In this document: positions 1 to 64,000 of the stretch, one piece after another
Position numbering within the stretch: the first letter of the stretch is position 1
How the letters are laid out: each line of letters opens with the position of its first letter
Program-made: the position numbers and the translations under genes
The notes under the pieces: generated by a model
What the model saw: the letters and a program-made list of their open reading frames with translations, nothing else
What the model was told of the DNA's origin: nothing
Database searches by the model: none
Source: Candidatus Methylomirabilia bacterium
Lineage (GTDB): Bacteria > Methylomirabilota > Methylomirabilia > Rokubacteriales > CSP1-6
Reading direction: 5' to 3'
NCBI GenBank assembly: GCA_041490825.1
Contig: JBGPTW010000004.1
Coordinates: 31,902 to 95,901, forward strand
DNA: 64,000 nucleotides

Positions 1-2
1 GC

Positions 3-155
3 GAGCTCCAGCGCAAGATCACGGAGCAGAGCGGCCAGCAGACGACATACCAGCGCAAGCACACGAACTTGCACTTCGAGGAGTTCGGACTCACGGAAGA
101 ACGCGTGCGTGAAGACCTGGCGTTCGTCTTCGACAAATACGGATTCGCGAGATGA
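3..155 (+). CDS. 3' end of an upstream CDS running off the left edge (frame 3, ends ...FVFDKYGFAR*). Function unknown.
   Basis: An open frame runs from the window edge to the TGA at 153-155. That stop overlaps the ATG of the next gene (ATGA), implying co-transcription. Confidence 0.35.
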   Translation, partial: ELQRKITEQSGQQTTYQRKHTNLHFEEFGLTEERVREDLAFVFDKYGFAR

Positions 156-712
156 ATCGGCACGACTCCAATCCCCGGCGAACGGCGGCCGTGCCGTCTC
201 CTTTCGGATGGATTCCGCTTCCGGTCCGGATGCTGTTCTATGCGGTGGGCTTCCTCGGGCTGGTGCTGGTCGCGCTGCCATGGCTCTTCCATCAGCTCGA
301 CGTATGGGTCCCGGCCGTACACGTCGAGATGGGTTGGTTTCGTATCGTCGGCGTCGTGCTGTTTGTCGTCAGTTTTTCCTTGTACTCGGCGGCCTCGTAC
401 GTCTTGACCCGGCGCGGGAAGGGCGCCTACGTGGAGTTCGACCCGCCCACAGAGCTGGTCGTGGTCGGGCCCTACCGATATGTCCGCAATCCGATCGTCG
501 CGTTTCTCCTCGGAAGCATGCTGGGCGAGGCGCTCAGCTTGTCCTCGACCGGTGTCCTGCTCATGTTCCTGGTCTTCCTGGTCTTGTCACATCTGCAGGT
601 GACGCGTCTGGAGGAACCGCTACTGCGCAAGCGGTTCGGCCGAGCGTATGACGAGTATCGCGCTCACGTGCCACGCTGGATGCCCCGGCTAACTCCATGG
701 AAGGCGCCGTGA
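152..712 (+). CDS. Isoprenylcysteine carboxyl methyltransferase (ICMT) / phospholipid methyltransferase family membrane protein.
   Basis: 186 aa, several TM helices. The C-terminal motif VVVGPYRYVRNPIVAF...EEPLLRKRFGRAYDEY is typical of the ICMT/PEMT family. Confidence 0.7.
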   Translation: MNRHDSNPRRTAAVPSPFGWIPLPVRMLFYAVGFLGLVLVALPWLFHQLDVWVPAVHVEMGWFRIVGVVLFVVSFSLYSAASYVLTRRGKGAYVEFDPPTELVVVGPYRYVRNPIVAFLLGSMLGEALSLSSTGVLLMFLVFLVLSHLQVTRLEEPLLRKRFGRAYDEYRAHVPRWMPRLTPWKAP

Positions 713-829
713 CGCCGGCCAGGCTCAGGGGCGATCGCATGCGGCTCCTCCTCCGCCTGGCCCTGCTCGGGCTCCTGCCCTCTCTGCCATCTATGAGAAC
801 GGATTCCCCTGTCAAGGCACTTCTGTTTA

Positions 830-1456
830 TCCTCTGCTCTCCTCTCGTCGTTGACGATGACTGCTCGTGATGTGCGCGCCGCTCGGGTGCCGTCGCAAGA
901 TTCCACTATCCATCTAATCGCGCACGCAGGCTCGGTGATGTGGCAGAACATCCGGTGCTCGATCTTATTCCATTTTGCTGGTGCCGGGCGGAAGGTGGCA
1001 CACGGAAATGCGCAGCCCCGTGTCGTGGGCGAGCCGTTGCAGTACCACCTTCCAGAGTCGGGCGCGGGCGCTGTTGCTCCCGCCGGCGTCCGCGGTGATG
1101 AGCAAGTCGGTCGCCGTCGGGTACCGCCGGCGGCCCATCTTCCGCCACCACTGCTGGATGGACTGGACGGCAAACTCGGGCGTGTCGTGATCCACGCCGA
1201 CACTGACCCAGCCGGTGTTCGCCCCGAGATCGTAGACCCCGTAGGGGATCGCCTTGCCGAGGGTCGGATCGACGAAGTCATGTACGCGTACGACCTCCGG
1301 TGCCCCGGCCGGGCGCCACTCTCGCCCCCCGTTCTTGAAGTCCCCGATCAGTTCCTTCTTCTTCGTGTCCACGGAAATGACCGGCTGCCGACGCCGATCG
1401 CCGCAACAGGACGCATCCACCGACAAAGTGCTCCGCACCGGACGAAAACATGACAA
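830..1456 (-). mobile_element. C-terminal fragment of an ISAzo13-like (IS630-related DDE) transposase. It is frameshifted and 5'-truncated, so a pseudogene.
   Basis: ORF 965..1456 reads ISVDTKKKELIGDFKNGGREW...ITADAGGSNSARARLWK...CHLPPGTSK. It continues in another frame (ORF 664..1281) as WNKIEHRMFCHITE. No N-terminal half is present. Confidence 0.65.
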
Positions 1457-1465
1457 TGTTGTTTC

Positions 1466-2374
1466 TTGACGGTTCCTAACCTCCTACACGTGGAGACCCT
1501 CCGCGCCCTCCTCGTCTCGGTACGCCCGCGGCAGTGGGTCAAGAATTTCTTCGTGTTCGCGGGCGTGGTCTTCGCCCAGAAGCTCTTTACGCCCGCGTTC
1601 GGGGTCGCCTGTGCGGCGTTCACGATCTTCTGCGCCCTCTCGGGCGCCATCTATCTGCTCAACGACGTTGCCGATCGCGAGCGTGACCGGCTAGATCCGA
1701 AAAAGTGCCAGCGGCCGATGGCCGCCGGACGGCTCGGCGTGGGCACGGCGACGGGGACGGCGGTGGCCCTGATCGTCCTGAGCCTGGGCGCCGCGGTTCT
1801 GCTGTCGTGGGCTTTCCTGCTGACGGCCGTGGCGTATGCGGGCCTGCTCATCGCGTATTCCGTTTGGCTCAAGCAGGTCGTGATCGTGGACGTGCTGGTC
1901 ATCGCGGCGGGCTTCGTGCTGCGCGCGGTCGCCGGCGCGGTTGCGATCAACGTCGAGATGTCCGGGTGGCTCCTCATCTGCACCATCGAGCTGGCGCTCT
2001 TCCTGGCGCTCGGGAAGCGGCGCTACGAGTACCTGACACTGGCCGACGCCGCGGTCGCCCACCGGCCGATCCTGGCCGAGTACAACCCGGCGCTCCTCGA
2101 CCAGATGATCGCGGTCGTCACCGCCTCGACCCTGACCGCCTACGCCCTCTACACGATGTCGCCGGAGACCGTGGCGAAGTTTCACACGCGCCTGCTCCCG
2201 GCCACGCTGGTCTTCGTCCTCTACGGGATCTTCCGCTACCTGTACCTCCTCTACCGGCGCCAGCTGGGTGGCCATCCGGCCGAGCTCTTCATGAGCGACC
2301 GGACGCTCCTGGTGAACGCCGTGCTGTGGACTCTCTCGGTGCTGCTCATCATCTACGGCGCGCCGCTGGAGTGA
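1466..2374 (+). CDS. UbiA-family prenyltransferase, decaprenyl-phosphate phosphoribosyltransferase (DPPR synthase)-like.
   Basis: 302 aa polytopic protein. N-terminal RPRQWVKNFFVFAGVVFA, and the NDVADRERDR Asp-rich motif of UbiA enzymes. Confidence 0.75.
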   Translation: MTVPNLLHVETLRALLVSVRPRQWVKNFFVFAGVVFAQKLFTPAFGVACAAFTIFCALSGAIYLLNDVADRERDRLDPKKCQRPMAAGRLGVGTATGTAVALIVLSLGAAVLLSWAFLLTAVAYAGLLIAYSVWLKQVVIVDVLVIAAGFVLRAVAGAVAINVEMSGWLLICTIELALFLALGKRRYEYLTLADAAVAHRPILAEYNPALLDQMIAVVTASTLTAYALYTMSPETVAKFHTRLLPATLVFVLYGIFRYLYLLYRRQLGGHPAELFMSDRTLLVNAVLWTLSVLLIIYGAPLE

Positions 2375-2716
2375 GACGAGGCCCATGAAGAGCCAGGTTG
2401 CGGTGCTCCGGACGCGCCCCGAAACCGTCGTCGAGGACTACGGGCAGCTCATGCGGCTGGCGCGATACGATCGGGCGCCGCGCGACGAGGACCTCGTCCT
2501 CAAGGTGAACCTCTCGTGGACGCTAGGCCCCGTTCGCCTCGAACGTGTACACGATCCTCTTCTGGTACCCGACGATGGGCCGCGCCCGCATCCGGCGCTT
2601 CGCGGCGTCCGTGCGGGGCCGCCTGTTCGAGCGTTACTGAGGCTCGGCGGCACACATCCCAGCGCGTGGAGACGGGCCACGCGGAAGGGGACTCCCCGCG
2701 CCGCGTGTCGACGCCC

Positions 2717-3415
2717 CTACGCCGTTGCCGCGGTCGCCCTTCTCTCGGCGGAGATCTGCCGGATCAGCCTGGTGAGGAGCAGGACGCCGCACACCCGCAT
2801 GAGGGGCATCAGCAAGAGAATGAGGAGGGCCGGGACCGAGCTCGTGGCGGCCAGCCAGTCGGATCGCGTCACGAGATTGAAGAAGAAGGAAAGGGCGAAG
2901 ATCCTCGGAAGCAGCCCCAGGAAGCTGCCGAGGAGATAGTCGGGCAGGCTGACGGCGGTGGCGCCGACGGCATAGTCGATGGCGGGAGCGAACGGAAACA
3001 CGAGCCGGAGTCCCATCGAAGGTAGCGGTCCTCGCCGCGACGCCAGCGTCCGAAACGCCGGGAGACGCCGTTCCAGGATCCGGCTGCCCAAGTCGCGCAG
3101 CACGTATCGCCCGATGAGGAACGCAAGCGCCGCGCCGGCCGTGATCCCGGCCATCGAATACAGGGCTCCGCCCAGGCGGCCGAAGGCCAGCCACCCGATC
3201 CACACGCTGATCGACGTGGGGGCGCACGCGACGACGCCCAAGGCCGTCAGCGCCAAGAACAACGGCGGCGCCGCGGCGCCCAGACCCTGGACGAAGGAAT
3301 TGACGCGCTCGGCCTGGACCTGCCAATCGACCGTCAGATTGATCGCCACGAGCACGGAACCGCCGAGGACCAGGGACACCAGCGCCCAAACGATCGAGCG
3401 CCGCGAGACCCGCAA
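2717..3415 (-). CDS. DedA / TVP38 / TMEM64 family membrane protein.
   Basis: 232 aa with multiple TM segments and a DedA-like core (LAFGRLGGALYSMAGITAGAALAFLIGRY). Confidence 0.65.
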   Translation of the reverse strand: MRVSRRSIVWALVSLVLGGSVLVAINLTVDWQVQAERVNSFVQGLGAAAPPLFLALTALGVVACAPTSISVWIGWLAFGRLGGALYSMAGITAGAALAFLIGRYVLRDLGSRILERRLPAFRTLASRRGPLPSMGLRLVFPFAPAIDYAVGATAVSLPDYLLGSFLGLLPRIFALSFFFNLVTRSDWLAATSSVPALLILLLMPLMRVCGVLLLTRLIRQISAERRATAATA

Positions 3416-3539
3416 GAGCCGCCCATCGACATCGGGTGACCGGCTTCCTGGCGGGCTCGGCGGCCGCGGTTCGGCGTCATTCTCGAAGCCTGCCCTGATG
3501 GCGGGGCCTCCTCCTACCAGCTCACCTCGCCCATTCGCG

Positions 3540-4214
3540 CTAGGCGAGTCCCGGTTCGTAGCCGTGGTAGGTGAGCGCCGGCTGGAAGCGTCGCTGGAGC
3601 GTCGCTTCGACGCGCTTCAATTCCGGAAGAACGCCCGGTCGGCGAGGACGGATCCACGGCGCGTAGTCCACCGTGTGGAAGGGCGTTTCGCCGAGAAAGC
3701 GGAAGATCATCGCCATCTGGCCTTCGGGGTCCCGGCACAGATCCTCGTAGCGCAGTGAGATGTAGTCGCCATCGCGGAGCTCGGTGATGTGCCGGATATA
3801 GTAGCTCGCTCGTTGCGCGATCCGCCGGACCATCAGGCGCCGCCCCAGCTGCATGGGCGAGTCGGGCTTCAGCAGCCAGCGCATGAAGCCCGCAAACGCC
3901 CTGTTGCGCTGGAGCCGGACGTAGATTCGCGAGTGGAGCTGGTTGATCACGTTGTCTTCGCCCCAGTTCCGCCGCGTCATCTGCAGCATGGAATTGAGGG
4001 TGGAGAGCGGATGCCGGTGGATGAACACGAAGACACCTCGCTGGAGGAGATGATGCTCCTCCCAGGAGGTGGGCATGGGCAGACGCAAGAGAGACAGGAA
4101 GTCTCTAGCGAGCGCCGCGGCGTCGGCGAACGCTGACAACGGGCGCGAGCCGCCGTGCCTCGGACCGCAGCGTCTGGATCGAATCGTTCGCCACACCTCC
4201 TCGTGGAGGTACAA
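3540..4214 (-). pseudogene. Sulfotransferase family protein. The N-terminus including the PAPS 5'-PSB loop is missing. It is truncated where it meets an IS110 remnant.
   Basis: Sulfotransferase C-terminal signature (...ISLRYEDLCRDPEGQMAMIFRFLGE...). The frame is closed by TAA at 4263-4265 immediately upstream. The apparent start is TTG. Confidence 0.55.
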
Positions 4215-4261
4215 CGATGCGACGAGCCGGGGGTCATCAACCAGACGGGGAAACGCGAGTC

Positions 4262-4341
4262 CTTACGATCAACTGGCCCCCCTCGGCGAGGATACAGATC
4301 TGGCGTTCCTTCTTGTGGAGGTCGATGCCAACATGATCCAT
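4262..4341 (-). mobile_element. IS110-family transposase N-terminal remnant (about 27 codons).
   Basis: Reverse strand from ATG 4341 reads MDHVGIDLHKKERQICILAEGGQLIVR, the characteristic IS110 N-terminus (MxxVGIDxxK). It ends at a stop after about 39 codons. Confidence 0.5.
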
Positions 4342-4594
4342 GGCTCGCTTCTCCTCTCTGCGGCGTTGACCGCGTGTATGCTCTTGTAGGGTACCCTATG
4401 CCACCACGTCGAGCGAGAAAGGCCAGCCGCTTCATCCCATCTATCGCCCCTCGAACGGAAGCGAGCCTGCGCAACGTGATGACCGCTAGCTGGAACGAAT
4501 AACGACAAAGGGAAGGATCACGAACATACCAAGACTGCTCGCCCCCGAAGAGAAGAAGGAGATCTATCCGCGCGACATCGGCCGTACGCCCCTC

Positions 4595-5452
4595 GTGATG
4601 AAGGACCTGGCGGGCTCGTGCGTCAACGTTCCCGGCGTGTGGCCCATGTGCGAAGCGCCGTACATGCTGGAGCAAGGGCTCGCCTCACCCTCCCGCCTCG
4701 ACCTGATCGCCAGACGCTTCATCCGCATGGGTCCCTGCAAGACGCTGGACACGATCGGGGTCCCGTTGTTCACGAGCATCGGCCGGAACACCATCGACGG
4801 GTTTGCCTTCGACCTCCGCGTCCCCGAGCTGTGCCATAAGCTGATCCGAGACGGCCGCCTCGGCAGGTCCGCCAACCAGGGCGTCTATCTGTATCGTGAC
4901 GACCGGCCGGTCGACGACGCGCCGGAATACTATCTGACGCAGACGCCGCCTCCCTCTGGCGTGCGCTCGGACGACGCGAGCGTGTCCGAGCGGCTGATGT
5001 TTTCGATCTACTTCGCGATCCTGAAGATCGCGAGCATGGGGCTGTCCAGTGTCGGCGACCTCTGCCTAGGGATCACCGATCTGCTCGGCCTGAAGACGGA
5101 CCCGCTGGAAGAGCTGAGAAAGCTGGGAAGCGCCGGCCTGCGGGACGAGTTCGACCGTCTGCGGGCCGAGCCGGGGCCCCGCTATGGACTGCCGCCCGCT
5201 GGCGTCGATCATGGCCAGCCTGGACGACCGGTGACGTACCGCTTCGTGATCGCGGCCGTCCTCAACTGGATGGTGGTGGGCGCGCTGTTCGCCGTCGGGA
5301 TCCGCTATCTGGCTTCGAAGCGGGTCATGATCTACCACCTCCAGATCCTGGACGTGGCCTGGACCGACCTGACGCCGCGAACCCGGATCCTGATGCTGAC
5401 CTTGATGAAGGGAACGGCCCAGATCGCCCCACCCATGAGCGGAGACCGGTGA
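4595..5452 (+). CDS. Hypothetical protein. The N-terminal ~90 aa resemble the C-terminal domain of 3-hydroxyacyl-CoA dehydrogenase (no NAD-binding domain), followed by an uncharacterised hydrophobic C-terminal part.
   Basis: MGPCKTLDTIGVP...LIRDGRLGRSANQGVYLYRD resembles the 3HCDH C-domain (MGPFxLxDxVGLD...GxKxGxGFYxY). Its stop overlaps the next start (GTGA at 5449-5452). Confidence 0.4.
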   Translation: MMKDLAGSCVNVPGVWPMCEAPYMLEQGLASPSRLDLIARRFIRMGPCKTLDTIGVPLFTSIGRNTIDGFAFDLRVPELCHKLIRDGRLGRSANQGVYLYRDDRPVDDAPEYYLTQTPPPSGVRSDDASVSERLMFSIYFAILKIASMGLSSVGDLCLGITDLLGLKTDPLEELRKLGSAGLRDEFDRLRAEPGPRYGLPPAGVDHGQPGRPVTYRFVIAAVLNWMVVGALFAVGIRYLASKRVMIYHLQILDVAWTDLTPRTRILMLTLMKGTAQIAPPMSGDR

Positions 5453-6795
5453 GCCAGCTCTGCAGCGCCGTGGTTCGCCGGGGCTTTCGCTGGCTCAGCC
5501 GCGGTCTGCTCGCCCTGAGCCGGCTCCTGTACAAGCTGGAGATCGAAGGCGGGGAGAACCTCCCCGCGACGGGCCCGGTCATCCTCACCTGCCGGCACAA
5601 CTCGGGCTTGGACATCATCTTCTTCGCGGCGTTGGGCTTCATGACGGGTGAAGTGCCCCTTGCCGTGACGGGCGTCATCACCGTGAACCGCTTCCGGGCG
5701 TGGTTGGGCCGGAATCTTGGATTGGTTCCCTTGTTCCGGGAACAAGGCCTGTCGGCCGCTTCCCTCATGAGCCTGCACAAGAAATTGCGGCAGGGGGGTA
5801 TGGTCTTCATCGCCGACAACGAGATCCCCTGGGACGGCCGCCTCCGGACGCCCCGCTCCGGGGTCGCTTGGTGCGCCTTGCGCACTCATGCCCCGGTCGT
5901 CGTGGCGGTGCTCAATGGGGGCTACCGGATCGCTCCGCGCTGGGCCCAGCGGATTCCCCTGCGCGGAAAGCTGGCGCTGCGCATCGGGAAGCCGTTCCAT
6001 CTCTCCGACGCTCCGTGCGACCGAGTGACCAATGAGATGTTGCAGGCGGCCAACCGGCGTTTCGTCGACGAGATGCTGGCGCTTTCCGACCCCGCGCTGG
6101 TCAGCGAGGAGCACCCCAGATGCAAGGGCATCCCGAGCCTCCTGTGGCAATGCCCGATCTGTCACGAGGACGAGGCCCTCTACCACCGGACGCCCTGGTC
6201 CAAGCCCGCGGAGGTCCAGTGCCGCCACTGTGGGACCGGCTGGGTCGTGGAGCGGTTCCGGGACGATGATTATCACCTGAAGGTCGTGCAGGGAAACCCG
6301 ACGACGCTCGGCCAGGAGCGCTCGTTGGCCGCCTGGTACGACGTCATGAAGGCCGGGTTACGGCTGGTGCCGCAGGAAGACCCGGCGGTGGCTCTGGACG
6401 CCGGTGAAGAGCTCTACCTCCGCAGCCGGGAGGCGTGGCTGGAGGTAGAGGCGGACAATCCGCTTTTCCGCCACTGGGACGGCGAGGACGCTCCGCGGGA
6501 GCAGGCGAGCAACCTCGGCCCGAGCCTCATGACGCGCTGGGATCGCGGGCGGCTGTTCTTGACGAGCGAGCGGTTCATCTGGGTGGGCCGTCGCGGCCGG
6601 CTGAACTTTCCGCTCACCAAGCTGCACTCCACCCACCTCCAGACCATCCTGTTCTTCGGCTTCCTGTACGGAGTGCGCCGGTACCGCTTCAGCTTTCGAG
6701 GGGATAGCCTGCTGAGATGGCTGACGTACACCGCGCTGGTCGCGCAACGCGTCGAGCAGATCCACGGCCATCGCATCAGCACGACCAACTACTGA
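5449..6795 (+). CDS. Lysophospholipid / 1-acyl-glycerol-3-phosphate acyltransferase (PlsC/LPLAT family) with a ~250 aa C-terminal extension containing a CxxC...CxxC zinc ribbon.
   Basis: HxxxxD acyltransferase motif (CRHNSGLD), FIADNEIPWDGRL and PVVVAVLNGGYRIAP blocks. C-terminal extension has CPICHEDE...CRHCGTGW. Confidence 0.75.
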   Translation: MSQLCSAVVRRGFRWLSRGLLALSRLLYKLEIEGGENLPATGPVILTCRHNSGLDIIFFAALGFMTGEVPLAVTGVITVNRFRAWLGRNLGLVPLFREQGLSAASLMSLHKKLRQGGMVFIADNEIPWDGRLRTPRSGVAWCALRTHAPVVVAVLNGGYRIAPRWAQRIPLRGKLALRIGKPFHLSDAPCDRVTNEMLQAANRRFVDEMLALSDPALVSEEHPRCKGIPSLLWQCPICHEDEALYHRTPWSKPAEVQCRHCGTGWVVERFRDDDYHLKVVQGNPTTLGQERSLAAWYDVMKAGLRLVPQEDPAVALDAGEELYLRSREAWLEVEADNPLFRHWDGEDAPREQASNLGPSLMTRWDRGRLFLTSERFIWVGRRGRLNFPLTKLHSTHLQTILFFGFLYGVRRYRFSFRGDSLLRWLTYTALVAQRVEQIHGHRISTTNY

Positions 6796-6893
6796 ACCAG
6801 CCGCGGGCGCCCGCCCGGCGCTCCTCCGCCGCCACGCCACTGACCGCCGCGATCTGAGCCGAGGCGAACCCCGCGGCCCTCGCATCGCCGCCT

Positions 6894-8237
6894 TCAGTCT
6901 GGCGACGAACGGGTCCCCGCCAGGGCAGACGACATGGTCGACTCCGGAGGGATCTGATACCGCTCCGTGTACCAGGAGAATTTGTCGTCGATCATCTGGC
7001 GATCGAGCCCGAAGAGCTCCAAATTGTACCGGTGTTCGCCGTGCTTGTGCTGGGGATGCGCTTTCAGCCACGCCGTTGCCCGCGCTTCGAACTCGGGGGT
7101 GTAGGGGTAGCCGAAGTGCGCGTACAGGCGCTGCACCGCTCCGAGCGGATCCGCGACCAGCTCCTGGTAACGCATATCGTAGATACGGCCTGGCTCGGCG
7201 TGCGCTCGCGCCGCCTCGACGCGCCGCAGCGCCTCCGCGACCCAACTGATCACCACCGGCCCCACGGCGCCGCGCCGTGCCGGGTCTTCGGTCATCGAAT
7301 CATCCGTCATCAGATGATGGATGACACCCAGGAAGCTACACATTGATCCAATGGCACGGGACGGGTCGCGGTGAATCAGGACGATGGCCGCATCCGGGAA
7401 GACCGTCAGCAGCGCCTCGATCGCGTACGAGTGGATCGGCGCCTTCAACAACCAGTGCCCGTCGTGGGGCCGCCGCCAGTGGAGAAGTTGCAATTGCTCA
7501 CGGTACTCGCAGTAGGCTGCCTCGAAGACCTTGGCGGGCTGTCGCAGAAACCAATCGCGATATATCGGAGATACCTGCGCTGCAAGAACAAACGTGTTCA
7601 GCAGGAGCAAAACGCATTCTTCCGGCCCCTCCGGGTCAAGGTCGTGGATCTTGCGCAACCCGGGAGCCATGAACGTGAGCACTTTGGCGAAACGCTGGGC
7701 GTGTTTGATCCGCGGATCGCGGCCCCGGTCGATGTCCGCGGGACGCCGCGCTGGCATCATCGTTTCCCAGGCCAGGAGCGGACGGGCATGCGGATCCTGC
7801 GCCAGCAGCTTGTGCAGGAAGGTCGTTCCCGTGCGTGCCAAGCTGGCAATGAAGATCGGTCGTCGAATCGATACGCACAAAATCTCAGGGTGTCGCTTCA
7901 ACTCGTTCGTGATCAGGAGGCGGTTCACCAATGCGCTGAATATTTTGCGCCGTATCGTGAGACGGGCGAAGCACTTGAGCCCGCTCTCTTCGTTATGTGA
8001 TTGGATGAGCGTTCGCAGCGGGATCCGAAATCCGTCACCACCGAAATCCGAGAGACCGGTTTTCCGCTGGGCGGCACGCAGCAGGCTTTCTTCAGAAAGC
8101 CGGTCAATCGGAGCTCCGAGCGCCCGAAGCGCCCCTCCCGCGGCGTTCAGAAGCGTGACGATTCCAGAAACCAGCGCCGGCAACTGGGAACGCCCCGCTC
8201 GCTGTGGATGGCTCATGACGGTGGGTGGCGGGCACAA
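6894..8237 (-). CDS. Sulfotransferase (Sulfotransfer_3-like, PAPS-dependent).
   Basis: The 5'-PSB loop LARTGTTFLHKLLAQDP is present, and the C-terminal region is sulfotransferase-like. Confidence 0.75.
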   Translation of the reverse strand: MCPPPTVMSHPQRAGRSQLPALVSGIVTLLNAAGGALRALGAPIDRLSEESLLRAAQRKTGLSDFGGDGFRIPLRTLIQSHNEESGLKCFARLTIRRKIFSALVNRLLITNELKRHPEILCVSIRRPIFIASLARTGTTFLHKLLAQDPHARPLLAWETMMPARRPADIDRGRDPRIKHAQRFAKVLTFMAPGLRKIHDLDPEGPEECVLLLLNTFVLAAQVSPIYRDWFLRQPAKVFEAAYCEYREQLQLLHWRRPHDGHWLLKAPIHSYAIEALLTVFPDAAIVLIHRDPSRAIGSMCSFLGVIHHLMTDDSMTEDPARRGAVGPVVISWVAEALRRVEAARAHAEPGRIYDMRYQELVADPLGAVQRLYAHFGYPYTPEFEARATAWLKAHPQHKHGEHRYNLELFGLDRQMIDDKFSWYTERYQIPPESTMSSALAGTRSSPD

Positions 8238-8242
8238 ATACG

Positions 8243-9247
8243 CTACGGCAGGCTCCCTTCAGCTACTCCCCAGGTCATGGCGCTCATCGCCCACGAGTAC
8301 CCGACACCGAATCCGGCCATCACGCACCTCTGGCCAGGCCGGAAGAGTCCCCGATCCATGCCGCGACGAATCAAGAGAGGAATCGAAGCGCTCACCGTGT
8401 TGCCGACATCCTCAACATCGATGGGCAGTTTCTCATCTGGAATCTTCATCACCGCCTGCAGGCGTTGCAACAGGAAGCGATTTGCCTGGTGGAACAAGAA
8501 CAGGTCTACCTCGTCCCACCCAACTTCCAGCCGGTCCAGTAGCTGCTGGATACCAACCTTGACGGCAGACAGCGTAAAGCTGAAGACCTCCGGCCCGTTC
8601 ATGTAAAGATAGGTGTCACCTCTGGCGCTGCTTTTTGGCAACCGTGCGCCACCGGCACGGACAATGAGATTGCTTGCGCCCCTCCCATCGGTCCCGACCA
8701 CCGTTGGCCCCAGGGTGCCGATGCTCCCGGCGGGCGCTGCGCTGATGAGGGCGGCCGCCCCGGCGTCGCCAAAGATCGGCGCGGTTGTGAGGTCATCGGG
8801 ATCGCAGTATTTCGAGTACGTGTCAGCAACGATGAGCAGCACGTTGCTGACAGCGTTCGATAGTATGAGCGAACGTGACAGCCAGAGACCATACGTGAAG
8901 CCAGAGCAGCCGAGATTGTAGTCGAACGCGCCACAATGTGTGGGCAGTCCCAACCGTTCCTGGAGCAGGCAAGCCGTAGTCGGCAAGAAGAAGTCAGGGG
9001 ACTGCGTGCAGAAGATGAGGGCCCCGATCGTGTCCCGGTCGACCGAGAGCTCGTCCAGGAGTCGTTCTGCCGCGCGGTATCCCAAGTCGCCGGCGGTCTG
9101 ATCAACCGAGGCGATTCGCCGGCTACGGATACCCGTCTTCTCGTAGAACTTGGCCGGATCCCAGGTCCGATGAACGGCGGCCAAGTCCTCGTTCCTACGG
9201 ACCTGCTCGGGCAGACAATACTGAATCCCCCGTAGGTAGGCGCTCAT
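8243..9247 (-). CDS. fabH: 3-oxoacyl-ACP synthase III (FabH-like KAS III).
   Basis: 334 aa. Cys-His-Asn triad in context: GCSGFTYG, FLFHQANRF, VGNTVSASIPL. The ATGA overlap with the upstream ACP gene at 9244-9247 suggests co-transcription. Confidence 0.8.
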   Translation of the reverse strand: MSAYLRGIQYCLPEQVRRNEDLAAVHRTWDPAKFYEKTGIRSRRIASVDQTAGDLGYRAAERLLDELSVDRDTIGALIFCTQSPDFFLPTTACLLQERLGLPTHCGAFDYNLGCSGFTYGLWLSRSLILSNAVSNVLLIVADTYSKYCDPDDLTTAPIFGDAGAAALISAAPAGSIGTLGPTVVGTDGRGASNLIVRAGGARLPKSSARGDTYLYMNGPEVFSFTLSAVKVGIQQLLDRLEVGWDEVDLFLFHQANRFLLQRLQAVMKIPDEKLPIDVEDVGNTVSASIPLLIRRGMDRGLFRPGQRCVMAGFGVGYSWAMSAMTWGVAEGSLP

Positions 9248-9492
9248 GATAACTTGCCAGCGGCCGAGAGAAGATCGAGGATGCCTTGCACGGACTGCAC
9301 CTTGCTCGTTTCGCTTGGATTCAGGTGAACCTCAAACTCGGTGTTCAACCAATAGAGCACGTTCATGGTACCCATCGAGTCCCAGGCTATGAGGTCGCGG
9401 GACGTGGTATCCTTCTCAATGGCTTCCGGATCGACCGCGAGCACTTCCGCAAGCTTGCGCATGACCTCTTCTTTGGAACACATTTCAGGCAT
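9244..9492 (-). CDS. Acyl carrier protein-like (phosphopantetheine carrier), with a DSM-type attachment site.
   Basis: 82 aa, acidic. DLIAWDSMGTMNVLYWL resembles the DSL serine motif of ACPs. Confidence 0.55.
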   Translation of the reverse strand: MPEMCSKEEVMRKLAEVLAVDPEAIEKDTTSRDLIAWDSMGTMNVLYWLNTEFEVHLNPSETSKVQSVQGILDLLSAAGKLS

Positions 9493-9498
9493 GTGCCG

Positions 9499-10950
9499 TC
9501 ACGCCGGGAGAACCCGCATCAGTTCTTCGGACAACTCGGCGACAAAGGCCCTCGGCCCATATCCAAGGCTCAATGTCAGGGAGCCGTCAAACTGGCTCGC
9601 CGCCATCCCCACCATCCCCAGGGAGGCGACCCGAGCCATCCGCCGGGCTTTCGCTCCTCCGCTCATAAACGCGGCCGAGATGCCTGTCCCTCCGAAGCTG
9701 AGGCGATCGGGTTCAAGCTCACCGAGGTCTGTGAATATCACCCTACCCGTCACTTCGCGCTCGAGAATCCTTGGATTTCGGTAAAGAGCGCCCCGCGCCA
9801 CACGCTTTATGCACCAATAGAGGATGAGCCCCACCATGGGCCCGACGATCGGCAGCCCTTCAACAGCAAGGCTGCTGAGCGGTAGGCCAAAGTACTCCCC
9901 CCGCTGGGCCTGCATCTGATCTCGTACCTGCTTCACCACCCCGTCGAGCGATTCCCCCGATTGCGAATCAATAAATATGACGACGACCCCGTTGAGATTG
10001 CACAGTCCCGATGCGTGCTTCGAGGCCAGATGGCGGCGCAGGTCCACGGCAACGGTGATCGGCAAGGGCCGGTCTGAAGACTGGGGCCGCGCATGGCAGA
10101 TGGTAAGGTAGAGGGCCGCCACCAACACTTGACTCATTGTCGTCCGTTGCCGGAGCGCATATTCAAAGATGCCGCGCACCCGGACAGGGTCCAGCCTCAG
10201 GTGAACAAACTCTAGGACGGCATTCTGTGACCTCGGGAACTTCCAGGTCCCAATGGTTGGGACCAGTTTCCTCAAGACGCTCAGAGATTGCCGAGATACG
10301 CGCAGCCTTTCGCGCAAGCTGAATCGGTCGCGCAGTTGTTGCACTCCCCGGCGGCCGTCCACGTTCGGCGCCGGCGCATAGTCCGGATCGTCACTGAGTC
10401 GGTTATAGACGTCGGCCAACAGGTATACATAGTCCTTCGTGGCCCCACCGTCGCCGGCGCGATGGTCGAGCTTGACGCAAAGCAGATCGGTGTCGCCACG
10501 CAATAACAAGACCCGGAGAGGCAAGTCGGGCCGGAGTTTGACAAAATCCTCCACGTCTGCCGGGCAATTCGAGCTTTCTCGGAACTCACAGGATTCCGCG
10601 CGGTCGAGATCGTCGCGGCGGTGCCAAGAGGGGCGAAACCAGTGTTCAACCCAACGGCAGGCGAGAATTGGCTCCGCGTCCAACGTCAGCCTGACGGCTC
10701 TGACCAGGCGATCCGCATCGATGCGACCGGCGAAGGACACGAAACAATGTGTACCCGTGTAGTCAGGAGCCGCCGCGGAGATGACACGATCGAATAACTC
10801 CGACTCGAACCGCGTTGGCATTGCTGAGGCATGAGTGCGGCCCGAGGCCCGTTGTTCCCTGAATCCGGGCGGTATCGGAATGACCTTCTCCTCGGCGTTC
10901 GCCTTTGCGGTCATTTCAGGAACGACAATGTGCCCCTTCCCCGCCTGCAC
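9499..10950 (-). CDS. Condensation-domain-like acyltransferase (PapA / WS-DGAT / NRPS C-domain fold).
   Basis: 483 aa. Motif LDHRAGDGG matches HHxxxDG with the catalytic second His retained. It is first in a tight minus-strand operon with the ACP, fabH and sulfotransferase genes. Confidence 0.55.
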   Translation of the reverse strand: MQAGKGHIVVPEMTAKANAEEKVIPIPPGFREQRASGRTHASAMPTRFESELFDRVISAAAPDYTGTHCFVSFAGRIDADRLVRAVRLTLDAEPILACRWVEHWFRPSWHRRDDLDRAESCEFRESSNCPADVEDFVKLRPDLPLRVLLLRGDTDLLCVKLDHRAGDGGATKDYVYLLADVYNRLSDDPDYAPAPNVDGRRGVQQLRDRFSLRERLRVSRQSLSVLRKLVPTIGTWKFPRSQNAVLEFVHLRLDPVRVRGIFEYALRQRTTMSQVLVAALYLTICHARPQSSDRPLPITVAVDLRRHLASKHASGLCNLNGVVVIFIDSQSGESLDGVVKQVRDQMQAQRGEYFGLPLSSLAVEGLPIVGPMVGLILYWCIKRVARGALYRNPRILEREVTGRVIFTDLGELEPDRLSFGGTGISAAFMSGGAKARRMARVASLGMVGMAASQFDGSLTLSLGYGPRAFVAELSEELMRVLPA

Positions 10951-11144
10951 CGCGCTTGCTGACGCTCACCACGAATAGCTTCGATCCCGTGCTTGACACG
11001 CCCTTGGCTGGCTCGCCTTGACCACACGAGAGTGCCCCCTGGATACCCTTTCTGTCAAGGTTGCGTCTCGCGCCGCAACCGTTTCGGAAGTGGACGCTCG
11101 GAGGTCGCCGGAACGATGCGGAGATGGGCGTTTACCCGTGATCC

Positions 11145-11478
11145 GGCCGCTCGGCTATCTTCGCCAGGATCTCCGTCGCTTCTGGACCTACGCAGCATCG
11201 CGTGGGCGGGCGGGCATCTCCTGCAGTGGCTCGGGCGCGCCAGCCACAGCCGTCTGGAGCCGTTCAAGAAACTCGCCCGGCTGCTGCGCGCCCATCTCGA
11301 CGGCGTGCTGGTCTGGACGAAGCTCCGTGTCAGCAACGGCGCGCTCGAAGGCAGGAACAACAGGGTCAAGGTCATCAGCCATCGAGCGTACGGCTATCGG
11401 ACGACGTGGACGTACGTCGAACATCTACCACTGCTGCGCGGGCCTCCCACTCCCGTGACACTTTCGGGAGACGAGCCT
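11145..11478 (+). mobile_element. ISL3-family transposase 3'-terminal remnant (copy 1, two frameshifts) including the terminal inverted repeat.
   Basis: Reads LRQDLRRFWTY / LLQWLGRASHSRLEPFKKLARLLRAHLDGVLVWTKLRVSNGALEGRNNRVKVISHRAYGYRTTW / NIYHCCAGLPLP across three frames. The IS end GGCTCGTCTCCCGAAAGTGTCACGGGAG lies at 11451-11478. Copy 2 at 24902-25320 on the opposite strand is nearly identical. Confidence 0.8.
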
Positions 11479-11525
11479 GAAAAAGCAGATAGGGGAGTGA
11501 GCTTCGTCGCTCGCTTCGGCCCGCG

Positions 11526-12062
11526 TTACTTCCTGATGAAGACCATGCGAGCGTGCTCGGGGGCGTCCTGTCCGGGCACTCTCAACGTCGAATCGACTAC
11601 GAGCACGTTGCCGTCTTCGGAGAGATGCTTCACGTCTGTGCCTTCGACGGTTTCCGTCTTCCCGTTCCGCGTGTGCGTGCCCTTGTGCTCGGTGACGAGG
11701 GCCGCTCCTTCCCAATGGGACCGAGACACCACCTTGTCTCCTCGTGGCGTCAGGTTCGACACCTCGCGCCCGTCGGTATAATAGGTCGACGTGACCGTCC
11801 GATGGATCCCCATGATGTTGAACTGGCGCTCCATCTTCAGCGTCACCCCCTGATGGTCGATGACGAAAATCAGTGCAACCGAGACCGCTGAGGCGCGGGA
11901 GGGGAGGACGCTGCGACTCCTGTCCAGCTCCCACGTGCCGGAGAGGTTCGCGGGCGACTGGGCGTGCGCCGGAAGGCCGGCGAACAGAAGGACACCGAGC
12001 AAGGCAACCGTGGCATGGGTGAGGTTCATCCGGCACTCCTTCTCAGAGGGGCCTACGATCAA
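11526..12062 (-). CDS. Hypothetical secreted protein with an N-terminal signal peptide.
   Basis: 178 aa. Hydrophobic leader LLGVLLFAGLPAHAQS, no recognisable domain. Confidence 0.4.
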   Translation of the reverse strand: MIVGPSEKECRMNLTHATVALLGVLLFAGLPAHAQSPANLSGTWELDRSRSVLPSRASAVSVALIFVIDHQGVTLKMERQFNIMGIHRTVTSTYYTDGREVSNLTPRGDKVVSRSHWEGAALVTEHKGTHTRNGKTETVEGTDVKHLSEDGNVLVVDSTLRVPGQDAPEHARMVFIRK

Positions 12063-12145
12063 CTATAACAACGTGCGGGCGGCCCTGGGGTTTCCCCGGA
12101 GAGTTTCTTCGGCCGTGATGCCGCCAGACGGGCCAGCGAACGACT

Positions 12146-12910
12146 GTGCTTGTCGCTGACGACCACACGTTTGCCGCCAGGCTTGCCGAATCGGCCGGCC
12201 GGCTGCTGCTCGAGCTACGGCATGAGCCGCCGGCCGGCATCGACGTCGGCGCGGCGGGCGACCGAGCGTCACATCAGTTTCTCGTCGAGGCCATTCATCG
12301 TCGCCATCCGGTCGATGCGATCCTGTCCGAAGAGGCGGCGGACGACGTCAGCCGACTGACCGCCGACCGCGTATGGATCATCGACCCGCTCGATGGCACC
12401 CGAGAGTTCTCGGAAGACGGCCGCGAAGATTGGGCGGTTCACGTGGCATTGTGGCAACGAGGCGCGCTGGCCGCAGGGGCGGTCGCCCTGCCGGCTCGAG
12501 CCATGGTGTCCTCGACTGCCTCTTCCCTCCGCCCAGTCGTCGCGACCATCGATGAGCCGCTGCGGTTCCTCGTCAGCCGCACGCGCCCGCCAGGCATCGC
12601 TGCCCACGTTGCCCGCGCCATGGGCGCGCGACTGATCCCGATGGGCTCGGCCGGCGCCAAGACCATCGCCGTCGTCCTGGGCGAAGCCGACGCCTACATC
12701 CACGCGGGCGGGCAGTACGAGTGGGACTCTGCTGCGCCCGTAGCGGTGGCCGCCGCGGCCGGCCTGCACGCATCTCGACTCGACGGTAGCGCCCTCCGCT
12801 ACAATCAGCGAGACCCCAGTCTCCCCGATCTCCTCGTGTGTCGACCCGACTTGGCCGATGCGCTCCTGCGTGCCATCGCGTTGGCGACGGAGACGCCCGG
12901 TATCCCATGA
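12146..12910 (+). CDS. cysQ: Inositol-monophosphatase-family 3'(2'),5'-bisphosphate nucleotidase (CysQ-like PAP phosphatase).
   Basis: WIIDPLDGT and EWDSAAP motifs of the IMPase/CysQ superfamily. The start may lie a few codons upstream. Confidence 0.7.
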   Translation: MLVADDHTFAARLAESAGRLLLELRHEPPAGIDVGAAGDRASHQFLVEAIHRRHPVDAILSEEAADDVSRLTADRVWIIDPLDGTREFSEDGREDWAVHVALWQRGALAAGAVALPARAMVSSTASSLRPVVATIDEPLRFLVSRTRPPGIAAHVARAMGARLIPMGSAGAKTIAVVLGEADAYIHAGGQYEWDSAAPVAVAAAAGLHASRLDGSALRYNQRDPSLPDLLVCRPDLADALLRAIALATETPGIP

Positions 12911-13077
12911 CTTTGCGACCAGGCAACTTCTCGCCGATGGGCGGTGCTAACGACCGGCCACACAGCCTCCACCGCCTGAATTTCGACCGCCTCAATAAGG
13001 AAGAGCGGCCACCACCGCCTTCACCCTGGTCGCCCGGGACGTGGCTCGGCATCGACCGAAGGTGATCGCGGCTCGCC

Positions 13078-13332
13078 TCAGGCGTTGGCCTCTTTGTTCG
13101 CGATTGCCGTCTTCAGAAAGTCGACGGCATCCTGGACGGTCCTGATCTTCTGGGCTTCCTCTTCCGAGATATTCACGTCAAAGGTATTCTGGAGCGCCGT
13201 GATGATCTCCACGAGATCGATGGATGTGGCGTTGAGGTCGTCGATGAACATCGCTGTCGGGACGACGTCCTCGGGCTTCACGTCCAGGATCTCCAGCACG
13301 ATCTCTTTCACCTTCTCTTCCGCAGTCGCCAC
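13078..13332 (-). CDS. acpP: Acyl carrier protein.
   Basis: A GTG start at 13332 is preceded by the strong SD AAGGAGGA. DLNATSIDLVEIITAL is ACP helix II with the Ser attachment site. Confidence 0.7.
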   Translation of the reverse strand: MATAEEKVKEIVLEILDVKPEDVVPTAMFIDDLNATSIDLVEIITALQNTFDVNISEEEAQKIRTVQDAVDFLKTAIANKEANA

Positions 13333-13366
13333 GAAGTCCTCCTTGTTCGAGCAGCGTTGATGTCGT

Positions 13367-14593
13367 TCAGGGTTTGCTGAAGATGAGGCAGGCGTTGGTC
13401 CCGCCGAGTCCAGCATTGAAGGTCATCGCCGTTTCCAGTGGGACCTTCATGATCGATTGCACGTGGGGGACGCCCTCGCAGTCGGGCGCGATCCGCTCCA
13501 GATTGACCGTCGGCGCGACGAAGCCGTGGCGCAACATCAGCAGGGTGAAGATCGCCTCGTGGGCCCCGGTCGCGCCGAAGGAGTGCCCGGCCAGAGCCTT
13601 GGTGGAGCTGACGAGCGGAGAAGTGGTGCCGAACATCTCTCTGATGACCCGCACCTCGAGCGCGTCGTGAACCATGGTCCCGGTCCCGTGTGAATTGATG
13701 TAGTCGATGCGCTGCACCCCGTGCTCCTCGGCGGCCGCCATGGCTTGCCGCAGGGACTCCTTGAGCCCGTCACCGGAGGGGTGGAACATATCGAAGCCGT
13801 CGTTGCTGGAACCATAGCCGACGACCTCGGCATAGGGAGCGGCGCCCCGCTGTAGGGCGTGGTCCCGAGCTTCCAGCACGAGAATGCCCGCTCCCTCTGA
13901 GAGGACCGTCCCCTCCCGGTCTTGGTCGTAGGGGCGGCAGGCCCGTTCAGGATAGGCGTTCCACGACTTGGGCATTCCCCCCCAGTTGTCCAGGCAGCCC
14001 CAAACCTGACGCAAGGAGCTTTCTTCAGTCGCCCCGCAGAGAGACACATCCGCCATCCCGCGGCCGATGAGCTCATAGGCATGACCGATGGCGTCCGTGC
14101 CCGTACAGAACGAGGAGCATAGGCCGTAAGTTCTCCCCTGCACCCCGAGCCAGGCGGCAAGGTTGCCCGCTGCTGTCGAGTGCATGGCCTTGAGGAGCCC
14201 CGCCGCGCCGACACGGAGGGGGTTTTTGTGCTGTTGAAGCATGCGCTCGCCGTTGAAGATCTGGTTGATCCCGCCGAAGCTCGTCCCGACCACAACGGTA
14301 GCCCGGTCGGTCTTGAGCGCTTCCGGAGGAAGCTTGGCGTCGTCGATAGCCTCCGAGGCCGCGACGGCGGCAAATCTGGCCACGTTCGACATTGTCAGCA
14401 GCGTCCGCTTGCCGATCCAGGCCGTGTTCAATCCCTTGACGCGTCCACCCACGTGGCAGTGGAACCCCAGCTCTTTCATTTCAGGAATGAATTCGATTCC
14501 CGAGCGGCTCTCCCGGAGAGAGCTCAGCACCGCCTCCTTGTTGTTCCCGATGCAAGAGACGACGCCGAGCCCGGTAACGAGGACCCGCCTCAT
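13367..14593 (-). CDS. Beta-ketoacyl-ACP synthase I/II (FabF/FabB-like), copy 3.
   Basis: MRRVLVTGLGVVS start overlaps the upstream KAS stop (ATGA). Active-site Cys in SSFCTG, plus SHGTGT and GHSFGATG His motifs. Confidence 0.8.
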   Translation of the reverse strand: MRRVLVTGLGVVSCIGNNKEAVLSSLRESRSGIEFIPEMKELGFHCHVGGRVKGLNTAWIGKRTLLTMSNVARFAAVAASEAIDDAKLPPEALKTDRATVVVGTSFGGINQIFNGERMLQQHKNPLRVGAAGLLKAMHSTAAGNLAAWLGVQGRTYGLCSSFCTGTDAIGHAYELIGRGMADVSLCGATEESSLRQVWGCLDNWGGMPKSWNAYPERACRPYDQDREGTVLSEGAGILVLEARDHALQRGAAPYAEVVGYGSSNDGFDMFHPSGDGLKESLRQAMAAAEEHGVQRIDYINSHGTGTMVHDALEVRVIREMFGTTSPLVSSTKALAGHSFGATGAHEAIFTLLMLRHGFVAPTVNLERIAPDCEGVPHVQSIMKVPLETAMTFNAGLGGTNACLIFSKP

Positions 14594-15804
14594 GCGGCAT
14601 CCTTCCGCAGCACGAGGCACGTGTTGACGCCGCCGAAGCCGAACGCGTTGCTCGCGGCCACGTCGATCCTGGCCTCGATAGCTCGGTTTGCGACCAGGTT
14701 GATGCCTCCACACCGCGGATCGAGCTCGTCCAGGTTGATATTGGGGGCCACGAACTGGTTTCGCATCATGAGGAGGGTATAGATCACTTCGCTGCTGCCG
14801 CAGGTCGCCAGCTCGTGGCCCGTCATGGATTTGGTCGAGCTGACGTACGGCTGCTTCCCAAATACCTCGGCAATGGCCCGGGCCTCGGAAACGTCGCCGA
14901 CCGGCGTCGACGTCGCGTGAGCGTTGACGTAATCGATCTCGTCCGGTCTGACGCCCGCATCTTGAAGTGTCTGCCGCAGGCAGCGGACGCTTCCCTCCCC
15001 CGAAGGGATGGTCATGTCGTTTCCGTCGCTGGTGAAGGCGTAGCCGATCAGCTCGGCGTATATTTTGGCACCCCGGCGGCGCGCCTCCTCCAGCTCTTCG
15101 AGGATGAGGAGCCCGCTGCCCGCCGACGGGACGAGCCCGTCCCGGTGCTTGTCAAAGGGTCTGGACGCCTTCGTCGGGTCGTCTTCCCGAACGGAGAACG
15201 CCTTCAAGGCATCGAAATGGCAAAAGGCCTCCCACGTGTCCTCCTGGACCCCTCCCGCGATCGCCCGGTCCTGGAGTCCTCCCCGGATCAGCTGAAAGGC
15301 CTGTCCGATCGCTGCGGCGCCCGTCGCACAGGCGGCCGAGACGGTGAGGGTATAGCCGCGAGTCCCCAGAAGGACGGAGAGATTGGCGGAGGTCGTGTCT
15401 GCCATCACTCTTTGCAGCGCCGTTCCTCCAAGCTTGAGTCCCTCGTCCCGAAACATGTGGCACTGCCGGTACGTATCCTGAGCGTTCCCCGCGTTGCCGA
15501 TGATGACGGCCGTTCGGTCGCTCTGGATCCGCGCCGGCTCCCACGCAGCGTCCTCGATCGCCTGCCGGACCGCGTGCACGCCGAAGCATGTGCCGGGCCC
15601 CATCTGGCGCAGATTCCGCTTGGGAACGTCGGGAGGTTCCACGCCCGGGATCACCCCCGCGAGGCTGCTGCGGAAACCGAGGGCCTTCCTCTCCGGAATG
15701 AGCCCGATGCCCGAGCGGCCTGCCTGAAGGGCCGCGAGAACATCCCGCTGATTGTTTCCAAGACAGCTGATGATACCCATTCCGGTGATTACCACGCGGC
15801 GCAT
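14590..15804 (-). CDS. Beta-ketoacyl-ACP synthase II (FabF-like), copy 2.
   Basis: MRRVVITGMGIIS start. Motifs SAACATG, NAHATSTPVGD, GHELATCG. Confidence 0.8.
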   Translation of the reverse strand: MRRVVITGMGIISCLGNNQRDVLAALQAGRSGIGLIPERKALGFRSSLAGVIPGVEPPDVPKRNLRQMGPGTCFGVHAVRQAIEDAAWEPARIQSDRTAVIIGNAGNAQDTYRQCHMFRDEGLKLGGTALQRVMADTTSANLSVLLGTRGYTLTVSAACATGAAAIGQAFQLIRGGLQDRAIAGGVQEDTWEAFCHFDALKAFSVREDDPTKASRPFDKHRDGLVPSAGSGLLILEELEEARRRGAKIYAELIGYAFTSDGNDMTIPSGEGSVRCLRQTLQDAGVRPDEIDYVNAHATSTPVGDVSEARAIAEVFGKQPYVSSTKSMTGHELATCGSSEVIYTLLMMRNQFVAPNINLDELDPRCGGINLVANRAIEARIDVAASNAFGFGGVNTCLVLRKDAA

Positions 15805-15947
15805 CTATCACCTCAGTGTGCTGCGGGCGATCCGGCGTCACTAGGGTCAGGTCCTGCGCTCTCGACAGGCCGGGGATTATGCTGCAGCGTACTGCCCTTT
15901 GCACCTCGAAACGTCCTGTACCGACGGTCGGTGGCCATGGTTTGCCG

Positions 15948-16709
15948 TCACATGTACATACCGCCATCGACCCTGATCACCTGCCCGGTGATGTATGCGG
16001 ATCGATCGGACGCCAGGAACGCGACGGCCGCCGCGACCTCGCTGGGCTGCCCGACTCGCCCGAGCGGGATCATGGGCAGATACGACTCGTGGGAGATCGA
16101 AGCGGTGGCGTCCGTGACGATGAAGCCCGGCGAGACCACGGTCACCGTGATATTCCTCGAAGCGAGTCTCACGGCCAGAGACCTGGTGAACCCGATCAGG
16201 CCGAACTTGGTGGCCGAGTGGTCCACGAAGGTGTTACCGAGATCTCCGCCGACGCTCCCGATACTGATAATTCGTCCCCGGGGAAGCTCGCGCTCGATCA
16301 TGAACTTGACGACCGGTTTCGTGCAGTTGTACACGCCGGTCAGGTTTGTCGCGACGGCCTGATCCCAGTCCTCGTCGGCCACGCTCCCGGTCGGGTGAAG
16401 CGGCTCCGCGGAGTTCTGCGCGGGAAGTGCCCTCGCGACCGCCGCGTTGTTCACGAGAACGCTGACGGGCCCCGCCTCGGCCGTGAGCTCGTCGACCGCC
16501 TGGGCGACCTGGGCCCGCTGCGAGACGTCGAAGCGTTTGATCAGGCACGACCCGCCGCGCGCCTCGATGACGCCCCGGACCTCTTCGGCCGCCGCCTTGT
16601 TCTTCAGATAGTTGACGACCACGCGATAGCCATCGGCGGCCAGTCGAACAGCGATCGCCCTCCCGATCCCCCGGGAGGCGCCGGTGACCAGCGCGACAGG
16701 CGTGCTCAC
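15948..16709 (-). CDS. 3-oxoacyl-ACP reductase (FabG-like SDR), paralog 2, with His in place of the catalytic Tyr of YxxxK.
   Basis: [16 protein letters not shown] Rossmann motif. The GTG start at 16709 overlaps the dehydratase stop (GTGA). The active-site region reads DHSATK where NYAAAK is expected. Confidence 0.75.
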
Positions 16710-17194
16710 GGTGTCGTGCCCTGAGCCGGCAGGCCGGCCGTCGGACCGCCACGACGGCCCACGAGCCCCTTGAGCGTGAAGGTGGCCAGCAGCTCGTTGC
16801 GCTGGTTCTTGATTTCTCCCCTGACGACGATCAGCCCCCGCGTCTGATCGAGCTCCGTCAGTCTGATCACTTCGCCCTCCGTGTGAATCGTGTCCCCGAT
16901 CTTTGCAGGCGCCACGAATCGGACCTTTTCGACCCCGTAGAGGGCGATCGTCGACTTGGGCAGCAGCGTGAACTGTGCCCGTAGGAGGAGGGCGCTTCCG
17001 ACCGTCAGCACCAAGAGCCCGTGCGCGATCCGCTCGCCAAAGGGCGACTGTTTGGCGTACTCGGCGTCGGTATGGACCGCGAGCCAGTCGCCGGTGAAGG
17101 CCGCGAAGAGGACGATGTCCGTCTCGGTCAGGGTCCGACCCGGGCTCAGCGCCTTCTCGCCTACGCGGCAATCCTCGAAGAACTCTCTGTCCAT
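16706..17194 (-). CDS. MaoC-like (R)-specific enoyl-ACP/CoA hydratase or dehydratase (hot-dog fold), copy 2.
   Basis: [14 protein letters not shown]...RIAHGLLVL is a MaoC dehydratase signature. Its ATG lies 1 nt after the upstream KAS stop. Confidence 0.7.
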
Positions 17195-17195
17195 G

Positions 17196-18425
17196 TCAGA
17201 GCTTCCTGAAAATGAGGCAGGCGTTAGCGCCACCCAAGCCGGCGTTAAACGACATGACCGTCCTCAGCGGCTGGACCAGCGGCGAGCGAACATGACGTAC
17301 ACCTTCGCAGTCCGGGGCCACGTGTTCCAGGTTCGCGGTTGGAATCACGAAACCGTGCTGCAGCATCAACAGGGTGAAGATCGCCTCGTGGGCGCCGGCC
17401 GCCCCCTGGGAATGGCCATTCAGCGGCTTGGTTGAGCTGACGAGGGGGGATGGGTCGCCGAAGACTTCTCGGATGACCTGGATCTCCACGGCATCGCCGC
17501 TTTTGGTGCCGGCCCCGTGCGGGTTGATGTAGTCGATTTCGACCGGCCCGTGCGTTTCTGCGGCGACACTCAGCGCCTGCCTGATCGCCCGGGTCAATCC
17601 GCCCACCTTCGGCTCGTACATGGAATCGCCGTTGTTGGCTGACCCGTACCCGATCATCTCGGCCACAATGGGCGCCCCGCGCCGCTCGGCCCCCTCGAGC
17701 GATTCGAGGAGGAGAATCCCGGCGCCGTCGGAGGCGACCATTCCTTGTCGGTCACGGTCATACGGGCGGCATGCCCGTTCCGGATGGGCGTCCACATTGG
17801 GCGGCATGACGCCGGAGGCCCCGTGAGTCGCCCAGGCGTTTCCCACACCGGGCGCCTCGGTCCCTCCACAGATGCACAAGTCGACGACCCCGTGGCGGAC
17901 CAGCTCGAACCCATGCCCGATACTGTCGGTCCCGGTGGTGCACGCCGTGGACACCGAGTAGCAGCGTCCCTTCACGCCGAGCCACGCGGCGAGGTTCAGC
18001 GTGGCGGTCGAATTCATCATGCGCACAATCGGTGCCGTCCCGATGCGCACCGGGCTCTTGTGGGCAAGAAGCGTGCGCTCGGCGGCCGCGGCCTCGTTGG
18101 GATCGCCTCCACCAGATCCCACGACGACGCCGGCTCTCGTGCTCCGCAACATCTCGAGCGGCAAACGCGCGTCCTGCAGGGCCTCGAGAGCTGCGACTGC
18201 CGCATACCTGGCGGTCGCGGACATCGTCTGAAGTTGCTTCTTGCCGATCCCGTTGGTGACCAGCCCCGCGACCAGGCCGGCCACGGGATGCTTGTAGCCC
18301 AGCTCCTGCATCTCGGGCACGACCCGCACCCCCGAGATCCCTTCCTGCAAACATCGCCACACCTCGGCCTTGTTGTTGCCCAGGCACGAAACGATCCCCA
18401 TCCCCGTCACGGCGACGCGTCTCAC
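17196..18425 (-). CDS. Beta-ketoacyl-ACP synthase I/II, copy 1.
   Basis: MRRVAVTGMGIVS start. Motifs VSTACTTG, NPHGAGT, GHSQGAAG. Confidence 0.8.
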   Translation of the reverse strand: MRRVAVTGMGIVSCLGNNKAEVWRCLQEGISGVRVVPEMQELGYKHPVAGLVAGLVTNGIGKKQLQTMSATARYAAVAALEALQDARLPLEMLRSTRAGVVVGSGGGDPNEAAAAERTLLAHKSPVRIGTAPIVRMMNSTATLNLAAWLGVKGRCYSVSTACTTGTDSIGHGFELVRHGVVDLCICGGTEAPGVGNAWATHGASGVMPPNVDAHPERACRPYDRDRQGMVASDGAGILLLESLEGAERRGAPIVAEMIGYGSANNGDSMYEPKVGGLTRAIRQALSVAAETHGPVEIDYINPHGAGTKSGDAVEIQVIREVFGDPSPLVSSTKPLNGHSQGAAGAHEAIFTLLMLQHGFVIPTANLEHVAPDCEGVRHVRSPLVQPLRTVMSFNAGLGGANACLIFRKL

Positions 18426-18435
18426 CTCGAGTTCC

Positions 18436-19170
18436 TCACATTAAGAGCCCGCCGTTGACGCGAATCACCTGCCCGGTGATGTAGGCTGCGTCGTCTGAGG
18501 CGAGAAAAGAAACCACTTGGGCGACCTCCTCAGGCCGGCCGACCCGCCCCATCGGGATTCTCTTCTCCAGCTCCGCCACAGGGAGGCTTCGGATCGCCTC
18601 GGTATCGATGAACCCCGGAGAGACCGCGTTGACGGTCAGCCCCGTGGAAGCCAGCTCGCGAGCGGCCGCCTTGGTAAAGCCGACAACGCCGGCCTTCGCC
18701 GCGGCATAGTTCGTCTGTCCGAGATTTCCCGTCTCTCCGACGAGGCTCGTGATGTTGATGATCCGCCGTCCCGGCCGTCGCCGACCCGCCATCGACATTA
18801 CTACCGCCTTCGTGCAGTAATACACACCGTTCAAGTCCGTGTCGATGACCGCGCGCCAAGCGTCGTGAGGCATCCGCATGAGAAGGTGATCGCGAATCGT
18901 GGCGGCGTTGTTGACGAGGACCTGGACGGGGCCCTCCGTGCGTGCGATGTTTTTCACCGCCGCCTCGACTTCCTCGGACTTCGAGACGTCGAAGCCGAGC
19001 AACACGGCTTGGCCGTTCTCGCCGACGATCAGGTTGCGCGTCTCTTCCGCCTCCTCCACACGCGTATGGTAATGGACCACGACCGCGAAGCCATCGCGCG
19101 CGAGCTGGAGCGCCACGGCTCTCCCGATCCCACGCGAGGCGCCGGTGACGATAGCGACCGGCTTATCCAT
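18436..19170 (-). CDS. fabG: 3-oxoacyl-ACP reductase FabG (canonical N-S-Y-K).
   Basis: [20 protein letters not shown] and NYAAAKAG motifs. Confidence 0.85.
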   Translation of the reverse strand: MDKPVAIVTGASRGIGRAVALQLARDGFAVVVHYHTRVEEAEETRNLIVGENGQAVLLGFDVSKSEEVEAAVKNIARTEGPVQVLVNNAATIRDHLLMRMPHDAWRAVIDTDLNGVYYCTKAVVMSMAGRRRPGRRIINITSLVGETGNLGQTNYAAAKAGVVGFTKAAARELASTGLTVNAVSPGFIDTEAIRSLPVAELEKRIPMGRVGRPEEVAQVVSFLASDDAAYITGQVIRVNGGLLM

Positions 19171-19585
19171 GGCTCACCTCGCCGTCAGCGAGACGGCGCC
19201 CGGCGAGGATCTTGCTCGTGTACGTCAAGATCTCCTCGTCCCGCTGGTTTTTCATGGAATGCGTCATCGCGATGAGACCGCGGCTCCGATCGACCTGGGT
19301 CGTCTGGGCCACCTCCGCTTCCACGTGGACCGTATCGCCGACCTTCGCACGAGACGCGAATCGCACCCGCTCGAGGCCCCAGAGGGCGATGGTGGATCGA
19401 GGGATCCCCCGATCGCCCGCAAGGAACATCAGGCCGCCGCTGATGACCAGGGGGCAGAGGTCGTGGGCGAGCGAGTGCCCGGCCAGCGCCTCGAACACCA
19501 CGAGGTCGGTTTCCGTGATCGTTCGTGCCGGGGTGAGCACACGGTCGCCGACGTGGAAATCCTCGAAGTAAGCCTGTTCGCTCAT
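19163..19585 (-). CDS. MaoC-like dehydratase (hot-dog fold), copy 1.
   Basis: 140 aa. YFEDFHVGDRV...TETDLV is MaoC-like. It overlaps the fabG start by 8 bp. Confidence 0.7.
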   Translation of the reverse strand: MSEQAYFEDFHVGDRVLTPARTITETDLVVFEALAGHSLAHDLCPLVISGGLMFLAGDRGIPRSTIALWGLERVRFASRAKVGDTVHVEAEVAQTTQVDRSRGLIAMTHSMKNQRDEEILTYTSKILAGRRLADGEVSHG

Positions 19586-19601
19586 TCGCGGGTGTTCGCG
19601 C

Positions 19602-20633
19602 TCATTCCGGAACTAGTACCAACTTCCCGAACGCCTCGCGCTGCTCCAGCAGCTGATGGGCGCGTCGGGCCTCCTTCAACGGCAGGACCCGGTCCAACAC
19701 AGGCTTCAGCTTCCCGTCGTTGACCATCTGGCTGATCGGAAACATCCAGGCCTTGCTTCCCGTCGTCGCGCCCAGGATCTTGAGATTCCGGAAGAAGACG
19801 TGGCGCAGGTCCGTCTTCGGAAGATACCCGGACGTGGCCCCGCACGTGACGAGCCGCCCGCCCACCGTCAGGCAGAGCAGGCTCCGCTCCCACACGTCCT
19901 CGCCGATGTGCTCGACCACCACGTCCACGCCCCGCTTCTTCGTGATCCGGCGCACCTCGTGCAGGAAATCGTGGGTTTTGTAGTTGATCCCGTAGTGCGC
20001 CCCCAAGGCCTTGGCCTTCTCGACTTTCTCGTCGCTCCCCGCCGTCGTGATGATGTTCGCGCCCACCATCCGGGCCAGCTGGATCGCTGCGCTGCCGACG
20101 CCGCTTCCCCCCGCGTGGATCAACACCCACTCCCCCGGCTCGAGCTTGGCCTTCGCGAAGATCATGTTCCAGGCGGTCCCAAAGGCCGCCGGAAGACAGG
20201 CGGCGATCTCGAAGGGCGTCTCGTCGCGAAGGGCAACCATGTTCTGAGCGGGCACCCTCACGAACTGCGCGTAGCCTCCGGGCAGGTGCTCCCCGATCAG
20301 CTGATAGCCGGGGCAGAGGTTGTCCCACCCCGACAGGCAGCGCTCGCACCGACCGCAGCTCACTCCGGGAGCGACGACCACCCGAGTCCCGGGGGCTAGC
20401 GCCTTGGTATTGGGACCGATGGCGGCTACCTCGCCGGCGATATCCACCCCGGGGATGAACGGGAAGTGAACCTTGAGGAACGGAAGGCCCTTGCGCATCC
20501 ACAGGTCCACTTGGTTGACCCCGCACGCCCGGACTCGGACAAGGACTTCGCCCTCGGCCGGCGCGGGATCCGGCAGGTCGCCGTAGGTCAGGACGTCGAT
20601 TCCGCCATGCTCGTTCAGGTAGACGGCCTTCAT
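19602..20633 (-). CDS. Zn-dependent medium-chain dehydrogenase/reductase (quinone oxidoreductase / enoyl reductase-like), tandem paralog A.
   Basis: 343 aa MDR fold: structural-zinc motif GCGRCERC and GGSGVGSAAIQLA NAD(P)-binding loop. Confidence 0.8.
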   Translation of the reverse strand: MKAVYLNEHGGIDVLTYGDLPDPAPAEGEVLVRVRACGVNQVDLWMRKGLPFLKVHFPFIPGVDIAGEVAAIGPNTKALAPGTRVVVAPGVSCGRCERCLSGWDNLCPGYQLIGEHLPGGYAQFVRVPAQNMVALRDETPFEIAACLPAAFGTAWNMIFAKAKLEPGEWVLIHAGGSGVGSAAIQLARMVGANIITTAGSDEKVEKAKALGAHYGINYKTHDFLHEVRRITKKRGVDVVVEHIGEDVWERSLLCLTVGGRLVTCGATSGYLPKTDLRHVFFRNLKILGATTGSKAWMFPISQMVNDGKLKPVLDRVLPLKEARRAHQLLEQREAFGKLVLVPE

Positions 20634-21664
20634 GCACTCCCCTCAGGGACCAGAACGAGCTTCCCGAACTGCTGACGTCCTTCCAGGAGTCGGTGGGCCT
20701 CCCGAGCTTCCCGCAGCGGCAACACCCGATCTAATACCGGGTGCAGCTTTCCCTCCTGCACGAGGCGAACAATCCGAAACAGGATTGACCGGCTCCCGGT
20801 CGTCACGCCCATGACCTGGAGATTCCGGAAGAACACGTGGCGAAGGTTGATCTTCGGCAGATAACCGGAACTGGCCCCGCACGTGACGAGGCGTCCGCCC
20901 GTGGCCAGACAGAGCAGACTGCGCTCCCACACGTCCTCGCCGATGTGCTCGATGACCACGTCCACGCCGCGCTTCTTCGTGATGCGGCGGACCTCGTGGA
21001 GGAAATCGTGAGTCTTGTAGTTGATGCCGTGGTGGGCTCCGAGAGCCTTGGCTTTTTCCACTTTCTCGTCGGTGCCGGCGGTAGTGATGACGTTGGCGCC
21101 GACCATTCGCGCGAGCTGGATGGCGGCGCTCCCGACACCGCTTCCCCCCGCGTGGACCAGGACCCACTCGCCCGACTCGAGTTTCGCTTTCTCGAAGACC
21201 ATGTTCCATGTCGTAATGAACACCGCCGGGAGGCAGGCTGCGGTGACGAAGGGAAGATCGGGCGGAAGCGGGACGACGTTCTGAACCGGGACTTTCACGT
21301 ACTGAGCGTAGCCGCCCGGAATGTTCTTGCCGATCAACCGATAGCTGGCACAGAGGTTATCCCGGCCAGAGAGGCAGTGTCGGCACCGACTGCAGCCGAG
21401 GCCGGGGTTGATGACCACCCGCGTGCCGGCCGCCGGCGCGTCCGCCGAGCCGGCAGCGACCACATCACCGGCGATGTCCTGACCGAGCGTGAACGGAAAG
21501 GGAACCCGCAGCATCGGCAACCCCTCGCGGACCCACCGATCAGCGTGGTTCAGACCGCACGCGGCAACCCGAACCACGACCTCGCCTGGTCCGGGCGTGG
21601 GATCCGGTAACTCACCATAGGTGAGCTTGTCGATACCACCGTGCTCTGTGAAGTAGACCGCCTT
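20630..21664 (-). CDS. Zn-dependent MDR oxidoreductase, tandem paralog B.
   Basis: Starts MKAVYFTEHGG. Its C-terminal half is about 90% identical at nucleotide level to paralog A. The 4-bp overlap with paralog A suggests co-transcription. Confidence 0.8.
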   Translation of the reverse strand, partial: KAVYFTEHGGIDKLTYGELPDPTPGPGEVVVRVAACGLNHADRWVREGLPMLRVPFPFTLGQDIAGDVVAAGSADAPAAGTRVVINPGLGCSRCRHCLSGRDNLCASYRLIGKNIPGGYAQYVKVPVQNVVPLPPDLPFVTAACLPAVFITTWNMVFEKAKLESGEWVLVHAGGSGVGSAAIQLARMVGANVITTAGTDEKVEKAKALGAHHGINYKTHDFLHEVRRITKKRGVDVVIEHIGEDVWERSLLCLATGGRLVTCGASSGYLPKINLRHVFFRNLQVMGVTTGSRSILFRIVRLVQEGKLHPVLDRVLPLREAREAHRLLEGRQQFGKLVLVPEGSA

Positions 21665-21803
21665 CATGCGGCGGTGGACAGGCGCGCCAAGCGTCGCACC
21701 CGATGATTGTACTCGCCCTGCACGATCTTTGCTGAGGATCCGCTCCCCGCGACCGACGCTCTTCGTCGCAATACCGGGACCCAAACAACCCTTGATGGAA
21801 CTG

Positions 21804-22220
21804 CTACACGCCCGGCGTCCCGGCGGGCTTGCCGAAGACGCGCCGGCCGCCGATTACGAGGGCGGCCAGGAAAACCGCGATGAGCAGTGCGCCGACGATC
21901 GTCTTTCCGCCGAGCAGCGCCTCGCCCGGATCGCGGGTCGCGATCGCCTCGGCGAAGAACACGGTCGCGGCGATTCCGGGGATGACGCCGAGCGCGGTGC
22001 CCGCGACGTAGTGGTGGACGCGCACCCCGGTGGCACCGATCGCCCAGTTGAGCGGCGGAGCAAGAAAGAGGACGAAGCGGAGGATGAGCATAGTCAGAAA
22101 GCCGTGGCGATCGAGCCGTTCGTCGAGTGCGCGCAGGCCAGCGAACCGGGTGGTCAGCGCGCGCTGGAACGCGTCGCGCAAGACCCAGCGTGCGAGGAGG
22201 AACGTCGACGTGGTGCCCAC
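21804..22220 (-). CDS. DedA/TVP38-family membrane protein, probably a C-terminal fragment or N-terminally frameshifted.
   Basis: 138 aa with the family's conserved region (GTALGVIPGIAATVFFAEAIA). Too short for a full DedA (~200+ aa), and an IS fragment lies upstream. Confidence 0.4.
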   Translation of the reverse strand: MGTTSTFLLARWVLRDAFQRALTTRFAGLRALDERLDRHGFLTMLILRFVLFLAPPLNWAIGATGVRVHHYVAGTALGVIPGIAATVFFAEAIATRDPGEALLGGKTIVGALLIAVFLAALVIGGRRVFGKPAGTPGV

Positions 22221-22491
22221 GACCGAAGCGATCCAGCCGTAGGCGAAGGCGTGCGGCCAGTCGAAGAGCAGGCCACCGAGGGCGATGAGTACGATCCCGG
22301 GAAGATGGAGGAAGATGCCCGCGATGCAGACACTGATGAAGACGAGCGGGCCGTAGGGAGCTTGCGCGTCGACCAGCGCGCGAATTCCCTCGAGCGTCAG
22401 GTGGCTCTCTGAGTCGAAGCGCTGGTGGGCCCAGACGCCGGCGGCGACCAGCGGAGCCTGTCAATAGGAATGAGACAGTCGGTTATCGAGT

Positions 22492-22947
22492 TTAGTGAGC
22501 GAGCGCCATCTCCTCGAGCGCGCGGGGCTTGGGGGGATTGATCCAGACCTCGGTGGGCACCGCGGCCGGCATCGGACGGCCCGCCGGGAACCGCTCCGGA
22601 TGCGCCGCGTACGCCGTGGTGAGCACTGCGGCGCGCTCGGCCACGCGCTGCGCGGCCAAGCCGACATGCACGTCGTGGGGCGTGAGCAGCCCGAGGCCGC
22701 TGTGGTGATGTGCGGTGTTGTACTTATGCGGGTGATCCGAGATCACCACGCATAAGCCACTGATCATGCGGGTGATAGGATCACCCGCATATCGGGACCA
22801 GGGGAAGAAGACCTGCCCGTGGGCCCGAGCGTCTTGGATCGAGCCGAACCGTTCCGGGAACGCCGGCCGGTACTTCAGCGTCTTGAACTGCGTCTCCGAG
22901 AACGGGTTGTCGTTGGACACGTGGGGCCGCGAATGCGTCTTGATCAC
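22492..22947 (-). mobile_element. DDE integrase core-domain C-terminal fragment (IS3/IS481-like transposase remnant) interrupted by a ~75-bp palindromic insertion.
   Basis: RPHVSNDNPFSETQFKTLKYRPAFPERF...HHSGLGLLTPHDVHVG...HPERF is an rve-domain C-terminus. No N-terminal part is present. Confidence 0.65.
22730..22795. repeat. Two tandem hairpins sharing the stem ATGCGGGTGATC (MITE/REP-like palindromic insertion).
   Basis: ttatgcgggtgatc-cga-gatcaccacgcataa, followed by atgcgggtgat-agg-atcacccgcat. Adds about 25 codons (RYAGDPITRMISGLCVVISDHPHKYNTA) to the integrase frame. Confidence 0.45.
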
Positions 22948-23030
22948 GCCGAGATCGGCCAGTAGGAGCCGATGCCGCTGATCAGAACGGAGCCCTTCTC
23001 GCTGCCGCTCATGGGACCTCCTTGGCGACT

Positions 23031-24809
23031 CTAGGGGGCGAACGCTCGGACCGGTTTTGCGGCTTCATAGTGTGCGGTCTCGCCAATCGGTGGTGGCGAG
23101 GTCTTGCGAAGACGTCCGTCTTCCCAGAGCAGAAAATGGTAGGACGGATCGTCGAGGTCATGGGGCAGTTCCAGGCGAACCCGACGGATGCCCTCCGCGT
23201 CGATCTCCAGCACCGTGGCCTTGAGGGCGGCCGTCTCGAAGACCGTTCCCACCGCGGGCGGAGTCACCGTGCTCCGGAACAGGCGCTCATACCGGTGCGC
23301 GAGCAACGCCGGGGGTCCGTAGCTCATGACCACCGTGCGTTCGCCGTCCCGGCGCCACCCCCACGGGCGCCGCGCCATCTGCAGGGAGTAGAACGACACT
23401 CCGGGGTCGTCGTGAAGAACCGTCCACGTGGGCAGGATGGTGAGCGCCAGGACGGTAGAAGGGGGATTGAGCAAGAAGACGTGCCGCGCACCGTGTTTTT
23501 CACGGGGGATTTCCGCCCGGGCAATGACGTCTCTGTCCGTCGCCGCCATATCATAAAACCAGTTGCCCCGGATCCACGTCATCGGGAGCGACATCACCGG
23601 ACCGCAGCAGAGCAACAAACCAACCAGTGCGTATCGCCCGACGCGGTACGGGCCTGGAATGTCGGAGCCCGACCGCAAACTCGCGATCAGCAAACCCAGC
23701 AGAAGAGCCGATCCCAGGGTCGCGTCCATGAGCAGACGATCGGAGGTGGTCACCCCGGCCGCCGGAGCCAGCGCGATTAGCATCCAGCCGGCGGCGTATC
23801 CCGCCAACCGTTGCGTACGCAACCGTCGCCAGGTGAACCAGGCGAGAAGGCCCAGCAACGGGAACATGGCCCACGCCAGGGGGCTCGCCCAGGACGGTTT
23901 CATGAACACGAGATCGGTCGAGACGCCGAAGAAGAGGCTCGCCCCAGCGAGGGGGACGAAGGTGGCGAGGCGGCTCACGAATGCACCCCACGAGTGCCAC
24001 GGGGTCGAGTAGAGCGCCGAGTTCGTCCCGTGACCGGTGAGGACGTAGCCGGCCACGTACAACGCCGTCGCCGCGACGAACACCCACATGACTCCGAAGC
24101 CGAGCACCCGCCGGAAGGACCGGATGAGGGTCTCGTTCCCGGGGAGCCGGTCTAGCAGCCATACGTACAACCCCACGAGGCCGACCGTGATGAGGGCTGT
24201 TTCCTTCGCGCCGCAGGCCAAGAGAAAGGAGGCGACCGCTCCGGCCAGGGCCCACCGGCTTCGTGTGCGGCAGTGCCAATCGACGCTCAACAAGGTGGCG
24301 ACGATGAACAGGTTGGCGAGCACCGTGTTGCGATTGGCGATCCACCCGACGGGCACGACGTGGATGTCGTCCAGCGCCAGAAAAGCCAGCGCCCAGAGCG
24401 CCGCCGCCGGTGAGGCGCCGAGCCGTCGGTACAACAGATAACTCAGCGAGAGCAGGACGCCGAACAAGAGGATGTTGGTGAGGTGATAGCCCGGCGCCCA
24501 GCCACGGTACATCAGATAGTCCGAGAGGAGGCTCAGGCTCGCCACCGGCCGGAAGAAGCGCACGCGAAAGTCCTCGGACGTCCACCAGGGATAGAGACCC
24601 AGCTTTCCGAGCGCCGCGCCGGGCTGGGGTCGGACGCCGTAGTCGTACAGATTCAGCGGCGAGACCTCCGGGATGGCGTCTCCGTAGCGAAACACCGCCT
24701 GGTGGATGAAGTCGTCCCACAGGAAGCCCCAGCCGAGGCTCGGGAGGTGCAACAGCATCCCGCACCCAACCAGCACACTCGCCCACAACCAGGACCTGGT
24801 TCGGCTCAT
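23031..24809 (-). CDS. Large polytopic membrane protein, GT-C-like glycosyltransferase (ArnT/PMT-like) with a C-terminal soluble domain.
   Basis: About 592 aa from MSRTRSWLW (ATG at 24809). It has 10+ predicted TM helices and then a ~170 aa hydrophilic C-terminus. The assignment rests on architecture only. Confidence 0.4.
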   Translation of the reverse strand: MSRTRSWLWASVLVGCGMLLHLPSLGWGFLWDDFIHQAVFRYGDAIPEVSPLNLYDYGVRPQPGAALGKLGLYPWWTSEDFRVRFFRPVASLSLLSDYLMYRGWAPGYHLTNILLFGVLLSLSYLLYRRLGASPAAALWALAFLALDDIHVVPVGWIANRNTVLANLFIVATLLSVDWHCRTRSRWALAGAVASFLLACGAKETALITVGLVGLYVWLLDRLPGNETLIRSFRRVLGFGVMWVFVAATALYVAGYVLTGHGTNSALYSTPWHSWGAFVSRLATFVPLAGASLFFGVSTDLVFMKPSWASPLAWAMFPLLGLLAWFTWRRLRTQRLAGYAAGWMLIALAPAAGVTTSDRLLMDATLGSALLLGLLIASLRSGSDIPGPYRVGRYALVGLLLCCGPVMSLPMTWIRGNWFYDMAATDRDVIARAEIPREKHGARHVFLLNPPSTVLALTILPTWTVLHDDPGVSFYSLQMARRPWGWRRDGERTVVMSYGPPALLAHRYERLFRSTVTPPAVGTVFETAALKATVLEIDAEGIRRVRLELPHDLDDPSYHFLLWEDGRLRKTSPPPIGETAHYEAAKPVRAFAP

Positions 24810-24901
24810 CGCTTTTCCGGTTTTGGACACACCTGCGTCGCGCCGCGCGACCTGAATCGACCTCAGATGGCTGATCGTTCTCGATTCGAGGTAACACATA
24901 A

Positions 24902-25320
24902 TAGGCTCGTCTCCCGAAAGTGTCACGGGAGTGGGAGGCCCGCGCAGCAGTGGTAGATGTTCGCGATGTACGTCCACGTCGTCCGATAGCCGTACGCCCG
25001 ATGGCTGATGACCTTGACCTTGTTGTTCCTGCCTTCGAGCGCGCCGTTGCTGACACGGAGCTTCGTCCAGACCAACACGCCGTCGAGATGGGCGCGCAGC
25101 AGCCGGGCGAGTTTCTTGAACGGCTCCAGACGGCTGTGGCTGGCGCGCCAGACCCACTGCAGGAGACGCCCGCCCGGCCACGCGATGCTGCGGTAGGTCC
25201 AGAAGCGGCGGAGATCTTCTTTGAGGACGTACGCCTTGACGATCGCGCTGCTGAGGCGCAGCAGGGCCGACAACCGGATGTGCTCGTCCTGAGCGAGATT
25301 CTCCGGATTCTTCAACCATC
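24902..25320 (-). mobile_element. ISL3-family transposase 3'-terminal remnant (copy 2, frame intact over about 130 codons) with terminal inverted repeat.
   Basis: ORF 24923..25315 reads ...LKEDLRRFWTY...VSNGALEGRNNKVKVISHRAYGYRTTWTYIANIYHCCAGLPLP. The IS end at 24902-24929 is the reverse complement of 11451-11478. Confidence 0.8.
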
Positions 25321-25700
25321 TTGACTATCTCGACGAGGTCGTCGGCACCGTGAGTGCTCAGATCGACGAGGTCATCGTGCCGTTCGCTGAGGCGGTGGAG
25401 CGCCTGGACACCATCCCTGGCGTGAATAAGCGAACCGCCCAAGCGGTGATCGCAGAGATTGGCGTGTACATGAGCGTGTTTCCCAGCGACCGTCATCTGG
25501 CGAGCTGGGCCGGTCTGTAACAGCCGAGCAGCAGATCATTGTCGACTACGCGGTGTACGCCAAGCGCCCCCGCGCTGTCGGCCACGGGCTCACCGGCCAG
25601 ACCTGCGAAGAGCGCAAGCAGATCGGTCATGACGGGGAAAGGTCGATTTGCTCCTGTGGGCGATCACGATGATCCCGGCTGCTGGAGCCTGGTGGTATCC
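25321..25700 (+). mobile_element. IS110-family transposase C-terminal remnant (Transposase_20 region), frameshifted.
   Basis: Reads DEVVGTVSAQIDEVIVPFAEAVERLDTIPGVNKRTAQAVIAEIGVYMSVFPSDRHLASWAGL then a stop. Weak continuation in another frame. Confidence 0.55.
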
Positions 25701-26263
25701 GGCGGACCAAGGAGATGGCGGAGTTTCTCTCGCAACAGCCGTTTCGCAACGTTGATACGCGATTTCACCGTCCCCAGGGGCACGCCGAGTAGCGCCGCAA
25801 TCTCCTGATACGGTAGTCCCTCGACGCTGTTCAGGACCACGACGATCCGGTAGTGCGGGGGGAGGGCATCGACGGCGTGTCGGACCAGCACTCGGCGCTG
25901 CTCGGCCTCGACACGCGCGGCCGGGTCCGTGCCTTGAGACGCGGCCAGGGCCGCAGAGACGTCGGGCGAGACGACGCGTCGGGTCCGATGACGTAGATGG
26001 GTGAGACAGAGGTTGAGCGTGATCCGGTAGAGCCACGAGTGGAAGGATGCATCGCCGCGGAACCGGGACAATCCCCGGTATACCCGCACGAACGTCTCCT
26101 GGGCGATCTCTTCGGCCACCATCCCGTCGCCGAGGATGCGCAACGCGAGACGGTCGATCCGCTCGTAGTGCTTGTCCACGAGGGCCTCGAAAGCCTTTTC
26201 GTCTCCACCGAGGAACCCTTCGATCAGCGCGCGGTCGTCACCATCCTCGTCAGCGCTTCGCAT
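25664..26263 (-). CDS. ECF (sigma-70 family) RNA polymerase sigma factor.
   Basis: Region 2 (FEALVDKHYERIDRLALRIL, ETFVRVYRGLSRFRG) and region 4 (LPPHYRIVVVLNSVEGLPYQEIAALLGVPLGTVKSRI). Confidence 0.85.
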   Translation of the reverse strand: MRSADEDGDDRALIEGFLGGDEKAFEALVDKHYERIDRLALRILGDGMVAEEIAQETFVRVYRGLSRFRGDASFHSWLYRITLNLCLTHLRHRTRRVVSPDVSAALAASQGTDPAARVEAEQRRVLVRHAVDALPPHYRIVVVLNSVEGLPYQEIAALLGVPLGTVKSRINVAKRLLREKLRHLLGPPDTTRLQQPGSS

Positions 26264-27365
26264 CCACGGGTTCCACGCGTCGGCCAGTCTTGAGCTTTGC
26301 CCGGCCCTGGTCGATCACCAGGTCTTGCGGGTTCAGGCCCGACACCACCTCCACCATGTCGTCGCCCTGGAGCCCTGTCTTGATGGTCTTCATGACGGCC
26401 CTACCGTCCTGCACGACGTACACGACCTCCTCGTTCCCGTGCTGGAGAATCACCGAGACCGGCAGCGCCAGGACACCGCGCTTCCGCGCGCTGACAAATT
26501 TAGCGCTTCCTGTCATACCGACCTTGAGGATCTCTTCGGCCGAGCTCACTCTCAGCTTCACCGAGTACCGCACACGCCCGGTGGGGTCCGGCGTGGACGC
26601 CACGGCGATCTCGCGCGTCGTGGCCTGGAGAACGCGCTGCGGCAGGGCGTCCATCTGCAGCGTCGCAGGTTGGCCGACGCGGACCTTCACGATGTCGGCT
26701 TGGTCGACGTCCGCATGAAACTCCGTCGATCCCAGTTCGGTCAGTTCGGCGACGGCTGTGGTTTGTGGCGTCTGGCCGGGAGCGCGCGCGTCGCTGTCGG
26801 GGACGATGCCTCCGACCTCGACGAATTTCTTCGTGACGATCCCGCTGATCGGCGCGACGATGGACGTCCGCGCCAGTCTCGCCTCGACCTGGGCGATGGC
26901 GGCCTTCCGATCCACGATCTGAGATCGATAGAGGTCCATCTGCCGCTCCGTGCTCTCGACCTCCTGCCGCGCCGCGAAGCCTTTCTCGTACAGGCGGCGC
27001 GTGCGCTGGAGATTGATCTCGGCGTTCGCCAGGTTGCTCTCCGCCAGCGTCAGATTCGCATGGATCTGGTCGACCTGCGCTCGAAGCTCGGACTGGTCGA
27101 GCTTGGCCAGGAGCTGGTCCTTCCGGACGTAGTCGTGCTCCCGGAAGTAGATTGCTGCGAACCGCGCTCCGGGCTCGGTCGTCACACGGACCGTCCGCAA
27201 GGCTTCCACGGCGCCGGTGGCCGTGAACGCTTCCTCGATCGTCGCCCGTGACGGTGTGATGACGGTGACCTTCTCGGGCTCCTCGCGGTAGAAGTACTGA
27301 TAGCCGCCCAAGCCGGCGGCAAGCAGGGCCACGACGATCAGCAAACTCTTGGTCAGACGTTTCAT
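26250..27365 (-). CDS. macA: Efflux transporter periplasmic adaptor (MacA/HlyD family).
   Basis: Signal-anchor, coiled-coil region, and a C-terminal beta-domain. Confidence 0.8.
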   Translation of the reverse strand: MKRLTKSLLIVVALLAAGLGGYQYFYREEPEKVTVITPSRATIEEAFTATGAVEALRTVRVTTEPGARFAAIYFREHDYVRKDQLLAKLDQSELRAQVDQIHANLTLAESNLANAEINLQRTRRLYEKGFAARQEVESTERQMDLYRSQIVDRKAAIAQVEARLARTSIVAPISGIVTKKFVEVGGIVPDSDARAPGQTPQTTAVAELTELGSTEFHADVDQADIVKVRVGQPATLQMDALPQRVLQATTREIAVASTPDPTGRVRYSVKLRVSSAEEILKVGMTGSAKFVSARKRGVLALPVSVILQHGNEEVVYVVQDGRAVMKTIKTGLQGDDMVEVVSGLNPQDLVIDQGRAKLKTGRRVEPVDAKR

Positions 27366-27375
27366 GAGGTGTACG

Positions 27376-28575
27376 TCACTCGTGTCGGAGCGCTTCGATC
27401 GGATCCAGCTTGGCTGCGCGATGCGCCGGGTACACCCCGAAGAACGTCCCCACGGCGATCGAGAAGATGAGTGCCAGACCAGAAGCGAGGGGCGACACGC
27501 TTACCACGAACATGGGATACGCCCTCGCGGCCACGAGCGCGCCCAGGTACGAGAGGCCCAGGCCGAAACAGCCCCCCATGAAGGACAGTAAAATCGCCTC
27601 GCTGAGAAACTGGGCGAGGATGTCAGGCTCGCGGGCTCCCAGAGCTTTCCGAAGGCCGATCTCTCGAGTCCGTTCCGTGACCGACACGATCATGATGTTC
27701 ATGATCCCGATCCCGCCGACCAGAAGCGACACGCCGGCGATACTCCCGAGCATGGCGGTGAAGATCACGCTGATGGACTGCACCGTCTCCAGCGTTTCTC
27801 CCTGGCTCTTCACGGAGAACTGGTCCGCGAGCAGCGTCTGCCCCAAGATGCGGCGCGCTTCGATCATGGCGCCGGGGATGTCGTCCGGCTTGGGCACGCC
27901 GACGAAGATGAACGACAGCGCGGTCGTCCCGAACATCCGCTGCGCTGTTGCGAGCGGGATGAAGACCTGGTTGTCCATGTCGATGTCGAAGAGCTGGCCC
28001 TTCGGCTCCATCACACCGACGACGCGGAATTTCTCTCCCGCGATCACGACCTCCCTGCCGACGACGTCGCCGCCGCTGAAGAGAGCCACTGCGACGGTCT
28101 TCCCGAGCGCCACGACCCGCCGGCCCAGGTCCGCGTCGCTCTTCTTGAGGAACGTCCCCTGGACCGGACGCCAGTTCCGCGCTTCCTGGAAGTTCGGCAG
28201 CGTCCCGCTCACCACCACGCCGGACTTCGCCTCGCGCCCATAGCCGACCGTGGACACGTTGTTCAGCACTGGCGAGACGACGACGTGGAAGGTCGTCGCT
28301 TTCTGAAGCCGTTCCGCGTGCGATACCTGAAGACGGCTGACCTGGGACGTCCCCATGATGACGCCGCCTTTTTGCCGACCGGGCGTGACCATGTAGAGGT
28401 TCGACCCGAGGCCCTCCACCAGCCGTGTCACCTCTCGGCTCGCACCCTCCGAGATCGAGATGAGGAGGATGATCGCGGTCGTCCCGATGGTCACGCCCAG
28501 GGTCGTCAGTGTAGAACGGAGCTTGTTGGCCGTGATGGCCTCGAGGGAAACCCGAAGGTACTCGAACAGCATCAT
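27376..28575 (-). CDS. macB: ABC transporter permease (MacB/FtsX family).
   Basis: MacB_PCD-like N-terminal domain plus an FtsX 4-TM C-terminus (ERTREIGLRKALGA). Confidence 0.85.
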   Translation of the reverse strand: MMLFEYLRVSLEAITANKLRSTLTTLGVTIGTTAIILLISISEGASREVTRLVEGLGSNLYMVTPGRQKGGVIMGTSQVSRLQVSHAERLQKATTFHVVVSPVLNNVSTVGYGREAKSGVVVSGTLPNFQEARNWRPVQGTFLKKSDADLGRRVVALGKTVAVALFSGGDVVGREVVIAGEKFRVVGVMEPKGQLFDIDMDNQVFIPLATAQRMFGTTALSFIFVGVPKPDDIPGAMIEARRILGQTLLADQFSVKSQGETLETVQSISVIFTAMLGSIAGVSLLVGGIGIMNIMIVSVTERTREIGLRKALGAREPDILAQFLSEAILLSFMGGCFGLGLSYLGALVAARAYPMFVVSVSPLASGLALIFSIAVGTFFGVYPAHRAAKLDPIEALRHE

Positions 28576-29318
28576 GGTTGCGCCTCGCCGACGTGCGCAG
28601 TTGCCGACCGGCGCTCGACGACCGCCTCGTCGCGAATCACCACGCCGTCCAGGAGGTGGACGATCCGCTCGGCGTGCTCGGCGAGCTCGCGGCTGTGCGT
28701 CACCATGATGATCGTCTTGCCCTCGCGGTTCAGGCGCTCGATCAACGCCATGACTTCGAGTCCCGAGCGGGAATCGAGGTTACCGGTGGGCTCGTCGGCA
28801 AGGAGGATCTCCGGATCGTTCGCCAGCGCCCGGGCAATGGCGACGCGCTGCTGCTGGCCGCCCGACAGCTGGTTCGGCCGGTGGCGCATCCTGTCCTGTA
28901 ATCCCACGTACCGCAGCAGCTCCGCCGCGCGCTCCCTCCGGCGGTTCCTGGGGAAGCGGCTATAGACGAACGGGAGCATCACGTTGGCCAGCGCCGTCGC
29001 GCGGGGGAGCAAATGGAATGTCTGAAAGACGAAGCCGATCTTGTGGGCGCGCAAAGCCGCCAGGTCAGTGGAGGTCATTCGCGAGGTGTCGATACCCCCG
29101 ATCTCGAGCGTGCCGCTGGAGGGCCGGTCAAGACAGCCGAGAAGGTTGAGCAGGGTCGACTTGCCGCACCCGGACGGGCCCATGAGCGCGATGAACATCC
29201 CGGGATCAACCGTGAGCGACATGCCACGGAGCGCCGGGACTTCGAGCCCGTCGAGCTGGTACGTCTTGACGAGATCCTTCGTCTTTACCATCGGCCCCTG
29301 CCCAGCACGAATCCCCAC
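28572..29318 (-). CDS. ABC transporter ATP-binding protein (MacB/LolD type).
   Basis: Walker A GPSGCGKST, signature LSGGQQQRVAIARAL, Walker B ILLADEPTGNLD. Confidence 0.9.
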   Translation of the reverse strand: MGIRAGQGPMVKTKDLVKTYQLDGLEVPALRGMSLTVDPGMFIALMGPSGCGKSTLLNLLGCLDRPSSGTLEIGGIDTSRMTSTDLAALRAHKIGFVFQTFHLLPRATALANVMLPFVYSRFPRNRRRERAAELLRYVGLQDRMRHRPNQLSGGQQQRVAIARALANDPEILLADEPTGNLDSRSGLEVMALIERLNREGKTIIMVTHSRELAEHAERIVHLLDGVVIRDEAVVERRSATAHVGEAQP

Positions 29319-30352
29319 TTCGTCTGCCCGAGCTCCGTGAGTCGGCCGCGGACCCTGTTGCTGCGGACGAGCCCGCCGTCGTACTCCTCGGGACGCACGT
29401 CTCGGTTGTCACCGAGGATGAAATAGTGGTCGCGTTCAACCGTCGTCGCTGGAACGGTCCAGTTCCCGCCGCCCACCCGGTACGGCTCGTCCAAGGCTCG
29501 TGTGTTCAGCAGCACGTCGCCGTGCCGCACCTGCACCAGGTCGCCAGGCACGCCGAGGATCCTCCCGACGAATCTCACGCGGGTCCGGACGATCGACGAC
29601 CAGAAGCCATCGTCCTGGCCTGCGCGGACGAAGGAGACGATGTCCCCGCGGCGGGGTGGCCGGACGAGATACGTGAGCCTGTCGAACGGCAGAGCCACCA
29701 CGTCCGGTCGTGCGACGAAGGGTGCCACCGTCGGCTCCATCGCCCGCAGGGCGCCGCCTGGCACGAGTCCTCGCTCGACCAGCGCGACGTGCTCACCCCA
29801 GGCGAGACCGCCGTACAGCAGCACGACCGCGAAGACCATCCTGGCCAGCGGCCACCCGGACCGCCCGCTCCACACTCTCACGGCGTGGAGCTTGAGGCGT
29901 AGCCCCCACAGCCAGAGCGTGAATAGAACGGCGATTTCCAGGAGGAGCCAATTGACGTCCAGATCCCGCCGCCAGTCCGTGGGGACGAGCAAGACGGCAG
30001 CAAAGGTCAAGAGCGCCCCGATGATGGCCGGGACCTCGGTATACCCCCAGAGCACGAACAGCTCGGACCACTCCGCGATGGGGTGACCGGTCAATCGCGC
30101 GCCGGAGTACACGAGACCGACGAGCAACGCTGTCCACCCGAGGGCGACGAAGCAGTTCCCGATCAGGCAGGCCGGGGTGCCAGCGAGAGGAGCGAACACG
30201 AGTTCGCTGATGAGAAGGGTCCTGACATAGTAGCCCGTCGCGCCAAGGAGCGCGGACACCGCCAGCGCGCGCCGCACCAGCATCGCCTCGAGGGTGTCTC
30301 GGGGCTCCATCATCAGTCCTCTGACGTCGACCCATGCTGCGATCACCGGCAA
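29285..30352 (-). CDS. Polytopic membrane domain fused to an S26 signal-peptidase-I-like domain whose Ser/Lys catalytic dyad is substituted (putative pseudopeptidase).
   Basis: Box C RRGDIVSF and box E YFILGDNRD are conserved. Box B reads RAMEPTV (Ala at the nucleophile Ser). Box D reads FVGRILGVPGD (Gly at the general-base Lys). Confidence 0.5.
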   Translation of the reverse strand: MPVIAAWVDVRGLMMEPRDTLEAMLVRRALAVSALLGATGYYVRTLLISELVFAPLAGTPACLIGNCFVALGWTALLVGLVYSGARLTGHPIAEWSELFVLWGYTEVPAIIGALLTFAAVLLVPTDWRRDLDVNWLLLEIAVLFTLWLWGLRLKLHAVRVWSGRSGWPLARMVFAVVLLYGGLAWGEHVALVERGLVPGGALRAMEPTVAPFVARPDVVALPFDRLTYLVRPPRRGDIVSFVRAGQDDGFWSSIVRTRVRFVGRILGVPGDLVQVRHGDVLLNTRALDEPYRVGGGNWTVPATTVERDHYFILGDNRDVRPEEYDGGLVRSNRVRGRLTELGQTKWGFVLGRGRW

Positions 30353-30362
30353 CCTCGTGCGA

Positions 30363-30743
30363 TCAGATGATCCCGAGGAAGAGCGCTACTGCCACGACCT
30401 CCTCCTTCAATTCGCCGAACGTGACCGCCTCGGCCAGCGCGAGGAGGACGAGGACTGCCGCGCCGAGCACCGGCAGTCCACTCGCCGGAAAATCCCACCG
30501 GGACCGTCGCGGGCGATGGATCGCGATAACCCGTTCCTTGACCCGAGAACGCGCGTCCAAGATCCTCTCCGGGGTCCTCGCCGGGATTGCCGCAGCATCG
30601 GCGATCACCGTCGCGAGTCGGAACAGCTCTTCCACTTCGGTCCGGCAGCGGCTGCAGACAGTGATGTGCTGCTCGACTCGTGCCCGGGTGCCAGCATCGA
30701 CGAGCCCATCCGTGTAGAGGGTCAGCGACGCCGGATCCATCGC
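30363..30743 (-). CDS. Anti-sigma factor (zf-HC2 type) with a C-terminal TM helix.
   Basis: HITVCSRC = Hx3Cx2C motif. TM segment GLPVLGAAVLVLLALA. Confidence 0.55.
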   Translation of the reverse strand, partial: AMDPASLTLYTDGLVDAGTRARVEQHITVCSRCRTEVEELFRLATVIADAAAIPARTPERILDARSRVKERVIAIHRPRRSRWDFPASGLPVLGAAVLVLLALAEAVTFGELKEEVVAVALFLGII

Positions 30744-30777
30744 GCACTCGAACCCCGGCCGCCGAAATCCGAAGAAC

Positions 30778-32406
30778 CTAGAGATCGACACGATACCTCT
30801 CCAGCAGGGTGCCCGTGGCCCGATCGAACTGGACGAGGATCTTGTTGTAGTCGATGATGACCTTCCACTCTTCCTGCTCGGCCGTGACCAGATCCCGCTG
30901 CGCCTCGATCACCTCGCTCAAGGACGCGAGCCCCTGCTGGAACTTCTCTCGTGTCACGTCCACCCGCAGCTTCGACTGCTCGCGGAACGCCCGAGAGACC
31001 GCGATCACGCTGAACGTCGACTGCATCTGGAGCCCCAGGCGCTCGACCTCGAGCGCGATCGCGTTCTCGACGTTCTTGACGGTGATCTCCGCCCTCTGCT
31101 TTTCCAGCTCAGCCGTCTCGAGCTGGCTCTTGGCGGCGACGTTTCCGAGAGTGAACGTCAGGTTCATACCGACCTTCCATGCGGGGAACTCACCCGAGAA
31201 AAGATTGTCCAGCGAGGTTCCGTAGCCGCCGACAGCGACGCTACTGGCTCCCGGGAAGCTGAGCGTGATCGGCCTGGTGACGGACACCGAGCTGGTGATG
31301 GGCACGGTGACCGTCGTGGTCAGTTGGCCAGGGGCCGCCTCGCCCGCGAGCCCGGTCCACCCGTAGCTTCCGAACAGATTCAGCTGCGGCAGGACCTGGT
31401 TCTTCGCGAAACCAACCGTGAGGTCTTTGTTCCTGAGATCGAGCCGGGCCTGAGGCAGCTCAGGGCGCTGTGCCAGCGCGTTCTTCACGGCCTCTGCGAT
31501 GTCCACGGTCTTCGGCTCGGCGAGGGGCTGATCGAGGGGCACGATCAGCGGATCGCCTCCTACCGCGAAGTTGAGCAGGTCTCGCAGCCGGCGCATCGCG
31601 TCCCGCTGCGTGTTACGGGCGACCAGAAGATCTCCTTCGCGCTGGAGGACCGAAGTCTTCGCCTGGAGCCGCGCGGTCTCCGGCATGAACCCTTCGGTCA
31701 CGAGCTCCTCGGTCCGCTTCGCCAGGTCCCGGGTGAGCTCGAGCGCACGCTCCCTGATCTCGATGTCTTTGAACGCCTTTGCGAGGTCCCAGTAGGTGCT
31801 CTCGGTTTCCGCCAAAATCCCGGCGACCCTGGTCCGGAGCTGGTAGCGTGAGATTCCCACGTTGTTCTCGGCAACCTTGATGCGCCACAAGTTCGCGTCT
31901 GGTCCGAAGCCCTTCAGCAGCGGCTGGGTCAGCGTCAGCGCCAGGCTGGACTGGTACTGCGGGTTGAGGGTCAGGAACTGAGAGTTGCTCTCCAGCTTGC
32001 TGTTCACGAAATCGAGCGACGCCACCGCACCACTGATGAGCCGCGCTCTGATTCCCGTGCTCCACGCGGTCGTGTCGACCTCGGGTGTCGGAGATCCTGC
32101 CAGACCCGATCCCGACAGGCTAATGCTCTGGCTGCGGCTGCCCTCCATCGAGACGGCCGGATGGAACGCTGCGCGCTCGCTCCGGACATCCTGCTCCACG
32201 ATTCTCGAATTGAACCGCTCGACCTTGAGGTCGCGGCTATTCATGAGGGCGAGGTAGGCGACATCATCCCGGGTGAGAGGCAGCGCCTCCCCGGCGTTCG
32301 TGAGTAGCGCCTGGGCGCCGGCCGAAGGCACCCCACTGGACATGAGGATGACCCAGGCTACTGAGGCAAGCCGGAGGCGGGACGTATGAAACGCGCGTGC
32401 CGTCAT
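30778..32406 (-). CDS. TolC-family outer membrane efflux protein.
   Basis: Signal peptide, duplicated OEP repeats, many Leu/Gln/Arg coiled-coil segments. Confidence 0.75.
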   Translation of the reverse strand: MTARAFHTSRLRLASVAWVILMSSGVPSAGAQALLTNAGEALPLTRDDVAYLALMNSRDLKVERFNSRIVEQDVRSERAAFHPAVSMEGSRSQSISLSGSGLAGSPTPEVDTTAWSTGIRARLISGAVASLDFVNSKLESNSQFLTLNPQYQSSLALTLTQPLLKGFGPDANLWRIKVAENNVGISRYQLRTRVAGILAETESTYWDLAKAFKDIEIRERALELTRDLAKRTEELVTEGFMPETARLQAKTSVLQREGDLLVARNTQRDAMRRLRDLLNFAVGGDPLIVPLDQPLAEPKTVDIAEAVKNALAQRPELPQARLDLRNKDLTVGFAKNQVLPQLNLFGSYGWTGLAGEAAPGQLTTTVTVPITSSVSVTRPITLSFPGASSVAVGGYGTSLDNLFSGEFPAWKVGMNLTFTLGNVAAKSQLETAELEKQRAEITVKNVENAIALEVERLGLQMQSTFSVIAVSRAFREQSKLRVDVTREKFQQGLASLSEVIEAQRDLVTAEQEEWKVIIDYNKILVQFDRATGTLLERYRVDL

Positions 32407-32768
32407 GAACGCTCCTCCAATCAAGTCAGTCCTCCGATCACGCCGATTAGACTTCGGACGGGCCGCTAAGGTTTGAATGTCCCTGATGCACCCGCCCCAG
32501 AATGCGGTGGGGCTCGAGGGGCGGTCCCGGCCCGGCCCGCGAGCGGCGCCGGTGTGCGAGGCGAGCGCCCGGCCAACTGAGCTAATTGCCGGTAGCAACG
32601 TTAACGGGTTGCGAGGGGCGCGTCAACCCTGCGGGCGGGCGAGCGGGCGAGCGGCACGAGCGACGCTATCGCCGGGACTGCGACGCCGCGGTCGGCTTCC
32701 GGGTGGGTCTGTTCACGTCTGCGGCGCCGAGACTTGCGCCCCGGCGCCGCAGATCCAAATGCTACGCC

Positions 32769-33023
32769 CTACTTCACTCCGAGCATCGCGTTGGCCTCGT
32801 TGGCGGTCTTCACGGAGTCGGCATGCTTGCCGTCCTTGTGAAGCTGCTCCGCCTCGTCCAGCTTGGCCACCGCCGCCTTCACCTTCGCGTCGTTGGCGTC
32901 CATCTTCGCCGCCGCCTCCCGCCCTTGCTTGATCAGCTTGGGGCAGGTGTTGGCGAACGCCATTCCGCCGCTCAGACTCAGGCTGAGCACTACAGCCATC
33001 AGAGCCATGACGAGCTTCTTCAT
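32769..33023 (-). CDS. Small secreted hypothetical protein with a signal peptide.
   Basis: MKKLVMALMAVVLSLSLSGGMAFA leader, then a Lys/Ala-rich helix. Confidence 0.4.
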   Translation of the reverse strand: MKKLVMALMAVVLSLSLSGGMAFANTCPKLIKQGREAAAKMDANDAKVKAAVAKLDEAEQLHKDGKHADSVKTANEANAMLGVK

Positions 33024-33049
33024 CCGATCACCTCCCTTGCGTGAAATAG

Positions 33050-34954
33050 CTACTCAGCGTCTAAACGCTCGGCTGGGCTTGGTGGTTCCGAGCGGCTCGC
33101 TGCCAGGGGGGGCTGGGTCTCCTCGCCGGTCGGCCCGCGGCCCGCCGCGGCCCCGGGGGCCGGATGGAAGTATTCGAAAATGCGCTGCGCGAGCTTTGGT
33201 GTCACCTTCGGTACGGCCGCGAGCTCGGCGACGGACGACTCGCGCACACGCCGCGCCGAGCCGAGCGTCTTCAGCAGGCTGGTGCGAATGGTCGGCCCCA
33301 CGCCGGGAATCGTGTCGAGCACGGACTGAATGGTGCGCCGCGTCCGCAGCTTCTTGTGGTACGTGATCGCGAACCGATGGGCCTCGTCGCGCACCTTCTG
33401 CAGCGTGTGGAGTCCAGGCGACGTCGGATCGAGAACCAGCGGCTCCAGGCTGTCGGGCCGGTAGATCTCTTCCTGCTGCTTCGCCAGGGACACGACCGGA
33501 ATCCAGTCGAGGCCGAGATCCTGGAGCACCGTGACACCGACGTTCAGCTGGCCGCGCCCGCCATCGATCAGCACGAGATCCGGCAGTGCCGTTCCCTGCT
33601 CGAGCGCCCGGCCGAACCGCCGCCGCAGCATCTCGGCGAGCGACGCGAAATCGTCCGCGCCCGCGACGGTCTTGATGCGGAATCGCTTGTAGTCGTCCTT
33701 CTTCGGCGCGCCGTTCTCCCAGACCACCATCGAGCCGACTTGCTCACTGCCCTGGATCGCCGAAATGTCGTAGCCCTCGATGCGGTTCGGCAGGCCGGGG
33801 AGATCGAGCGCGGCCCGCAGTTCCTCTTGAATCGCTTGCTGCCGGTTCCCGCGAGCGAGCAGTCGATTCTGGAGCGCGATGGCCGCGTTGGCCTCGGCCA
33901 TGGCCACGAAGTCGCGCTTGGTGCCACGCTGCGGGGCATGGAGCTGCACGCGGCGGCTGACAAGTCCACTGAGCCACTCGGTGACGAGCTCCGCTTCCGG
34001 CACGTCCTCCGACACGAGCACTTCGGGCGCGGGCCTGACGTTCGAGCCGTAGAACTGCTCGAGGAACGCTGACAGCACCTCACCATCCGTCCAGCCGGCG
34101 ACCCGGTCGAAGAAGAAGGCCTCCTGGCCCATGAGCCGGCCACGGCGCACGAAGAAGAGCTGGACGCACGCGTCCGCGCCCTGGCGTACGACGCCGAGCA
34201 CGTCCTGGTCGACCTCCTCGGTCGAGATGATCTTCTGCCGCTCGCGCACCTTGTTGAGCGACTGGATCTGGTCCCGCAACACGGCGGAGCGCTCGAACTT
34301 CAAATCGGCCGCGGCGGTCTCCATCTCCTGCGTGAGGGCCAGCGCGAGATCCTCGTCCTTGCCCTCGAGGAAGCGCTGCGCGTCGCGCACGGTCCTGGCG
34401 TAACCCTCCCGCGTCTCCCATCCGGTGCACGGCGCGTTGCACCGCCCGATCGAGTACTGAATGCACGGCCGCGGGAGCCGGCCGTCGATCGTGATCGAGC
34501 ACGTGCGCAGCGGAAAGAGCTGGCGCGTCAACCGCAGCGTCTCGCGCATCGCGGTCGCCGGGTAGAACGGTCCGTAGTAGGTCGCGCCGTCGTTCTTCAC
34601 CCGACGCGCGACGACCAGTCGCGGGAACTCCTCGTCGGTCGTCAATTTCAAGAATGGATAGTGCTTGTCGTCGCGCAGGATGATGTTGTAGCGTGGTCGA
34701 TGCTTGCGGACGAGGTTCGCCTCGAGCATCAGGGCCTCGAGCTCGTTGTCGGTCACCACGTACTCGAGGTCGCGCACCTGTCGGACGAGCGCGTCGGTCT
34801 TGGCGTCGCGCGGGCGCGAGTCGAGGAAGTACGAGCGGACGCGGCTCTTGAGCGAGGCCGCCTTGCCGACGTAGATCACCTGCGCCTTGGCGTCCTTGTA
34901 GAGGTAGACGCCGGGCCGGTCGGGCAACCGGGCGAGCTTCTCCTCGAGCGTCAT
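33050..34954 (-). CDS. uvrC: Excinuclease ABC subunit C.
   Basis: GIY-YIG N-terminus (GVYLYKDAKAQVIYVGKAASLKSR), UvrBC-interacting region, RNase H-like domain and C-terminal HhH. Confidence 0.95.
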   Translation of the reverse strand: MTLEEKLARLPDRPGVYLYKDAKAQVIYVGKAASLKSRVRSYFLDSRPRDAKTDALVRQVRDLEYVVTDNELEALMLEANLVRKHRPRYNIILRDDKHYPFLKLTTDEEFPRLVVARRVKNDGATYYGPFYPATAMRETLRLTRQLFPLRTCSITIDGRLPRPCIQYSIGRCNAPCTGWETREGYARTVRDAQRFLEGKDEDLALALTQEMETAAADLKFERSAVLRDQIQSLNKVRERQKIISTEEVDQDVLGVVRQGADACVQLFFVRRGRLMGQEAFFFDRVAGWTDGEVLSAFLEQFYGSNVRPAPEVLVSEDVPEAELVTEWLSGLVSRRVQLHAPQRGTKRDFVAMAEANAAIALQNRLLARGNRQQAIQEELRAALDLPGLPNRIEGYDISAIQGSEQVGSMVVWENGAPKKDDYKRFRIKTVAGADDFASLAEMLRRRFGRALEQGTALPDLVLIDGGRGQLNVGVTVLQDLGLDWIPVVSLAKQQEEIYRPDSLEPLVLDPTSPGLHTLQKVRDEAHRFAITYHKKLRTRRTIQSVLDTIPGVGPTIRTSLLKTLGSARRVRESSVAELAAVPKVTPKLAQRIFEYFHPAPGAAAGRGPTGEETQPPLAASRSEPPSPAERLDAE

Positions 34955-35050
34955 GCGGATATTGTACCGGGCGCGGGTCGAGGCGGGCGCCGGCTTCGCC
35001 GGCGACCGACGAGCGTTGGGGGGTCTGGGGGGGCGCCCGGAGCCCCCCAG

Positions 35051-37033
35051 CTAAACCAATCCCCGCTTGCGCAACGCCTTCACCCGATCCCGCAGCTCGG
35101 CGGCCTGCTCGAAGTCCAGCCGTCGGGCGGCCTCCTTCATGCGGGCCTCGAGCTCCTCGATCCGCCGCTTCAGCGCGGCCGGCGACTCGAACTGCTCCAC
35201 CGGCGTTTCCTCCACCTCGACGGTATAGTAATCACGCTCGTACACGGTCTGCAGCAGCTCGCGGATCGATGAGCGAATGGATTCCGGCGTGATCCCGCGC
35301 TCGGTGTTGTAGGCCGCCTGGAGCTCGCGCCGCCGGTCCGTCTCGCGGATGGTCCCGGCCATCGACTCGGTGACGTGATCGGCGTACATGACGACTTCGC
35401 CGTTCACGTTGCGAGCGGCCCGTCCGGCCGTCTGGATCAGCGACGTCGCGGACCGGAGATAGCCCTCCTTGTCCGCGTCGAGAATGGCCACCAGCGAGAC
35501 TTCGGGAATGTCGAGGCCCTCGCGGAGCAGGTTGATTCCGATGAGCGCGTCGAACTTCCCGAGCCGCAGGTCGCGCACGATCGCCACCCGATCGAGCGTG
35601 TCGATGTCCGAGTGGAGATAGCGGACGCGGAGGCCCGCCTGCTGATAGTACTCCGTCAGGTCTTCCGCCATTCGCTTGGTGAGCGTGGTCACCAGCACCC
35701 GCTCGTCCCGCTCGGCACGCGTCCGGATCTCGTGCAGCAGGTCGTCGACCTGGTCCGACGCGGGGCGCACCGTGATCTTCGGATCCATCAGACCGGTTGG
35801 ACGGATCACTTGCTCGGCAATGGCGTCGCCGGCCAGCTGGATCTCGTGCTGCGCGGGCGTCGCGGACACGTACACCGTCTGACCGGTCAGGCGCGTGAAC
35901 TCGTCGAACGTGAGTGGCCGGTTGTCGAAGGCCGACGGCATCCGGAAGCCATACTCGACGAGCGCTTCCTTGCGCGAGCGGTCGCTGTAGTACATGCCGC
36001 GGATCTGCGGAACAGCGACGTGACTCTCGTCGATGACCACGAGCGCATCCTTCGGCAGATAATCGATGAGGGTCGGCGGCGGCTCGCCCGGCCGGCGGCC
36101 CGTCAGGTGGCGTGAATAATTCTCGATACCGTGGCAGTACCCCAGCTCGCGCAACATCTCCAGATCGAACAGCGTGCGCTGTTCGAGCCGTTGCGCCTCG
36201 AGCAGCCGATTGCGCTGGCGCAAGAAGCTCAGACGCTCACCGAGCTCCTCCGTGATGGTTTCCATCGCCCGCTCGAGCTGCGCCGCCTCGGTGACGTAGT
36301 GGCTGGCGGGATAGACGTGGGCACGATCGAAGCGCTCGAGCAGCGCGCCCTTCAACGGGTCGATGCGATGGAGCGCCTCGACGACGTCGCCGAAGAGCTC
36401 GATGCGGAGCGCGTGACTGTCCTCGTTGGCGGGAAACACCTCCACGACGTCGCCTCGCACCCGGAACGTCCCGCGATGGAAATCGTAGTCGTTCCGCTCG
36501 TACTGCACGGCGACGAGCCGGCGGATGATCTCGTCGCGGTCGATGCGCTCGCCCTCGGCCAGCGCCAGGTGCAGGCTCTCGTACGTGTCCGGCGCTCCGA
36601 TGCCGTAGATACAGGAGACGGAGGCCACGACGATCACGTCGCGCCGCTCGAGCAGCGACTTCGTGGCGGAGTGCCGCATGCGATCGATCTCGTCGTTCAC
36701 CAGCGCGTCCTTCTCGATGTACGTGTCCGACTGGGCAATGTAGGCCTCGGGCTGGTAGTAGTCGTAGTAGGACACGAAGTACTCGACCGCGTTCGTGGGG
36801 AAGAACGCCTTGAACTCGCTGAAGAGCTGAGCGGCGAGCGTCTTGTTCGGCGAGATCACCAGGGTCGTCCGGTCGACGTTGGCAATCACGTTGGCGATCG
36901 AGTACGTCTTCCCGGATCCGGTGACCCCGCGCAGGACCGCGTGGCGCTCGCCAGACCGGACGAAGCCGGTAAGAGCGCTGATGGCTTGGGGCTGGTCGCC
37001 CCGCGGCGAGTACTCCGAAGTCAGGCGGAACAC
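35051..37033 (-). CDS. uvrB: Excinuclease ABC subunit B.
   Basis: Helicase motifs [12 protein letters not shown], beta-hairpin region, and the C-terminal UvrB/UvrC interaction motif. Confidence 0.95.
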
Positions 37034-37043
37034 GGCGGGTCGC

Positions 37044-37574
37044 TTACGACGGAATCGGGACCGCGACGAGATACTTGCGCCACGAGTCCAGCAGCGAATG
37101 CGCGTGCGGGTGCCTCAGCATGTGGGTCGAGAACAGGAATTTCGGGTGGAACGGCTCACGCAGCAGCCGCATGCTGACCTCGGCGGGTAGCCGATTCCCC
37201 TTCCGGAGATTGCAGCGGAGACAGGCCGCCACGACGTTGGTCCACGTGGTCTCCCCGCCCCGTGATCGCGGCACGATGTGGTCCACGGTCAGGCGCTCGC
37301 CGCGGCGGTTGCAATACTGACAGGCATAGCCATCCCGGCGGAGGATGTTCTTTTTGTTGAACGCGACCCGATCGAGGAACGGCTTCCGGATGTAGACCGC
37401 CAGCCGAATCACCGCCGGCAGCGCAAACACGATCGACGGCGAGCGGACGACCCGTGGCGACGCTTCGACGGCTTCGGCTTTTCCGGCGAGGAGCAACGTG
37501 ACCGCACGGCGGGCGTTGGTGAAATGCAGCGGCTCAAATGAGTAATTGAGCACCAGTACTGCGATCTCATCCAT
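37044..37574 (-). CDS. HNH endonuclease.
   Basis: [23 protein letters not shown]...CLRCN is an HNH motif. It lies 10 bp upstream of uvrB on the same strand. Confidence 0.75.
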
Positions 37575-37749
37575 CTTGTTTGCTTAGCATAATCGTGGGT
37601 CCGCGCGTGTGTCAAATCACCGCGCCGGCCTGTTCCTCTCGCCTTCGGCAACTTTCCGGCCCGTTTCAGAGTAGCAGGCGAATGGGGAGGCATGCTCGGG
37701 GGCAGTTCTATCAGTCGAGGACGGGAATCAGCGGCGAGTCGGCCGGGCC

Positions 37750-38694
37750 TCAGTTGATCACGAGAGGGAATAGATCCTCGATCGCCTCATCGACCATCCC
37801 TTCGCGCAATCCCCAGTCGCTGACGATCAGACTTCTCGCGCCGAATTGCTGCATCGTCGCTTCGACGATGGCAACGCCCGGGATGATCAGATCGGCGCGT
37901 CCGGGTTCGAGGCACGGGAGCTCCGCCCGCTCGCTCAGGGTGAGCGCTGCCAGCCGAGCGAACTGGCGCGCCACCGCGGCGCGATGGAGACGGTGGCCCT
38001 GGACACGCGTGACATCGTAGCGGCTCAGGCCGAGATCGAGCGCCGCCAGCGTGGTGACCGTCCCCGCGGTGCCGACGAGGTGATCCGGGCGAGGTTCGAT
38101 CAGGCTGCGCGGAAGCTCACGCTCGAGCTGTGCCGCGACCTCGTCTGCCAGCGCACGGAAGCGCGCCGGATCCACCATGTCGGGAAACGGAAAACGCTCG
38201 GCCAGCGCGACGACGCCGAGGCGCAAGCTCACCGTCGTCATGGCGACTCCATCGCGCGCGAGCGTGTACTCGGTGCTGCCACCGCCGACATCGAACGTGA
38301 CCATCGCTCCGGGCAACCGTCCGAGTCCACGCAGGACACCCCGGACCGTCAACCGCGCCTCGTCTGCGCCCGAGATGACCTGAATGCGCTCGCCGCTCAC
38401 CGCTTCCACCGTCGCCACGAACGCCGGACCATTCGTGGCTTCACGGACCGCGCTCGTCGCCACGATCCGAACGACGCCCGCTCCGAGGCTCCGCGCGCGG
38501 CGCGCGTACTCGGCAACGACCGCGGCCGTGCGCTGCATCGGGATCTCGCCGAGCAGTCCCGAGCGTGACAGCCCTTCCCCCAGACGGGTCACCTGCTGGT
38601 CGGCGTGCACCGAGCGCCAGACGCGATCCGGATCCACATCCGTCACGAGGAGGCGGACGGTGTTGGTCCCGAGGTCGATGGTGGCCAGCCTCAT
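37750..38694 (-). CDS. Ppx/GppA-family phosphatase (exopolyphosphatase / pppGpp phosphohydrolase).
   Basis: ATIDLGTNTVRLLV and FDVGGGSTE, the actin-like ATPase motifs of Ppx/GppA. Confidence 0.85.
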   Translation of the reverse strand: MRLATIDLGTNTVRLLVTDVDPDRVWRSVHADQQVTRLGEGLSRSGLLGEIPMQRTAAVVAEYARRARSLGAGVVRIVATSAVREATNGPAFVATVEAVSGERIQVISGADEARLTVRGVLRGLGRLPGAMVTFDVGGGSTEYTLARDGVAMTTVSLRLGVVALAERFPFPDMVDPARFRALADEVAAQLERELPRSLIEPRPDHLVGTAGTVTTLAALDLGLSRYDVTRVQGHRLHRAAVARQFARLAALTLSERAELPCLEPGRADLIIPGVAIVEATMQQFGARSLIVSDWGLREGMVDEAIEDLFPLVIN

Positions 38695-38755
38695 GGAACG
38701 ATGCGAACGCCCCGCCGACTGATCGGCGAGGCGTCGCAGAGCGAGCCGGCGAACG

Positions 38756-39232
38756 CTACTTCTTGAAGGTGCGGAGGTAGTTCACGATATTCCAGCGCTC
38801 GTTCTCAGGAAGACTTTTCCACGGCGGCATCGCGCCCCGTCCGTTCGTGATCTTCCAGAAGAGTGTGCCATCGGTTTCCTTCTGCACCAGATCCGAGGTC
38901 CAGTCGGCCGGCTTCGGGTTGAGCGCCACCGCCGCCGGACCGTCACCCTTCCCGCTCGGTCCGTGGCACGGCGTGCAGTTCGTCTGCACGTCCGCCTTGG
39001 CCTTGTCGCTCACACCCTTCACGGGATTCTTCTTCGCCGCGTCGGCCGCGGGTGCCTTCCACTCGCCCTGTGCCCACACCATCGTCCCCGTTCCTGCCAG
39101 CGCCAGCATGCCGCCGGCGACGACCACCGCTACCGATCTTCGCAACGCTAGCATCGCGCCTCCTTCTCCCATCGATGACGGATTCACGACAAAAACGCGG
39201 CCATTAGACACTGGTGAGACGCAGGAGGTCAA
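38756..39232 (-). CDS. c-type cytochrome (mono-haem).
   Basis: Signal peptide, CTPCHG haem-binding motif, and a Met (MPPW) as candidate sixth ligand. Confidence 0.7.
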   Translation of the reverse strand: MTSCVSPVSNGRVFVVNPSSMGEGGAMLALRRSVAVVVAGGMLALAGTGTMVWAQGEWKAPAADAAKKNPVKGVSDKAKADVQTNCTPCHGPSGKGDGPAAVALNPKPADWTSDLVQKETDGTLFWKITNGRGAMPPWKSLPENERWNIVNYLRTFKK

Positions 39233-39253
39233 GCGCCTATTCGCCTGACGACC

Positions 39254-40678
39254 CTACTCGCGGCCGCGACCAAGCGCCCCGAGCATCTCGTCGACGCGCG
39301 TGAACTTCATCCGCGGCCGTCCCGCCCCGCGGCCTCGCGCCACCTCCAGCTCGTTCAACGTGAACCAGTCGGCGTACGAGACGTAAAGCGGATTCCGCTG
39401 GCGAATCATTCGCTCGGCGGCGGCGGCGTCCGGCGCTTCGGGCTGCAGCGTCCGGCCTTGCGCCAGGTCCTCCACCATGCACTCCACCGTTTCGAGCGCA
39501 TCCGGCTTGTTCGTGCCGATCACGCCGCTCGGCCCGCGCTTGATCCAGCCGCCGGTGTACTCACCGAGGCGCGGCTGGCGCGTGTCGGGATCGAGCACGC
39601 GTCCCTTTTCGTTCAGGATGACACCCCAGCTCTCGTTGAACGGCACGCCCGGGAGCGGCACACCGCGGTAGCCCACGGACCGGAAGACGAGCCCGATCGA
39701 CAATTCCTCGAACCGATCGGTCGGTTTCGGTTGAAGCGCGCCGGTCGGCGTCGCGTAGAGCTGGTTGCGCACGAGACGCATCCCCACGACCTTGCCGGCC
39801 TCGTCACCGAGCAGCTCTACAGGAGAAACCAGGAACCTCACCGTCAGGATCCGCGGCTTGCCCGTCGGCTGTCGGCGCGCATACGACTGGAGGATCTCGA
39901 CTTTCTTCATCGACGCCCGATCCTGCGTGCGCTCCAGCGCGGCCCGGCTCAGCTCGTCGAGCTCGGCCTCCTTGGGCGAGACCACGACGTCGGCTCCCGC
40001 CATTTCGCCGATCTCCTTGATCTCAGGATTCGTGAACGCCGCCTGCGCGGGGCCACGACGTCCGAGCAGGTACACCAGGCGAATACGACTCTTCGAGAGC
40101 GCCTCCAGCGCGTAGTCGGCGATGTCGGTGCCCGCAAGCTCCTCCGGCGTTCGGCACAGGATGCGCGCGACGTCGATCGCCACGTTGCCGACGCCGACCA
40201 CCGCGGCGCGCTCGACCGAGAGATCGAACTGGCAGTCGCGATAGTCGGGGTGGCCGTTGTACCACGCCACGAATTCGGTCGCCGGATGGCTGCCCCGCAG
40301 GTCTTCGCCGGGAATGCCCATGCGGCGGTCCGTCTGGGCGCCGGTCGCGTAGAAGATCTGATGGTAGTGCGCGCGCAAGTCGTCGACCGTCACGTCCTTC
40401 CCGAGCTCCACGTAGCCGAAGAACCGAAACCGGGGATTGGCGGCAATCTTGTCGAACGCCGCCGTCACAGCCTTGATCTTCTGATGATCGGGCGCGACCC
40501 CGCCGCGCACGAGGCCGTACGGAGTCGGCAGGCGATCGAACATGTCGATCTCCACCGTCAGCCCCGGACGGCGGAAGAGATGCTCGGCGGCGTAATAGCC
40601 CGTGGGCCCGGCGCCCACGATCGCCACCCGAAGTGGCCGGAGCGCCGAGCCCAGCGAGGCGTCTGCCGTGGCCATCAA
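39254..40678 (-). CDS. fprA: NADPH:adrenodoxin/ferredoxin oxidoreductase (FprA-type FAD-dependent reductase).
   Basis: VAIVGAGPTGYYAA FAD motif and GVGNVAIDVARIL NADP motif. Overall FprA-like. Confidence 0.8.
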   Translation of the reverse strand: MMATADASLGSALRPLRVAIVGAGPTGYYAAEHLFRRPGLTVEIDMFDRLPTPYGLVRGGVAPDHQKIKAVTAAFDKIAANPRFRFFGYVELGKDVTVDDLRAHYHQIFYATGAQTDRRMGIPGEDLRGSHPATEFVAWYNGHPDYRDCQFDLSVERAAVVGVGNVAIDVARILCRTPEELAGTDIADYALEALSKSRIRLVYLLGRRGPAQAAFTNPEIKEIGEMAGADVVVSPKEAELDELSRAALERTQDRASMKKVEILQSYARRQPTGKPRILTVRFLVSPVELLGDEAGKVVGMRLVRNQLYATPTGALQPKPTDRFEELSIGLVFRSVGYRGVPLPGVPFNESWGVILNEKGRVLDPDTRQPRLGEYTGGWIKRGPSGVIGTNKPDALETVECMVEDLAQGRTLQPEAPDAAAAERMIRQRNPLYVSYADWFTLNELEVARGRGAGRPRMKFTRVDEMLGALGRGRE

Positions 40679-41124
40679 AGCGTGGCGGTGCTGCCGGGCT
40701 CTTCGAGGAGCTGGATCTGCAGCGTGTCGACTTCGCCCTGATACTGATCGCGCTGCGCCTTCACGACGTCGCCGATGGACACAATGCCGACGAGCTTGCC
40801 GGCGTCGACGACCGGCAAGTGGCGGATGCGCTTCTCGGTCATCGTGATGCCGACGGAGATGAGATCGTCCTGCGGCCCGGCGACGATCATGTCGCGCGTC
40901 ATGATGCCGGTCACGGTCGCGGCAAAGAACCGCTCGTTGCGCGCCGCCTCGCGGACGATGTCGCGCTCGGACAGGATGCCAATCGGTCGGCCGGACTGGT
41001 CCACGACGACCAGGGCACCCACATTGTGCCGCGCGAGCGAGGCGAGCGCGTCGCGCAAACTCTGTTCAGGACGCGCCGTGAAGACGTCCATACCCTTCCT
41101 GGCGAGAATGGTCGCGATGTTCAT
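40675..41124 (-). CDS. CBS-domain pair protein.
   Basis: Two CBS motifs (GALVVVD, HLPVVD). Confidence 0.8.
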   Translation of the reverse strand: MNIATILARKGMDVFTARPEQSLRDALASLARHNVGALVVVDQSGRPIGILSERDIVREAARNERFFAATVTGIMTRDMIVAGPQDDLISVGITMTEKRIRHLPVVDAGKLVGIVSIGDVVKAQRDQYQGEVDTLQIQLLEEPGSTATL

Positions 41125-41190
41125 GTCGCTCCTCCTGGAATGACGCCCTTCTGACCGGACCTTCCTGGCGAACGAAGGCTTCCGACGATC

Positions 41191-42825
41191 TTAGCGCGAC
41201 TCGGCCTCCACGTCAGGCGCCACGGCACGCGAGGACAGACCGAGGCAGAGCGCCGCCAGAATGCCGTAGGCGCCGGCCAGGCGCGCCGACACCAGTGACG
41301 GCAGCGTCCACGGCCAGAACAGCGCGCCGCTCTCGAGCGGCGAGTGCACGAGACCGAACAACGTCGCCGCGCTCGCAATGGCAAACACCACCGCGGCGGC
41401 CGCCAGGCGGCGGTCGACGATCGCGGCCAGCGCGGATCCCCACAACACCGCGGTGAGGACGAAGCCGTTGCCGAGCACCCGAAGCGCCCCGACGATCGCG
41501 GCCGCCTCGCCAGTCAGCGCGCCCGCCGACGTGCCGGCTGCGGTCAGCACACTACCTACCTCGAGCAGGACCATGGCCGCGGCGACGGGAACGAACGTGA
41601 TCGCGACGGCGGCGCCGTGGCGTTGCGGCGACGCGAGGAACGCCTGCGCCGTGATCTCGAGCCCGATGAAGACCAGGATCGGCGCAACGGCCGCCTCCGG
41701 CAAGATGCGGACGAGCGCCGGCAGCACACCTGCCATAGCGCCGAGGCCGATCACGAGACCGGTCGCGAGCGTGTAACCCGAGCGGGCTCCCATCGCCTTG
41801 TAGGCGGGATGCCCGATGTACGGCGTGTTCTGGATGACGCCGCCGCAGAGTCCGGCCAGGATCGTGGCCCCCGCCTCGGTCAGCAGCACGTCGCGCGTTC
41901 GGTAGTGGTCGCCCGCCGCGCTCGCGCTCTCGGTGTTGTCGATGCCGCCGACGACCGTGACGAGCGCGAACGGGAGCGCGATCGACAGGTAACCGAGCGC
42001 GTGCGGTATCGCGTCCATCCAGACGAGCGTCGGCCACGGAATGGCGAACTGGACATGGCCCGCACCGGCAGCCACGGCCTCGCCGCCCCCGACCAGCCAC
42101 GCACGGCCCCAGAACACCGCGGTCCCGGCCAGGACGGCGGCGAAGGCTCCTGGAATGCCGAGTGGCATGCGGACCCGTCCGAAGAGCGCGAGAAAGAGCA
42201 CGCCGAGCGCGACGAGCCCGGTCATCGGATCGGCGAAGAGCTTCAGCGACGGCAGGAAGGCAATCAGGAAGATCGCCACACCACCGATCGAGCCGAGTAA
42301 CGCGGCGCGGGGCACGACGCGACGAACCCAGTCCCCGGCGAAGGCGAGCGCGGTCTTCACGACGCCGATCGCGATGGTGACCGCCATGGCAACCTTCCAG
42401 GCCAGAATCGGATCCCCGGTGGCCAGCATGACGGGGCCGAGCACACCGAAGACCATTGCGAACAGCGTCGGCGTGTCGATCCCGAATGGCATCGCGGTGA
42501 CGTCCGACCGGCCAGTGGCTCGCATCAGCCGGAGCGCGAGCCAGGTGTAGACGAGATCCCCGGCCAGGACGCCGATGGCCGTCCCCGGCAGCATCCGAAA
42601 GAGGACGAGGTCCGGCGGGAACTTGAAGACGCCGATCAGCAAACCGGAGAGGATGACGAGCTGGGTGGTGTTGTCGAGGGCGAGCCCGAGAAACCCGTTC
42701 AGGTCCCCCTGACTGATCCAGGACGGCGCTCGACGGCCCGAGCCTATCGTGCGGTCGCGCTCGGAGCGGCCAGAAGGTGTTCGCGCGCCGACTCCCGCGT
42801 CCGCTGCGCGAGCGCCATGCACCAC
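41191..42825 (-). CDS. NCS2-family (xanthine/uracil/AzgA-like) nucleobase permease. The start is uncertain and probably internal to the ORF.
   Basis: About 13 TM helices with Gly-rich helix pairs. The first ~40 codons of the ORF are Arg/Gly-rich and probably untranslated. Confidence 0.55.
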   Translation of the reverse strand: MVHGARAADAGVGARTPSGRSERDRTIGSGRRAPSWISQGDLNGFLGLALDNTTQLVILSGLLIGVFKFPPDLVLFRMLPGTAIGVLAGDLVYTWLALRLMRATGRSDVTAMPFGIDTPTLFAMVFGVLGPVMLATGDPILAWKVAMAVTIAIGVVKTALAFAGDWVRRVVPRAALLGSIGGVAIFLIAFLPSLKLFADPMTGLVALGVLFLALFGRVRMPLGIPGAFAAVLAGTAVFWGRAWLVGGGEAVAAGAGHVQFAIPWPTLVWMDAIPHALGYLSIALPFALVTVVGGIDNTESASAAGDHYRTRDVLLTEAGATILAGLCGGVIQNTPYIGHPAYKAMGARSGYTLATGLVIGLGAMAGVLPALVRILPEAAVAPILVFIGLEITAQAFLASPQRHGAAVAITFVPVAAAMVLLEVGSVLTAAGTSAGALTGEAAAIVGALRVLGNGFVLTAVLWGSALAAIVDRRLAAAAVVFAIASAATLFGLVHSPLESGALFWPWTLPSLVSARLAGAYGILAALCLGLSSRAVAPDVEAESR

Positions 42826-43043
42826 GCGTAATTCCCTCGGTTCGTGGCGACGTCCTGGAAGTCGAGCTCGATCAACGGGCTGAGATGCTCGCCGAGCTTC
42901 AGCCGCCCGCCAAACGACGTCCCGGCACGCTCGTCACTCGTGTCGAGCAGCACTTCGATCCGCGGATCTTCGCGCTTGGCGTGAGAGATCAGAAAGTTCT
43001 TGAGCCAGCGCGCGACGTCATCATAGCTGCCGCCGGAGAACAT
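42744..43043 (-). CDS. Small hypothetical protein. It overlaps the 5' region of the permease ORF and may be its true upstream neighbour.
   Basis: 99 aa, no recognisable motif. Plausible composition. Confidence 0.3.
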   Translation of the reverse strand: MFSGGSYDDVARWLKNFLISHAKREDPRIEVLLDTSDERAGTSFGGRLKLGEHLSPLIELDFQDVATNRGNYAWCMALAQRTRESAREHLLAAPSATAR

Positions 43044-43144
43044 CCCGGGATTCTAGCAGACCCGGCTACTCGCGACATCCGAGCGAGGGCTCGAGGGCTT
43101 CAGAGGAGGGAAACGGGGGGAGCGTCGCGCTCCCCCCGTTCTCT

Positions 43145-45433
43145 TTAACACTCGTTGAAGCCGCACGAGAGGCACTTCTTGCAGCCTTCCTCGTAAACGA
43201 ACGTCGCCTGGCCACACTCCTTGCAGAGATCGCCGATGCGCTTCGAAGCTGGTGCCGCCACCACGGCCAGCGGCTCGGTCGGCTTCACCTGGCCGATGTG
43301 CTCGGCCAACGTGCGTGCGATCGCATCCGGGAGAGACAGAATCTTCGATGGCCCGAAGCCCGTCGGCTGGCCACCGCCGATGCGGTTCAACTGACTGATG
43401 ACCTCTTCGAGCCGCCGCTGAGCCGACAGCGGCGAAGGTAGCCTGAGCGTGAGCGAAATCAGCCGGCCGAGCGCTTCGGCGACCGCCATGGTGTCCGATC
43501 CACCCTTGCCGACCTGGACGAACACCTCGAAGGGCTCGCCGTCCGTGGTCCGGTTCACGGTGATGAACGCGGTGCCGATCGGCGTCTCCATCCGGTACGT
43601 CGAGCCGGTGAGGCTGTGCGGCCGGGGCTTGATGATTGCCGGGCCCAGCGCGGGCACTGCTGCCGCCGGCTTCTCCTTGGCAATTCCGATGTTCAGGACT
43701 TGCTCGCCCTTGCACCCGTCACGGAACACGGTGATGCCGAGGCAGCCGAGCTCCCAGGCCAGACGATAGGCGTGGGCGACGTCTTCTTCGGTGGCGTCGT
43801 TCGGCAGATTGATCGTCTTCGACACGCCGTTGTCCGTGTAGCGCTGGAACGCCGCCTGGTGCCGCACGTGCCATTCGAACCCGATCTCGTGGGAGGTCTT
43901 GAAGACCTCGGCCGCGTTCTCGGGAACGCCGGGAATCCCGTGCAGCGCCCCTCGACGCGCGATCTCCTGCATGAGCGCATCGGAGAAAAAGCCCTTCTCC
44001 TTCGCGATCGCCTCGAACGTCTCGTTGACGAACGTCAGCACGCGCTCGCCGTCCGGCTGCTTCACACGGTGCTGGAAGGCCAGCGCGAAGATCGGCTCGA
44101 CACCGGACGAACACCCGGCGATCATCGAGATCGTCCCGGTCGGCGCGATCGTCGTCACCGTGGAGTTCCGCATCGGTCGGCCGTCTTTGTAGATCGAGTG
44201 GCTCCAGTTCGGGAACGGCCCGCGCTCCTCCGCCAGCTTGCCGCACTGGTCGTGCGACATCTCCTTGACGAAGGCCATGAGCTGCGAGGCGAGGTCGATG
44301 GCCTGCTGGCTGTCGTACGGAATGCCCATGATGAACAGCAGATCGGCCCACCCCATGATGCCCAGACCGATCCGCCGGTTCGCCTTCACAGTCTCGTTGA
44401 TCACCGGCAGCGGGTACGGGTTCATCTCGATGACGTCGTCGAGAAACCGGACGGCCAGCCGCACGACGCGCTCCATTTCGTCCCAATCGATCGACCACTC
44501 GCCGGCGGAGCCCCGCCGCGCAAACTTCGAAACGTTCAGGGAGCCGAGGTTGCACGCTTCGTTCGGCAGCAGCGGCTGCTCGCCGCAGGGATTGGTCGCC
44601 TCGATGACTCCGATCTCCGGCGTCGGATTGGCGGGGCTGGCGTTGATGCGATCGAGGAATACCATGCCGGGGTCGCCCGTCCGCCAGGCCGCCCGCACCA
44701 TGCGATCGAACACCTCCTGCGCTGACAGCCGCTTCACCACCGCCCCCGTATGGGGATTGATCAGGTCGTACTCCTCGCCCTTGGCCAGCGCGTCCATGAA
44801 CGCGTCCGTCGCGGCGACGGAGATGTTGAAGTTGGTGATGCCGCCGTCGAGCTTGCAGTCGATGAACTCGAGGATGTCGGGATGATCGACGCGCAGGATG
44901 CCCATGTTGGCGCCCCGGCGCGTCCCGCCCTGCTTCACGGCCTCGGTCGCGCTGTTGAACACCCTCAGGAACGACACCGGTCCGGAGGCGCGACCGCCGG
45001 TGGACGCGACGATGTCGTCCTTAGGCCGCAACCGCGAAAACGCGAAGCCCGTGCCGCCACCCGACTTGTGGATGATCGCGGCCGCCTTCACCGAGTCGAA
45101 GATCTCCTCCATGGAGTCGCCGACCGGCAGCACGTAGCACGCCGAGTACTGGAGCCCGTTTCCCTTGCCGGCGTTCATCAACGTCGGCGAGTTCGGGATG
45201 AAATAGCCGTCGACCATCATCTCGTAGAACGCGGTGGCGACTTCTCGAACCGCGGCGGGGCTGCGCCCGTAACGCGCCTCCGCTTCGGCGATGGATCCGG
45301 CGACACGCCAGCACATTTCCTCCGGCGTCTCGATCACTTCACCTCCCTGCCGCGCGAGGTAGCGCTCCCGGAGCACGCGCAGTGCCGGCTCGGTCCACTT
45401 GCCGACTTTCGATGGGCGGGTTTCAGACAGCAT
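43145..45433 (-). CDS. nrdJ: Class II (adenosylcobalamin-dependent) ribonucleotide reductase.
   Basis: Proposed start MLSETRPSK, preceded by the SD GGAAGGAGAAG. Active-site blocks and a C-terminal CxxC...CxxC zinc ribbon (CKECGQATFVYEEGCKKCLSCG). Confidence 0.9.
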   Translation of the reverse strand: MLSETRPSKVGKWTEPALRVLRERYLARQGGEVIETPEEMCWRVAGSIAEAEARYGRSPAAVREVATAFYEMMVDGYFIPNSPTLMNAGKGNGLQYSACYVLPVGDSMEEIFDSVKAAAIIHKSGGGTGFAFSRLRPKDDIVASTGGRASGPVSFLRVFNSATEAVKQGGTRRGANMGILRVDHPDILEFIDCKLDGGITNFNISVAATDAFMDALAKGEEYDLINPHTGAVVKRLSAQEVFDRMVRAAWRTGDPGMVFLDRINASPANPTPEIGVIEATNPCGEQPLLPNEACNLGSLNVSKFARRGSAGEWSIDWDEMERVVRLAVRFLDDVIEMNPYPLPVINETVKANRRIGLGIMGWADLLFIMGIPYDSQQAIDLASQLMAFVKEMSHDQCGKLAEERGPFPNWSHSIYKDGRPMRNSTVTTIAPTGTISMIAGCSSGVEPIFALAFQHRVKQPDGERVLTFVNETFEAIAKEKGFFSDALMQEIARRGALHGIPGVPENAAEVFKTSHEIGFEWHVRHQAAFQRYTDNGVSKTINLPNDATEEDVAHAYRLAWELGCLGITVFRDGCKGEQVLNIGIAKEKPAAAVPALGPAIIKPRPHSLTGSTYRMETPIGTAFITVNRTTDGEPFEVFVQVGKGGSDTMAVAEALGRLISLTLRLPSPLSAQRRLEEVISQLNRIGGGQPTGFGPSKILSLPDAIARTLAEHIGQVKPTEPLAVVAAPASKRIGDLCKECGQATFVYEEGCKKCLSCGFNEC

Positions 45434-45777
45434 CCCAGCTTCTCCTTCCCGACCGACCTTCTGAGCGAGGGGGGCCGGCATCCGCTATATCTTGTGGTAG
45501 CGGGGAGCCTACCACTCATGATCTAGCGTGTGTCAAGAAAAAACCAGTCCACGGTCCTCCACAGCGGTATCCACCGCCCATCCCCGATCGGGCTCGCGGC
45601 TCAGCCCCTTGAATGTCGCGGGGTTCCCTGTAAATTCCGGCGTGATCCACCGCGTCACACCTTGCACGTACTCGCCTCGGCCTGCATTTCGTCAACGAAT
45701 GATCGTGCTATCTTTCGACTGTCGTTGCCGCGTCCGGCCGCGACTGGCACGGGCATCCCTCGCACAAGGAGATCTTC

Positions 45778-47085
45778 ATGAGGACGGCTCTCGTCGCGCT
45801 GCTCCTGACCGTCGGTGCAGCAGTGCCCGCGGTGGCCCAGGCGCCCGCCGCGCCGCCATCGCCCACGGGGCACCCGCTGACGCTTCAGGAAGCCGTCGCC
45901 ATCGCGCTCGAGCGACAACCCAACATTCTCGCGGTGCTGAATGACTATGCGGCGGCCCGCTTTGTCGTCGATCAGGCGCTGGCGCCGCTCCTGCCGCAGT
46001 TCACCGGATCGATCAGCACGACGAGGAGCTCGCAAGCGGTCCTGCCGCAGTCATTGACCGCCACCGCACCCATCACGATTCAGCGCGACTTCAACCAGAC
46101 GCTCCTCGGGCAGGTCTCGGTCTCGCAGCTTCTCTTCGACTTCGGCCAGAACAAGGCGGCAACCGACGTCGCCCGGAAGAACGCGGCGGTGTCGCTGGAA
46201 AACGTGGAGCTCCAGCGCCAGCTCATCACATTCACCGTCAAGCAGGCCTTCACCCAGCTCAACTTCGCCAAACGGCTGTTCCAGGTGAACCAGCAGGCCC
46301 TGGAGCGGGCGGAGCTCAACCTGCGCTCGGCGCGTGGGTTCTTCGAAGTTGGCACCCAGCCGAAATCCGCGGTCACCCGCGCCGAAGTCGACGTCGCCAA
46401 CGCCGGGGTCGCCATCATCCAGGCGCGCAATGCGGAGCGCGTGGCGCGGGTCGCGTTGAACACCGCCATGGGCCTCACCGCTGACACGCCGACCGAGGTC
46501 ACCGACAACCTCGTCTACACGCCGGTGCAGTTCGATCCCGTGCAGCTCCAGGCCGACGCGCTTCGCCAGCGTCCCGAATACCTCCAGACGAAGCTACGCG
46601 CCGAAGCGGCCGAGGCGTTCGAGCGGCAAGCCTCCCGGAATTTCTTCCCGACGATCACGGGCTCGGCGACGTACGGCGGATTCCAGACCGATCTCCTGCC
46701 GGGCTGGAGCGCAAACCTCAACTTGACGTGGCCGTTCTTCGACGGCGGCGGGCGCCTCGCCGTCTACCGGCAGGCCAAGGCAAGTCTCGAAGCGGCGCGG
46801 GCGCGCGTGAGGGCGTCGGAGCTGGACATCTCACGTGACGTCGAACAATCGCGGCTCAACGTCACGGAAGCGAACGAGCGGATCCAGGCCAGCCTGAAAG
46901 CCGTCGAGTCAGCCCAGGAAAACTTCCGGCTCGCCCAGGGCCGGTTCGACGCCGGGGTGGGAACGATCCTGGAGCTCACCGATGCGCAGCTCGCCCTGAT
47001 CCAGTCGCAGAACACGGAAGCGCAGGCGCTCCAGGACTTCCAGATCGCGCTGGCTCAGCTCGACCGGGCCGTGGGCCGGCGGTAA
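45778..47085 (+). CDS. TolC-family outer membrane protein.
   Basis: Signal peptide MRTALVALLLTVGAAVPAVAQA. Two OEP repeats. Confidence 0.85.
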   Translation: MRTALVALLLTVGAAVPAVAQAPAAPPSPTGHPLTLQEAVAIALERQPNILAVLNDYAAARFVVDQALAPLLPQFTGSISTTRSSQAVLPQSLTATAPITIQRDFNQTLLGQVSVSQLLFDFGQNKAATDVARKNAAVSLENVELQRQLITFTVKQAFTQLNFAKRLFQVNQQALERAELNLRSARGFFEVGTQPKSAVTRAEVDVANAGVAIIQARNAERVARVALNTAMGLTADTPTEVTDNLVYTPVQFDPVQLQADALRQRPEYLQTKLRAEAAEAFERQASRNFFPTITGSATYGGFQTDLLPGWSANLNLTWPFFDGGGRLAVYRQAKASLEAARARVRASELDISRDVEQSRLNVTEANERIQASLKAVESAQENFRLAQGRFDAGVGTILELTDAQLALIQSQNTEAQALQDFQIALAQLDRAVGRR

Positions 47086-47169
47086 CCGAGGGGTCGCCGA
47101 CCCGCGGTGTCGGTACGTCGCGATAAATACTCCGGCAGTGACCGGCGTCAAAGGAGTATCCGAAGCACC

Positions 47170-48894
47170 ATGAAGCGCGCATTGTCAGTGATCGGAATCG
47201 TCCTCGCCGTCGCCGCCGGCGTCTGGGGCTATTTCTACACGCAAAGTCTCGGCAGCGCTCCGAAATACCGGCTGGCCCGGGTCGAGCGTGGCCCCCTCAC
47301 GGCAGCCGTCTCCGCGAGCGGCAACTTGAATGGCGTCATCATGGTCCTCGTCGGCAGTCAGGTGTCGGGTCAGGTCAAAGAGCTCTTCGTCGACTTCAAT
47401 TCCGTCGTGAAGAAAGGCCAGGTCATCGCGCGGATCGATCCGCAGATCTTCGAGGCCCAGGTCAACCAGGCAAAAGCCGACCTCGAAGCGGCGAAGGCGG
47501 CGGTGCAAAACCAGACCGCGACGGTGGAGAAGGCCAAGGCCGACGTCGAGAATGCGCGGGCGGCGCTGGCGCAGGCCAAGGCGCAGACCGCGAAGGCCGA
47601 CGTCATGATGGCCGATGCCAAGCGCACGTACGGCCGCAGCGCGGAGCTCTTCCGCCGGGACCTCATCGCGCAGGCCGACCGCGATACTGCCCAGGCGAAC
47701 TACGATGCTTCGGTCGCGCAGCTCGACGCCGCGCGCGCCAACGAGCAATCGCTGGCGGCCGCCATCCAGTCCGCGCAGGCGCAGCTCCGCGTGCAGGAGG
47801 CTCAGCTCAAGTCGGCGCAGGCCCAGGTCCACCAGAAGGAAGCGGCGCTCAAGCAGTCCCAGATCAATCTCGATTACACGACGATCCTCGCTCCCGTCGA
47901 CGGCATCGTGGTCTCCCGCGCGGTCGACGTGGGTCAAACCGTGGCGGCCAACCTCCAGGCGCCCACGCTCTTCACCATCGCGAAGGACCTCACACGGATG
48001 CAGGTCGAGACCAGCGTGGACGAGGCCGACATCGGTCGCATCAAGGTCGACGGACCTGCCACGTTCACGGTCGACGCCTTCCCGGGCGAAGTCTTCACCG
48101 GCCGGGTCACGCAGATCCGGAAAGCGGCACAGATCATCCAGAACGTCGTCACGTACACCGTGATCGTCGAGGTGCCGAATCCCACCGGCAAGCTCCTTCC
48201 CGGAATGACGGCCAACGTCAAGGTGGTCGTCGCCGAAAAACCGAACGTGGTGAAGGTCTCCAATGCCGCGCTGCGATTCCGTCCCGCGGGAGTCGACGCG
48301 GGACCGACGCCGGGGTCTTCGGGACGTGGCGGCCAACCAGGCCCGGCGAGTAGTGGCGGTCGGGCCGGTGGCGGCGCAGGTAGCGCCGGTGGCGGTGCCC
48401 CAAGCGCCGGTAGTGGCTTTGGAGCCGGAGGAGGCGGCCGCCAATCGCCCGAGGCGATGCGTGAGCGACTCGTGAAGGGTCTCGGCTTGAGCGACGAGCA
48501 ACAGAAGAAACTGGAGCCAATCCTTCAAGATAGTCGCGAACAGGTGATGGCACTTCGAGGCGAGCAGCTTGCCGACCAGGAACGCCAGGCGCGCATCCAG
48601 AAGGTCCGCGAGGGAACGCGCGCGCGCATCCGGGCGATCCTGACGCCGGCGCAGCAGGCGCGCTACGACGACGTGTCTGCATCCGAAGGGCGCGGCGGCA
48701 CCACCGGCCGAGTCTGGGTCGCCGGCCGCGACGGCAAACCCGAAGCCGTCTCGGTCACATTGGGACTGACGGATGGCACGGCCACCGAGGTGTTGCAAGG
48801 CCTGAAGGAAGGTCAGGAGGTCATCGTCGGCACCGCGAACAAGGCCACTGGACCCGGCGGCTCCCAGGGCGGCGCTCCCCGGCTGAGACTCTGA
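47170..48894 (+). CDS. macA: MacA-type periplasmic adaptor with a Gly-rich / LTxxQ-containing insertion (~150 aa) before the C-terminal membrane-proximal strand.
   Basis: Adaptor coiled-coil and lipoyl/beta-barrel domains. Then GGQPGPASSGGRAGGGAGSAGGGAPSAGSGFGAGGGG...ILTPAQQARY, then the MP domain (EVLQGLKEGQEVIVG). Confidence 0.75.
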   Translation: MKRALSVIGIVLAVAAGVWGYFYTQSLGSAPKYRLARVERGPLTAAVSASGNLNGVIMVLVGSQVSGQVKELFVDFNSVVKKGQVIARIDPQIFEAQVNQAKADLEAAKAAVQNQTATVEKAKADVENARAALAQAKAQTAKADVMMADAKRTYGRSAELFRRDLIAQADRDTAQANYDASVAQLDAARANEQSLAAAIQSAQAQLRVQEAQLKSAQAQVHQKEAALKQSQINLDYTTILAPVDGIVVSRAVDVGQTVAANLQAPTLFTIAKDLTRMQVETSVDEADIGRIKVDGPATFTVDAFPGEVFTGRVTQIRKAAQIIQNVVTYTVIVEVPNPTGKLLPGMTANVKVVVAEKPNVVKVSNAALRFRPAGVDAGPTPGSSGRGGQPGPASSGGRAGGGAGSAGGGAPSAGSGFGAGGGGRQSPEAMRERLVKGLGLSDEQQKKLEPILQDSREQVMALRGEQLADQERQARIQKVREGTRARIRAILTPAQQARYDDVSASEGRGGTTGRVWVAGRDGKPEAVSVTLGLTDGTATEVLQGLKEGQEVIVGTANKATGPGGSQGGAPRLRL

Positions 48895-49661
48895 TGCCGC
48901 TCATCGCAGTCGAGGCCCTCACCAAGGACTACATCCTCGGTCCCCACGCGGTTCATGCCCTTCGCGGTATCTCGATGCAGATCGACGAAGGTGAGTTCGT
49001 CGCGGTCATGGGACCGTCGGGCTCTGGGAAGTCGACGTTCATGAATGTGCTCGGGTGCCTCGACACGCCGACAACCGGCCGCTATCTACTCGATGGCGAG
49101 GACGTGGCGGGCCTGTCGCGCGATGCGCTGGCCCGCATCCGCAATCAGAAGATCGGCTTCGTCTTCCAGCAGTTCAATCTCCTGCCCCGCGTCAGCGCCC
49201 TCGAGAACGCCGAGCTCCCGCTGCTCTACTCCGGGCTTCCAACCCGCGATCGGCGCGCGCGCGCGCGCGAACGACTGGCCGCGGTCGGCCTCTCCGATCG
49301 CGCCACCCATAATCCGAGCCAGCTCTCCGGCGGACAGCAGCAGCGAGTCGCCATCGCGCGCGCCCTCGTCAACGACCCCGCGGTCGTCCTTGCCGACGAG
49401 CCCACCGGCAACCTCGACACGCGCACGAGCATCGAGATCCTTGCGCTCCTGCAGCGCCTGAACCGCGAAGGGTTGACGATCATCGTCGTGACCCATGAGC
49501 CTGACATCGCGGCCCACGCCGGACGCATTCTCACGTTCCGCGACGGCCATGTGCTCGGCGACGAGCGCGTGCCCGCGCCCGCCGATGCCGCCGCCGAGCT
49601 GGCCGGAATGAGAATCGAGGACGAGGAAGAGGAAGAGGAAGAGGAAGAGGTCGTCGCGTGA
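48894..49661 (+). CDS. ABC transporter ATP-binding protein (MacB type) with a C-terminal poly-Glu tail.
   Basis: GPSGSGKST, LSGGQQQRVAIARAL, VLADEPTGNLD. Ends EDEEEEEEEEEVVA. Confidence 0.9.
   Translation: MPLIAVEALTKDYILGPHAVHALRGISMQIDEGEFVAVMGPSGSGKSTFMNVLGCLDTPTTGRYLLDGEDVAGLSRDALARIRNQKIGFVFQQFNLLPRVSALENAELPLLYSGLPTRDRRARARERLAAVGLSDRATHNPSQLSGGQQQRVAIARALVNDPAVVLADEPTGNLDTRTSIEILALLQRLNREGLTIIVVTHEPDIAAHAGRILTFRDGHVLGDERVPAPADAAAELAGMRIEDEEEEEEEEEVVA
49612..49650 (+). repeat. (GAGGAA)n hexanucleotide simple-sequence repeat encoding the poly-Glu tail.
   Basis: gaggacgaggaagaggaagaggaagaggaagaggtc. Confidence 0.8.
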
Positions 49662-50890
49662 CGCTGTGGCATAGCGCCAGGATCGCGGTCGGAGCGCTCC
49701 GGGTGAACAAGCTCCGGAGCGCCCTCACGATGCTGGGCATCATCATCGGCGTCGGCGCGGTCATCGCCATGGTCGCCGTCGGCGCGGGCGCGCAGGCGCG
49801 CGTCGCGGAACAAATTCAGAGCCTCGGCTCGAACCTCATGATCATCCTGTCGGGCAGCGTCACCTCAAGTGGTATTCGGCTTGGCCAAGGGAGCCAGCTC
49901 ACCATCACCGAGGACGATGCGAGCGCGATCCAGCGCGAGGTGCCGACCGTGCAGGTCGCGGCGCCCTCGAACCGCGGTACCGCGCAGGTCGTCTACGGCA
50001 ACCTGAACTGGGCCACCGTGCTCCAGGGCATCACGCCCGAGTACCTGGAAGCGCGCGACTGGCTGGTGGAGACGGGACGCGGCATCGCGCAGGACGAAGT
50101 CGATGGCGCGGTCAAGGTCGCGCTCATCGGTCAGACGACGTCGCTCAACCTCTTCGGCGATGGCGACCCGCTCGGTCAGATCATCCGTATCAAGAAGGTG
50201 CCGTTCACGATCGTCGGGACGTTGTCGCGAAAGGGCCAGAACTCCTATGGCCAGGACCAGGACGACCTCATCCTGATCCCGCTGTCGACGGCGAAGAAGA
50301 AGGTCCTCGGCGTGGCGCAGTCGAACCCTCGGTCGGTGAGCGTGATCACGGTCAAGGTGCGCGCCGGTGAAGACATGAGCGATGCCGAAAACCAGATCCG
50401 CGGGCTCCTGCGCCAGCGCCACAAGCTCCAGCCCTACCAGGACGACGACTTCTGGGTCCGCAACCTGTCGGAGATACTGCAGACCCAGGAAGAATCGTCA
50501 CGCGTGATGACCTATCTGCTGGCCGCGATCGCCTCGATCTCGCTCCTCGTCGGCGGCATCGGGATCATGAACATCATGCTGGTGTCGGTGACGGAGCGCA
50601 CGCGCGAGATCGGACTCCGGATGGCCGTCGGCGCGCGCGGGCGCGACATCCTCGCGCAGTTCCTCGTCGAAGCCATCACGCTGTCGGCCATCGGCGGCGT
50701 CATCGGCATCGCGCTCGGCCTCGGAGGCTCCGAGGCGCTCAGCTATTACTTCCAGTGGCGGACCCTGGTCGCTCCGGAGGCGATCCTGATCGCCTTCGGC
50801 TTCGCTGCGACCATCGGGGTCTTCTTCGGGTTTTACCCGGCGAGAAAGGCCGCGCGCCTCGATCCGATCGAAGCGCTTCGCTACGAGTAG
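49658..50890 (+). CDS. macB: ABC transporter permease (MacB/FtsX).
   Basis: Start MTLWHSARIAVGALRVNKLRSALTMLGIIIG overlaps the ATPase stop (GTGA). FtsX C-terminus. Confidence 0.85.
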   Translation: MTLWHSARIAVGALRVNKLRSALTMLGIIIGVGAVIAMVAVGAGAQARVAEQIQSLGSNLMIILSGSVTSSGIRLGQGSQLTITEDDASAIQREVPTVQVAAPSNRGTAQVVYGNLNWATVLQGITPEYLEARDWLVETGRGIAQDEVDGAVKVALIGQTTSLNLFGDGDPLGQIIRIKKVPFTIVGTLSRKGQNSYGQDQDDLILIPLSTAKKKVLGVAQSNPRSVSVITVKVRAGEDMSDAENQIRGLLRQRHKLQPYQDDDFWVRNLSEILQTQEESSRVMTYLLAAIASISLLVGGIGIMNIMLVSVTERTREIGLRMAVGARGRDILAQFLVEAITLSAIGGVIGIALGLGGSEALSYYFQWRTLVAPEAILIAFGFAATIGVFFGFYPARKAARLDPIEALRYE

Positions 50891-50919
50891 CCTTCCCCAC
50901 CGGGTGCGGCTTCAACTCG

Positions 50920-51774
50920 TTACGGGAACTGATGCTCGTTCTCGAACTGCCTCACGCCAGCGCCGGGGGACGCCGGGCTCGCGGCCGGAGAGCTTCCTCC
51001 CGTTGCGTACACCACGACCTGGCTACCCGGCTGGAGGCTGGACACCGCCACGGGCTGGTCGCCGACGTAGACGACCTGGTCGCTCGTCGTCTGAATCGTG
51101 CGCCCATCGCTCAGCACGATCGCGGCGGGAGGATCGATCCGCACGACGGTGCCGCTCGCGACTTCCTGCATCATGGCGCGGCCGTCGCGCGCGGCGATTG
51201 GGCGGCTCGAGCGCACGACGACCGGTGTGCCGCCTCGCAGCGTGCTGAGCTGGACCTCTTGTCCGTTGGCCAACACTTGCGTGTCCCTGTCGAGCCACAC
51301 GTGACGTCCATCATCGAAGACGATCACGTGGTCGGTCGGATCCGCACGGAGCACGGTGCCAGCCACCTCGTAGGTCCCGGACTGCGACCTGGCGATCGGC
51401 GCGAGTGGCACGGAGGAGCTCGGCGGCGCCGCGGGCGGAGGCGGCGTCAGGGTCAGGGCCGACGGCGCCGTGACTCCGGTGGGCGCGCCCTCCGTGATCG
51501 CCACGTACCGGCCCTCCTCGAACATGACCGGTTGACCTGACTGGATGACGACGGCAGTCCCCGGCGTCAACGTGTCGAACGGCATGGACTGATTGTTGGA
51601 AAGAATGACCGTGTTGGGCACGATCTGCAGCATCTGGCCGTTATCGAGAACCACGACGTTCGCCGCGGGATCGATACGCGTGACCGTGCCGGTGACGGCT
51701 TGCTGTGCCGAGGCACTCGCGACCGACAGCATCGCGACGGCGGCGACCAGGACTCCGAAGCGTCGGATCATCAT
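50920..51774 (-). CDS. Secreted protein composed of three tandem ~55-aa repeat domains.
   Basis: Signal peptide MMIRRFGVLVAAVAMLSVASASA. Repeats begin GTVTRIDPAANVVVLDNGQ..., GTVLRADPTDHVIVFDDGR..., GTVVRIDPPAAIVLSDGR... Confidence 0.5.
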   Translation of the reverse strand: MMIRRFGVLVAAVAMLSVASASAQQAVTGTVTRIDPAANVVVLDNGQMLQIVPNTVILSNNQSMPFDTLTPGTAVVIQSGQPVMFEEGRYVAITEGAPTGVTAPSALTLTPPPPAAPPSSSVPLAPIARSQSGTYEVAGTVLRADPTDHVIVFDDGRHVWLDRDTQVLANGQEVQLSTLRGGTPVVVRSSRPIAARDGRAMMQEVASGTVVRIDPPAAIVLSDGRTIQTTSDQVVYVGDQPVAVSSLQPGSQVVVYATGGSSPAASPASPGAGVRQFENEHQFP

Positions 51775-51855
51775 GTTTCCCCCTGTTTGTAAAGCTGACG
51801 CGGGGCACGTCATGCCCCGCGCGAGCCGCGTGATGCCCCTCGAGGCTCGCGACCC

Positions 51856-52422
51856 TTGCGGCGAGGGTGCAACCGGGTTGCCACCGACGCCGGCAACTCG
51901 CCGGGTGGTGCGCAATCTCTGCTATCGTCATCGGCGATGCCTGATCGATCGAAGCGGTCGACCACCCGTGCCCGCGCGAAGCCACGTCTGCCACGCGCCA
52001 CTGCCGAGCACGCCCCCGATACGGCTCTCCTGCGACTGGCCCGGACGATCGCCGATGTCCGAGCCGCTGACGGGCCGGGGCGGCTTCAAGCCGCGCTCGA
52101 GCAGCTGGCCGCCGCCTACGGACACGACACGGAGGTGCCCGCGCTGCTCTTCGAGACGTGGCTCGAGCGCCGGCGCCACGGCCGTCTCGACAAGACGCGC
52201 GCACTCGCGGTCGCGTGGGCTCGCGAGCAAGTGCGTCTCGCGCTTCAGGAACTGCTGGAAGAGGAGTCGGCGCGTGGACGCATCCGCGCGGACGTCACGG
52301 CCGAATCGCTCGCGTGGATGCTCCTCGTGGGATGTGAGGCACTGGCCCACGAGCCGCCCGGCTCGGCGCCCGACAAGGTTCGGCTCTTGCTTGCGCTCGT
52401 CGATGGTGGCCAACGTTGCTGA
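51856..52422 (+). CDS. Hypothetical protein. The C-terminal region faintly resembles a TetR ligand-binding domain, and no HTH was seen.
   Basis: 188 aa. Helical, Ala/Leu-rich. Confidence 0.3.
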   Translation: MRRGCNRVATDAGNSPGGAQSLLSSSAMPDRSKRSTTRARAKPRLPRATAEHAPDTALLRLARTIADVRAADGPGRLQAALEQLAAAYGHDTEVPALLFETWLERRRHGRLDKTRALAVAWAREQVRLALQELLEEESARGRIRADVTAESLAWMLLVGCEALAHEPPGSAPDKVRLLLALVDGGQRC

Positions 52423-53201
52423 CGATGCCGGCCCGTCGCGGCCTCGTCCCTCTAGTGCGCGCGACGCTGACTGTTGCGCTCGCGCCGCTGCTCGTCGTCA
52501 CGCTGCAGCCGCACGTCACGGGCGCGGAGACGCCGAGCGACGCCGCGCTCGGGCTCATCATCCGATATCACGAAGACCCGACGCGCATCGACCGCGCGCG
52601 CGACCTCCTCGAGGCCGCGCTCGAGCGCGAGCGTCGCGTCGACACCCTGATCACCCTCGCCCGCGTCTATCTGCTCGTCGGCGACGTCCGCGCCACGACG
52701 ACCGACGAGAAGCTGGCCGCGTACGATCGAGGGCGGGAGCTCGGACGGCGCGCCGTCGAGCTGGCGCCGAAGAGCGAGGAGGCTCACCTCTGGTACGTCG
52801 CGAACACCGGCCGCTGGGGCCAGACGAAGGGCGTGATGCGCTCGCTCTTTCTCCTGCCGACCGTGCGTCGCGAGCTCGATGCGATCTTCGAGTTGAACCC
52901 GGCCTCGCCACGCGGCCACGACATCGCCGGCAAGGTGATGCTCGAGCTCCCGACGATCATCGGCGGTGACCGCGGCAAGGCCGAGGAACATTTCAAGAAG
53001 GCGCTCGCCGCCGATCCTCACTACACGCTGGCGAGGATCGATCTCGCGGGCCTCCATATCACGACAAGCCGCTACCGCGAGGCGCGCCAGGAGCTGCAGC
53101 GCGTCCTCAAGGAGCCGTCGCCCACGTACCCCGCGGACTGGAACGTCAAGGATCTCCCACGAGCCCGACAGCTCCTCGAGTCCATTCGCGACCGCCGGTA
53201 G
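52416..53201 (+). CDS. Secreted TPR-like repeat protein.
   Basis: Signal peptide, then helical repeats with Ala/Leu/Arg periodicity (HYTLARIDLAGLHITTSRYREARQELQRVL). Confidence 0.5.
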   Translation: MLTMPARRGLVPLVRATLTVALAPLLVVTLQPHVTGAETPSDAALGLIIRYHEDPTRIDRARDLLEAALERERRVDTLITLARVYLLVGDVRATTTDEKLAAYDRGRELGRRAVELAPKSEEAHLWYVANTGRWGQTKGVMRSLFLLPTVRRELDAIFELNPASPRGHDIAGKVMLELPTIIGGDRGKAEEHFKKALAADPHYTLARIDLAGLHITTSRYREARQELQRVLKEPSPTYPADWNVKDLPRARQLLESIRDRR

Positions 53202-53305
53202 CGATCGACGAGATCGTCCGGCGACTCCGGCGAACGTCCCGCCGCTGGAATCCCACCGCGCTTGCCCTCGTCGCGCGGGAGCGGCCAGACCCGTTCCGGG
53301 TACTC

Positions 53306-53845
53306 GTGGCATGCCTCCTGTCGCTCCGGACCCAGGACACGACCACGGGCCCAGCGGCGGCTCGCCTCTTCGCGCTCGCCGACACGCCGGCCGCGATGCT
53401 GCGGCTGACGGCCGGCCAGATCGAGCGCGCGATCTATCCGGTTGGGTTCTACAAGACGAAGGCGCGCATCCTGCTCGGACTCGGCCGGGCTCTGCTCACG
53501 CGCTTCGAAGGGCGGGTGCCCGACGATCTCGATGCGCTGCTTACGTTGAACGGTGTCGGACGCAAGACGGCCAACCTCGTCGTCACGGTGGCCTTCGGCA
53601 AGCCCGGCATCTGCGTCGACACCCACGTGCATCGGATCTCGAACCGCTTCGGCTACGTCAAGACGCGCACTCCCGAGCAGACCGAGATGGCGTTGCGGGC
53701 GAAGCTGCCGCGCCGTCACTGGATCGGCTACAACGATCTCCTCGTCGGCTTCGGCCAGAACGTGTGTACGCCGCTCTCACCGAAGTGCTCGATCTGTCCG
53801 GTGCGGGCGCTGTGTCGCCGCGTCGGCGTGACGGTCTCGCGGTAG
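53306..53845 (+). CDS. nth: Endonuclease III (Nth, HhH-GPD with a 4Fe-4S cluster). Homology extends upstream to about 53200 with no canonical in-frame start seen.
   Basis: LNGVGRKTANLVV (HhH), catalytic region, C-x6-C-x2-C-x5-C (CTPLSPKCSICPVRALC). The upstream in-frame RRWNPTALALVARERPDPFRVLVACLLSLRTQD matches the Nth N-terminus. Confidence 0.8.
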   Translation: MACLLSLRTQDTTTGPAAARLFALADTPAAMLRLTAGQIERAIYPVGFYKTKARILLGLGRALLTRFEGRVPDDLDALLTLNGVGRKTANLVVTVAFGKPGICVDTHVHRISNRFGYVKTRTPEQTEMALRAKLPRRHWIGYNDLLVGFGQNVCTPLSPKCSICPVRALCRRVGVTVSR

Positions 53846-54712
53846 ACGCAACGCGCGGAGCGTTTTCAGATTTTTGAGGTCCGCTGCCGGCTCGGGCTCC
53901 TTCGGTGTCTCGAGCACCTTGGGCACCCGCCGGAACCGTGGATCGTTCAGCAGAAACCGGAACGCCGGCCGTCCGAGAAATCCTTCGCCGATGTTGGCGT
54001 GACGATCCAGACCGGAGCCGAGCGGCGCTCTGGCGTCGTTCAGGTGGAACGCCAGCACTCGATCGAACCCGATGTGTCGCTGGCATTCGTTCATCACGGA
54101 CGTGTAGCCGGCCGCCGTGCGGATGTCATACCCGGCCGCGAACAGATGACACGTGTCGAGGCAGACGCCGAGCCGCTCGGGGCGCGCAGCGCGCTGGAGG
54201 AGGGCCCCGAGGTCGATCAGGCGATTGCCGATGCAATGGCCGGCGCCGGCGGTGTTCTCGAGCGCGACCTTCACCCGGTACCCCGCCGTTCGCGTCACGA
54301 CTTCGTCCAGCGCCCGCACGACGCGCGCGATGCCGGCACCCGCGCCGTCACCCATGTGCGAGCCGGGATGGATGACGACCCAGCCGAGCTCGAGCGCTTC
54401 GGCGCGCTCCAGCTCATCGGTGAAGAAATCCACCGCCTGACGCCACGGCGCGTCCGTCGGGTTCGCCAGATTCACGAGATAGCTGGCGTGGGCGAACACC
54501 ATGCGAATCCCGGTCCGGCGACGCGCTGCCCGAAACGCGCGCACTTGCTCGGCGTCGAGCGGCTTCGAGGCCCACTGACGATGACTCTTGAGGAAGATCT
54601 GCACGGCGCCACAGCCGAGCTCGGCGCCGCGCTCGAGCGCGCGATGGAGCCCGCCGGCAATCGACATGTGAGCGCCGATCTCGTCGCGGGGACGCGGCAG
54701 GCGGGCGGCCAC
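53777..54712 (-). CDS. nfo: Endonuclease IV (Nfo, AP endonuclease family 2).
   Basis: IGAHMSIAGG start region, TIM-barrel metal-binding His/Asp/Glu positions, ~40-aa C-terminal tail. It overlaps the 3' end of nth convergently by about 70 bp. Confidence 0.8.
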   Translation of the reverse strand: MAARLPRPRDEIGAHMSIAGGLHRALERGAELGCGAVQIFLKSHRQWASKPLDAEQVRAFRAARRRTGIRMVFAHASYLVNLANPTDAPWRQAVDFFTDELERAEALELGWVVIHPGSHMGDGAGAGIARVVRALDEVVTRTAGYRVKVALENTAGAGHCIGNRLIDLGALLQRAARPERLGVCLDTCHLFAAGYDIRTAAGYTSVMNECQRHIGFDRVLAFHLNDARAPLGSGLDRHANIGEGFLGRPAFRFLLNDPRFRRVPKVLETPKEPEPAADLKNLKTLRALRLPRDRHADAATQRPHRTDRALR

Positions 54713-54772
54713 GGCGCCCAGGCTACCACGCGGTCGCGGCCGACCGGCGCCGGTAGTGCGTCAGTTTGCTAG

Positions 54773-55245
54773 CCCGGATTATTCATGAACGAACGACGCG
54801 CGCGCCGGCCGGTGATCCGGCGGGAGACGGGCAGCCGGGGTCCTCTGACCACAGACGTCTTCGCCCCGATCATCGCCGAGCCGTTCCCACTCGTCACGGC
54901 TGCGTCGTCGCCTCGCGAGGCGGGAATGGCTCCCCCGGACCCCGGCGCCCCATCTCCCGCCGGGTCACCGGCCGACCCTGGTTATAGACGTTCATGAATC
55001 ACGCGCGCGGGACTGTTCGATGAACGACGCAGCCCGGGGACAGCGTGTTACCGCGGGCTGGCCGGGTCGGTGGGGGGCCGGTTGACCCGTTCCCGGAGCG
55101 TGCGATCGAGGGCAACCCGGTCGTGAGTGGGAACGGCTCGCGGGTCATCGGTCAAAGGGCCTCGTGGTCAGAGGCCCCTCACCGACCCGGCCGGCCCGCG
55201 ACGCCACGCGCTCGATTGCCGGCAAGCGTTCATGAATAATCCGGG
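54773..55245. repeat. About 470-bp intergenic element bounded by 19-bp perfect inverted repeats (CCCGGATTATTCATGAACG) containing three TTCATGAA palindromes and a strong hairpin. MITE-like or an operator cluster.
   Basis: 54773-54791 is the reverse complement of 55227-55245. TTCATGAA occurs at 54781, 54992 and 55231. Hairpin gggcctc-gtggtca-gaggccc at 55157-55177. Confidence 0.5.
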
Positions 55246-55357
55246 CAGGGAAAATTGATGCACTACCCCGGCGCCGCAGACCTTGTGAGCAGGACGGGCA
55301 GATGCTACAAGTAGGGCAGGCACCGCAGCATTCCATCCTCAACAACCCGGAGACGTC

Positions 55358-56329
55358 ATGACTGCATGGACCGTCGACTCATCGCTGACTACGACGTTCG
55401 AGCTCGAGTATGGCGCCTCCGAAGCCGACCTCCGGCGGCTCTACGAGAACGCCAAGCGTGACCAGTGGAACGCCTCGCGTGACATCGACTGGTCGGCGCC
55501 CGCCTCGCCGGATGGTCGGATCATCGCGGACGAGCTCATCGACATGTACGGCAGTCCGCTCTGGGAGCGCCTGCCGGAAGCGGAACGCGTTGCGCTGAAC
55601 CGGCGGATCGCAGCCTGGCGGCTGTCGGTGCTCATGTACGGCGAGCAGGGCGCGCTGCTCGCCTGCAGCCAGCTCGTCGACCTGGTCGCCGGCACCGATC
55701 TGAAGTTCTTCCAGGCGACCCAGGTGGTCGACGAGGCCCGGCACAACGAGGTGCTCGCACGGTATCTCAGCGAGCGGCTGGGCGGCCTCACGTATCCCAT
55801 GCCCGTGAACGAGCGCGATCTCTTCACGTCCATCCTGGGCGAGTCGAAATGGTATCTGAAAACGATCGCGCTCCAGCTCGTGGCCGAGACGTTCGCGGTG
55901 TCGCTCTTCCGCATGATGGCCGAGAGCGCGCGCGATCCGGTGCTCGGCGAGATCTGCAAGCGCATCCTGCTCGACGAGTCCCGGCACATGGGCTTCGGCA
56001 TGCTGTCCCTGCCGACAGTCGTGCGCGAGTCATCCGAGGCCGAGCGGCGCGAGCTCGAAGACTACACGGTGTTCGCGCTCGAGAAGACGCTGACCGGGTT
56101 CTTCCCGCTGGAGGCGTATCAGGACATGGGCTGGAGCAAAAGCGAGATCGACGAGGTCCAGCGGTACCGGCGCGCGACGGCCGCCCACAACGACTACGCG
56201 CCGTTCCGCAAACACTTCAAGCGCGACATGCACGGCTCGATGGTCCAGAATCTCTCTCGCATCGGACTCCTCACCGAGCGCGTGCGCCCGCGCCTCGAAA
56301 CGTTCGGGATCACGCTGCCGGCCGCGTGA
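55358..56329 (+). CDS. Ferritin-like diiron-carboxylate oxygenase (AurF / diiron-oxygenase family).
   Basis: Two ExxH-type diiron motifs (VVDEARHNE and LLDESRHMG) in a helical ~320 aa protein. Confidence 0.55.
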   Translation: MTAWTVDSSLTTTFELEYGASEADLRRLYENAKRDQWNASRDIDWSAPASPDGRIIADELIDMYGSPLWERLPEAERVALNRRIAAWRLSVLMYGEQGALLACSQLVDLVAGTDLKFFQATQVVDEARHNEVLARYLSERLGGLTYPMPVNERDLFTSILGESKWYLKTIALQLVAETFAVSLFRMMAESARDPVLGEICKRILLDESRHMGFGMLSLPTVVRESSEAERRELEDYTVFALEKTLTGFFPLEAYQDMGWSKSEIDEVQRYRRATAAHNDYAPFRKHFKRDMHGSMVQNLSRIGLLTERVRPRLETFGITLPAA

Positions 56330-56780
56330 CGGGCCCGAGCAGCTCGCCGAGGCGGAGAACGCGGTAGTCCCACACCGCCTCGAGCTTGCGCCGCGCGAAG
56401 AGTGCGTGCGCCAGGTCTCCCACAGGCCCGAACGGCAGCTCGTAGGTGACCCGGTCCTCGATGCGCGTTCCGCCGTCAACCTCCATGAACATGTGACGAT
56501 GCTCCCAGCGCGCCAGCGGTCCGCGGACCTGCACGTCGACGAAGCGATGCGGCGGATCGAACTCACGGACGAGCGCGCGCCAGCGCGCGCGGATGCCACG
56601 CCACGAGATCTGAAAGTCGAGGACGGTGCCGGCGACCATGCCGGCACCGGGCGCGTCTAACGTCAACGTGAGCTCCGGCGGTGTCAGCAGGGCGAGATTG
56701 CTCGGGTCGGCGAAGAAGGCGAAGACCTCGACACGCGGCCGGGGCAACCACAACCGCGCCTCGAAGACGTAACCGCTCAT
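56310..56780 (-). CDS. SRPBCC (polyketide cyclase/dehydrase-like, START/Bet v1 fold) protein.
   Basis: 156 aa with the typical SRPBCC pattern (FFADPSNLALLTP...WEHRHMF). Confidence 0.55.
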   Translation of the reverse strand: MSGYVFEARLWLPRPRVEVFAFFADPSNLALLTPPELTLTLDAPGAGMVAGTVLDFQISWRGIRARWRALVREFDPPHRFVDVQVRGPLARWEHRHMFMEVDGGTRIEDRVTYELPFGPVGDLAHALFARRKLEAVWDYRVLRLGELLGPVTRPAA

Positions 56781-56803
56781 GACGCGAGCGCTATCATAGG
56801 CGG

Positions 56804-57733
56804 GTGCCCTCGCTCGGTCAAACCCGCGCCTACGTGGCGCTGGTGCTCATCGTCGTCCTCTGGGCCAGCTATCCCGCCATGGCGAAGCTCGCGCTTCGTG
56901 ATTTCCCTCCGTTCTTCCTCGCCGTCACCCGCTGTGTGATCGCGTCGACATTCCTGGTCGCCGTGCTCGCTCGCGCGCCGACGCGACCACTGCAGAGCCT
57001 GTCTCCATCCGCGCTTCCCGCGTTCTTCGTGCTCGGCCTCGCCGGCATCTGGATCTCGATGCAGTTCACCTATGTGGCGATCTATTACACGACGGCGGGC
57101 AATGCCGTAATTCTCCAGGCGGCGACCCCGGTGACGGTGGCGCTCGGTGCACGGCTGTATCTGGGTGAGCGGCTTCAGCGGGCGCAGTGGTTTGGCGTCG
57201 GTGTCTCGGCCTTCGGCGTGCTGCTGGTGATCACGAAGGGACATCTGGCGCTCCTCCGCCCGGAAGAGGTACATGTCGGCGATCTGATCACGCTCGTCTC
57301 GTTGATAGGCTGGACCGCGTACACCGTATACGGGACGCGACTCCTCGCCGTCCACTCGCCGGAGCTCGCCACGACCGCCGCCTACGTGCTGGGCACGCTG
57401 CTGCTGATCCCGACGGCGGCGCTGACCGCGCCGCTCTACCCTGCCCCACGGCTCGGCTCGCTCGTCGCGTGGACCGTCGTGCTCTATCAGGCCATCTTCG
57501 GCGCCGTCGCGCACCTGTGGTGGTATCGAGCGGTCCGCGTCATCGGGCCGAGCCGTTCCGCGATGTTCATGAACTTGCAGCCGGTGGTCGGCCTGCTGCT
57601 CGCGCACGCGGTGCTCGGGGAGGTGATCGGCTTCTGGCAGGTTGCCGGCGCCGCGTTCGTGCTCGGCGGCGTGGCCCTGACGACGCGCGCGCGGGGCCGA
57701 GCGGCCAGCCCCGCGCGCGACTCCGTCAGCTGA
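56804..57733 (+). CDS. DMT-superfamily (EamA) transporter.
   Basis: 10 TM helices, two EamA repeats. Confidence 0.8.
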   Translation: MPSLGQTRAYVALVLIVVLWASYPAMAKLALRDFPPFFLAVTRCVIASTFLVAVLARAPTRPLQSLSPSALPAFFVLGLAGIWISMQFTYVAIYYTTAGNAVILQAATPVTVALGARLYLGERLQRAQWFGVGVSAFGVLLVITKGHLALLRPEEVHVGDLITLVSLIGWTAYTVYGTRLLAVHSPELATTAAYVLGTLLLIPTAALTAPLYPAPRLGSLVAWTVVLYQAIFGAVAHLWWYRAVRVIGPSRSAMFMNLQPVVGLLLAHAVLGEVIGFWQVAGAAFVLGGVALTTRARGRAASPARDSVS

Positions 57734-58202
57734 GCTTCTTGACCTCGGCGAGGATCTTGTCGGGGTCCGGCAATTCACCCTTGCCGTACCGCTCGACGAA
57801 GGCGACCTTGCCGTTCTTGTCGATGATGAACGTGGCGCGGCTGTTGGCGTTCCAGTCCTGCCAGTACACGCCGTAATCCCGGGCCACGCTCCGGTGCACG
57901 TCGGACAGCAGGGGATAGTTGCTGATGCCGACCGACTTCGCCCAGTTCTCGTGACTGAACGGACTGTCCGTGCTGATACCCAGCACCTGGGTATTGGCCG
58001 CCTCGAAATCGCGCACGCGCTTATCGAAGGCGGGCATGCACTTGCTTCAGCCCGGTGTCCAGTCCAGCGGGTAGAACAGCACGACGACGTTCTTCCCGCG
58101 ATAATCCCGCAGGCCGACCTCTTTGAGCCCGATCGACTTCAGCGTGAAGTCGGGAGCCGGATCGCCCGCGTTGAGGGTCTTTCCGTCCGCGACAGTGCTC
58201 AC
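57726..58202 (-). CDS. bcp: Bcp/PrxQ-type peroxiredoxin with an in-frame TGA (58047-58049) at the peroxidatic Cys position. Candidate selenocysteine-containing Prx, or alternatively a TGC->TGA nonsense pseudogene.
   Basis: GTG start at 58202 (SD GGGGA; overlaps the MBL stop as GTGA). The translation reads ...GKNVVVLFYPLDWTPG-[TGA]-SKCMPAFDKRVRDFEAANTQVLGISTDSPFSHENWAK..., which lines up with the E. coli Bcp consensus (YFYPKxxTPGCTxxAC...VxGISxDxP), with TGA in the Cp position. Confidence 0.6.
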
Positions 58203-59125
58203 TCGAAGTGTCCCCCTTTCGCTGATTTGGGAGGTGTGCGCGTCATGATAGCACGCGATGTTCCGGCCCTCGCGGGTGGCTTGCGGGTGGCGCCCGACAG
58301 CGATGGCCGGCGGCTCTCCAGCGGCGCCTCGGGGAGCCCGAGAAAGCCGGCGGCAGTGGTCACACGCCCCGTGTCCCAGAGCCGGGCGAAGCGTTCCGCC
58401 GCCCGCACGTCACGAAGCGCGTGGTGATCCATGACGACGCGGCACCCGGTGCTGTCGATGATCTTCATGAGGTTGTCGATGCCGCGATCGATCAGGGCGG
58501 TGCCGACCTCGTGCTCGATGTACGACGGCGGCCCGGACAGATAGAGGAGCGTCGGACGCTCCTGGATGAGATACGCCGTCGCCACGGCCGAGAGCGGGCC
58601 CTGCACGTCGGAGGCGAACACGAACCGCTCGCGCTCCAGCGTGTCCGCGATCGTCAGCGCCACCACGTACCCCAGTGCCGTGCCTTCGACGCCATGCGCG
58701 AGCGGCGCCGAGACTCGTAGCTCGAGCGGCGGCTCGCGATGGCTCATGCCGTCGGCGCTGTCCAGTCGTGCCTGCCCGGACAGCGTCCTGCGCAGCGCCG
58801 CGGCCCGCTTCGCCTGGAGCCCGTTCACCATACGCTGCGGATCCTTCGCGAGCACTCGCCGGCCGGCGTAGGTCGCCGGGTCGGAACGAAAATGGTCCTC
58901 GTGGTAGTGGCTGACGAAGATGAACTGCGCGCGCTCGGCGTAGGCCGAGATGCGATCATTGGCGCGGCGAAACGCTTCCCACTCCTGATCGCTCGGTGGC
59001 AAGCCGAACCGGGACGGCGCGAGCGTCGCGCCGGGATCGATCAAGATCCCGGTTCCGGCGACCTCCACGTACGTGGCCATGGAGCGCACGCCGAGCGAAT
59101 CGGCGGCGAGCGGAACGATGTTCAT
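58199..59125 (-). CDS. MBL-fold metallo-hydrolase.
   Basis: VSHYHEDH (HxHxDH) zinc-binding motif. Confidence 0.7.
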   Translation of the reverse strand: MNIVPLAADSLGVRSMATYVEVAGTGILIDPGATLAPSRFGLPPSDQEWEAFRRANDRISAYAERAQFIFVSHYHEDHFRSDPATYAGRRVLAKDPQRMVNGLQAKRAAALRRTLSGQARLDSADGMSHREPPLELRVSAPLAHGVEGTALGYVVALTIADTLERERFVFASDVQGPLSAVATAYLIQERPTLLYLSGPPSYIEHEVGTALIDRGIDNLMKIIDSTGCRVVMDHHALRDVRAAERFARLWDTGRVTTAAGFLGLPEAPLESRRPSLSGATRKPPARAGTSRAIMTRTPPKSAKGGHFE

Positions 59126-59261
59126 GCGGTCTCGCCCGCGAACCGCGCCGCACGAACCTGGCGGTGAGGTCCGGGGGCGGTCGCCTCGGGTCTGTGCGCG
59201 AGGACGCGGGGGCCGCGTCCGGCGGCGGTCGAACCGTCTTCGACGACCGCGACCCTATCTC

Positions 59262-60023
59262 TCAGATGCATCGGCCGCCGTCGACTTCGATGCACGTGCC
59301 GGTGATCATCGCCGCGTCGTCGGACGCGAGGAAGACGGCGGCCCGCGCGAGATCTTCGGGCTGGTTCAGGCGCCCCAGCGGAATCGTCGCGATGTAGCGG
59401 GCGCGGCTCTCCGCATCCACTTCCTTCCGGTTCATGAACGTGGGAAGCATCGGCGTCTCGGTCGCCACCGGCGCGATGGCGACGACCCGGACGCCGTACG
59501 GCGCCGCTTCGAGGGCCAGCGCTTTCGTCAACGTCACCACGGCGCCCTTGGACGCGGCGTACGTCTGGCCGCCAGGCCGTGGCCGGATGGCCGACGTCGA
59601 TGCCGTGACGAGAAAAACGCCGCGCTTCTGGCGCTTCATGACCGGCAGCGCGTGCTTGGCGCCAAGCCAGACGCCTTTCACGTTGACGGCCATGATCCGG
59701 TCGAACACCGCCTCGTCGACCTCCTCGATGTCCGTCTTCCACTGCGGCACGCCGGCGTTCGCGAAGAAGACGTCCAGCCGTCCCCACAGCGCCAGTGCGC
59801 GTTCCACGGCAGCCTGATTGTCTGCGCCGCGAGTGACGTCGGCGTGCACCGCCACCGCCTGGCCGCCCCCGTGCTCGATCCGCTCGACGATGGCCTTCGC
59901 GTTCGCGTCATTCACATCCGCGACGACCACGCGAGCGCCTTCTGCTGCCATCGCCAGCGCGGACGCCGCTCCGATGCCCGATCCCGCGCCCGTGATCAGC
60001 GCGACCCGATCTCTCAGCCTCAT
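59262..60023 (-). CDS. SDR-family oxidoreductase.
   Basis: ALITGAGSGIGAASA, NAGV, and YAASKGAV (YxxxK). Confidence 0.85.
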   Translation of the reverse strand: MRLRDRVALITGAGSGIGAASALAMAAEGARVVVADVNDANAKAIVERIEHGGGQAVAVHADVTRGADNQAAVERALALWGRLDVFFANAGVPQWKTDIEEVDEAVFDRIMAVNVKGVWLGAKHALPVMKRQKRGVFLVTASTSAIRPRPGGQTYAASKGAVVTLTKALALEAAPYGVRVVAIAPVATETPMLPTFMNRKEVDAESRARYIATIPLGRLNQPEDLARAAVFLASDDAAMITGTCIEVDGGRCI

Positions 60024-60129
60024 GCGTGCCTCCTAGGAGCCTGTCGGAGTATCGAGGCGGGCGCCGGGTTTCCCGGCGACCGGCGAGCGTATGGGGGTCT
60101 GGTGGCCTTCGAGGCCCCCAGCTCACTGG

Positions 60130-61152
60130 TCACAGGATCAGCTCCGCCACCGCACGGAGCCCATTCACATCGCCGGACAGCATCATCGTCGTCACGCCTG
60201 ACGCCGTCCACTCGGCGAGACGCTCGCGGATGCGCTCGCGTGGCCCGCAGAGGGCGACCTCGTCGACCAGATCGTCCGGCACCGCCGCGGCAGCCTCGTC
60301 CTTCTTCCCCGAGAGATAGAAGTCCTGCACGCTCCGCGCGGCCGCTTCGTATCCGTAGCGCTGCGCGAGCTCGTTGTAGAAATTCTTGCCGCGCGCCCCC
60401 ATGCCGCCCACGTACAGGGCCAGCCGGCTCTTGACCGCCGCTCGGCACGCATTGACGTCGTCGCCGACGACGACTGCCACGCTCGGCATGACGTCGAAGC
60501 GCTCTCGGCGACGCGGCCCCGCCGCGCGGAACCCGTCGTCCAGCCAGCCCTGAAACATCTTCATGCGGCGCGGGGAGAAGAAGATCGGGATCCAGCCGTC
60601 CGCGATCTCCGCCGCGAGCGCCACGTTCTTCGGCCCGATGGCCGCCAGATAGACCGGCAGGTCGGCCCGTCCGTGGAGAATCGACTTCAGCGGCTTGCCG
60701 AGCCCCGTGGCCGCCGGACCGGCGTACGGGATCTGATAGTACTCGCCGTGGTACTCGAGCGGCTTGTCCCGCTTCAAGATCGCGCGGACGATCTCGACGT
60801 ACTCGCGCGTCTTCGCAAGGGGCTTGCCGAATGGCTGACCGTGCCAGCCCTCGGCCACTTGCGGTCCGGACACGCCAAGCCCGAGCCGGAACCGCCCGCC
60901 CGACAGCGCGTCGAGCGTCATCGCGGTCATCGCTGTCATCGCGGGCGTGCGCGCCGGAATTTGCATGATCGCGGTACCGACGTGGAGCCGTGACGTGCTC
61001 GCCGCGATCCAGGCGGCCGGCGAGACGGCGTCGGACCCGTAGGCTTCAGCCGTCCAGATCGAATCGAAACCAAGGCGCTCGACCTCTCGGACCTTGTCGA
61101 GATCGAGGCGGATGCTTGCGCCCGAGTAGGTCAGATGCAGGGCCAGTCTCAT
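60130..61152 (-). CDS. LLM-class (luciferase-like) flavin/F420-dependent oxidoreductase.
   Basis: [11 protein letters not shown] start with SD GGGAGG. TIM-barrel LLM motifs. Contains a 3x 9-bp tandem repeat ([10 protein letters not shown]). Confidence 0.8.
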
Positions 61153-61480
61153 GGGCTGCCTCCCTTCCGTCCCAGCGATGGCGTCGCAGGGGGACGCGTC
61201 CGTTCCGTAATCGGATGCCTTCGCGCTCCAGCAAGAGACGCTGTGTCAGCATGCCGCTCGCCCGGGCGCGCCGGCTGATACGTCCTGCGGCATTCACGAC
61301 GCGATGCCACGGCACGCCGACGGGGCACCGTCGCATCGCACCACCGACGGCGCGCGCCGCGCGCGGGTGATCGAGCAGCACGGCAAGCTGGCCGTACGTC
61401 GCCACCTCTCCCTTCGGAATCAGCCGCACCAGGCTCCACACGCGCTCGGCGAAGCTGACGGCGCGCGTCGCCTCGCGCCA
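61046..61480 (-). CDS. atl: Alkyltransferase-like protein (ATL; MGMT fold with Trp replacing the acceptor Cys).
   Basis: ...[24 protein letters not shown]...[13 protein letters not shown]...LRRHRWDG, with PWHRV instead of PCHRV. The start is uncertain. The frame runs about 40 codons past the conserved end and overlaps the LLM start. Confidence 0.5.
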
Positions 61481-61481
61481 C

Positions 61482-63338
61482 TCAGCTCTTGCTGCCACCG
61501 ACCTGCAGCTCGTGAAACCGCGCGTACACCCCGCCCGCGGCCAGAAGCTCCGCATGCGTGCCCTGTTCGTGGATCCGTCCACCGTGCAGCACCAGGATGC
61601 GGTCGGCCGCCTGGATGGTCGAGAGCCGATGGGCGATGGTCACGGTCGTGCGCTCCATCAAGAGCCGCCGCATCGCCTCCTGGATCAGTGACTCCGATTC
61701 GGGATCGACGCTGGACGTCGCTTCGTCGAGGACGAGGATTGCGGGATTGTACACAAGGGCGCGCGCGATGGCCAGGAGCTGGCGCTGTCCGTGCGAGATG
61801 TTCGCGGCGCGCTCGCTCAGCTCCTCGCCGAGGCCGCGCGGCAAGCGTCCGATGAACGTGTCCGCGTTGGCCAGCCGTACGGCACGCTCGAGATCGGCGA
61901 CCCCCACGTCGCCGTCGACGCCGAGCCGCAGATTCGATGCGACGCTGCCCGTGAAGAGCACCGTGTCCTGGAACACGATGCCCACCCGGCGACGCAGCCG
62001 GCCGAGATCCCATTCGCGGACGTCGACGCCGTCGATCATCACGCGACCGCGCGTCACGTCGTAGAAGCGGCCGAGCAGGCGCGCGCAGGTGCTCTTGCCT
62101 TCACCGGTCACGCCCACGATCGCGACGTGCTCACCGGCCGCCACCGTGAACGAGCAATCGCGCAACACCCACTGCTCGTCGTCGTAGGCGAACCAGACGG
62201 ACGTGAATGCGATCGCCGGAGCGCCCGGCTCTGGCGCCGGCTGTCGCGCCGGCGATGGTGACGCGATCGCTGGCGCTTCCTCGAGGAGGCCGAAGATCCG
62301 CTCGGCCGAGGCCATCGCCGCCTGCATCACCGTGTACTTCGCGCCCAGATCGCGGATCGGCAAGAAGAAGCGGTTGGTGTACTGGATGAACGCCACGAGC
62401 GCGCCGAAGGACAGCGCGCCGGCCGCGATCTCGTGCCCGCCGTACCAGAGCAGGCCGGCGAGCGCGATGGAGCCGAGGGCTTCCACGGACGCATAGAGCG
62501 ACGCCTCGTAGATCGTCGAGCCGAAGAGCGCGCGACGGTAGGCGTGCGTGAGCCGGGCGAATGCCTGGCGCTCGTGACGCTCGCGCGCGAAGAGCTGGAT
62601 GACCGCCATGCCCTGGAGCGACTCCTGCAGGAATCCGTTCAGCATCGCGAGGTGGCGGCGGACGTCCCGGTACGCGTCGCGCGCACGCACGCGGAAGAAG
62701 GCCGCGGCGACCGTCAACACCGGAACGATCGCGAACGTCACCAGCGCGAGGCGCCAGTCCATCCACAGCATGATGGCGACGACGCCCGCCAGCGTGACGA
62801 CGTCGGCCACCATGGCGAAGAGCCCGCTCGTCACGGCGTCGTTCACGGTGTCGACGTCGTTCAGGACTCTCGTCATCAGTCGCCCGACGGGGGTTCGATC
62901 GAAGAAGCGCGCTTCCAGCCGAAGCAGATGACCGAAGAGCGCCGCGCGGAGATCGTGCACCAGCCGCTGCCCCGTCAGGTTCATCAGGTACGCCTCCACG
63001 GCGCGGAGACCGTAGAGCGCGGCCAGGACGACCACGTAGACGCCGGCGACCGCGGAGAGGCCCGCCCAGTCGCCGACGAGGATATGACGGTCGATCGCAA
63101 CCTTCAGGAGGTACGGCTGCGACAGCTCGAGCGCCGAGATCACCGGGAACAGCAGGGTCGAGTAGACGATCAGCCGGCGATGTGGGCCCGCGGCGTCCCA
63201 CAGTCGCGCGATCAGACGGCGATCGAACGCGCGGCCAAGGACCTCGTCGTGGGTCTCAGGAGGCACGCGCAATCTCCTCCTCGAGCTGCTGGATCCGCCA
63301 CAAGCGGGCGTAGAGTCCGCCCTGCGCGAGCAGCGCAT
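61482..63338 (-). CDS. ABC exporter, fused TMD-NBD (MsbA/type I exporter half-transporter).
   Basis: 6-TM domain, Walker A GVTGEGKST, signature ISHGQRQLLAIARAL, Walker B LVLDEATSSVD. Confidence 0.85.
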   Translation of the reverse strand: MRCSRRADSTPACGGSSSSRRRLRVPPETHDEVLGRAFDRRLIARLWDAAGPHRRLIVYSTLLFPVISALELSQPYLLKVAIDRHILVGDWAGLSAVAGVYVVVLAALYGLRAVEAYLMNLTGQRLVHDLRAALFGHLLRLEARFFDRTPVGRLMTRVLNDVDTVNDAVTSGLFAMVADVVTLAGVVAIMLWMDWRLALVTFAIVPVLTVAAAFFRVRARDAYRDVRRHLAMLNGFLQESLQGMAVIQLFARERHERQAFARLTHAYRRALFGSTIYEASLYASVEALGSIALAGLLWYGGHEIAAGALSFGALVAFIQYTNRFFLPIRDLGAKYTVMQAAMASAERIFGLLEEAPAIASPSPARQPAPEPGAPAIAFTSVWFAYDDEQWVLRDCSFTVAAGEHVAIVGVTGEGKSTCARLLGRFYDVTRGRVMIDGVDVREWDLGRLRRRVGIVFQDTVLFTGSVASNLRLGVDGDVGVADLERAVRLANADTFIGRLPRGLGEELSERAANISHGQRQLLAIARALVYNPAILVLDEATSSVDPESESLIQEAMRRLLMERTTVTIAHRLSTIQAADRILVLHGGRIHEQGTHAELLAAGGVYARFHELQVGGSKS

Positions 63339-64000
63339 CGTGGGTGCCGGTCTCCACCACGTGCCCTTCCGCGAGCACCACCACCCGGTCCGCTGCGCGC
63401 GCCGCGCGCAGGCGATGCGTCATGAGCAGCACGGTCCGGGACGCCGTCGCCTCGCGCACGCCGCGGAGGATCTCCTCTTCCGTGGCGCTGTCGACGTTGG
63501 CGAAGAGGTCGTCGAGGATCAGGATGGGCGGCGCACCGGCGAGCGCGCGCGCGAGCGCCACGCGCTGGCGCTGGCCACCGGACAGCGTGAGGCCGCGCTC
63601 GCCCACGACCGTGTCGAGCCCATGCGGCCACGCGTCGATCTCGGACGTGACCGCAGCCGTCGCGAGCGCGCCCCGCGCGTCGTCGCGTCCGATGCCGTCA
63701 CGGACGAGCGTGACGTTGTCGGCGATCGATCGCGAGAAGAGGAACGCTTCCTGGGGGACGTAGCCGAGCGCCGCGCGCAGCGTCGAAGGGTCGACCGTGG
63801 TCACGTCGTGTCCGCCCACGAATACCGTACCCGGTGGCGGATCCCACAACCTGGCCACGAGCAGACCGAGCGTGGTCTTGCCGCTTCCCGTCGGCCCGAC
63901 GACCGCGACGGTCTCGCGCTCGGCCACCGCGAAGCTCACATCGCGCAGCACCGGAATTCCATCGTACGCGAACGTCAGATGCTCGAAGCGGATCGCGGAG
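63256..64000 (-). CDS. ABC exporter NBD (C-terminal part of a second fused TMD-NBD half-transporter). The N-terminus lies beyond the window edge.
   Basis: Walker A GPTGSGKTT, signature LSGGQRQRVALARAL, Walker B LILDDLFANVD. The ORF is open to position 64000. Confidence 0.8.
   Translation of the reverse strand, partial: SAIRFEHLTFAYDGIPVLRDVSFAVAERETVAVVGPTGSGKTTLGLLVARLWDPPPGTVFVGGHDVTTVDPSTLRAALGYVPQEAFLFSRSIADNVTLVRDGIGRDDARGALATAAVTSEIDAWPHGLDTVVGERGLTLSGGQRQRVALARALAGAPPILILDDLFANVDSATEEEILRGVREATASRTVLLMTHRLRAARAADRVVVLAEGHVVETGTHDALLAQGGLYARLWRIQQLEEEIARAS

Follow-up and report, generated by a model that had tools for sequence, protein, structure and literature searches.

Gene content of the locus

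The window, the whole 64,000-nucleotide stretch of DNA analysed here, carries within about 25 kb a set of genes encoding sulfotransferases, acyltransferases, a type-II fatty-acid-synthase-like system and several membrane enzymes. Gene identities rest on Pfam, NCBIfam, PDB, and structure-prediction searches, and the gene calls of an earlier note on this DNA hold almost one for one, every type it listed being found in its place.

The PAPS-type sulfotransferases match sulfotransferase profiles, in line with that note, and comprise (i) an intact Stf-type enzyme (ST440; 6894-8216, minus strand), which scores 132 bits against Sulfotransfer_3 of Pfam (cutoff 27), has its best PDB matches in 2ZQ5/2Z6V (E 6e-50) and bears the PAPS-loop motif RTGTTFL and an RDPS motif; (ii) a truncated ST340-class pseudogene (3540-4088, minus strand) that keeps residues 155-340 of 340 aa, the C-terminal half alone, and lacks the PAPS-binding loop; and (iii) ST338 (1-152, plus strand), cut by the window start, with the gene beginning to the left and the last 50 of 338 residues inside. 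The full ST338 gene on a related contig (L085) matches Pfam Sulfotransfer_1/3 and displays the motif RRSGTTFL. A CysQ-type 3'-phosphoadenosine-5'-phosphate (PAP) phosphatase, also anticipated by the note, is encoded at 12146-12910 (plus strand); it is of mycobacterial type, matching the PAP phosphatase 5DJF with an E-value of 6e-71, and CysQ is its best NCBIfam model, but with a score below the model cutoff. It neighbours a small secreted protein of no known family (11526-12062, minus strand) that is conserved beside CysQ, with a 54% ortholog adjoining CysQ in L089.

The operon at 6.9-10.9 kb is as tight as the note described, with gaps or overlaps of at most 26 nt, and ends in ST440. Its other members, all on the minus strand, are (i) a stand-alone condensation-fold, PapA-like acyltransferase (9499-10950) with the motif DHRAGDG (DHxxxDG) and PapA5 as top fold match; (ii) a dedicated acyl carrier protein, ACP1 (9244-9492), with a DSM motif; and (iii) a FabH-like KAS III (8243-9247) with the Cys, His, and Asn residues present and a score of 255 against NF006829 of NCBIfam (cutoff 249).

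A FAS-II-like set occupies 13078-21667, entirely on the minus strand, and comprises ACP2 (13078-13332); the overlapping ketosynthase genes KSa and KSb (13367-14593 and 14590-15804), for which a FabB-like model is the best in NCBIfam, below cutoff; the ketoreductase KR1 (15948-16709); a MaoC-type dehydratase (16706-17194); KSc (17196-18425), a 57% paralog of KSa; KR2 (18436-19170), a 47% paralog of KR1; a second hotdog protein (19163-19585), 42% identical to the MaoC-type paralog; and the MDR-family enoyl reductases ER1 and ER2 (19602-21667), 73% identical to each other. Cys-His-His is present in all three ketosynthases. The note called this private set complete with its own ACP; set and ACP2 are indeed present, but 'complete' slightly overstates a set without a malonyl transferase. 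A further acyltransferase, of the PlsC type (LPLAT; 5449-6795, plus strand), displays the HxxxxD motif as HNSGLD and a 250-aa C-terminal extension with CxxC...CxxC.

Among the membrane proteins, a 592-aa product (23031-24809, minus strand) matched no Pfam family; its predicted structure adopts a confident GT-C fold (pLDDT 92.8), with top structure matches all to GT-C enzymes (STT3/PglB/AglB/ArnT/AftA/DPY19/PMT) and an invariant D32 D33 near the N terminus. Pfam and NCBIfam likewise bear out the LPLAT and two more of the enzymes named earlier: a UbiA-family, DPPR-synthase-like polyprenyl-phosphate phosphoribosyltransferase (1466-2374, plus strand; motif NDVADRERD), scoring 249.6 against the decaprenyl-phosphate phosphoribosyltransferase model NF008977 (cutoff 234), and an ICMT/PEMT-family methyltransferase (152-712, plus strand; PF04191, 49 bits, cutoff 25), whose start overlaps the ST338 stop and for which NCBIfam gives weak hits to isoprenylcysteine methyltransferase and to LmtA, a lipid A phosphate methyltransferase. 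Both expected DedA (VTT-domain) proteins are found, on the minus strand, but only that at 2717-3415 is whole; the other (21804-22220, 138 aa) is N-terminally truncated.

No open reading frame is large enough for an MmpL, in agreement with the note, which listed none. A possible exporter, whose tie to the cluster is not shown, lies at 26250-32622 (minus strand) beside an ECF sigma gene (25664-26263) and comprises an HlyD-like adaptor, a MacB/FtsX permease, an ABC ATPase, a signal peptidase, and a TolC-like protein; L099 has a similar exporter 6 kb away from its GT-C homolog. Additional lipid genes, overlooked in the earlier note, are located left of the window. The host encodes TolC-like outer-membrane proteins and its UvrB is 86-88% identical to that of Rokubacteria MAGs; it is therefore not an actinomycete, as already proposed, and by these sequences is a Rokubacteria/Methylomirabilota relative, an uncultured soil bacterium. 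A literature search returned no paper tying Rokubacteria to sulfotransferases in this sense.

IS rearrangement of the window copy

Five IS fragments, missed at first reading, are scattered through the region. They include a DDE_Tnp_ISAZ013 transposase fragment (965-1456, minus strand; profile positions 86-226 of 308), at which the related contig L086 stops, and an integrase (rve_3) fragment (22492-22947, minus strand). A 310-nt inverted repeat, also overlooked, flanks the 13.4 kb segment 11479-24902, with the left arm (11168-11478) inside an ISL3-transposase fragment (10993-11781) and the right arm (24903-25216) at an ISL3 fragment (24923-25315) adjoined by a Transposase_20 fragment. The contig L094 joins both sequences that face the two repeat arms in the window, which supports an inversion: recombination between inverted ISL3 copies flipped the segment and parted the GT-C gene from the PapA operon. 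Un-inverting it brings the two side by side, matching the relatives.

Remnant genes accompany these scars. Besides the ST340-class sulfotransferase and one DedA, an in-frame fusion at 4571-5428 (plus strand; the ORF at 4595-5452, whose composite nature the note missed) joins residues 169-379 of a 3-hydroxyacyl-CoA dehydrogenase with the 66 N-terminal residues of a small membrane protein; each half has a paralog left of the window. The pseudogenes and the traces of IS activity suggest that the locus is decaying in this genome, and because of the inversion and the remnants its pathway may have changed or lost part of its activity. That the cluster is a non-functional relic whose product is absent or truncated, a reading compatible with any ancestral function, seems rather improbable: the missing PAPS-binding half of the ST340-class gene, the DedA and dehydrogenase/membrane-protein remnants, the native upstream region that GT-C lost to an IS fragment, and the lack of a detectable ST361/364-class ortholog in the window and the 10 kb to its left all speak for it, but most genes retain intact frames with their catalytic motifs, and their codon bias is normal (ST440, ST338, PapA-like, the ACPs, KAS III, all KS/KR/ER, CysQ, UbiA, PEMT, and GT-C), and the same sequence was recovered from several samples.

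Recurrence of the cluster on other contigs

A PapA-like gene is again linked to a Stf-like sulfotransferase, GT-C, SDRs, CysQ, and an acyl-supply module on at least six independent metagenome contigs, the module being either KAS III with ACP or acyl-AMP ligase with ACP; because the same genes recur together, the cluster is real and not a chance arrangement. The layouts comprise (i) ER, ST340, DedA, GT-C-PEMT, and ST364-SDR-PapA-ACP-KAS III in L084; (ii) ST440-PapA, ACP-SDR-ligase-GT-C-ST361-SDR, ST340, and CysQ-small protein in L081/L089/L090; (iii) PapA-(KAS III remnant)-ST440 in L093; (iv) ST-SDR-GT-C and PapA in L094; (v) PapA and ligase-SDR-ACP in L095; and (vi) dehydrogenase-membrane protein-ST fragments-PapA in L098. 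Orthologs in L084 reach 90% for KAS III, 84% for ACP1 and for the DedA at 2717-3415, 78% for an enoyl reductase at the contig end, and 57% for the ICMT/PEMT protein, there translationally coupled to GT-C. CysQ has a 76% ortholog in L081, and ST440 a 76% ortholog adjoining the PapA-like gene in L081/L089 and a 40% homolog adjoining a PapA-like gene in L039. Among more distant GT-C homologs, L091 and L092 carry full-length ST340 orthologs directly downstream, together with SDR, LPLAT-like, and DedA genes, and L099 a DH-ACP-DH-KS-KS-acyltransferase operon; the ST340 class, a pseudogene in the window, is the most widely conserved sulfotransferase neighbour of GT-C.

Of 1.84 billion cluster representatives, 645 match the PapA-like family at E<=1e-30, and about five fall in the sub-clade of the window; on these figures the cluster is rare, which rules out a housekeeping locus. 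Close relatives carry acyl-AMP ligase, SDR, and ACP in place of the FAS-II set and KAS III, which by this comparison form a variable acyl-supply module.

IS activity could also have juxtaposed two or three unrelated systems, for example an unusual fatty-acid synthase, a PapA/sulfotransferase small-molecule pathway, and a GT-C/UbiA/DedA envelope glycosylation system. The five IS fragments and the IS-bounded inversion would fit, as would L089/L090, without FAS-II set, KAS III, or UbiA within 10 kb, and L091, L092, L099, and L100, where GT-C has no nearby PapA-like gene. Such a mosaic is nonetheless unlikely, since at least three independent contigs (L084, L089/L090, L094) have the PapA-like gene next to GT-C or no more than a few kb from it, CysQ, ER, and the dehydrogenase likewise recur alongside them, and the un-inverted window has the same arrangement. 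UbiA, the FAS-II set, KAS III, LPLAT, and PEMT are each absent from some related clusters and might contribute to more than one product.

Predicted pathway and product

In the pathway that we propose, the duplicated type-II synthase set (13078-21667) would make a dedicated acyl chain, which KAS III with ACP1 would prime or extend on the carrier, a job that acyl-AMP ligase and ACP may take over in the relatives. By analogy with PapA enzymes, the PapA-like protein would transfer the carrier-bound acyl group to a hydroxyl group on its acceptor, either a sugar or a polyol, and LPLAT would attach another. Several different PAPS sulfotransferases would O-sulfate the molecule in the cytoplasm, with CysQ clearing the inhibitory by-product PAP. 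At the membrane, the DPPR-synthase-like UbiA would make a polyprenyl-phosphate-pentose, GT-C would transfer sugar from a lipid-linked donor at the outer face of the inner membrane, DedA would recycle polyprenyl phosphate, and the ICMT-type enzyme may methylate a carboxyl or phosphate group. The 'prenylated' product of the earlier note is unlikely because a UbiA of this type makes a polyprenyl-phosphate-pentose donor for GT-C. An arabinose-type donor is not supported, since the SDRs gave generic matches only, none of DprE2 type, nor did a DprE1-type gene turn up.

The likeness to mycobacterial sulfolipid chemistry, which the note had named as nearest analogue through SL-1, is real in the Stf-type sulfotransferase, the PapA5-like fold, and the closeness of CysQ to 5DJF; membership in the SL-1 system is rejected, as the cluster has no Stf0-type sulfotransferase, Pks2, or MmpL.

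Rather than making a free sulfolipid, the genes might place a sulfated or acylated sugar on lipid A/LPS, another envelope glycan, or a protein in an ArnT-like manner, in which case sulfation of a polyprenyl-phosphate-linked sugar would precede flipping. ArnT, PglB, and AftA among the GT-C fold matches, DedA with the polyprenyl-phosphate phosphoribosyltransferase, the weak likeness to LmtA, the PlsC-type acyltransferase, and a cytoplasmic sulfotransferase as the most conserved GT-C neighbour point this way. We nevertheless give such a polymer modification a low probability: it needs neither a carrier-protein-dependent PapA-like acyltransferase, nor KAS III/acyl-AMP ligase modules, nor a private type-II synthase, and Lpx, Arn, and O-antigen genes were not found in the region.

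The predicted product is best read as a sulfated acyl (glyco)lipid. Counting against it, a scan of the window ORFs found neither a cytoplasmic glycosyltransferase nor genes for PAPS synthesis, PapA-like relatives at 47-49% identity accompany GT1 glycosyltransferases and sugar methyltransferases, and only 1 of 79 loci of the wider family has an ST440 homolog close to its PapA-like gene. The observation of the earlier note is confirmed and its interpretation overall partly supported; the product may be a free sulfolipid or a sulfated envelope glycoconjugate. Gene content suggests, with a confidence that we put at about even, that these ~25 kb form a cluster for a specialised lipid in an uncultured Rokubacteria lineage, most likely an envelope lipid or glycolipid that is sulfated and fatty-acylated.

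Enzymes of sulfation, acylation and chain synthesis

Genes were called from codon-position G+C and then compared with those annotated on the public contig, because the G+C of the window (64-69%) makes raw ORF lists noisy; features were assigned by Pfam and NCBIfam scans, which bore out the gene inventory of the earlier note, and a whole-window Rfam scan returned no match. The left end comprises, on the forward strand, the tail of a sulfotransferase gene of the ST338 class (1-152; classes are numbered by protein length) and an ICMT/PEMT-type methyltransferase gene (152-712), followed by a reverse-strand transposase fragment (965-1456), a forward-strand ubiA gene (1466-2374) and, on the reverse strand, a dedA gene (2717-3415) and a truncated sulfotransferase gene of the ST340 class (3540-4088). 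A forward-strand remnant in which parts of a 3-hydroxyacyl-CoA dehydrogenase gene and of a small-membrane-protein gene are joined (about 4571-5428) and an LPLAT gene (5449-6795, forward) precede a reverse-strand operon encoding the sulfotransferase ST440 (6894-8216), a KAS III (8243-9247), the carrier protein ACP1 (9244-9492) and the PapA-like acyltransferase (9499-10950). Beyond it lie an ISL3 fragment (10993-11781, forward), a small secreted protein (11526-12062, reverse) and CysQ (12146-12910, forward), and then, all on the reverse strand, the type-II synthase set (ACP2, KSa, KSb, KR1, MaoC, KSc, KR2, a hotdog protein, ER1 and ER2; 13078-21667), a DedA fragment (21804-22220), an integrase fragment (22492-22947), a GT-C-like membrane protein (23031-24809), a second ISL3 fragment (24923-25315) and an ECF sigma factor (25664-26263).

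The sulfotransferases of the window match only the Pfam families Sulfotransfer_3, Sulfotransfer_1 and Sulfotransfer_4. ST440 scores 132 bits against Sulfotransfer_3 and displays both PAPS motifs (RTGTTFL and RDPS...S), a solid basis in its sequence for its assignment as a predicted PAPS-dependent sulfotransferase; the closest solved structures in a PDB search are the mycobacterial entries 2ZQ5 and 2Z6V (E 6e-50), labelled uncharacterised in the database, which we take to be Stf1 and Stf9. The full ST338 gene, found on a contig covering the DNA left of the window, carries the loop motif RRSGTTFL. The ST340, ST361 and ST338 classes show only remote sulfotransferase matches in the PDB, and NCBIfam gives generic matches or none for the ST340 class, the SDRs and the ligase of the related clusters. 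The window CysQ matches the PAP phosphatase 5DJF (E 6e-71, PDB search); the role of CysQ and the background on Stf enzymes are described in PMC3141025.

The PapA-like protein scores 24.9 bits against Pfam PapA_C, under the gathering cutoff of 30. The profile of its family finds PapA5 (1Q9J) as the best solved structure (E 1.5e-6), and an AF2 model (pLDDT 80.6) places the same entry at Foldseek rank 1 (E 1.8e-18, TM 0.62/0.75); as modelled, the protein adopts the two-lobed condensation fold, with PapA5 nearest. In place of HHxxxDG it reads DHRAGDG, with the first His replaced and the second His (H163), D167 and G168 conserved family-wide. An ACP gene adjoins it together with either a KAS III or an acyl-AMP ligase, and, by analogy, the enzyme may O-acylate a sugar or polyol with the acyl group that the carrier bears. 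The KAS III exceeds its NCBIfam subfamily cutoff and retains Cys-His-Asn.

The PapA-like family comprises 645 representatives at E<=1e-30 in 1.84 billion clusters, about five of them in the sub-clade of the window. Homologs with 25-31% identity occur in Heimdallarchaeota MAGs (L016, L017 and L018), so that the family spans the divide between bacteria and archaea. At 47-49% identity, homologs adjoin GT1 glycosyltransferases, sugar O-methyltransferases, an SDR-ligase fusion and a type I PKS. For the wider family, 79 loci drawn from many phyla were compared; neighbour clustering returned chiefly paralogs, ABC ATPases, SDRs and regulators, and in a single locus the PapA-like gene has an ST440 homolog close by. 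Six loci from Syntrophomonadaceae and related MAGs (L045, L052, L055, L061, L063 and L079) display PapA-like paralogs in tandem, up to six per array, near which an ICMT/PEMT-like membrane protein echoes the methyltransferase linkage of the Rokubacteria; its six copies share about 70% identity and so represent one lineage among the 79 loci, a weak support for that linkage. The window LPLAT, for its part, carries a C-terminal extension of 250 aa with a zinc-ribbon-like CxxC...CxxC segment that matches no family, and shows no homology to the short LPLAT-like proteins adjoining the GT-C gene in two of the comparison loci (L089 and L092).

The type-II synthase set is internally duplicated (KSa/KSc 57%, KR1/KR2 47%, MaoC/hotdog 42% and ER1/ER2 73% identity), with KSb 38% identical to each of KSa and KSc. 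All three KS proteins keep Cys-His-His and find their best NCBIfam models in FabB/FabF, with scores under the cutoffs; KR and ACP proteins are also present. The dehydratases are MaoC-type and the enoyl reductases belong to the MDR family (zinc-ADH-like), and domain scans found in the set no FabZ/FabA dehydratase, no FabI/K/L/V enoyl reductase and no FabD transacylase. These domain types rule out an ordinary housekeeping FAS-II. Read by eye, just one of the two MaoC-type dehydratases shows a GDxxxxH-like motif, a pairing that may recall the mycobacterial HadAB heterodimer. An aryl-polyene cluster was likewise rejected: FabA/ApeI-like dehydratases, a LolA-like protein, an MMPL exporter and an ammonia lyase are absent from the window, and ApeI-like dehydratases were found only beside a distant GT-C homolog (locus L099).

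UbiA scores 249.6 against NF008977, the decaprenyl-phosphate phosphoribosyltransferase model (cutoff 234), and carries the Asp-rich motif NDVADRERD. A search for DprE1/DprE2 partners revealed no FAD-oxidase gene in the region and no NCBIfam DprE2 match among the SDRs of the related clusters, in which UbiA itself is missing or a remnant. The 592-aa GT-C protein has no Pfam, NCBIfam or PDB sequence match, and only the fold search gave matches: with a model of pLDDT 92.8, all 21 fold matches at E<=0.001 are GT-C enzymes (TM about 0.4), including STT3, AglB, PglB, ArnT, AftA, DPY19 and Pmt4. Two aspartates near the N terminus, D32 and D33, are invariant across 45 sequences and probably lie in the first outer loop. 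The protein matches none of the PMT, PMT_2, STT3, ArnT and Emb families, and PF13231 is found in one of 112 homologs; the family numbers about 110 members among 5.8 billion proteins.

Linkage in relatives and rearrangement of this copy

A compact version of the cluster occurs in two NCBI MAGs (L089/L090), in which ST440-PapA is divergent from ACP-SDR-acyl-AMP ligase-GT-C-ST361-SDR, continuing with ST340 and then CysQ and the small secreted protein. Another contig (L084) reads ER, ST340, UbiA remnant, DedA and GT-C-PEMT, then ST364-SDR-PapA-ACP-KAS III. A metagenome-contig scan with the PapA-like protein as single query gave no confirmed match; an alignment-based repeat recovered six short JGI contigs, with the arrangements PapA-(KAS III remnant)-ST440, ST-SDR-GT-C divergent from PapA, PapA beside ligase-SDR-ACP, and dehydrogenase-membrane protein-ST fragments-PapA. 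Acyl supply takes two interchangeable forms. One pairs KAS III with an ACP, near the FAS-II set in the window and accompanied on the L084 contig by an ortholog of ER2; the other joins acyl-AMP ligase, SDR and ACP. Such exchange is also what a mosaic of separate modules would display; the linkage is nevertheless repeated on independent contigs, and the recurrent core therefore comprises the PapA-like protein, ST440, GT-C, SDRs, further sulfotransferases, CysQ and an acyl-carrier module.

Homologs of the GT-C gene with identities of 70% and 50% have a sulfotransferase of the ST340 class directly downstream and are adjoined by SDR, PlsC-type acyltransferase and DedA genes. The 44% homolog at L099 ends a DH-ACP-DH-KS-KS-acyltransferase operon with a MacB-type exporter 6 kb away, and a Polyangium homolog (28%) lacks neighbours of these kinds. 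Taken together, the homolog contexts associate the GT-C family with sulfation and with the synthesis of dedicated lipids; for the PapA-like family, the link is to the acylation of glycosylated lipids.

The copy in the window is partly degraded. The ST340-class gene (3540-4088) retains residues 155-340 and has lost its PAPS loop, and is a pseudogene; the remnant at about 4571-5428 joins the C-terminal half of the dehydrogenase to the start of the membrane protein, and intact paralogs of both lie 7-8 kb beyond the left end of the window; and the second DedA protein lacks its N terminus. Neither the window nor the 10 kb to its left showed a gene of the ST361/364 class. Such losses speak for a rival reading, in which the cluster is a relic decaying in this genome; the conserved motifs of ST440, the KAS III and the KS proteins speak against it. 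In addition, the two ISL3 fragments provide an inverted repeat of 310 nt, 96-100% identical (11168-11478 and 24903-25216), the arms of which enclose 13.4 kb (11479-24902) with CysQ, the entire type-II synthase set and GT-C. In a related contig (L094), the N-terminal ends of the GT-C and PapA-like genes face each other at a distance of 358 nt, and the sequences that do so are those facing the two repeat arms in the window. Re-inverting 11479-24902 restores the arrangement of the relatives, which points, from the sequence comparison, to a probable IS-mediated inversion; misassembly at the 310-nt repeats is a possible alternative source of the arrangement.

Comparison with known systems, and the host

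The sulfolipid-1 (SL-1) pathway of Mycobacterium tuberculosis comprises Stf0, PapA2, PapA1, Pks2/FadD23, MmpL8, Chp1/Sap and CysQ. The cluster resembles it in the PAPS sulfotransferase(s), in a stand-alone condensation-fold acyltransferase predicted to use carrier-bound acyl groups, with PapA5 as top fold match, in a dedicated acyl-chain synthase, and in a CysQ near 5DJF. Unlike Stf0, the window sulfotransferases are Sulfotransfer_3 proteins, one of them nearest to 2ZQ5/2Z6V, with three to five classes versus one, and in place of the type I Pks2 the Rokubacteria clusters carry either KAS III and a type-II synthase or an acyl-AMP ligase. Searches for Pks2/FadD23 found only stand-alone KS, KR, DH and ER proteins (Pks2 model 64-105 bits, cutoff 2400), and those for MmpL8 no MMPL match in the scanned ORFs, the sole true ORF above 700 aa being a ribonucleotide reductase. 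GT-C, DedA, a DPPR-synthase-like UbiA and an ICMT-type methyltransferase are added, in a diderm host of another phylum. The earlier note had named SL-1 as the nearest analogue; the similar sulfolipid/PapA logic and CysQ stand, whereas membership in the SL-1 system fails on the missing Stf0-type sulfotransferase, Pks2 and MmpL.

The mycobacterial decaprenyl-phosphate-ribose/arabinose route employs the UbiA protein Rv3806c, DprE1/DprE2 and the GT-C arabinosyltransferases Aft/Emb. The cluster shares with it a UbiA over the model cutoff and, alongside, a GT-C-fold protein with AftA and Emb matches, but DprE1/DprE2-type genes are undetected and STT3/PglB/ArnT surpass Aft/Emb as fold matches. ArnT-type lipid A modification depends on DedA proteins, and the GT-C fold, the DedA neighbour and a probable polyprenyl-phosphate-linked donor would be in keeping with a rival reading, the modification of LPS or another envelope polymer; however, ArnA, ArnB, ArnC and ArnD and a Pfam PMT/ArnT match are lacking, and sulfotransferases and carrier-protein acyl modules are found instead. 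Mycobacterial FAS-II (KasA/KasB, MabA, HadAB/BC, InhA, AcpM) is paralleled by the stand-alone KS pair, the SDR ketoreductases, MaoC-type hotdog dehydratases rather than FabZ/FabA, and the private ACP; the differences are MDR enoyl reductases instead of InhA-type SDRs, and the internal duplication of the window set.

The window UvrB shares 86-88% identity with its counterparts in many MAGs assigned to 'Candidatus Rokuibacteriota' and Methylomirabilota, and the presence of MacB-type exporters and two TolC-like proteins points to a diderm, in agreement with the earlier guess that the organism is not an actinomycete. A planctomycete origin, raised by 'Rhodopirellula transposase' and ECF matches and by the names of GT-C homologs, was ruled out by the UvrB search. 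The window sequence occurs on a JGI soil-metagenome contig and a 101-kb NCBI contig. The 10 kb left of coordinate 1 (L085, 1-8635) encode a phosphopantetheinyl transferase, an ACP, a KS, the intact 3-hydroxyacyl-CoA dehydrogenase and a 144-aa membrane protein, next to which an opposite-orientation block (polyketide-cyclase-like protein, FAA-hydrolase, glyoxalase-fold protein and FAD-monooxygenase) leads to ST338-PEMT; given these lipid genes, the locus may extend past coordinate 1. Directly right of the cluster, 25664-32622 comprises the ECF sigma factor, an HlyD-like adaptor, a MacB/FtsX permease, an ABC ATPase, a signal peptidase and a TolC-like protein, and the contig gene calls include an anti-sigma-like zf-HC2 protein. 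This MacB-type set, paralleled at L099, is a possible lipid exporter, but the association could be coincidence.

Further right, an HNH endonuclease gene (37044-37583) adjoins uvrB, its stop-to-stop coordinates overlapping the upstream end of the uvrB frame, and a second TolC-like/HlyD/MacB efflux set (45703-50890) has an adaptor with a heavy-metal-resistance-like domain. An AurF-like di-iron N-oxygenase family protein is encoded at 55289-56329 (PF11583, 68 bits), and the ORFs at 41191-42933 (580 aa) and 58199-59254 (351 aa) have a good codon bias and match no Pfam family.

A sulfated, acylated envelope lipid as the best reading

The families, their linkage and the rearrangement are observed directly, and they are best read as a pathway leading to an envelope lipid or glycolipid that is both sulfated and acylated, in which the order of steps, the acceptor and the GT-C donor can be proposed only provisionally. 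The earlier proposal of a sulfated, acylated lipid cluster is thereby confirmed in its gene set and supported in part in its interpretation. The locus is a known kind of system in a new form, from an uncultured phylum; within the literature library searched, nothing relevant was found on the gene combination or on sulfated planctomycete or Rokubacteria lipids.

A more specific proposal, which we consider rather improbable, is that Rokubacteria make a new class of multiply sulfated, acylated envelope glycolipid, coupling cytoplasmic sulfation and PapA-type carrier acylation to an undescribed GT-C family. Three to five Stf-like sulfotransferases, with CysQ, would sulfate in the cytoplasm, and GT-C would use a polyprenyl-phosphate-linked sugar, possibly already sulfated. 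If true, the proposal would extend SL-1-like chemistry beyond Actinobacteria for the first time and give a GT-C enzyme a new role. The compact relative cluster of about 17 kb (L089/L090) is a clean candidate for heterologous expression, and a testable context is gained for three families without a function: the PapA-like 'NRPS condensation-like' proteins, the 590-aa GT-C proteins and the ST340 class. To our knowledge, PapA-type/Stf-type sulfated lipids are known in detail essentially from mycobacteria only, where they shape the cell surface; that an uncultured soil phylum shows the same enzyme logic, joined there by DedA, a polyprenyl-phosphate-pentose synthase and a new GT-C family, suggests that this chemistry may be broader.

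Follow-up and report, generated by a model that had tools for sequence, protein, structure and literature searches.

A conserved operon for a PapA-like acyltransferase, an acyl carrier protein, a KAS III and a sulfotransferase within a lipid/polyketide gene cluster

We find that four minus-strand genes encoding a PapA-like acyltransferase, an acyl carrier protein (ACP), a FabH-type beta-ketoacyl-ACP synthase III (KAS III) and a sulfotransferase form a real and conserved operon. It lies as a sub-operon within a large lipid/polyketide cluster that spans at least 25 kb, or about 35 kb with the DNA beyond the start of the window (the whole stretch of 64,000 nucleotides analysed here), on the chromosome of an uncultured bacterium that is probably acidobacterial. 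With a probability of roughly 55%, we predict that the product of the cluster is a lipid or glycolipid bearing acyl and sulfate groups, made via acyl synthesis on a carrier, PapA-type transfer and sulfation. The prediction of activity draws on the families, folds and catalytic residues of the four proteins and on the synteny and purifying selection of their genes. Such a route most likely resembles the mycobacterial sulfolipid pathway but differs from it. The first-pass annotation had called the architecture undescribed, and no published account of these genes in combination turned up in the literature searched.

The ORF list places the four frames at 9499-10950, 9244-9492, 8243-9247 and 6894-8237 on the minus strand, exactly as first annotated, and their translations carry the expected motifs. 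The outer two genes probably start further downstream. The open frame of the PapA-like gene reaches GTG 10950 (483 aa), but its closest homologues start at a Met that corresponds to ATG 10914, which would give 471 aa (9499..10914). Similarly, ATG 8216 is the probable start of the sulfotransferase, in place of TTG 8237: GTCATGAG at ATG 8216 is kept in the related loci L004 and L039, the DNA 5′ of it is unrelated in both, and the JGI gene call has 440 aa. The PapA-like stop and the ACP start are separated by 6 nt, and the ACP and KAS III genes share a 4-nt ATGA overlap in which the KAS III start overlaps the ACP stop codon. From the KAS III stop, TTG 8237 is 5 nt away; with the start at ATG 8216, the gap is therefore about 26 nt. 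Translational coupling, initially proposed for the entire operon, is suggested by this layout at two of the three junctions, the 6-nt gap and the ATGA overlap being tight enough, and not at the third. No promoter or terminator signals above shuffled expectation were found around the operon.

The 82-aa product (9244..9492) is a dedicated ACP, as first proposed. Its AF2 model (pLDDT 89.5) has four helices with helix II beginning at Ser39, and the top Foldseek matches are E. coli ACP structures (TM 0.73-0.81). The PP-binding match scores 24.2 bits (gathering score 20.8), while the NCBIfam ACP models cover the protein over its full length at scores below their cut-offs. Ser39, in AWDSMG, is the predicted phosphopantetheine attachment site, and AWDS is invariant in 7 ACP homologues. 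The DSM motif, singled out as unusual at first pass, is uninformative: the residue after the Ser is M, V or I among close homologues.

The KAS III (334 aa, 8243..9247) matches the NCBIfam model NF006829 with 255 bits (cut-off 249) and the fabH model TIGR00747 with 212 bits, short of its cut-off of 292. Both Pfam ACP_syn_III and ACP_syn_III_C match, and 3gwa ranks first in the PDB (E=7e-88). The Cys-His-Asn triad is intact as annotated, with C114, H253 and N283 aligning with C112, H244 and N274 of E. coli FabH.

The product of the last gene (440 aa, 6894..8216) is confirmed as a PAPS-type sulfotransferase by a Pfam Sulfotransfer_3 match (E=3.7e-38), and it carries the 5′-PSB-like motif ARTGTTFLHKLL and the 3′-PB-like motif HRDPSRAIGS. 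Its best PDB sequence matches are the mycobacterial chains 2zq5 (E=6e-50) and 2z6v (E=3e-45), which we take to be Stf1 and Stf9, the PDB entries being titled only ‘putative uncharacterized protein’. The similarity to both extends over the full length, within the same Sulfotransfer_3 family and with the PAPS-binding motifs present, but at only moderate identity. What Stf1 and Stf9 act on naturally is itself poorly defined, so homology does not point to a substrate here. A paper on STF9 is cited in PMC11576661.

For the 483-aa protein, the AF2 model (pLDDT 81, pTM 0.83) adopts the CAT/condensation fold of CoA-dependent acyltransferases, two-lobed as in condensation domains and PapA5, which upholds the initial call of a C-domain acyltransferase. 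The top Foldseek matches are the PvdL C domain, PapA5, AzeD, TRI3 and E/C domains, all with probability 1.0. Profile assignment gives PapA_C as the only Pfam match (24.9 bits, under Pfam's gathering score of 30), and the acyltransferase call therefore rests on fold and motif. A profile of 24 homologues has PapA5 (1q9j) as its best PDB match (E=8e-8). The motif KLDHRAGDG includes H163 and D167 (in DHRAGDG, numbered on the 483-aa frame), which are nearly invariant and invariant, respectively, among the homologues. The replacement of His-His by Asp-His in HHxxxDG, pointed out at first pass, is present, but the first His is not conserved across the PapA-like family. Epimerases, cyclases and a dehydratase, AzeD, likewise have the condensation-type fold.

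AzeD (8s6l) of Pseudomonas aeruginosa is a stand-alone condensation-family dehydratase which, as a member of an NRPS pathway, dehydrates a free bicyclic carbamate (bioRxiv 10.64898/2026.07.17.738954). Both proteins are stand-alone, of about 430-470 aa, have the C-domain fold and lack the first His of HHxxxDG while keeping the second. Moreover, AzeD, a proven dehydratase, gives the best TM-scores to the 483-aa model (0.67/0.74). The 483-aa protein could accordingly be a dehydratase or eliminase instead of an acyltransferase. Its substrate may then be a sulfated hydroxyl, from which sulfate leaves as in CurM/OLS chemistry to give a double bond in an ACP-bound or free chain. The sulfotransferase and beta-keto-generating KAS III of the operon, and the KR genes close by, would be in keeping with this. 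We consider such a function improbable, since AzeD is absent at E<=1 from the profile search in which PapA5 ranks best, PapA_C is the sole Pfam match, the PDB sequence matches of the sulfotransferase are 2zq5 and 2z6v with no CurM-type chain at E<=0.01, and the operon encodes no thioesterase.

The four genes had been described as a minimal cassette, a view that their surroundings contradict. The cluster has a further four KS, two each of KR, DH and ER, two additional ACPs, a PPTase, another two or three sulfotransferases, a CysQ-like enzyme and IS remnants; the PPTase (ACPS) and the third ACP lie just outside the window start. A type II FAS/PKS-like block in the order ACP2, KSa, KSb, KR, DH, KSc, KR, DH, ER, ER (13078..21667, minus strand; Pfam, NCBIfam and JGI gene calls) is adjoined on the same strand by another DedA/VTT protein (21804-22460), a fragment of an rve_3 integrase (22492-23064) and, at 23034-24809, a conserved polytopic membrane protein of 592 aa with no family assigned. 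Convergent with the operon, a 3HCDH-domain protein (284 aa) overlaps a PlsC-like acyltransferase (448 aa) at 4595..6795 on the plus strand (Pfam 3HCDH and Acyltransferase; gene calls). Gene calls and domain matches place five further elements at 1..4214: a sulfotransferase 3′ end coupled to PEMT (152-712, plus), an ISAZ013 fragment (965-1420, minus), a UbiA/DPPR-synthase-like gene (1466-2374, plus), a DedA/VTT gene (2717-3415, minus) and a truncated sulfotransferase (3540-4214, minus). No enzyme forming the acceptor was identified in the cluster.

The CysQ-like 3′(2′),5′-bisphosphate nucleotidase (12146..12910, plus strand; Inositol_P E=8e-31) has TIGR01331 bisphos_cysQ as its best NCBIfam match (95 bits, below the cut-off of 229), and a copy with 76% identity is found in L004. 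This enzyme would clear the PAP that PAPS-dependent sulfation leaves behind.

Directly upstream of the operon, an ISL3-family transposase fragment (10993..11781, plus strand; DDE_Tnp_ISL3 E=1e-16) took the place of whatever preceded the operon. The match spans profile positions 165-236 of 240, so that the fragment retains just the C-terminal part of the domain. Two assemblies of identical sequence have a break 314 nt ahead of the PapA-like gene. The abutting fragment raises the question of whether the block was transposed here recently and is now decaying, with its function in the host genome lost. The G+C of the block (0.54-0.62, GC3 0.69-0.75) is below that of most of the neighbours measured (GC3 mostly 0.75-0.87), one of the sulfotransferases nearby is truncated and relatives carry deletions inside the block. 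Nonetheless, all four reading frames are intact with their catalytic residues retained, identical copies were recovered from several samples, and dN/dS values of 0.19-0.38 against relatives indicate purifying selection on all four genes, making decay highly unlikely.

The PapA-like/ACP/KAS III order recurs in the independent contigs L005 (about 85% nucleotide identity) and L038. This recurrence, together with purifying selection, argues that the operon is more than chance. Synteny is conserved within a narrow clade. The complete four-gene order, for which a co-occurrence search had been proposed, was found only in contigs identical to the window.

These relatives also bear on whether the operon is a single pathway or two independent adjacent modules, with the ACP and KAS III only priming a type II FAS/PKS and the PapA-like enzyme and sulfotransferase acting on a different substrate. 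The donor of the PapA-like enzyme would then be, for example, acyl-CoA or another carrier than the 82-aa ACP. In L004 and L039, the ACP and KAS III genes are deleted and the PapA-like and sulfotransferase genes kept; KAS III 3′-end remnants lie between the two, with deletion boundaries that differ. In L038, conversely, PapA-like/ACP/KAS III leads straight into ER-KS-DH in place of the sulfotransferase. Relatives without the ACP/KAS III pair (e.g. L004) have genes for an AMP-binding enzyme, for an SDR and for a carrier-like protein of 100 aa adjoining the PapA-like gene, the DS[ML] motif of these carrier-like proteins aligning with Ser39 of the ACP, and the cluster itself has two other ACPs. 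All this is consistent with two modules. On the other hand, the 6-nt PapA-like/ACP junction is common to the window, L005 and L038, the PapA-like/ACP/KAS III order holds in three lineages despite rearranged surroundings, and the PapA-like and KAS III families lie within about 2-3.5 kb of each other in distant Bacillota-type loci. We thus regard two unconnected modules as possible but doubtful.

From these comparisons, the ACP/KAS III pair is separable and appears to be an exchangeable acyl-loading module, and the PapA-like and sulfotransferase genes appear to be an evolutionarily stable pair. The latter two are found together in the distant L013 (Desulfobulbia MAG, 40% identity) and L048 (35%), and a 56%-identical PapA-like gene adjoins an NRPS with an embedded Sulfotransfer_3 domain. 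Across the wider PapA-like family, immediate neighbours are heterogeneous.

The first-pass reading of starter unit, acyl transfer and sulfation retains all four family calls, and is amended in that the genes are a sub-operon of a larger cluster with a separable ACP/KAS III pair. For the acylated, sulfated product that we favour, the cluster PPTase would convert the 82-aa ACP to its holo form. Going by its family and adjacency to the ACP, the KAS III, whose intact Cys-His-Asn triad is of the decarboxylating type, would then condense an acyl-CoA starter with malonyl-ACP into a 3-oxoacyl chain on the dedicated ACP, as initiation modules do in type II PKS priming. From the conserved neighbourhood, the KS, KR, DH and ER encoded nearby may reduce or extend this chain. 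The PapA5-like enzyme, in view of its fold, motif and homology to PapA5, would use His163 to move the carrier-bound acyl group onto an acceptor hydroxyl or amine. Before or after this transfer, the Stf-like sulfotransferase would pass sulfate from PAPS to the acceptor or product, with the CysQ-like enzyme removing PAP.

The sulfolipid-1 pathway of M. tuberculosis comprises Stf0, PapA2, PapA1, Pks2, FadD23 and MmpL8. As predicted for the operon, a stand-alone PapA-type acyltransferase and a PAPS-dependent sulfotransferase turn a carrier-bound donor into an acylated, sulfated lipid, and the 483-aa protein has PapA5 as its best relative of solved structure. In contrast to that pathway, the operon's sulfotransferase resembles 2zq5 and 2z6v and not Stf0, the PapA_C match is sub-threshold, the host is not an actinobacterium and the window shows neither a trehalose-related gene nor an MmpL. 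The acyl chain would come from a type II KAS III and a free-standing ACP (with type II KS/KR/DH/ER) instead of a type I Pks and FadD.

The rhizobial Nod-factor genes combine a special ACP and ketosynthase (nodFE), an acyltransferase (nodA), a PAPS sulfotransferase (nodH) and sulfate-activation genes (nodPQ). The four-part logic is the same, with sulfate-activation or PAP-handling genes nearby, but NodE is a KAS II, NodA belongs to an unrelated acyltransferase family and no chitin-oligosaccharide synthase is present here. The likeness is one of analogy, not homology.

In R1128, ZhuH and ZhuG form the initiation module of a type II PKS, a KAS III with a dedicated ACP. One of the PDB matches of our KAS III is 1mzj, presumably ZhuH of that module. 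Here too, a FabH-type enzyme with a Cys-His-Asn triad lies beside its own ACP and extra type II ketosynthases, although the pair is placed between an acyltransferase and a sulfotransferase and the nearest solved KAS III is the Burkholderia structural-genomics protein 3gwa rather than ZhuH. A KAS III with its own ACP next to type II ketosynthases follows the logic of choosing a non-acetate starter unit.

The four minus-strand ORFs at 6894-10950 lie exactly where the first-pass annotation placed them, and the motifs it quoted are present in the translations. The stop codon of the first gene, a 483-aa ORF for a PapA-like acyltransferase, is separated by 6 nt from the start of an 82-aa acyl carrier protein gene (ACP82; 9244-9492, minus strand), whose own stop overlaps the start of the 334-aa KAS III gene (8243-9247, minus strand) in an ATGA, and a TTG at 8237 starts 5 nt past the KAS III stop. 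While the ORFs stand, two start codons of the maximal ORFs, those of the PapA-like protein and the sulfotransferase, are probably wrong. The true PapA-like start is probably ATG 10914 (471 aa), since the closest homologues begin at the equivalent methionine. For the sulfotransferase, GTCATGAG around ATG 8216 is kept in two related loci in which the DNA 5′ of this ATG is unrelated. Because this region is conserved and JGI likewise calls a gene of 440 aa, we place the last gap at ~26 nt.

The operon block is compositionally distinct from its flanks, with a G+C of 0.54-0.62 and a GC3 of 0.69-0.75 compared to a GC3 of mostly 0.75-0.87 in those neighbouring genes that were measured. Purifying selection acts on all four genes (dN/dS 0.19-0.38). 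Between 6600 and 12200 no promoter or terminator signal exceeded shuffled expectation, and no Rfam family reached its gathering score in the entire window.

The 483-aa protein could be only partly assigned by profile HMMs amongst the three families proposed for it (Condensation, WES_acyltransf and PapA). Its sole Pfam match is to the first half of the PapA_C model (PF16911), at 24.9 bits, short of the cut-off of 30; Condensation and WES_acyltransf are absent among Pfam matches at E<=0.1, and NCBIfam gave no match. We therefore file the protein as PapA5-like and not as a PapA family member. A WS/DGAT reading was rejected, there being no Pfam match to it. When a profile of 24 homologues was compared with the PDB, PapA5 (1q9j) was the best sequence match (E=8e-8), and NRPS condensation domains came next. 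The AlphaFold2 model made with the homologue alignment as input (pLDDT 81, pTM 0.83) has the two-lobed, V-shaped, CAT-like fold expected of a CoA-dependent acyltransferase, and Foldseek returned 248 PDB matches for it at E<=1e-3, headed by C/E domains, PapA5, TRI3 and AzeD (probability 1.0 each). The altered HHxxxDG motif, with D-H in place of H-H as first described, reads DHRAGDG and aligns with HHCMADG of PapA5. Its H163 is found in 23 and its D167 in all of the 24 aligned homologues, and the first position varies (D/S/N/A). Judged by the modelled fold and the retained motif, the protein belongs to the Condensation/PapA5/CAT-like acyltransferase superfamily.

On a less likely reading, the enzyme catalyses an elimination, for which a sulfated intermediate might be the substrate. 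AzeD (8s6l) of Pseudomonas aeruginosa, likewise a stand-alone condensation-family enzyme without the first His of HHxxxDG, was recently demonstrated to be a dehydratase (bioRxiv 10.64898/2026.07.17.738954). The sequence profile favours PapA5 over AzeD for our protein, and we keep the acyltransferase reading.

A search by word matching across 5.8 billion proteins returned only 31 relatives of this acyltransferase, 24 of which supplied the profile above; a genome scan with the single protein found none, and the genomic relatives come from an alignment-based scan. The wider family comprises 903 clusters at 50% identity with E<=1e-30. The nearest genomic relatives are found in Acidobacteriota MAGs (47-49% identity), a taxonomic signal that we regard as suggestive only. 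Among cultured bacteria, Desulfonema magnum 4be13 has a PapA-like protein of 30% identity.

ACP82 passes Pfam PP-binding (PF00550; 24.2 bits compared to a gathering score of 20.8). Its AlphaFold2 model (pLDDT 89.5) is the four-helix bundle foreseen by the first-pass annotation (helices 7-17, 39-53, 59-65 and 68-77), with Ser39 opening helix II, and it matches E. coli ACP with a TM score of 0.73-0.81. AWDS is invariant in 7 ACP homologues and is followed by M, V or I. An ACPS-type PPTase gene on this contig, ~10 kb past the start of the window, is no more than supportive of a predicted phosphopantetheinylation of the ACP82 serine.

By its profile scores the third protein is a KAS III, but these do not establish it as the primary FabH: it clears NF006829, a subfamily model (255.2 vs 249), and misses the housekeeping fabH model TIGR00747 (211.7 vs 292.1 bits). 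Among solved structures, 3gwa is its closest relative (E=7e-88). C114, H253 and N283 are invariant in the KAS III alignment and align with C112, H244 and N274 of E. coli FabH, which bears out the intact Cys-His-Asn triad. Together, KAS III and its ACP are reminiscent of type II PKS initiation modules. A dialkylresorcinol (DarB/DarC) reading was rejected, the match to DarB being weak and C-terminal.

The last gene product matches Sulfotransfer_3 at 132.4 bits (threshold 27; E=4e-38). Its closest PDB sequences, 2zq5 (6e-50 over residues 44-414) and 2z6v (3e-45), are both annotated there as uncharacterised; we take them to be Stf1 of M. tuberculosis and Stf9 of M. avium, respectively. Two PAPS-binding motifs are present in the translation, ARTGTTFLHKLL and HRDPSRAIGS, which resemble the canonical 5′-phosphosulfate and 3′-phosphate binding motifs. 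Based on these matches, we assign the protein to the predicted PAPS-dependent Sulfotransfer_3 enzymes of the Stf1/Stf9-like group. We rejected a CurM-type release by sulfotransferase and thioesterase: no thioesterase was found, and no CurM-type sulfotransferase is among the PDB matches.

Contigs identical to the window are present in several samples. In the related contig L005 (~85% nucleotide identity), the PapA-like, ACP and KAS III genes retain the 6-nt gap and the ATGA overlap before the contig ends; amino acid identity to this locus is 90% for KAS III, far above the 74% for the PapA-like protein. These three genes are also present in a further locus, L038, but there ER-KS-DH comes next instead of a sulfotransferase. 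In L004 (an NCBI MAG) and L039, the PapA-like gene is followed by the 440-aa sulfotransferase, and short remnants of the KAS III 3′ region are found between the PapA-like stop and the sulfotransferase start: L004:11410-11460 corresponds to window positions 8277-8227 and L039:1892-1998 to 8424-8318. Because the deletion boundaries differ, we infer that in both loci deletion or decay removed ACP and KAS III while the flanking genes were kept. From these deletions, the PapA-like protein and the sulfotransferase emerge as the stable pair, with ACP and KAS III as one of at least two interchangeable carrier-loading routes.

Divergent from the PapA-like gene of L004 are genes for an AMP-binding enzyme, an SDR and a 100-aa protein, whose DS[ML] aligns with Ser39 of ACP82. 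In Acidobacteriota MAGs, too, this triad is found next to the homologues of 47-49% identity. Proteins of 100-105 aa beside AMP-binding and SDR genes (L002:13403-13705, L003:14340-14657 and L004:9052-9354, three related loci) share the motif GxxAxxDS[ML]xLV, and their AMSMxxSPF tail is conserved. Pfam gave a PP-binding match for one of the three (E=0.12) and none for the other two; from the motif alignment alone, they look like a divergent family of carrier proteins.

We also surveyed the immediate neighbours of the PapA-like genes with Pfam (121 neighbours from ~70 distinct related loci). They are heterogeneous (SDR 7, PEMT/ICMT 5, AMP-binding 3), and no family-wide partner was found in this census. 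PapA-like genes are near sulfotransferases similar to ours in one Desulfobulbia MAG and one metagenome contig. Bacillota-type loci place them close to KAS III genes, and arrays there reach up to six PapA-like paralogues. For example, the Bacillota and Syntrophomonas-type loci L014/L065, L016, L070/L071 and L077 carry 3-6 tandem paralogues with 25-30% identity to the window protein. Related Bacillota-type loci (L018-L020, L067 and L084) combine 1-3 PapA-like copies with a KAS III of 36-39% identity within ~2-3.5 kb. Syntrophic Firmicutes thus seem to have undergone an acyltransferase expansion that is as yet uncharacterised. Elsewhere, L006:1-9142 encodes an NRPS with Sulfotransfer_3 embedded between PP-binding and Condensation domains; a PapA-like gene of 56% identity adjoins it, as does a GT28 glycosyltransferase.

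The four genes had been read as a minimal cassette, a view that does not hold: the operon is not self-contained and is embedded in wider lipid/polyketide gene surroundings. Upstream of it are an ISL3 transposase fragment (10993-11781, plus strand), a 178-aa protein that has a single hydrophobic segment at its N-terminal end, and a CysQ-like PAP phosphatase on the opposite strand. Short-read assemblies of the same sequence end 314 nt upstream of the PapA-like gene, suggesting that the genome contains more than one copy of the ISL3 element. Further genes upstream, on the operon strand, form a type II FAS/PKS-like block (ACP, 3 KS, 2 KR, 2 DH and 2 ER). The main rival to our reading of the operon is that ACP and KAS III feed only this adjacent FAS-like line and do not provide the donor for the PapA-like enzyme. 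Three minus-strand features complete the upstream side, namely a DedA/VTT protein (21804-22460), an rve_3 integrase fragment (22492-23064) and a 592-aa polytopic membrane protein (23034-24809), which has an N-terminal WDDF motif and no Pfam match and is conserved in two related clusters. Past ~25.6 kb, the window contains ordinary chromosomal genes (ECF sigma factor, MacAB/TolC-type exporter, UvrC, UvrB and Ppx).

Downstream, a 3HCDH-domain protein and a PlsC-like acyltransferase are convergent with the operon, and a sulfotransferase-PEMT pair is also present. A truncated sulfotransferase ORF (3540-4214, minus strand) covers only residues ~155-340 of its 340-aa orthologues in L004 and L005; together with an overlapping ORF in a different frame (3977-4675), it hints at a frameshifted or truncated pseudogene. 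Also on this side are a second DedA/VTT protein (2717-3415, minus strand), a UbiA enzyme passing the NCBIfam cut-off for decaprenyl-phosphate phosphoribosyltransferase (1466-2374, plus strand) and an ISAZ013 fragment (965-1420, minus strand). The three transposase/integrase fragments (ISL3, ISAZ013 and rve_3) break up the cluster. The cluster continues past the start of the window: L094:1-8635, part of this contig, encodes the PPTase, a 112-aa carrier protein (the third ACP), a further KS and a 3HCDH_N protein. Polyketide_cyc2, an FAA hydrolase, a 596-aa FAD monooxygenase and a glyoxalase-like protein are encoded there as well, and oxidative tailoring genes are thus present. The UbiA enzyme, the two DedA/VTT proteins and the 592-aa protein suggest a polyprenyl-phosphate-pentose glycosylation branch, in which the 592-aa protein would, at a guess, be a GT-C glycosyltransferase.

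The most economical reading of these gene assignments has five steps. The cluster-encoded PPTase would make holo-ACP, and KAS III with its ACP would convert an acyl-CoA starter into a carrier-tethered 3-oxoacyl chain, which the adjacent type II enzymes may extend or process. The PapA5-like enzyme would then move the chain onto an acceptor hydroxyl or amine. Finally, the Stf-like enzyme would use PAPS to sulfate the acceptor or the product, with the CysQ-like enzyme clearing PAP.

In its logic the operon is like the mycobacterial sulfolipid-1 pathway. Stf0, type I Pks2, FadD23 and MmpL8 are nevertheless not encoded in the window, and the cluster is without any MmpL. Whereas Pks2 is type I, the KS genes here are free-standing type II and match it at the domain level only. 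Given these absences and the sub-threshold PapA_C score, the operon is not a member of the sulfolipid-1 systems. The likeness to rhizobial nodFE/nodA/nodH is one of analogy only. We found no publication on this gene combination, the literature searched returning general mycobacterial reviews only, in agreement with the earlier remark that the architecture is not a described one.

A non-actinobacterial sulfolipid cluster is plausible. To a stronger form of this reading we give a probability of roughly three in ten: it would be the first PapA/Stf-type sulfolipid pathway outside Actinobacteria, in an uncultured Acidobacteriota-like lineage, and would make a novel acylated lipid or glycolipid that may be sulfated more than once. 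Its type II chain would be primed by KAS III and ACP, and the polyprenyl-phosphate-pentose branch may supply the head group.

Mycobacterial sulfate-ester lipids shape the cell envelope and host interaction, and to our knowledge bacterial sulfate-ester lipids from PAPS sulfotransferases are well documented almost only in mycobacteria. Practical value is modest pending a product, and clear experimental handles exist. As an acyl-AMP ligase that brings its own carrier appears to have taken the place of KAS III/ACP, the related loci offer a natural experiment in module exchange. If our reading is true, PAPS sulfolipid chemistry would reach another phylum, in soil or sediment bacteria, and a function would be found for a large family (~900 clusters) of uncharacterised condensation-like proteins that stand alone.

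Follow-up and report, generated by a model that had tools for sequence, protein, structure and literature searches.

Genes resembling those of fatty acid synthase (FAS), in which three enzymes are each accompanied by an apparently catalytically dead twin, lie together as a self-contained set in a Rokubacteria-type uncultured soil bacterium. Does this set make ordinary fatty acids, or does it serve a product of its own? Analysis of the whole 64-kb stretch of DNA around it (the window) indicated that the operon, rather than being ordinary fatty acid machinery, probably makes a special reduced acyl chain destined for a lipid of the cell envelope.

Organization of the operon

Pfam assignments showed a minus-strand run of ten co-directional genes (13078-21670) in the order MDR-MDR-DH-KR-KAS-DH-KR-KAS-KAS-ACP, as a first-pass annotation of the sequence had listed them. 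These genes and their relevant neighbours are as follows.

5450..6795 (start approximate), plus strand: AT-X, fusion of a PlsC-like acyltransferase with a Zn-ribbon/GRAM-like 'X' domain (PF01553, HX4D motif)
6894..8237, minus strand: sulfotransferase, Sulfotransfer_3 (PF13469, 132 bits)
12146..12910, plus strand: CysQ-like member of the inositol monophosphatase family, perhaps a PAP phosphatase that supports sulfotransferases (Pfam Inositol_P)
13078..13332, minus strand: ACP, dedicated acyl carrier protein, 84 aa (PP-binding domain)
13367..14593, minus strand: KAS3, CLF-like ketosynthase paralogue of full length with Phe in place of the catalytic Cys (MAFFT and HMMER alignment to FabB)
14590..15804, minus strand: KAS2, FabB/ApeR-like ketosynthase with full Cys-His-His-Lys and canonical GFGG motif (Pfam, NCBIfam, tree)
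15948..16709, minus strand: KR2, FabG-derived paralogue with a 10-residue insertion, catalytic Tyr lost, probable pseudoenzyme (Pfam, motif alignment)
16706..17194, minus strand: DH2, MaoC-type (R)-specific 3-hydroxyacyl dehydratase, intact GDxxxxH motif (PF01575, 84.3 bits)
17196..18425, minus strand: KAS1, ketosynthase of a distinct clade with intact Cys-His-His-Lys, proposed catalytic partner of KAS3 (Pfam, NCBIfam, alignment, tree)
18436..19170, minus strand: KR1, FabG-type 3-oxoacyl-ACP reductase with intact Ser-Tyr-Lys triad and NYAAAK motif (adh_short_C2, 198.8 bits)
19163..19585, minus strand: DH1, MaoC-dehydratase-derived hot-dog protein, pseudoenzyme, probable DH2 partner (sub-threshold MaoC match)
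19602..20633, minus strand: MDR2, MDR1 paralogue (73% identity), putative enoyl-ACP reductase (Pfam, NCBIfam, alignment)
20630..21670, minus strand: MDR1, medium-chain dehydrogenase/reductase, putative enoyl-ACP reductase (Pfam ADH_N and ADH_zinc_N)
21804..22460, minus strand: DedA/VTT-domain membrane protein directly upstream of MDR1 (PF09335, 68.9 bits)

The operon ORFs have high GC3 (0.75-0.88) and contain neither frameshifts nor internal stops, and an independent Logan assembly (L001) matches the operon at 100% identity across 8466 nt. Overlapping stop and start codons, which had been claimed for the eight genes after the MDRs, were found at four of the nine junctions (MDR1/MDR2, where the overlap is 4 nt, DH1/KR1, DH2/KR2 and KAS2/KAS3); the remaining five have spacers of 1-34 nt, except that between KR2 and KAS2, which is 143 nt. 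The strong Shine-Dalgarno sequence reported before the ACP gene is present as AAGGAGG 6 nt upstream of the GTG start at 13332, and a terminator-like hairpin lies beside this gene at 13019-13004. FabD, FabH, FabA/Z and FabI/K/V domains were not found in the ORFs scanned across the 64-kb window, in agreement with the earlier statement that FabD, FabI/K/V and FabA/Z are missing.

KAS3 is a CLF-like paralogue of KAS1

According to the first-pass annotation, all three ketosynthases keep the active Cys and none is a chain length factor (CLF). Both statements had to be given up for KAS3. MAFFT alignment and an independent HMMER alignment to FabB showed that KAS3 has Phe at the position of FabB Cys163 ('SSFCTG' vs 'TACTTG' in KAS1), and that it keeps the equivalents of His298, His333 and Lys328. 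Its Cys sits one residue downstream of the nucleophile position and is not conserved among orthologues, being found in 20 of 35 KAS3-type homologues. The nucleophile position of these 35 proteins is occupied by Phe in 19, Ser in 13 and Cys in three, with His, His and Lys retained in 35/35, and KAS3-type proteins with a non-Cys nucleophile position occur in every lineage. The nucleophile Cys is kept in 78/78 KAS1-type homologues; KAS1 itself has Leu in place of the gating Phe in the GFGG motif. Judged from these residues, KAS3 appears to be a CLF-like, full-length partner of KAS1.

None of the three KAS proteins reached the NCBIfam FabB or FabF cutoffs. In a neighbour-joining (NJ) tree, KAS1 and KAS3 formed a clade of their own (100% bootstrap), whose position as sister to FabB has weak support (52%); the clades of canonical FabF and canonical FabB (100% each) were separate. 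KAS2 scored 419.6 bits on the FabB model (cutoff 630) and 385.4 bits on the FabF model (cutoff 493.75), matched FabB structures better than the best FabF (343 and 283 bits), and is 44% identical to Escherichia coli FabB and 38% to FabF. It clustered with a flexirubin/aryl-polyene (APE)-type ketosynthase from locus L014 (100% bootstrap), and it belongs to a separate FabB/ApeR-like clade. Firm clustering with canonical FabF, named beforehand as evidence against a specialised system, was thus not what phylogenetic placement gave, since all three KAS lie outside the FabF clade. The cutoffs and the tree uphold the earlier view of a private, ACP-dependent FAS-II-like elongation system with KAS distinct from canonical FabF and FabB.

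One dehydratase and one ketoreductase have lost catalytic residues

The two MaoC dehydratases and two FabG ketoreductases of the first-pass annotation each proved to be one intact enzyme and one disabled relative. DH2 stands as a MaoC dehydratase, with 104.6 bits to 1Q6W and lower scores for PaaZ, PhaJ, HTD2 and HadB-type chains. The MaoC match of DH1 is below the Pfam threshold (19.6 bits, cutoff 27), and an in-frame loss of about 18 residues has removed its catalytic Asp/His segment (which includes FGERIAHG). This segment is also missing, with variable remnants, from about 16 DH1-related sequences, 64-76% identical to the DH1 of the window outside the deleted loop; 158-aa sister forms are intact. 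KR1 passes the NCBIfam FabG model NF004200 (277.5 bits, cutoff 273). KR2 lacks the catalytic Tyr by a one-codon deletion ('DH-SATK' vs 'DHYSATK' in most family members), and its sequence is identical in L001. Eight related sequences (P0172-176, 181, 187, 193), 86-95% identical to KR2, share the loss, and Lys is also lost in two KR2 relatives.

These results bear on the 'duplicated DH-KR-KAS module' of the first-pass annotation. Paralogue pairs do exist, with uneven identities (MDR 73%, KAS1/KAS3 57%, KR 50%, DH 46%), but they do not make two working sets, as DH1 and KR2 are disabled and the paralogue of KAS1 is KAS3, not KAS2. Because the KAS3 nucleophile is replaced, DH1 has no Asp/His segment and KR2 has no Tyr, the sequences are better read as one probable catalytic set (KAS1, KAS2, KR1, DH2, MDR1/2 and ACP) plus three retained pseudoenzyme paralogues.

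Putative enoyl reductases and the carrier protein

The best NCBIfam match of MDR1 is the PIG3/quinone-oxidoreductase (QOR) subfamily (254 bits, under the 296.8 cutoff), and among solved structures it matched 2EIH (332 bits) and 5K1S (192 bits); the MDRs match QOR/PIG3, acryloyl-CoA reductase and 5K1S. In place of the catalytic-zinc GHE motif, MDR1 has GQD, with the structural Cys4 loop retained, and MDR2 has GVD, with a non-Cys residue at the third catalytic-zinc ligand position (hand alignment). Since the catalytic-zinc ligands are missing, an enoyl-reductase role, as first suggested, fits and is plausible, the more so as an MDR belongs to the minimal conserved core (see below). The MDRs may alternatively work as alcohol or keto-reducing enzymes; 2EIH, the closest solved structure, carries no assigned function. 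The ACP passed TIGR00517 (77.7 bits, cutoff 70.45) and is 49% identical to E. coli AcpP.

A conserved core in uncultured lineages

The trio of KAS1-type, KAS2-type and KAS3-type proteins was found in Rokubacteria (L002, L007, L008, L093), Entotheonellia-like MAGs (L004, L005, L089-L091) and Phycisphaeraceae (L010, L011). In Planctomycetia, one locus (L012) has KAS1-type and KAS3-type copies with ACP, DH and KR, and Desulfobacteraceae have a partial locus. The carriers detected were without exception MAGs of uncultured organisms or contigs from metagenomes. L010/L011 show the core in its minimal form, KAS-KAS-KAS-ACP-MDR-DH-KR, the three KAS being a KS, a FabB-like KS and a CLF-like protein. 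As it holds a single MDR, DH and KR, the MDR appears to belong to the cycle. Elsewhere, both DHs are intact in L090/L091, and Tyr is present in most proteins of the KR2 type.

Comparison with known systems

[quoted passage not shown] The APE PKS has an ApeO-ApeC KS/CLF heterodimer, a FabB-like homodimeric ApeR, an ApeH-ApeP dehydratase heterocomplex and the KR ApeQ (PMC8358021). The likeness to such sets noted earlier is real and closer than claimed: both combine an active KS, a partner without the Cys and a FabB-like KS with hot-dog dehydratases in a pair, a FabG-type KR and a discrete ACP, both have LPLAT-type acyltransferase and glycosyltransferase neighbours, and KAS2 clusters with an APE/flexirubin-type KS. 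In contrast to APE systems, which skip enoyl reduction, MDR reductases are in the core here; KAS3 has full length and His-His-Lys, ApeC being half-size; KAS1/3 make up a separate clade; and aryl-starter enzymes, a second tandem ACP, LolA-like and MMPL genes were not seen in the window. The dehydratases here are MaoC-type, and ApeI/ApeP are FabZ-like; we take the APE heterocomplex to be ApeI-ApeP, although PMC8358021 writes ApeH-ApeP.

The AcpXL cluster supplies an envelope lipid and needs a Zn-ADH-family dehydrogenase for its VLCFA; it shares with the operon a private ACP, a hot-dog dehydratase, two dedicated KAS and such a dehydrogenase (PMC11901934). The operon differs in having its own KR(s), a third KAS and no LpxXL-type acyltransferase, and NCBIfam scores gave no sign of orthology, the XL set being compared by description. 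Mycobacterial FAS-II (KasA/KasB, MabA, HadAB/HadBC, InhA, AcpM) resembles the operon as a type II system that only elongates, with two KAS that serve different chain lengths, and in its MaoC-type dehydratase heterodimers of catalytic HadB with non-catalytic HadA/HadC, as proposed for DH2/DH1. However, its enoyl reductase is an SDR (InhA), it has no CLF-like KAS, and its models scored far under cutoff here (HadB 35 vs 203 bits, KasA/B 167-235 vs 560, AcpM 48.5 vs 146).

Mitochondrial FAS-II (HTD2, MECR/Etr1, heterotetrameric KAR) also dehydrates by a MaoC/hydratase-2 protein and reduces enoyl groups by an MDR, and two different SDRs make up its heterotetrameric KR. The HTD2 structure 3IR3 was among the DH2 matches, but the analogy holds at superfamily level only, with no close sequence relationship seen. 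Actinomycete highly reducing type II PKSs (ishigamide Iga11-Iga12, PDB 6KXD) share an iterative KS/CLF with discrete KR, DH and ACP; they make polyenes, without an ER, and the three KAS scored 173-198 bits against 6KXD vs 278-343 bits against FabB.

Alternative explanations

It is unlikely that the operon is a tandem duplication in decay, with KAS3, DH1 and KR2 as non-functional leftovers of no structural role and the rest working like the Planctomycete single-copy core. Planctomycete loci get by on a single DH, KR and MDR, the DH1 loop remnants vary, Lys too is gone from two KR2 relatives, and the DH1 and KR2 losses are lineage-specific, because the L090/L091 DHs are intact and most KR2-type proteins keep Tyr. 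However, the occurrence of non-Cys KAS3-type proteins in every lineage, with His, His and Lys in 35/35, argues for selection, and the disabled DH1-type and KR2-type proteins remain similar to their relatives (64-76% outside the loop and 86-95%) in ORFs with high GC3 (0.71-0.82) and no frameshifts or stops. Somewhat less likely again is an APE/flexirubin-like pigment synthase, of the highly reducing type II PKS kind, that skips enoyl reduction and uses the MDRs for something else, such as tailoring or alcohol formation. The KS/CLF, FabB-like KS, paired dehydratases and FabG-type KR do reproduce the APE layout (PMC8358021), KAS2 groups with a flexirubin-type KS, and FAAL, halogenase, FAD monooxygenase and extra ACP genes lie near the core in L002/L003; KR1 scored 275 bits on the FlxB model, although this is under its cutoff of 340. 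Against this, MDR genes are in the conserved core of every lineage, the minimal Planctomycete form included, aryl-starter (TAL, 4-HBA ligase), LolA-like and MMPL genes were not found in the window, the dehydratases are MaoC-type, and the CLF-like protein is full length with His-His-Lys, unlike half-size ApeC.

It is very improbable that the operon is of the AcpXL type and supplies lipid A with a very-long-chain (omega-1)-hydroxy fatty acid. Its parts are alike in kind (PMC11901934), and L010 adjoins an O-antigen-ligase-family gene and a flippase, but no locus has an LpxXL/MsbB-type acyltransferase, those present being PlsC-type; the described cluster lists only two KAS and no KR (PMC11901934); and of the NCBIfam KAS/ACP models, those of FabB/FabF and AcpP type give the highest scores with the KAS and ACP of the operon. 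The least probable explanation is a housekeeping FAS-II that makes the bulk membrane fatty acids of Rokubacteria. KR1 and ACP pass FabG equivalog and AcpP models, and the 64-kb window has no further fab genes. However, none of about 13 loci has FabD, FabH, FabZ/A or FabI within the operon or close to it, the KAS are far under the FabF/FabB cutoffs and outside both clades, occurrence is patchy and composition variable among phyla that are not related (Rokubacteria, Entotheonellia, Planctomycetes, the partial Desulfobacteraceae locus), the core sits within glycolipid or polysaccharide operons, and IS remnants flank the operon here.

Proposed pathway and neighbouring genes

We consider it reasonably probable that the operon is a dedicated ACP-dependent iterative type II synthase that carries out every step of the condense-reduce-dehydrate-reduce cycle with a carrier protein of its own and delivers an acyl chain to an envelope lipid. 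KAS1 would elongate the chain as ketosynthase, paired with its chain-length-factor-like paralogue KAS3. With Phe or Ser as nucleophile, KAS3 should be unable to form an acyl-enzyme; as it retains His-His-Lys, it may help to form the acyl pocket, and decarboxylation of malonyl-ACP is a further possible function. KAS2 may act as a FabB/ApeR-like homodimer serving a different chain-length range. KR1 would reduce the 3-keto group, DH2 would dehydrate, and the MDRs, lacking catalytic zinc ligands, would reduce enoyl-ACP, so that the chain would be saturated or largely saturated. The disabled DH1 and KR2 may be retained as structural partners, DH1/DH2 like HadA/HadB and KR1/KR2 as a mixed FabG tetramer; such heteromers, like the KAS1/KAS3 pair, are proposed from paralogy, co-occurrence and analogy. 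Primary metabolism would lend malonyl loading and phosphopantetheinylation.

On the acceptor side, the AT-X fusion is the likely enzyme for acyl-ACP, and PlsC-like acyltransferases would transfer the chain to an envelope (glyco)lipid. The fusion is 46-56% identical to AT and X genes directly 3' of ACP in L091, L004, L005 and L089. Envelope-lipid genes near the core include AT-X(-AT), GT2, DedA and Phosphodiest; a VTT gene travels with the core in L002, L004, L005, L089, L090 and L091, and L010 has an O-antigen-ligase-family protein, a MurJ-type flippase and GT4/GT2 glycosyltransferases. The envelope lipid would probably be sulfated in the Rokubacteria lineage, where a DPPR-synthase-like UbiA, sulfotransferases and the CysQ-like gene were found. 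L002/L003, L007 and L012 likewise have sulfotransferases at the flanks of the core, and the CysQ-like gene (best NCBIfam match CysQ, 95 bits, under the 228.8 cutoff) adjoins ACP in L001, L002/L003, L092 and L093. Accessory genes vary by lineage: sulfotransferases are found here, and other lineages have glycosyltransferases and genes of the phosphodiesterase family, so that different lineages may make different end products. The sulfotransferase/FabH/ACP2/condensation block of the window has lower GC and IS remnants at its borders, and in other loci it shows no synteny with the core.

Organization of the operon

The DNA of the window is GC-rich (about 65%) and chromosomal, and also holds uvrB, uvrC, ribonucleotide reductase and ppx. 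Ten co-directional genes with high third-position GC were found on the minus strand at 13078-21670, and the analysis of Pfam matches, ORFs and GC3 showed that the gene list and coordinates of the first-pass annotation were right. The genes are as follows.

MDR1 and MDR2, minus strand: medium-chain dehydrogenase/reductase (MDR) oxidoreductases, Pfam ADH_N and ADH_zinc_N
DH1, minus strand: weak MaoC-like protein, sub-threshold in Pfam
KR1, minus strand: SDR by Pfam
KAS1, minus strand: ketoacyl synthase by Pfam
DH2, minus strand: MaoC dehydratase, good Pfam match
KR2, minus strand: second SDR by Pfam
KAS2 and KAS3, minus strand: two further ketoacyl synthases by Pfam
ACP, minus strand: 84 aa, last gene of the operon

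The strong SD reported for the ACP gene was confirmed, AAGGAGG preceding its GTG start. Overlapping start and stop codons, described earlier for the whole gene series, were present at four of the nine junctions and absent from the others, which include a 143-nt gap between KR2 and KAS2. A Logan assembly of a public sequencing run was 100% identical to the window over 8.5 kb, implying that the odd active-site features described below are not artefacts of a single assembly.

The operon had been taken for a duplicated module. A recent DH-KR-KAS copy giving two working modules was contradicted by the uneven divergence of the paralogue pairs (identities of 73% for the MDRs, 57% for KAS1/KAS3, 50% for the KRs and 46% for the DHs) and by the apparent disablement of DH1, KR2 and KAS3. 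Judged from the sequence, this genome appears to carry one catalytic set (KAS1, KAS2, KR1, DH2, MDR1/2 and ACP) together with three disabled paralogues (KAS3, DH1 and KR2), whose ORFs are still intact and have normal codon bias.

KAS3 as a putative CLF-like partner of KAS1

All three KAS proteins had been said to retain the active Cys. A MAFFT alignment that included E. coli FabB and FabF and orthologues showed that the nucleophile motif is 'TACTTG' in KAS1 and 'SSFCTG' in KAS3. In the latter, Phe takes the place of FabB Cys163, as was also found in an independent HMMER alignment to a FabB structure, and the Cys noted by the earlier reader lies one residue downstream of the nucleophile position. 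The 113 full-length homologues recovered with KAS1 as query were sorted by similarity into KAS1-type (n = 78) and KAS3-type (n = 35) proteins. The nucleophile position was Cys in 78/78 of the KAS1-type homologues; among the KAS3-type it was Phe in 19, Ser in 13 and Cys in three, the +1 Cys was present in just 20 of the 35, and both catalytic His and the Lys were kept in every one. In both types alike, Leu stands in for the gating Phe of the GFGG motif near the C-terminus. The Phe or Ser nucleophile position, the non-conserved +1 Cys and the retention of His-His-Lys suggest that KAS3, which is 408 aa long, aligns end to end with FabB and is 57% identical to KAS1, is a full-length chain-length factor (CLF)-like partner paralogue of KAS1. 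The earlier statement that none of the KAS proteins is a CLF is thereby overturned for KAS3, whose nucleophile Cys is replaced.

As in the KS/CLF of type II PKSs, where one of two KS paralogues is Cys-less, KAS1 carries Cys and KAS3 carries Phe. Gln, the residue of the classical KSbeta CLF at the Cys position, was found in 0/35 KAS3-type sequences, and no affinity to the KSalpha/KSbeta of aromatic or highly reducing type II PKSs was found, KAS1 scoring 165 bits against the actinorhodin KS 1TQY, 189 against Iga11 (6KXD) and 278 against FabB. The source databases name KAS3-type proteins, and the rest of the family recovered, simply as ordinary 3-oxoacyl-ACP synthases. If the present reading is right, it corrects an annotation trap, in that KAS3-type proteins carry a nearby but non-homologous Cys.

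Placement of KAS2 and the other KAS proteins

KAS2 shares only 39% identity with KAS1 or with KAS3 and has the full Cys-His-His-Lys set and the canonical GFGG motif; its identity is 44% to E. coli FabB and 38% to FabF. FabB was the best NCBIfam model for all three KAS proteins, none of which reached the cutoff of the FabB model (630; KAS1 348.6, KAS2 419.6 and KAS3 376.7 bits) or of the FabF model (493.75; 311.8, 385.4 and 324.9, respectively). Among solved structures, FabB chains scored highest and FabF next, with lower scores for ApeR (7F27, 4EWG), the ishigamide KS 6KXD and the actinorhodin KS; for KAS2 the scores were 278-283 bits against the two ApeR structures and 343 bits against FabB.

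Canonical FabF, canonical FabB and the KAS1/3 clade came out separately in a neighbour-joining (NJ) tree (100 bootstraps), each with a support of 100. The KAS1/3 clade was weakly sister to FabB (52), the KAS2 clade received 72, and a grouping of KAS2 with FabB received 0. Firm clustering of the KAS proteins with canonical FabF, which would have refuted the first-pass reading, was absent. KAS2 joined the KAS of a Paludibacter locus, L014, with 100% bootstrap; that KAS gene is preceded by an acyltransferase, an aromatic amino-acid ammonia-lyase and an SDR, a flexirubin/aryl-polyene-type arrangement. Adjacent genes for an SDR and a KAS2-like KS, 42-46% identical to KAS2, were observed in loci of Bacteroidetes and Desulfobacterota that came up in the genome-collection scan (L013-L019, L023 and L024; e.g. 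L014:6814-11227). These pairs, together with the flexirubin-like setting of L014, suggest that KAS2 and its KR may share ancestry with an ApeQ/ApeR-type pair.

The dehydratase and ketoreductase pairs

DH2 has an intact GDxxxxH hydratase-2 motif (GDWLAVH), and DH1 lacks about 18 residues, the catalytic motif among them. A search with DH1 gave about 16 distinct sequences without the catalytic segment, 64-76% identical to the window DH1, and what is left of the segment varies in length and sequence among the relatives. The segment is intact in the 158-aa sister forms, and two Entotheonellia-like loci (L090 and L091) have two intact DHs each. Mycobacterial HadAB/HadBC provide a known example of a MaoC dehydratase in which a catalytic subunit is joined by a dead one. 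In their active-site states DH2 and DH1 follow the HadAB pattern of a catalytic MaoC subunit and a paralogue without the Asp/His, and the two are predicted to pair with each other; DH2 scored 35.3 bits on the HadB equivalog, below the cutoff of 203.

The Ser-Tyr-Lys triad is present in KR1. KR2 falls in a FabG subfamily marked by a 10-residue insertion, and 'DHYSATK' is the reading in most of the subfamily. The Tyr is lost in the window KR2 and in eight relatives ('DH-SATK' or similar), two of which have also lost the Lys.

MDRs as candidate enoyl reductases

The Thermus structure 2EIH, whose record gives no function, shares about 50% identity with MDR1 and MDR2; their next structure match is 5K1S, a zinc-family oxidoreductase that is probably AibC, an enoyl-CoA reductase of Myxococcus. 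The structural-zinc Cys4 loop is retained, and the catalytic-zinc GHE motif is changed to GQD or GVD in the window MDRs and to GTD in the Planctomycete copies; the first-ligand Cys of the catalytic zinc is missing in several family members, including the Phycisphaeraceae loci L010/L011 and 2EIH. In lacking catalytic-zinc ligands the MDRs resemble the C=C reductase type, in contrast to Zn-ADHs. Within the MDR superfamily, proteins that have no catalytic zinc are as a rule C=C reductases (QOR, LTB4DH, Etr1/MECR and PKS ER domains). The best NCBIfam matches of the MDRs were PIG3/QOR, acryloyl-CoA reductase and CCR, none at cutoff, and MDR1 passed no curated enoyl-CoA/ACP reductase model (PIG3 254, cutoff 296.8; acryloyl-CoA reductase 143, cutoff 500; CCR 132, cutoff 378; AcuI 56, cutoff 440). 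It is reasonable to suppose from these features that the MDRs act as enoyl reductases.

The cofactor-binding halves of MDR1 and MDR2 are near-identical at the protein level over about 110 residues, with DNA identity of 78-90% compared to 57-73% in the flanks. Recent gene conversion was considered and rejected, because the central DNA is just 78-90% identical and is equally conserved in orthologues; the near-identity looks like constraint.

Related loci and the conserved unit

Among the matches listed, relatives were found only in MAGs and metagenome contigs, with the database labels Rokubacteria, Methylomirabilales, Entotheonellia, Phycisphaeraceae, Planctomycetia, Desulfobacteraceae and, for one MAG, 'Alphaproteobacteria'. 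The matches listed from a genome-collection scan with a KAS1 alignment were mostly canonical FabF at about 35% identity, L007-L012 being informative. A metagenome scan with a KAS3 alignment gave at least 80 loci; of those listed, 77 were canonical FabB, sharing 58-75% identity with the E. coli protein, and L092-L094 were relevant. tblastn against plasmids returned FabB-like matches of about 40% identity and no relative above about 41%. Literature searches on Rokubacteria sulfotransferases, on MaoC with KAS and sulfotransferase, on 2EIH and on Rokubacteria fatty acid biosynthesis found no account of the cluster.

Synteny was compared in about 13 loci. The Rokubacteria loci L002/L003 and L093 have the same gene order as the window, plus a CysQ-like gene after ACP, and the order in the Entotheonellia-like loci is MDR-MDR-DH-KR-KAS1-KAS2-KR-KAS3-ACP. 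In two Phycisphaeraceae loci a minimal form was found, with a KAS1-type, KAS2, a KAS3-type, ACP, one MDR, one DH and one KR. Comparison of the loci, including this minimal form, showed that the conserved unit consists of a KS, a FabB-like KS, a CLF-like protein, an ACP, an MDR, a MaoC DH and a KR. By its predicted functions this unit would make up a complete reducing cycle, in which the MDR is the sole candidate enoyl reductase. The Rokubacteria locus L008 has four KAS genes, one of which is an additional KAS1/3-clade copy that bears the Cys, and L091 has three MDRs and two KRs besides its two intact DHs; the core is given to paralogue expansion in these loci.

Neighbouring genes and the likely product

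A DedA/VTT gene lies beside the core in nearly every locus, and in the window directly upstream of MDR1. In five loci ACP is followed by a PlsC-like acyltransferase (AT), a Zn-ribbon/GRAM-like protein (X), a second AT and then GT2, DedA and two phosphodiesterase-family genes; separate AT-X-AT genes stand straight after ACP in the Entotheonellia-like loci L004, L005, L089 and L091. The acyltransferases found in the window and the related loci were of the PlsC type (PF01553) only, and LpxXL (MsbB-type) was not found there. The operon that contains the core of L010 also encodes GT4 and GT2 glycosyltransferases, a MurJ-type flippase, an O-antigen-ligase-family protein and two alpha/beta hydrolases. 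Extras of the island in the Rokubacteria lineage are sulfotransferases, a CysQ-like phosphatase (CysQ best match, sub-threshold), a PEMT/ICMT-like methyltransferase and a UbiA protein. The following features were found in the window.

1454-2374, plus strand: UbiA-family protein, passing the NCBIfam cutoff for decaprenyl-phosphate phosphoribosyltransferase
ORF 4490-5452, plus strand: C-terminal domain only of a 3-hydroxyacyl-CoA dehydrogenase, upstream of AT-X; may be a fragment
About 5450-6795, plus strand: AT-X fusion of a PlsC-like acyltransferase (HX4D motif) and a Zn-ribbon/GRAM-like domain, within the 631-codon stop-to-stop ORF 4900-6795
6894-10950, minus strand: sulfotransferase, FabH-like KAS III, second ACP and PapA/condensation-like protein, in a lower-GC block (about 60%)
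11526-12062, minus strand: 178-aa protein, family not assigned, kept near the ACP end in L001 (the Logan assembly), L002, L092 and L093
12146-12910, plus strand: CysQ-like phosphatase, kept near the ACP end in the same four loci
23031-25496, minus strand: large polytopic membrane protein (about 600 aa of the ORF) with no Pfam/NCBIfam match, 42% identical to a gene by the sulfotransferases of the Rokubacteria locus L007

Three transposase/integrase fragments break up the lipid island, at 965-1483 (DDE_Tnp_ISAZ013), 10993-11781 (ISL3) and 22492-23064 (rve_3). Gene order is rearranged relative to the syntenic L002, the PEMT gene being 19 kb off in the window and adjoining MDR1 in L002. The block 6894-10950 is bounded by the ISL3 fragment and is not beside the core in other loci. 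A role for it as a loading module was rejected on account of its lower GC, the IS remnant at its boundary and the lack of synteny with the core elsewhere; the block may have been acquired separately, as an acyl-ester or sulfolipid module. The product of 23031-25496 is suspected to be a GT-C-like glycosyltransferase from a 'WDD' motif in its apparent first loop.

The common denominator of the neighbours points to an envelope (glyco)lipid acylated from the dedicated ACP, and the circumstantial evidence makes sulfation of this lipid plausible in the Rokubacteria lineage. The heteromers, the ER activity, the chain length, the saturation and the final lipid are all predictions.

Comparison with known systems

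A housekeeping role of the operon is argued against by the divergent KAS proteins, the missing FabD/H/Z/I, the patchy cross-phylum spread, the variable composition and the envelope-lipid context. No FabD, FabH, FabZ/A or FabI/K/L/V partner was found in the ORFs scanned across the 64 kb window, barring the separate FabH-like KAS III at 6894-10950, or among the genes called on the related loci. The first-pass reading that the operon is not the housekeeping FAS, for want of FabD, FabI/K/V and FabA/Z, is probably right to judge from the content of the window, where the KAS scores, the KAS clades and the partner genes all differ from those of a canonical housekeeping FAS-II.

By analogy, the best functional parallel would be the aryl-polyene type II PKS, which has an ApeO-ApeC KS/CLF heterodimer, a heteromeric dehydratase and a FabG-type KR, with ApeR as a FabB-like homodimer raising throughput and ApeC as a half-size CLF with one thiolase half (PMC8358021). 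The window likewise has a putative KS/CLF pair and a FabB-like KS. However, its operon has two MDR reductases, a MaoC-type DH and one ACP instead of two tandem ACPs, and KAS3, unlike ApeC, is full length and retains His-His-Lys; no aryl-starter enzymes (TAL, aryl-acid ligase) were found among the ORFs scanned in the window. The rhizobial acpXL-lpxXL VLCFA cluster has a private ACP, a hot-dog DH, two KAS, a required Zn-ADH-family dehydrogenase and the LpxXL acyltransferase, and no KR as described (PMC11901934); compared by this description, it has the private ACP, hot-dog DH, two KAS and dehydrogenase in common with the operon. The DH and ER superfamilies are also those of mitochondrial FAS-II. 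The operon fell short of the curated sequence criteria tested for each family, suggesting that it is a member of none of them.

We tentatively propose, as a possibility that we would stop short of calling probable, that these loci represent an undescribed, widespread class of fully reducing type II synthase, comprising a FabB-derived KS with a full-length CLF-like paralogue (Phe/Ser nucleophile, His-His-Lys kept), a third FabB/ApeR-like KS, a MaoC-type dehydratase and an MDR enoyl reductase, with KR and DH also present as enzyme/pseudoenzyme pairs in some lineages, and making a novel long-chain acyl (sulfo/glyco)lipid of the envelope in uncultured Rokubacteria/Methylomirabilota, Entotheonellia and Planctomycetes. 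If so, a KS/CLF-controlled yet fully reducing synthase would be a third solution between FAS-II and type II PKS, the setting of chain length in saturated type II systems would become directly testable, and the operon would offer a natural example of a single cycle in which three successive steps have pseudoenzyme partners. A new class of envelope lipids would also be indicated in uncultured bacteria that abound in soil and sediment and whose membrane chemistry is, to our knowledge, essentially uncharted.

Other genes in the window

Two MacAB/TolC-type exporter sets (HlyD-family, MacB_PCD/FtsX and outer-membrane efflux) were observed at 25664-32622 (minus strand) and 45703-50890 (plus strand), an ABC ATPase gene being identified only in the former. 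An ECF sigma factor and an S26 signal-peptidase-like gene accompany this set, which is located just upstream of the lipid island and presumably resembles the DevBCA-type glycolipid exporter of cyanobacteria. An HNH endonuclease ORF (37044-37583, minus strand) lies directly downstream of uvrB, the stop-to-stop frames overlapping by about 70 nt. Possible tailoring genes at 55289-61245 encode an AurF-like N-oxygenase, an SRPBCC/polyketide-cyclase-like protein, an EamA transporter, an SDR and a luciferase-like monooxygenase.
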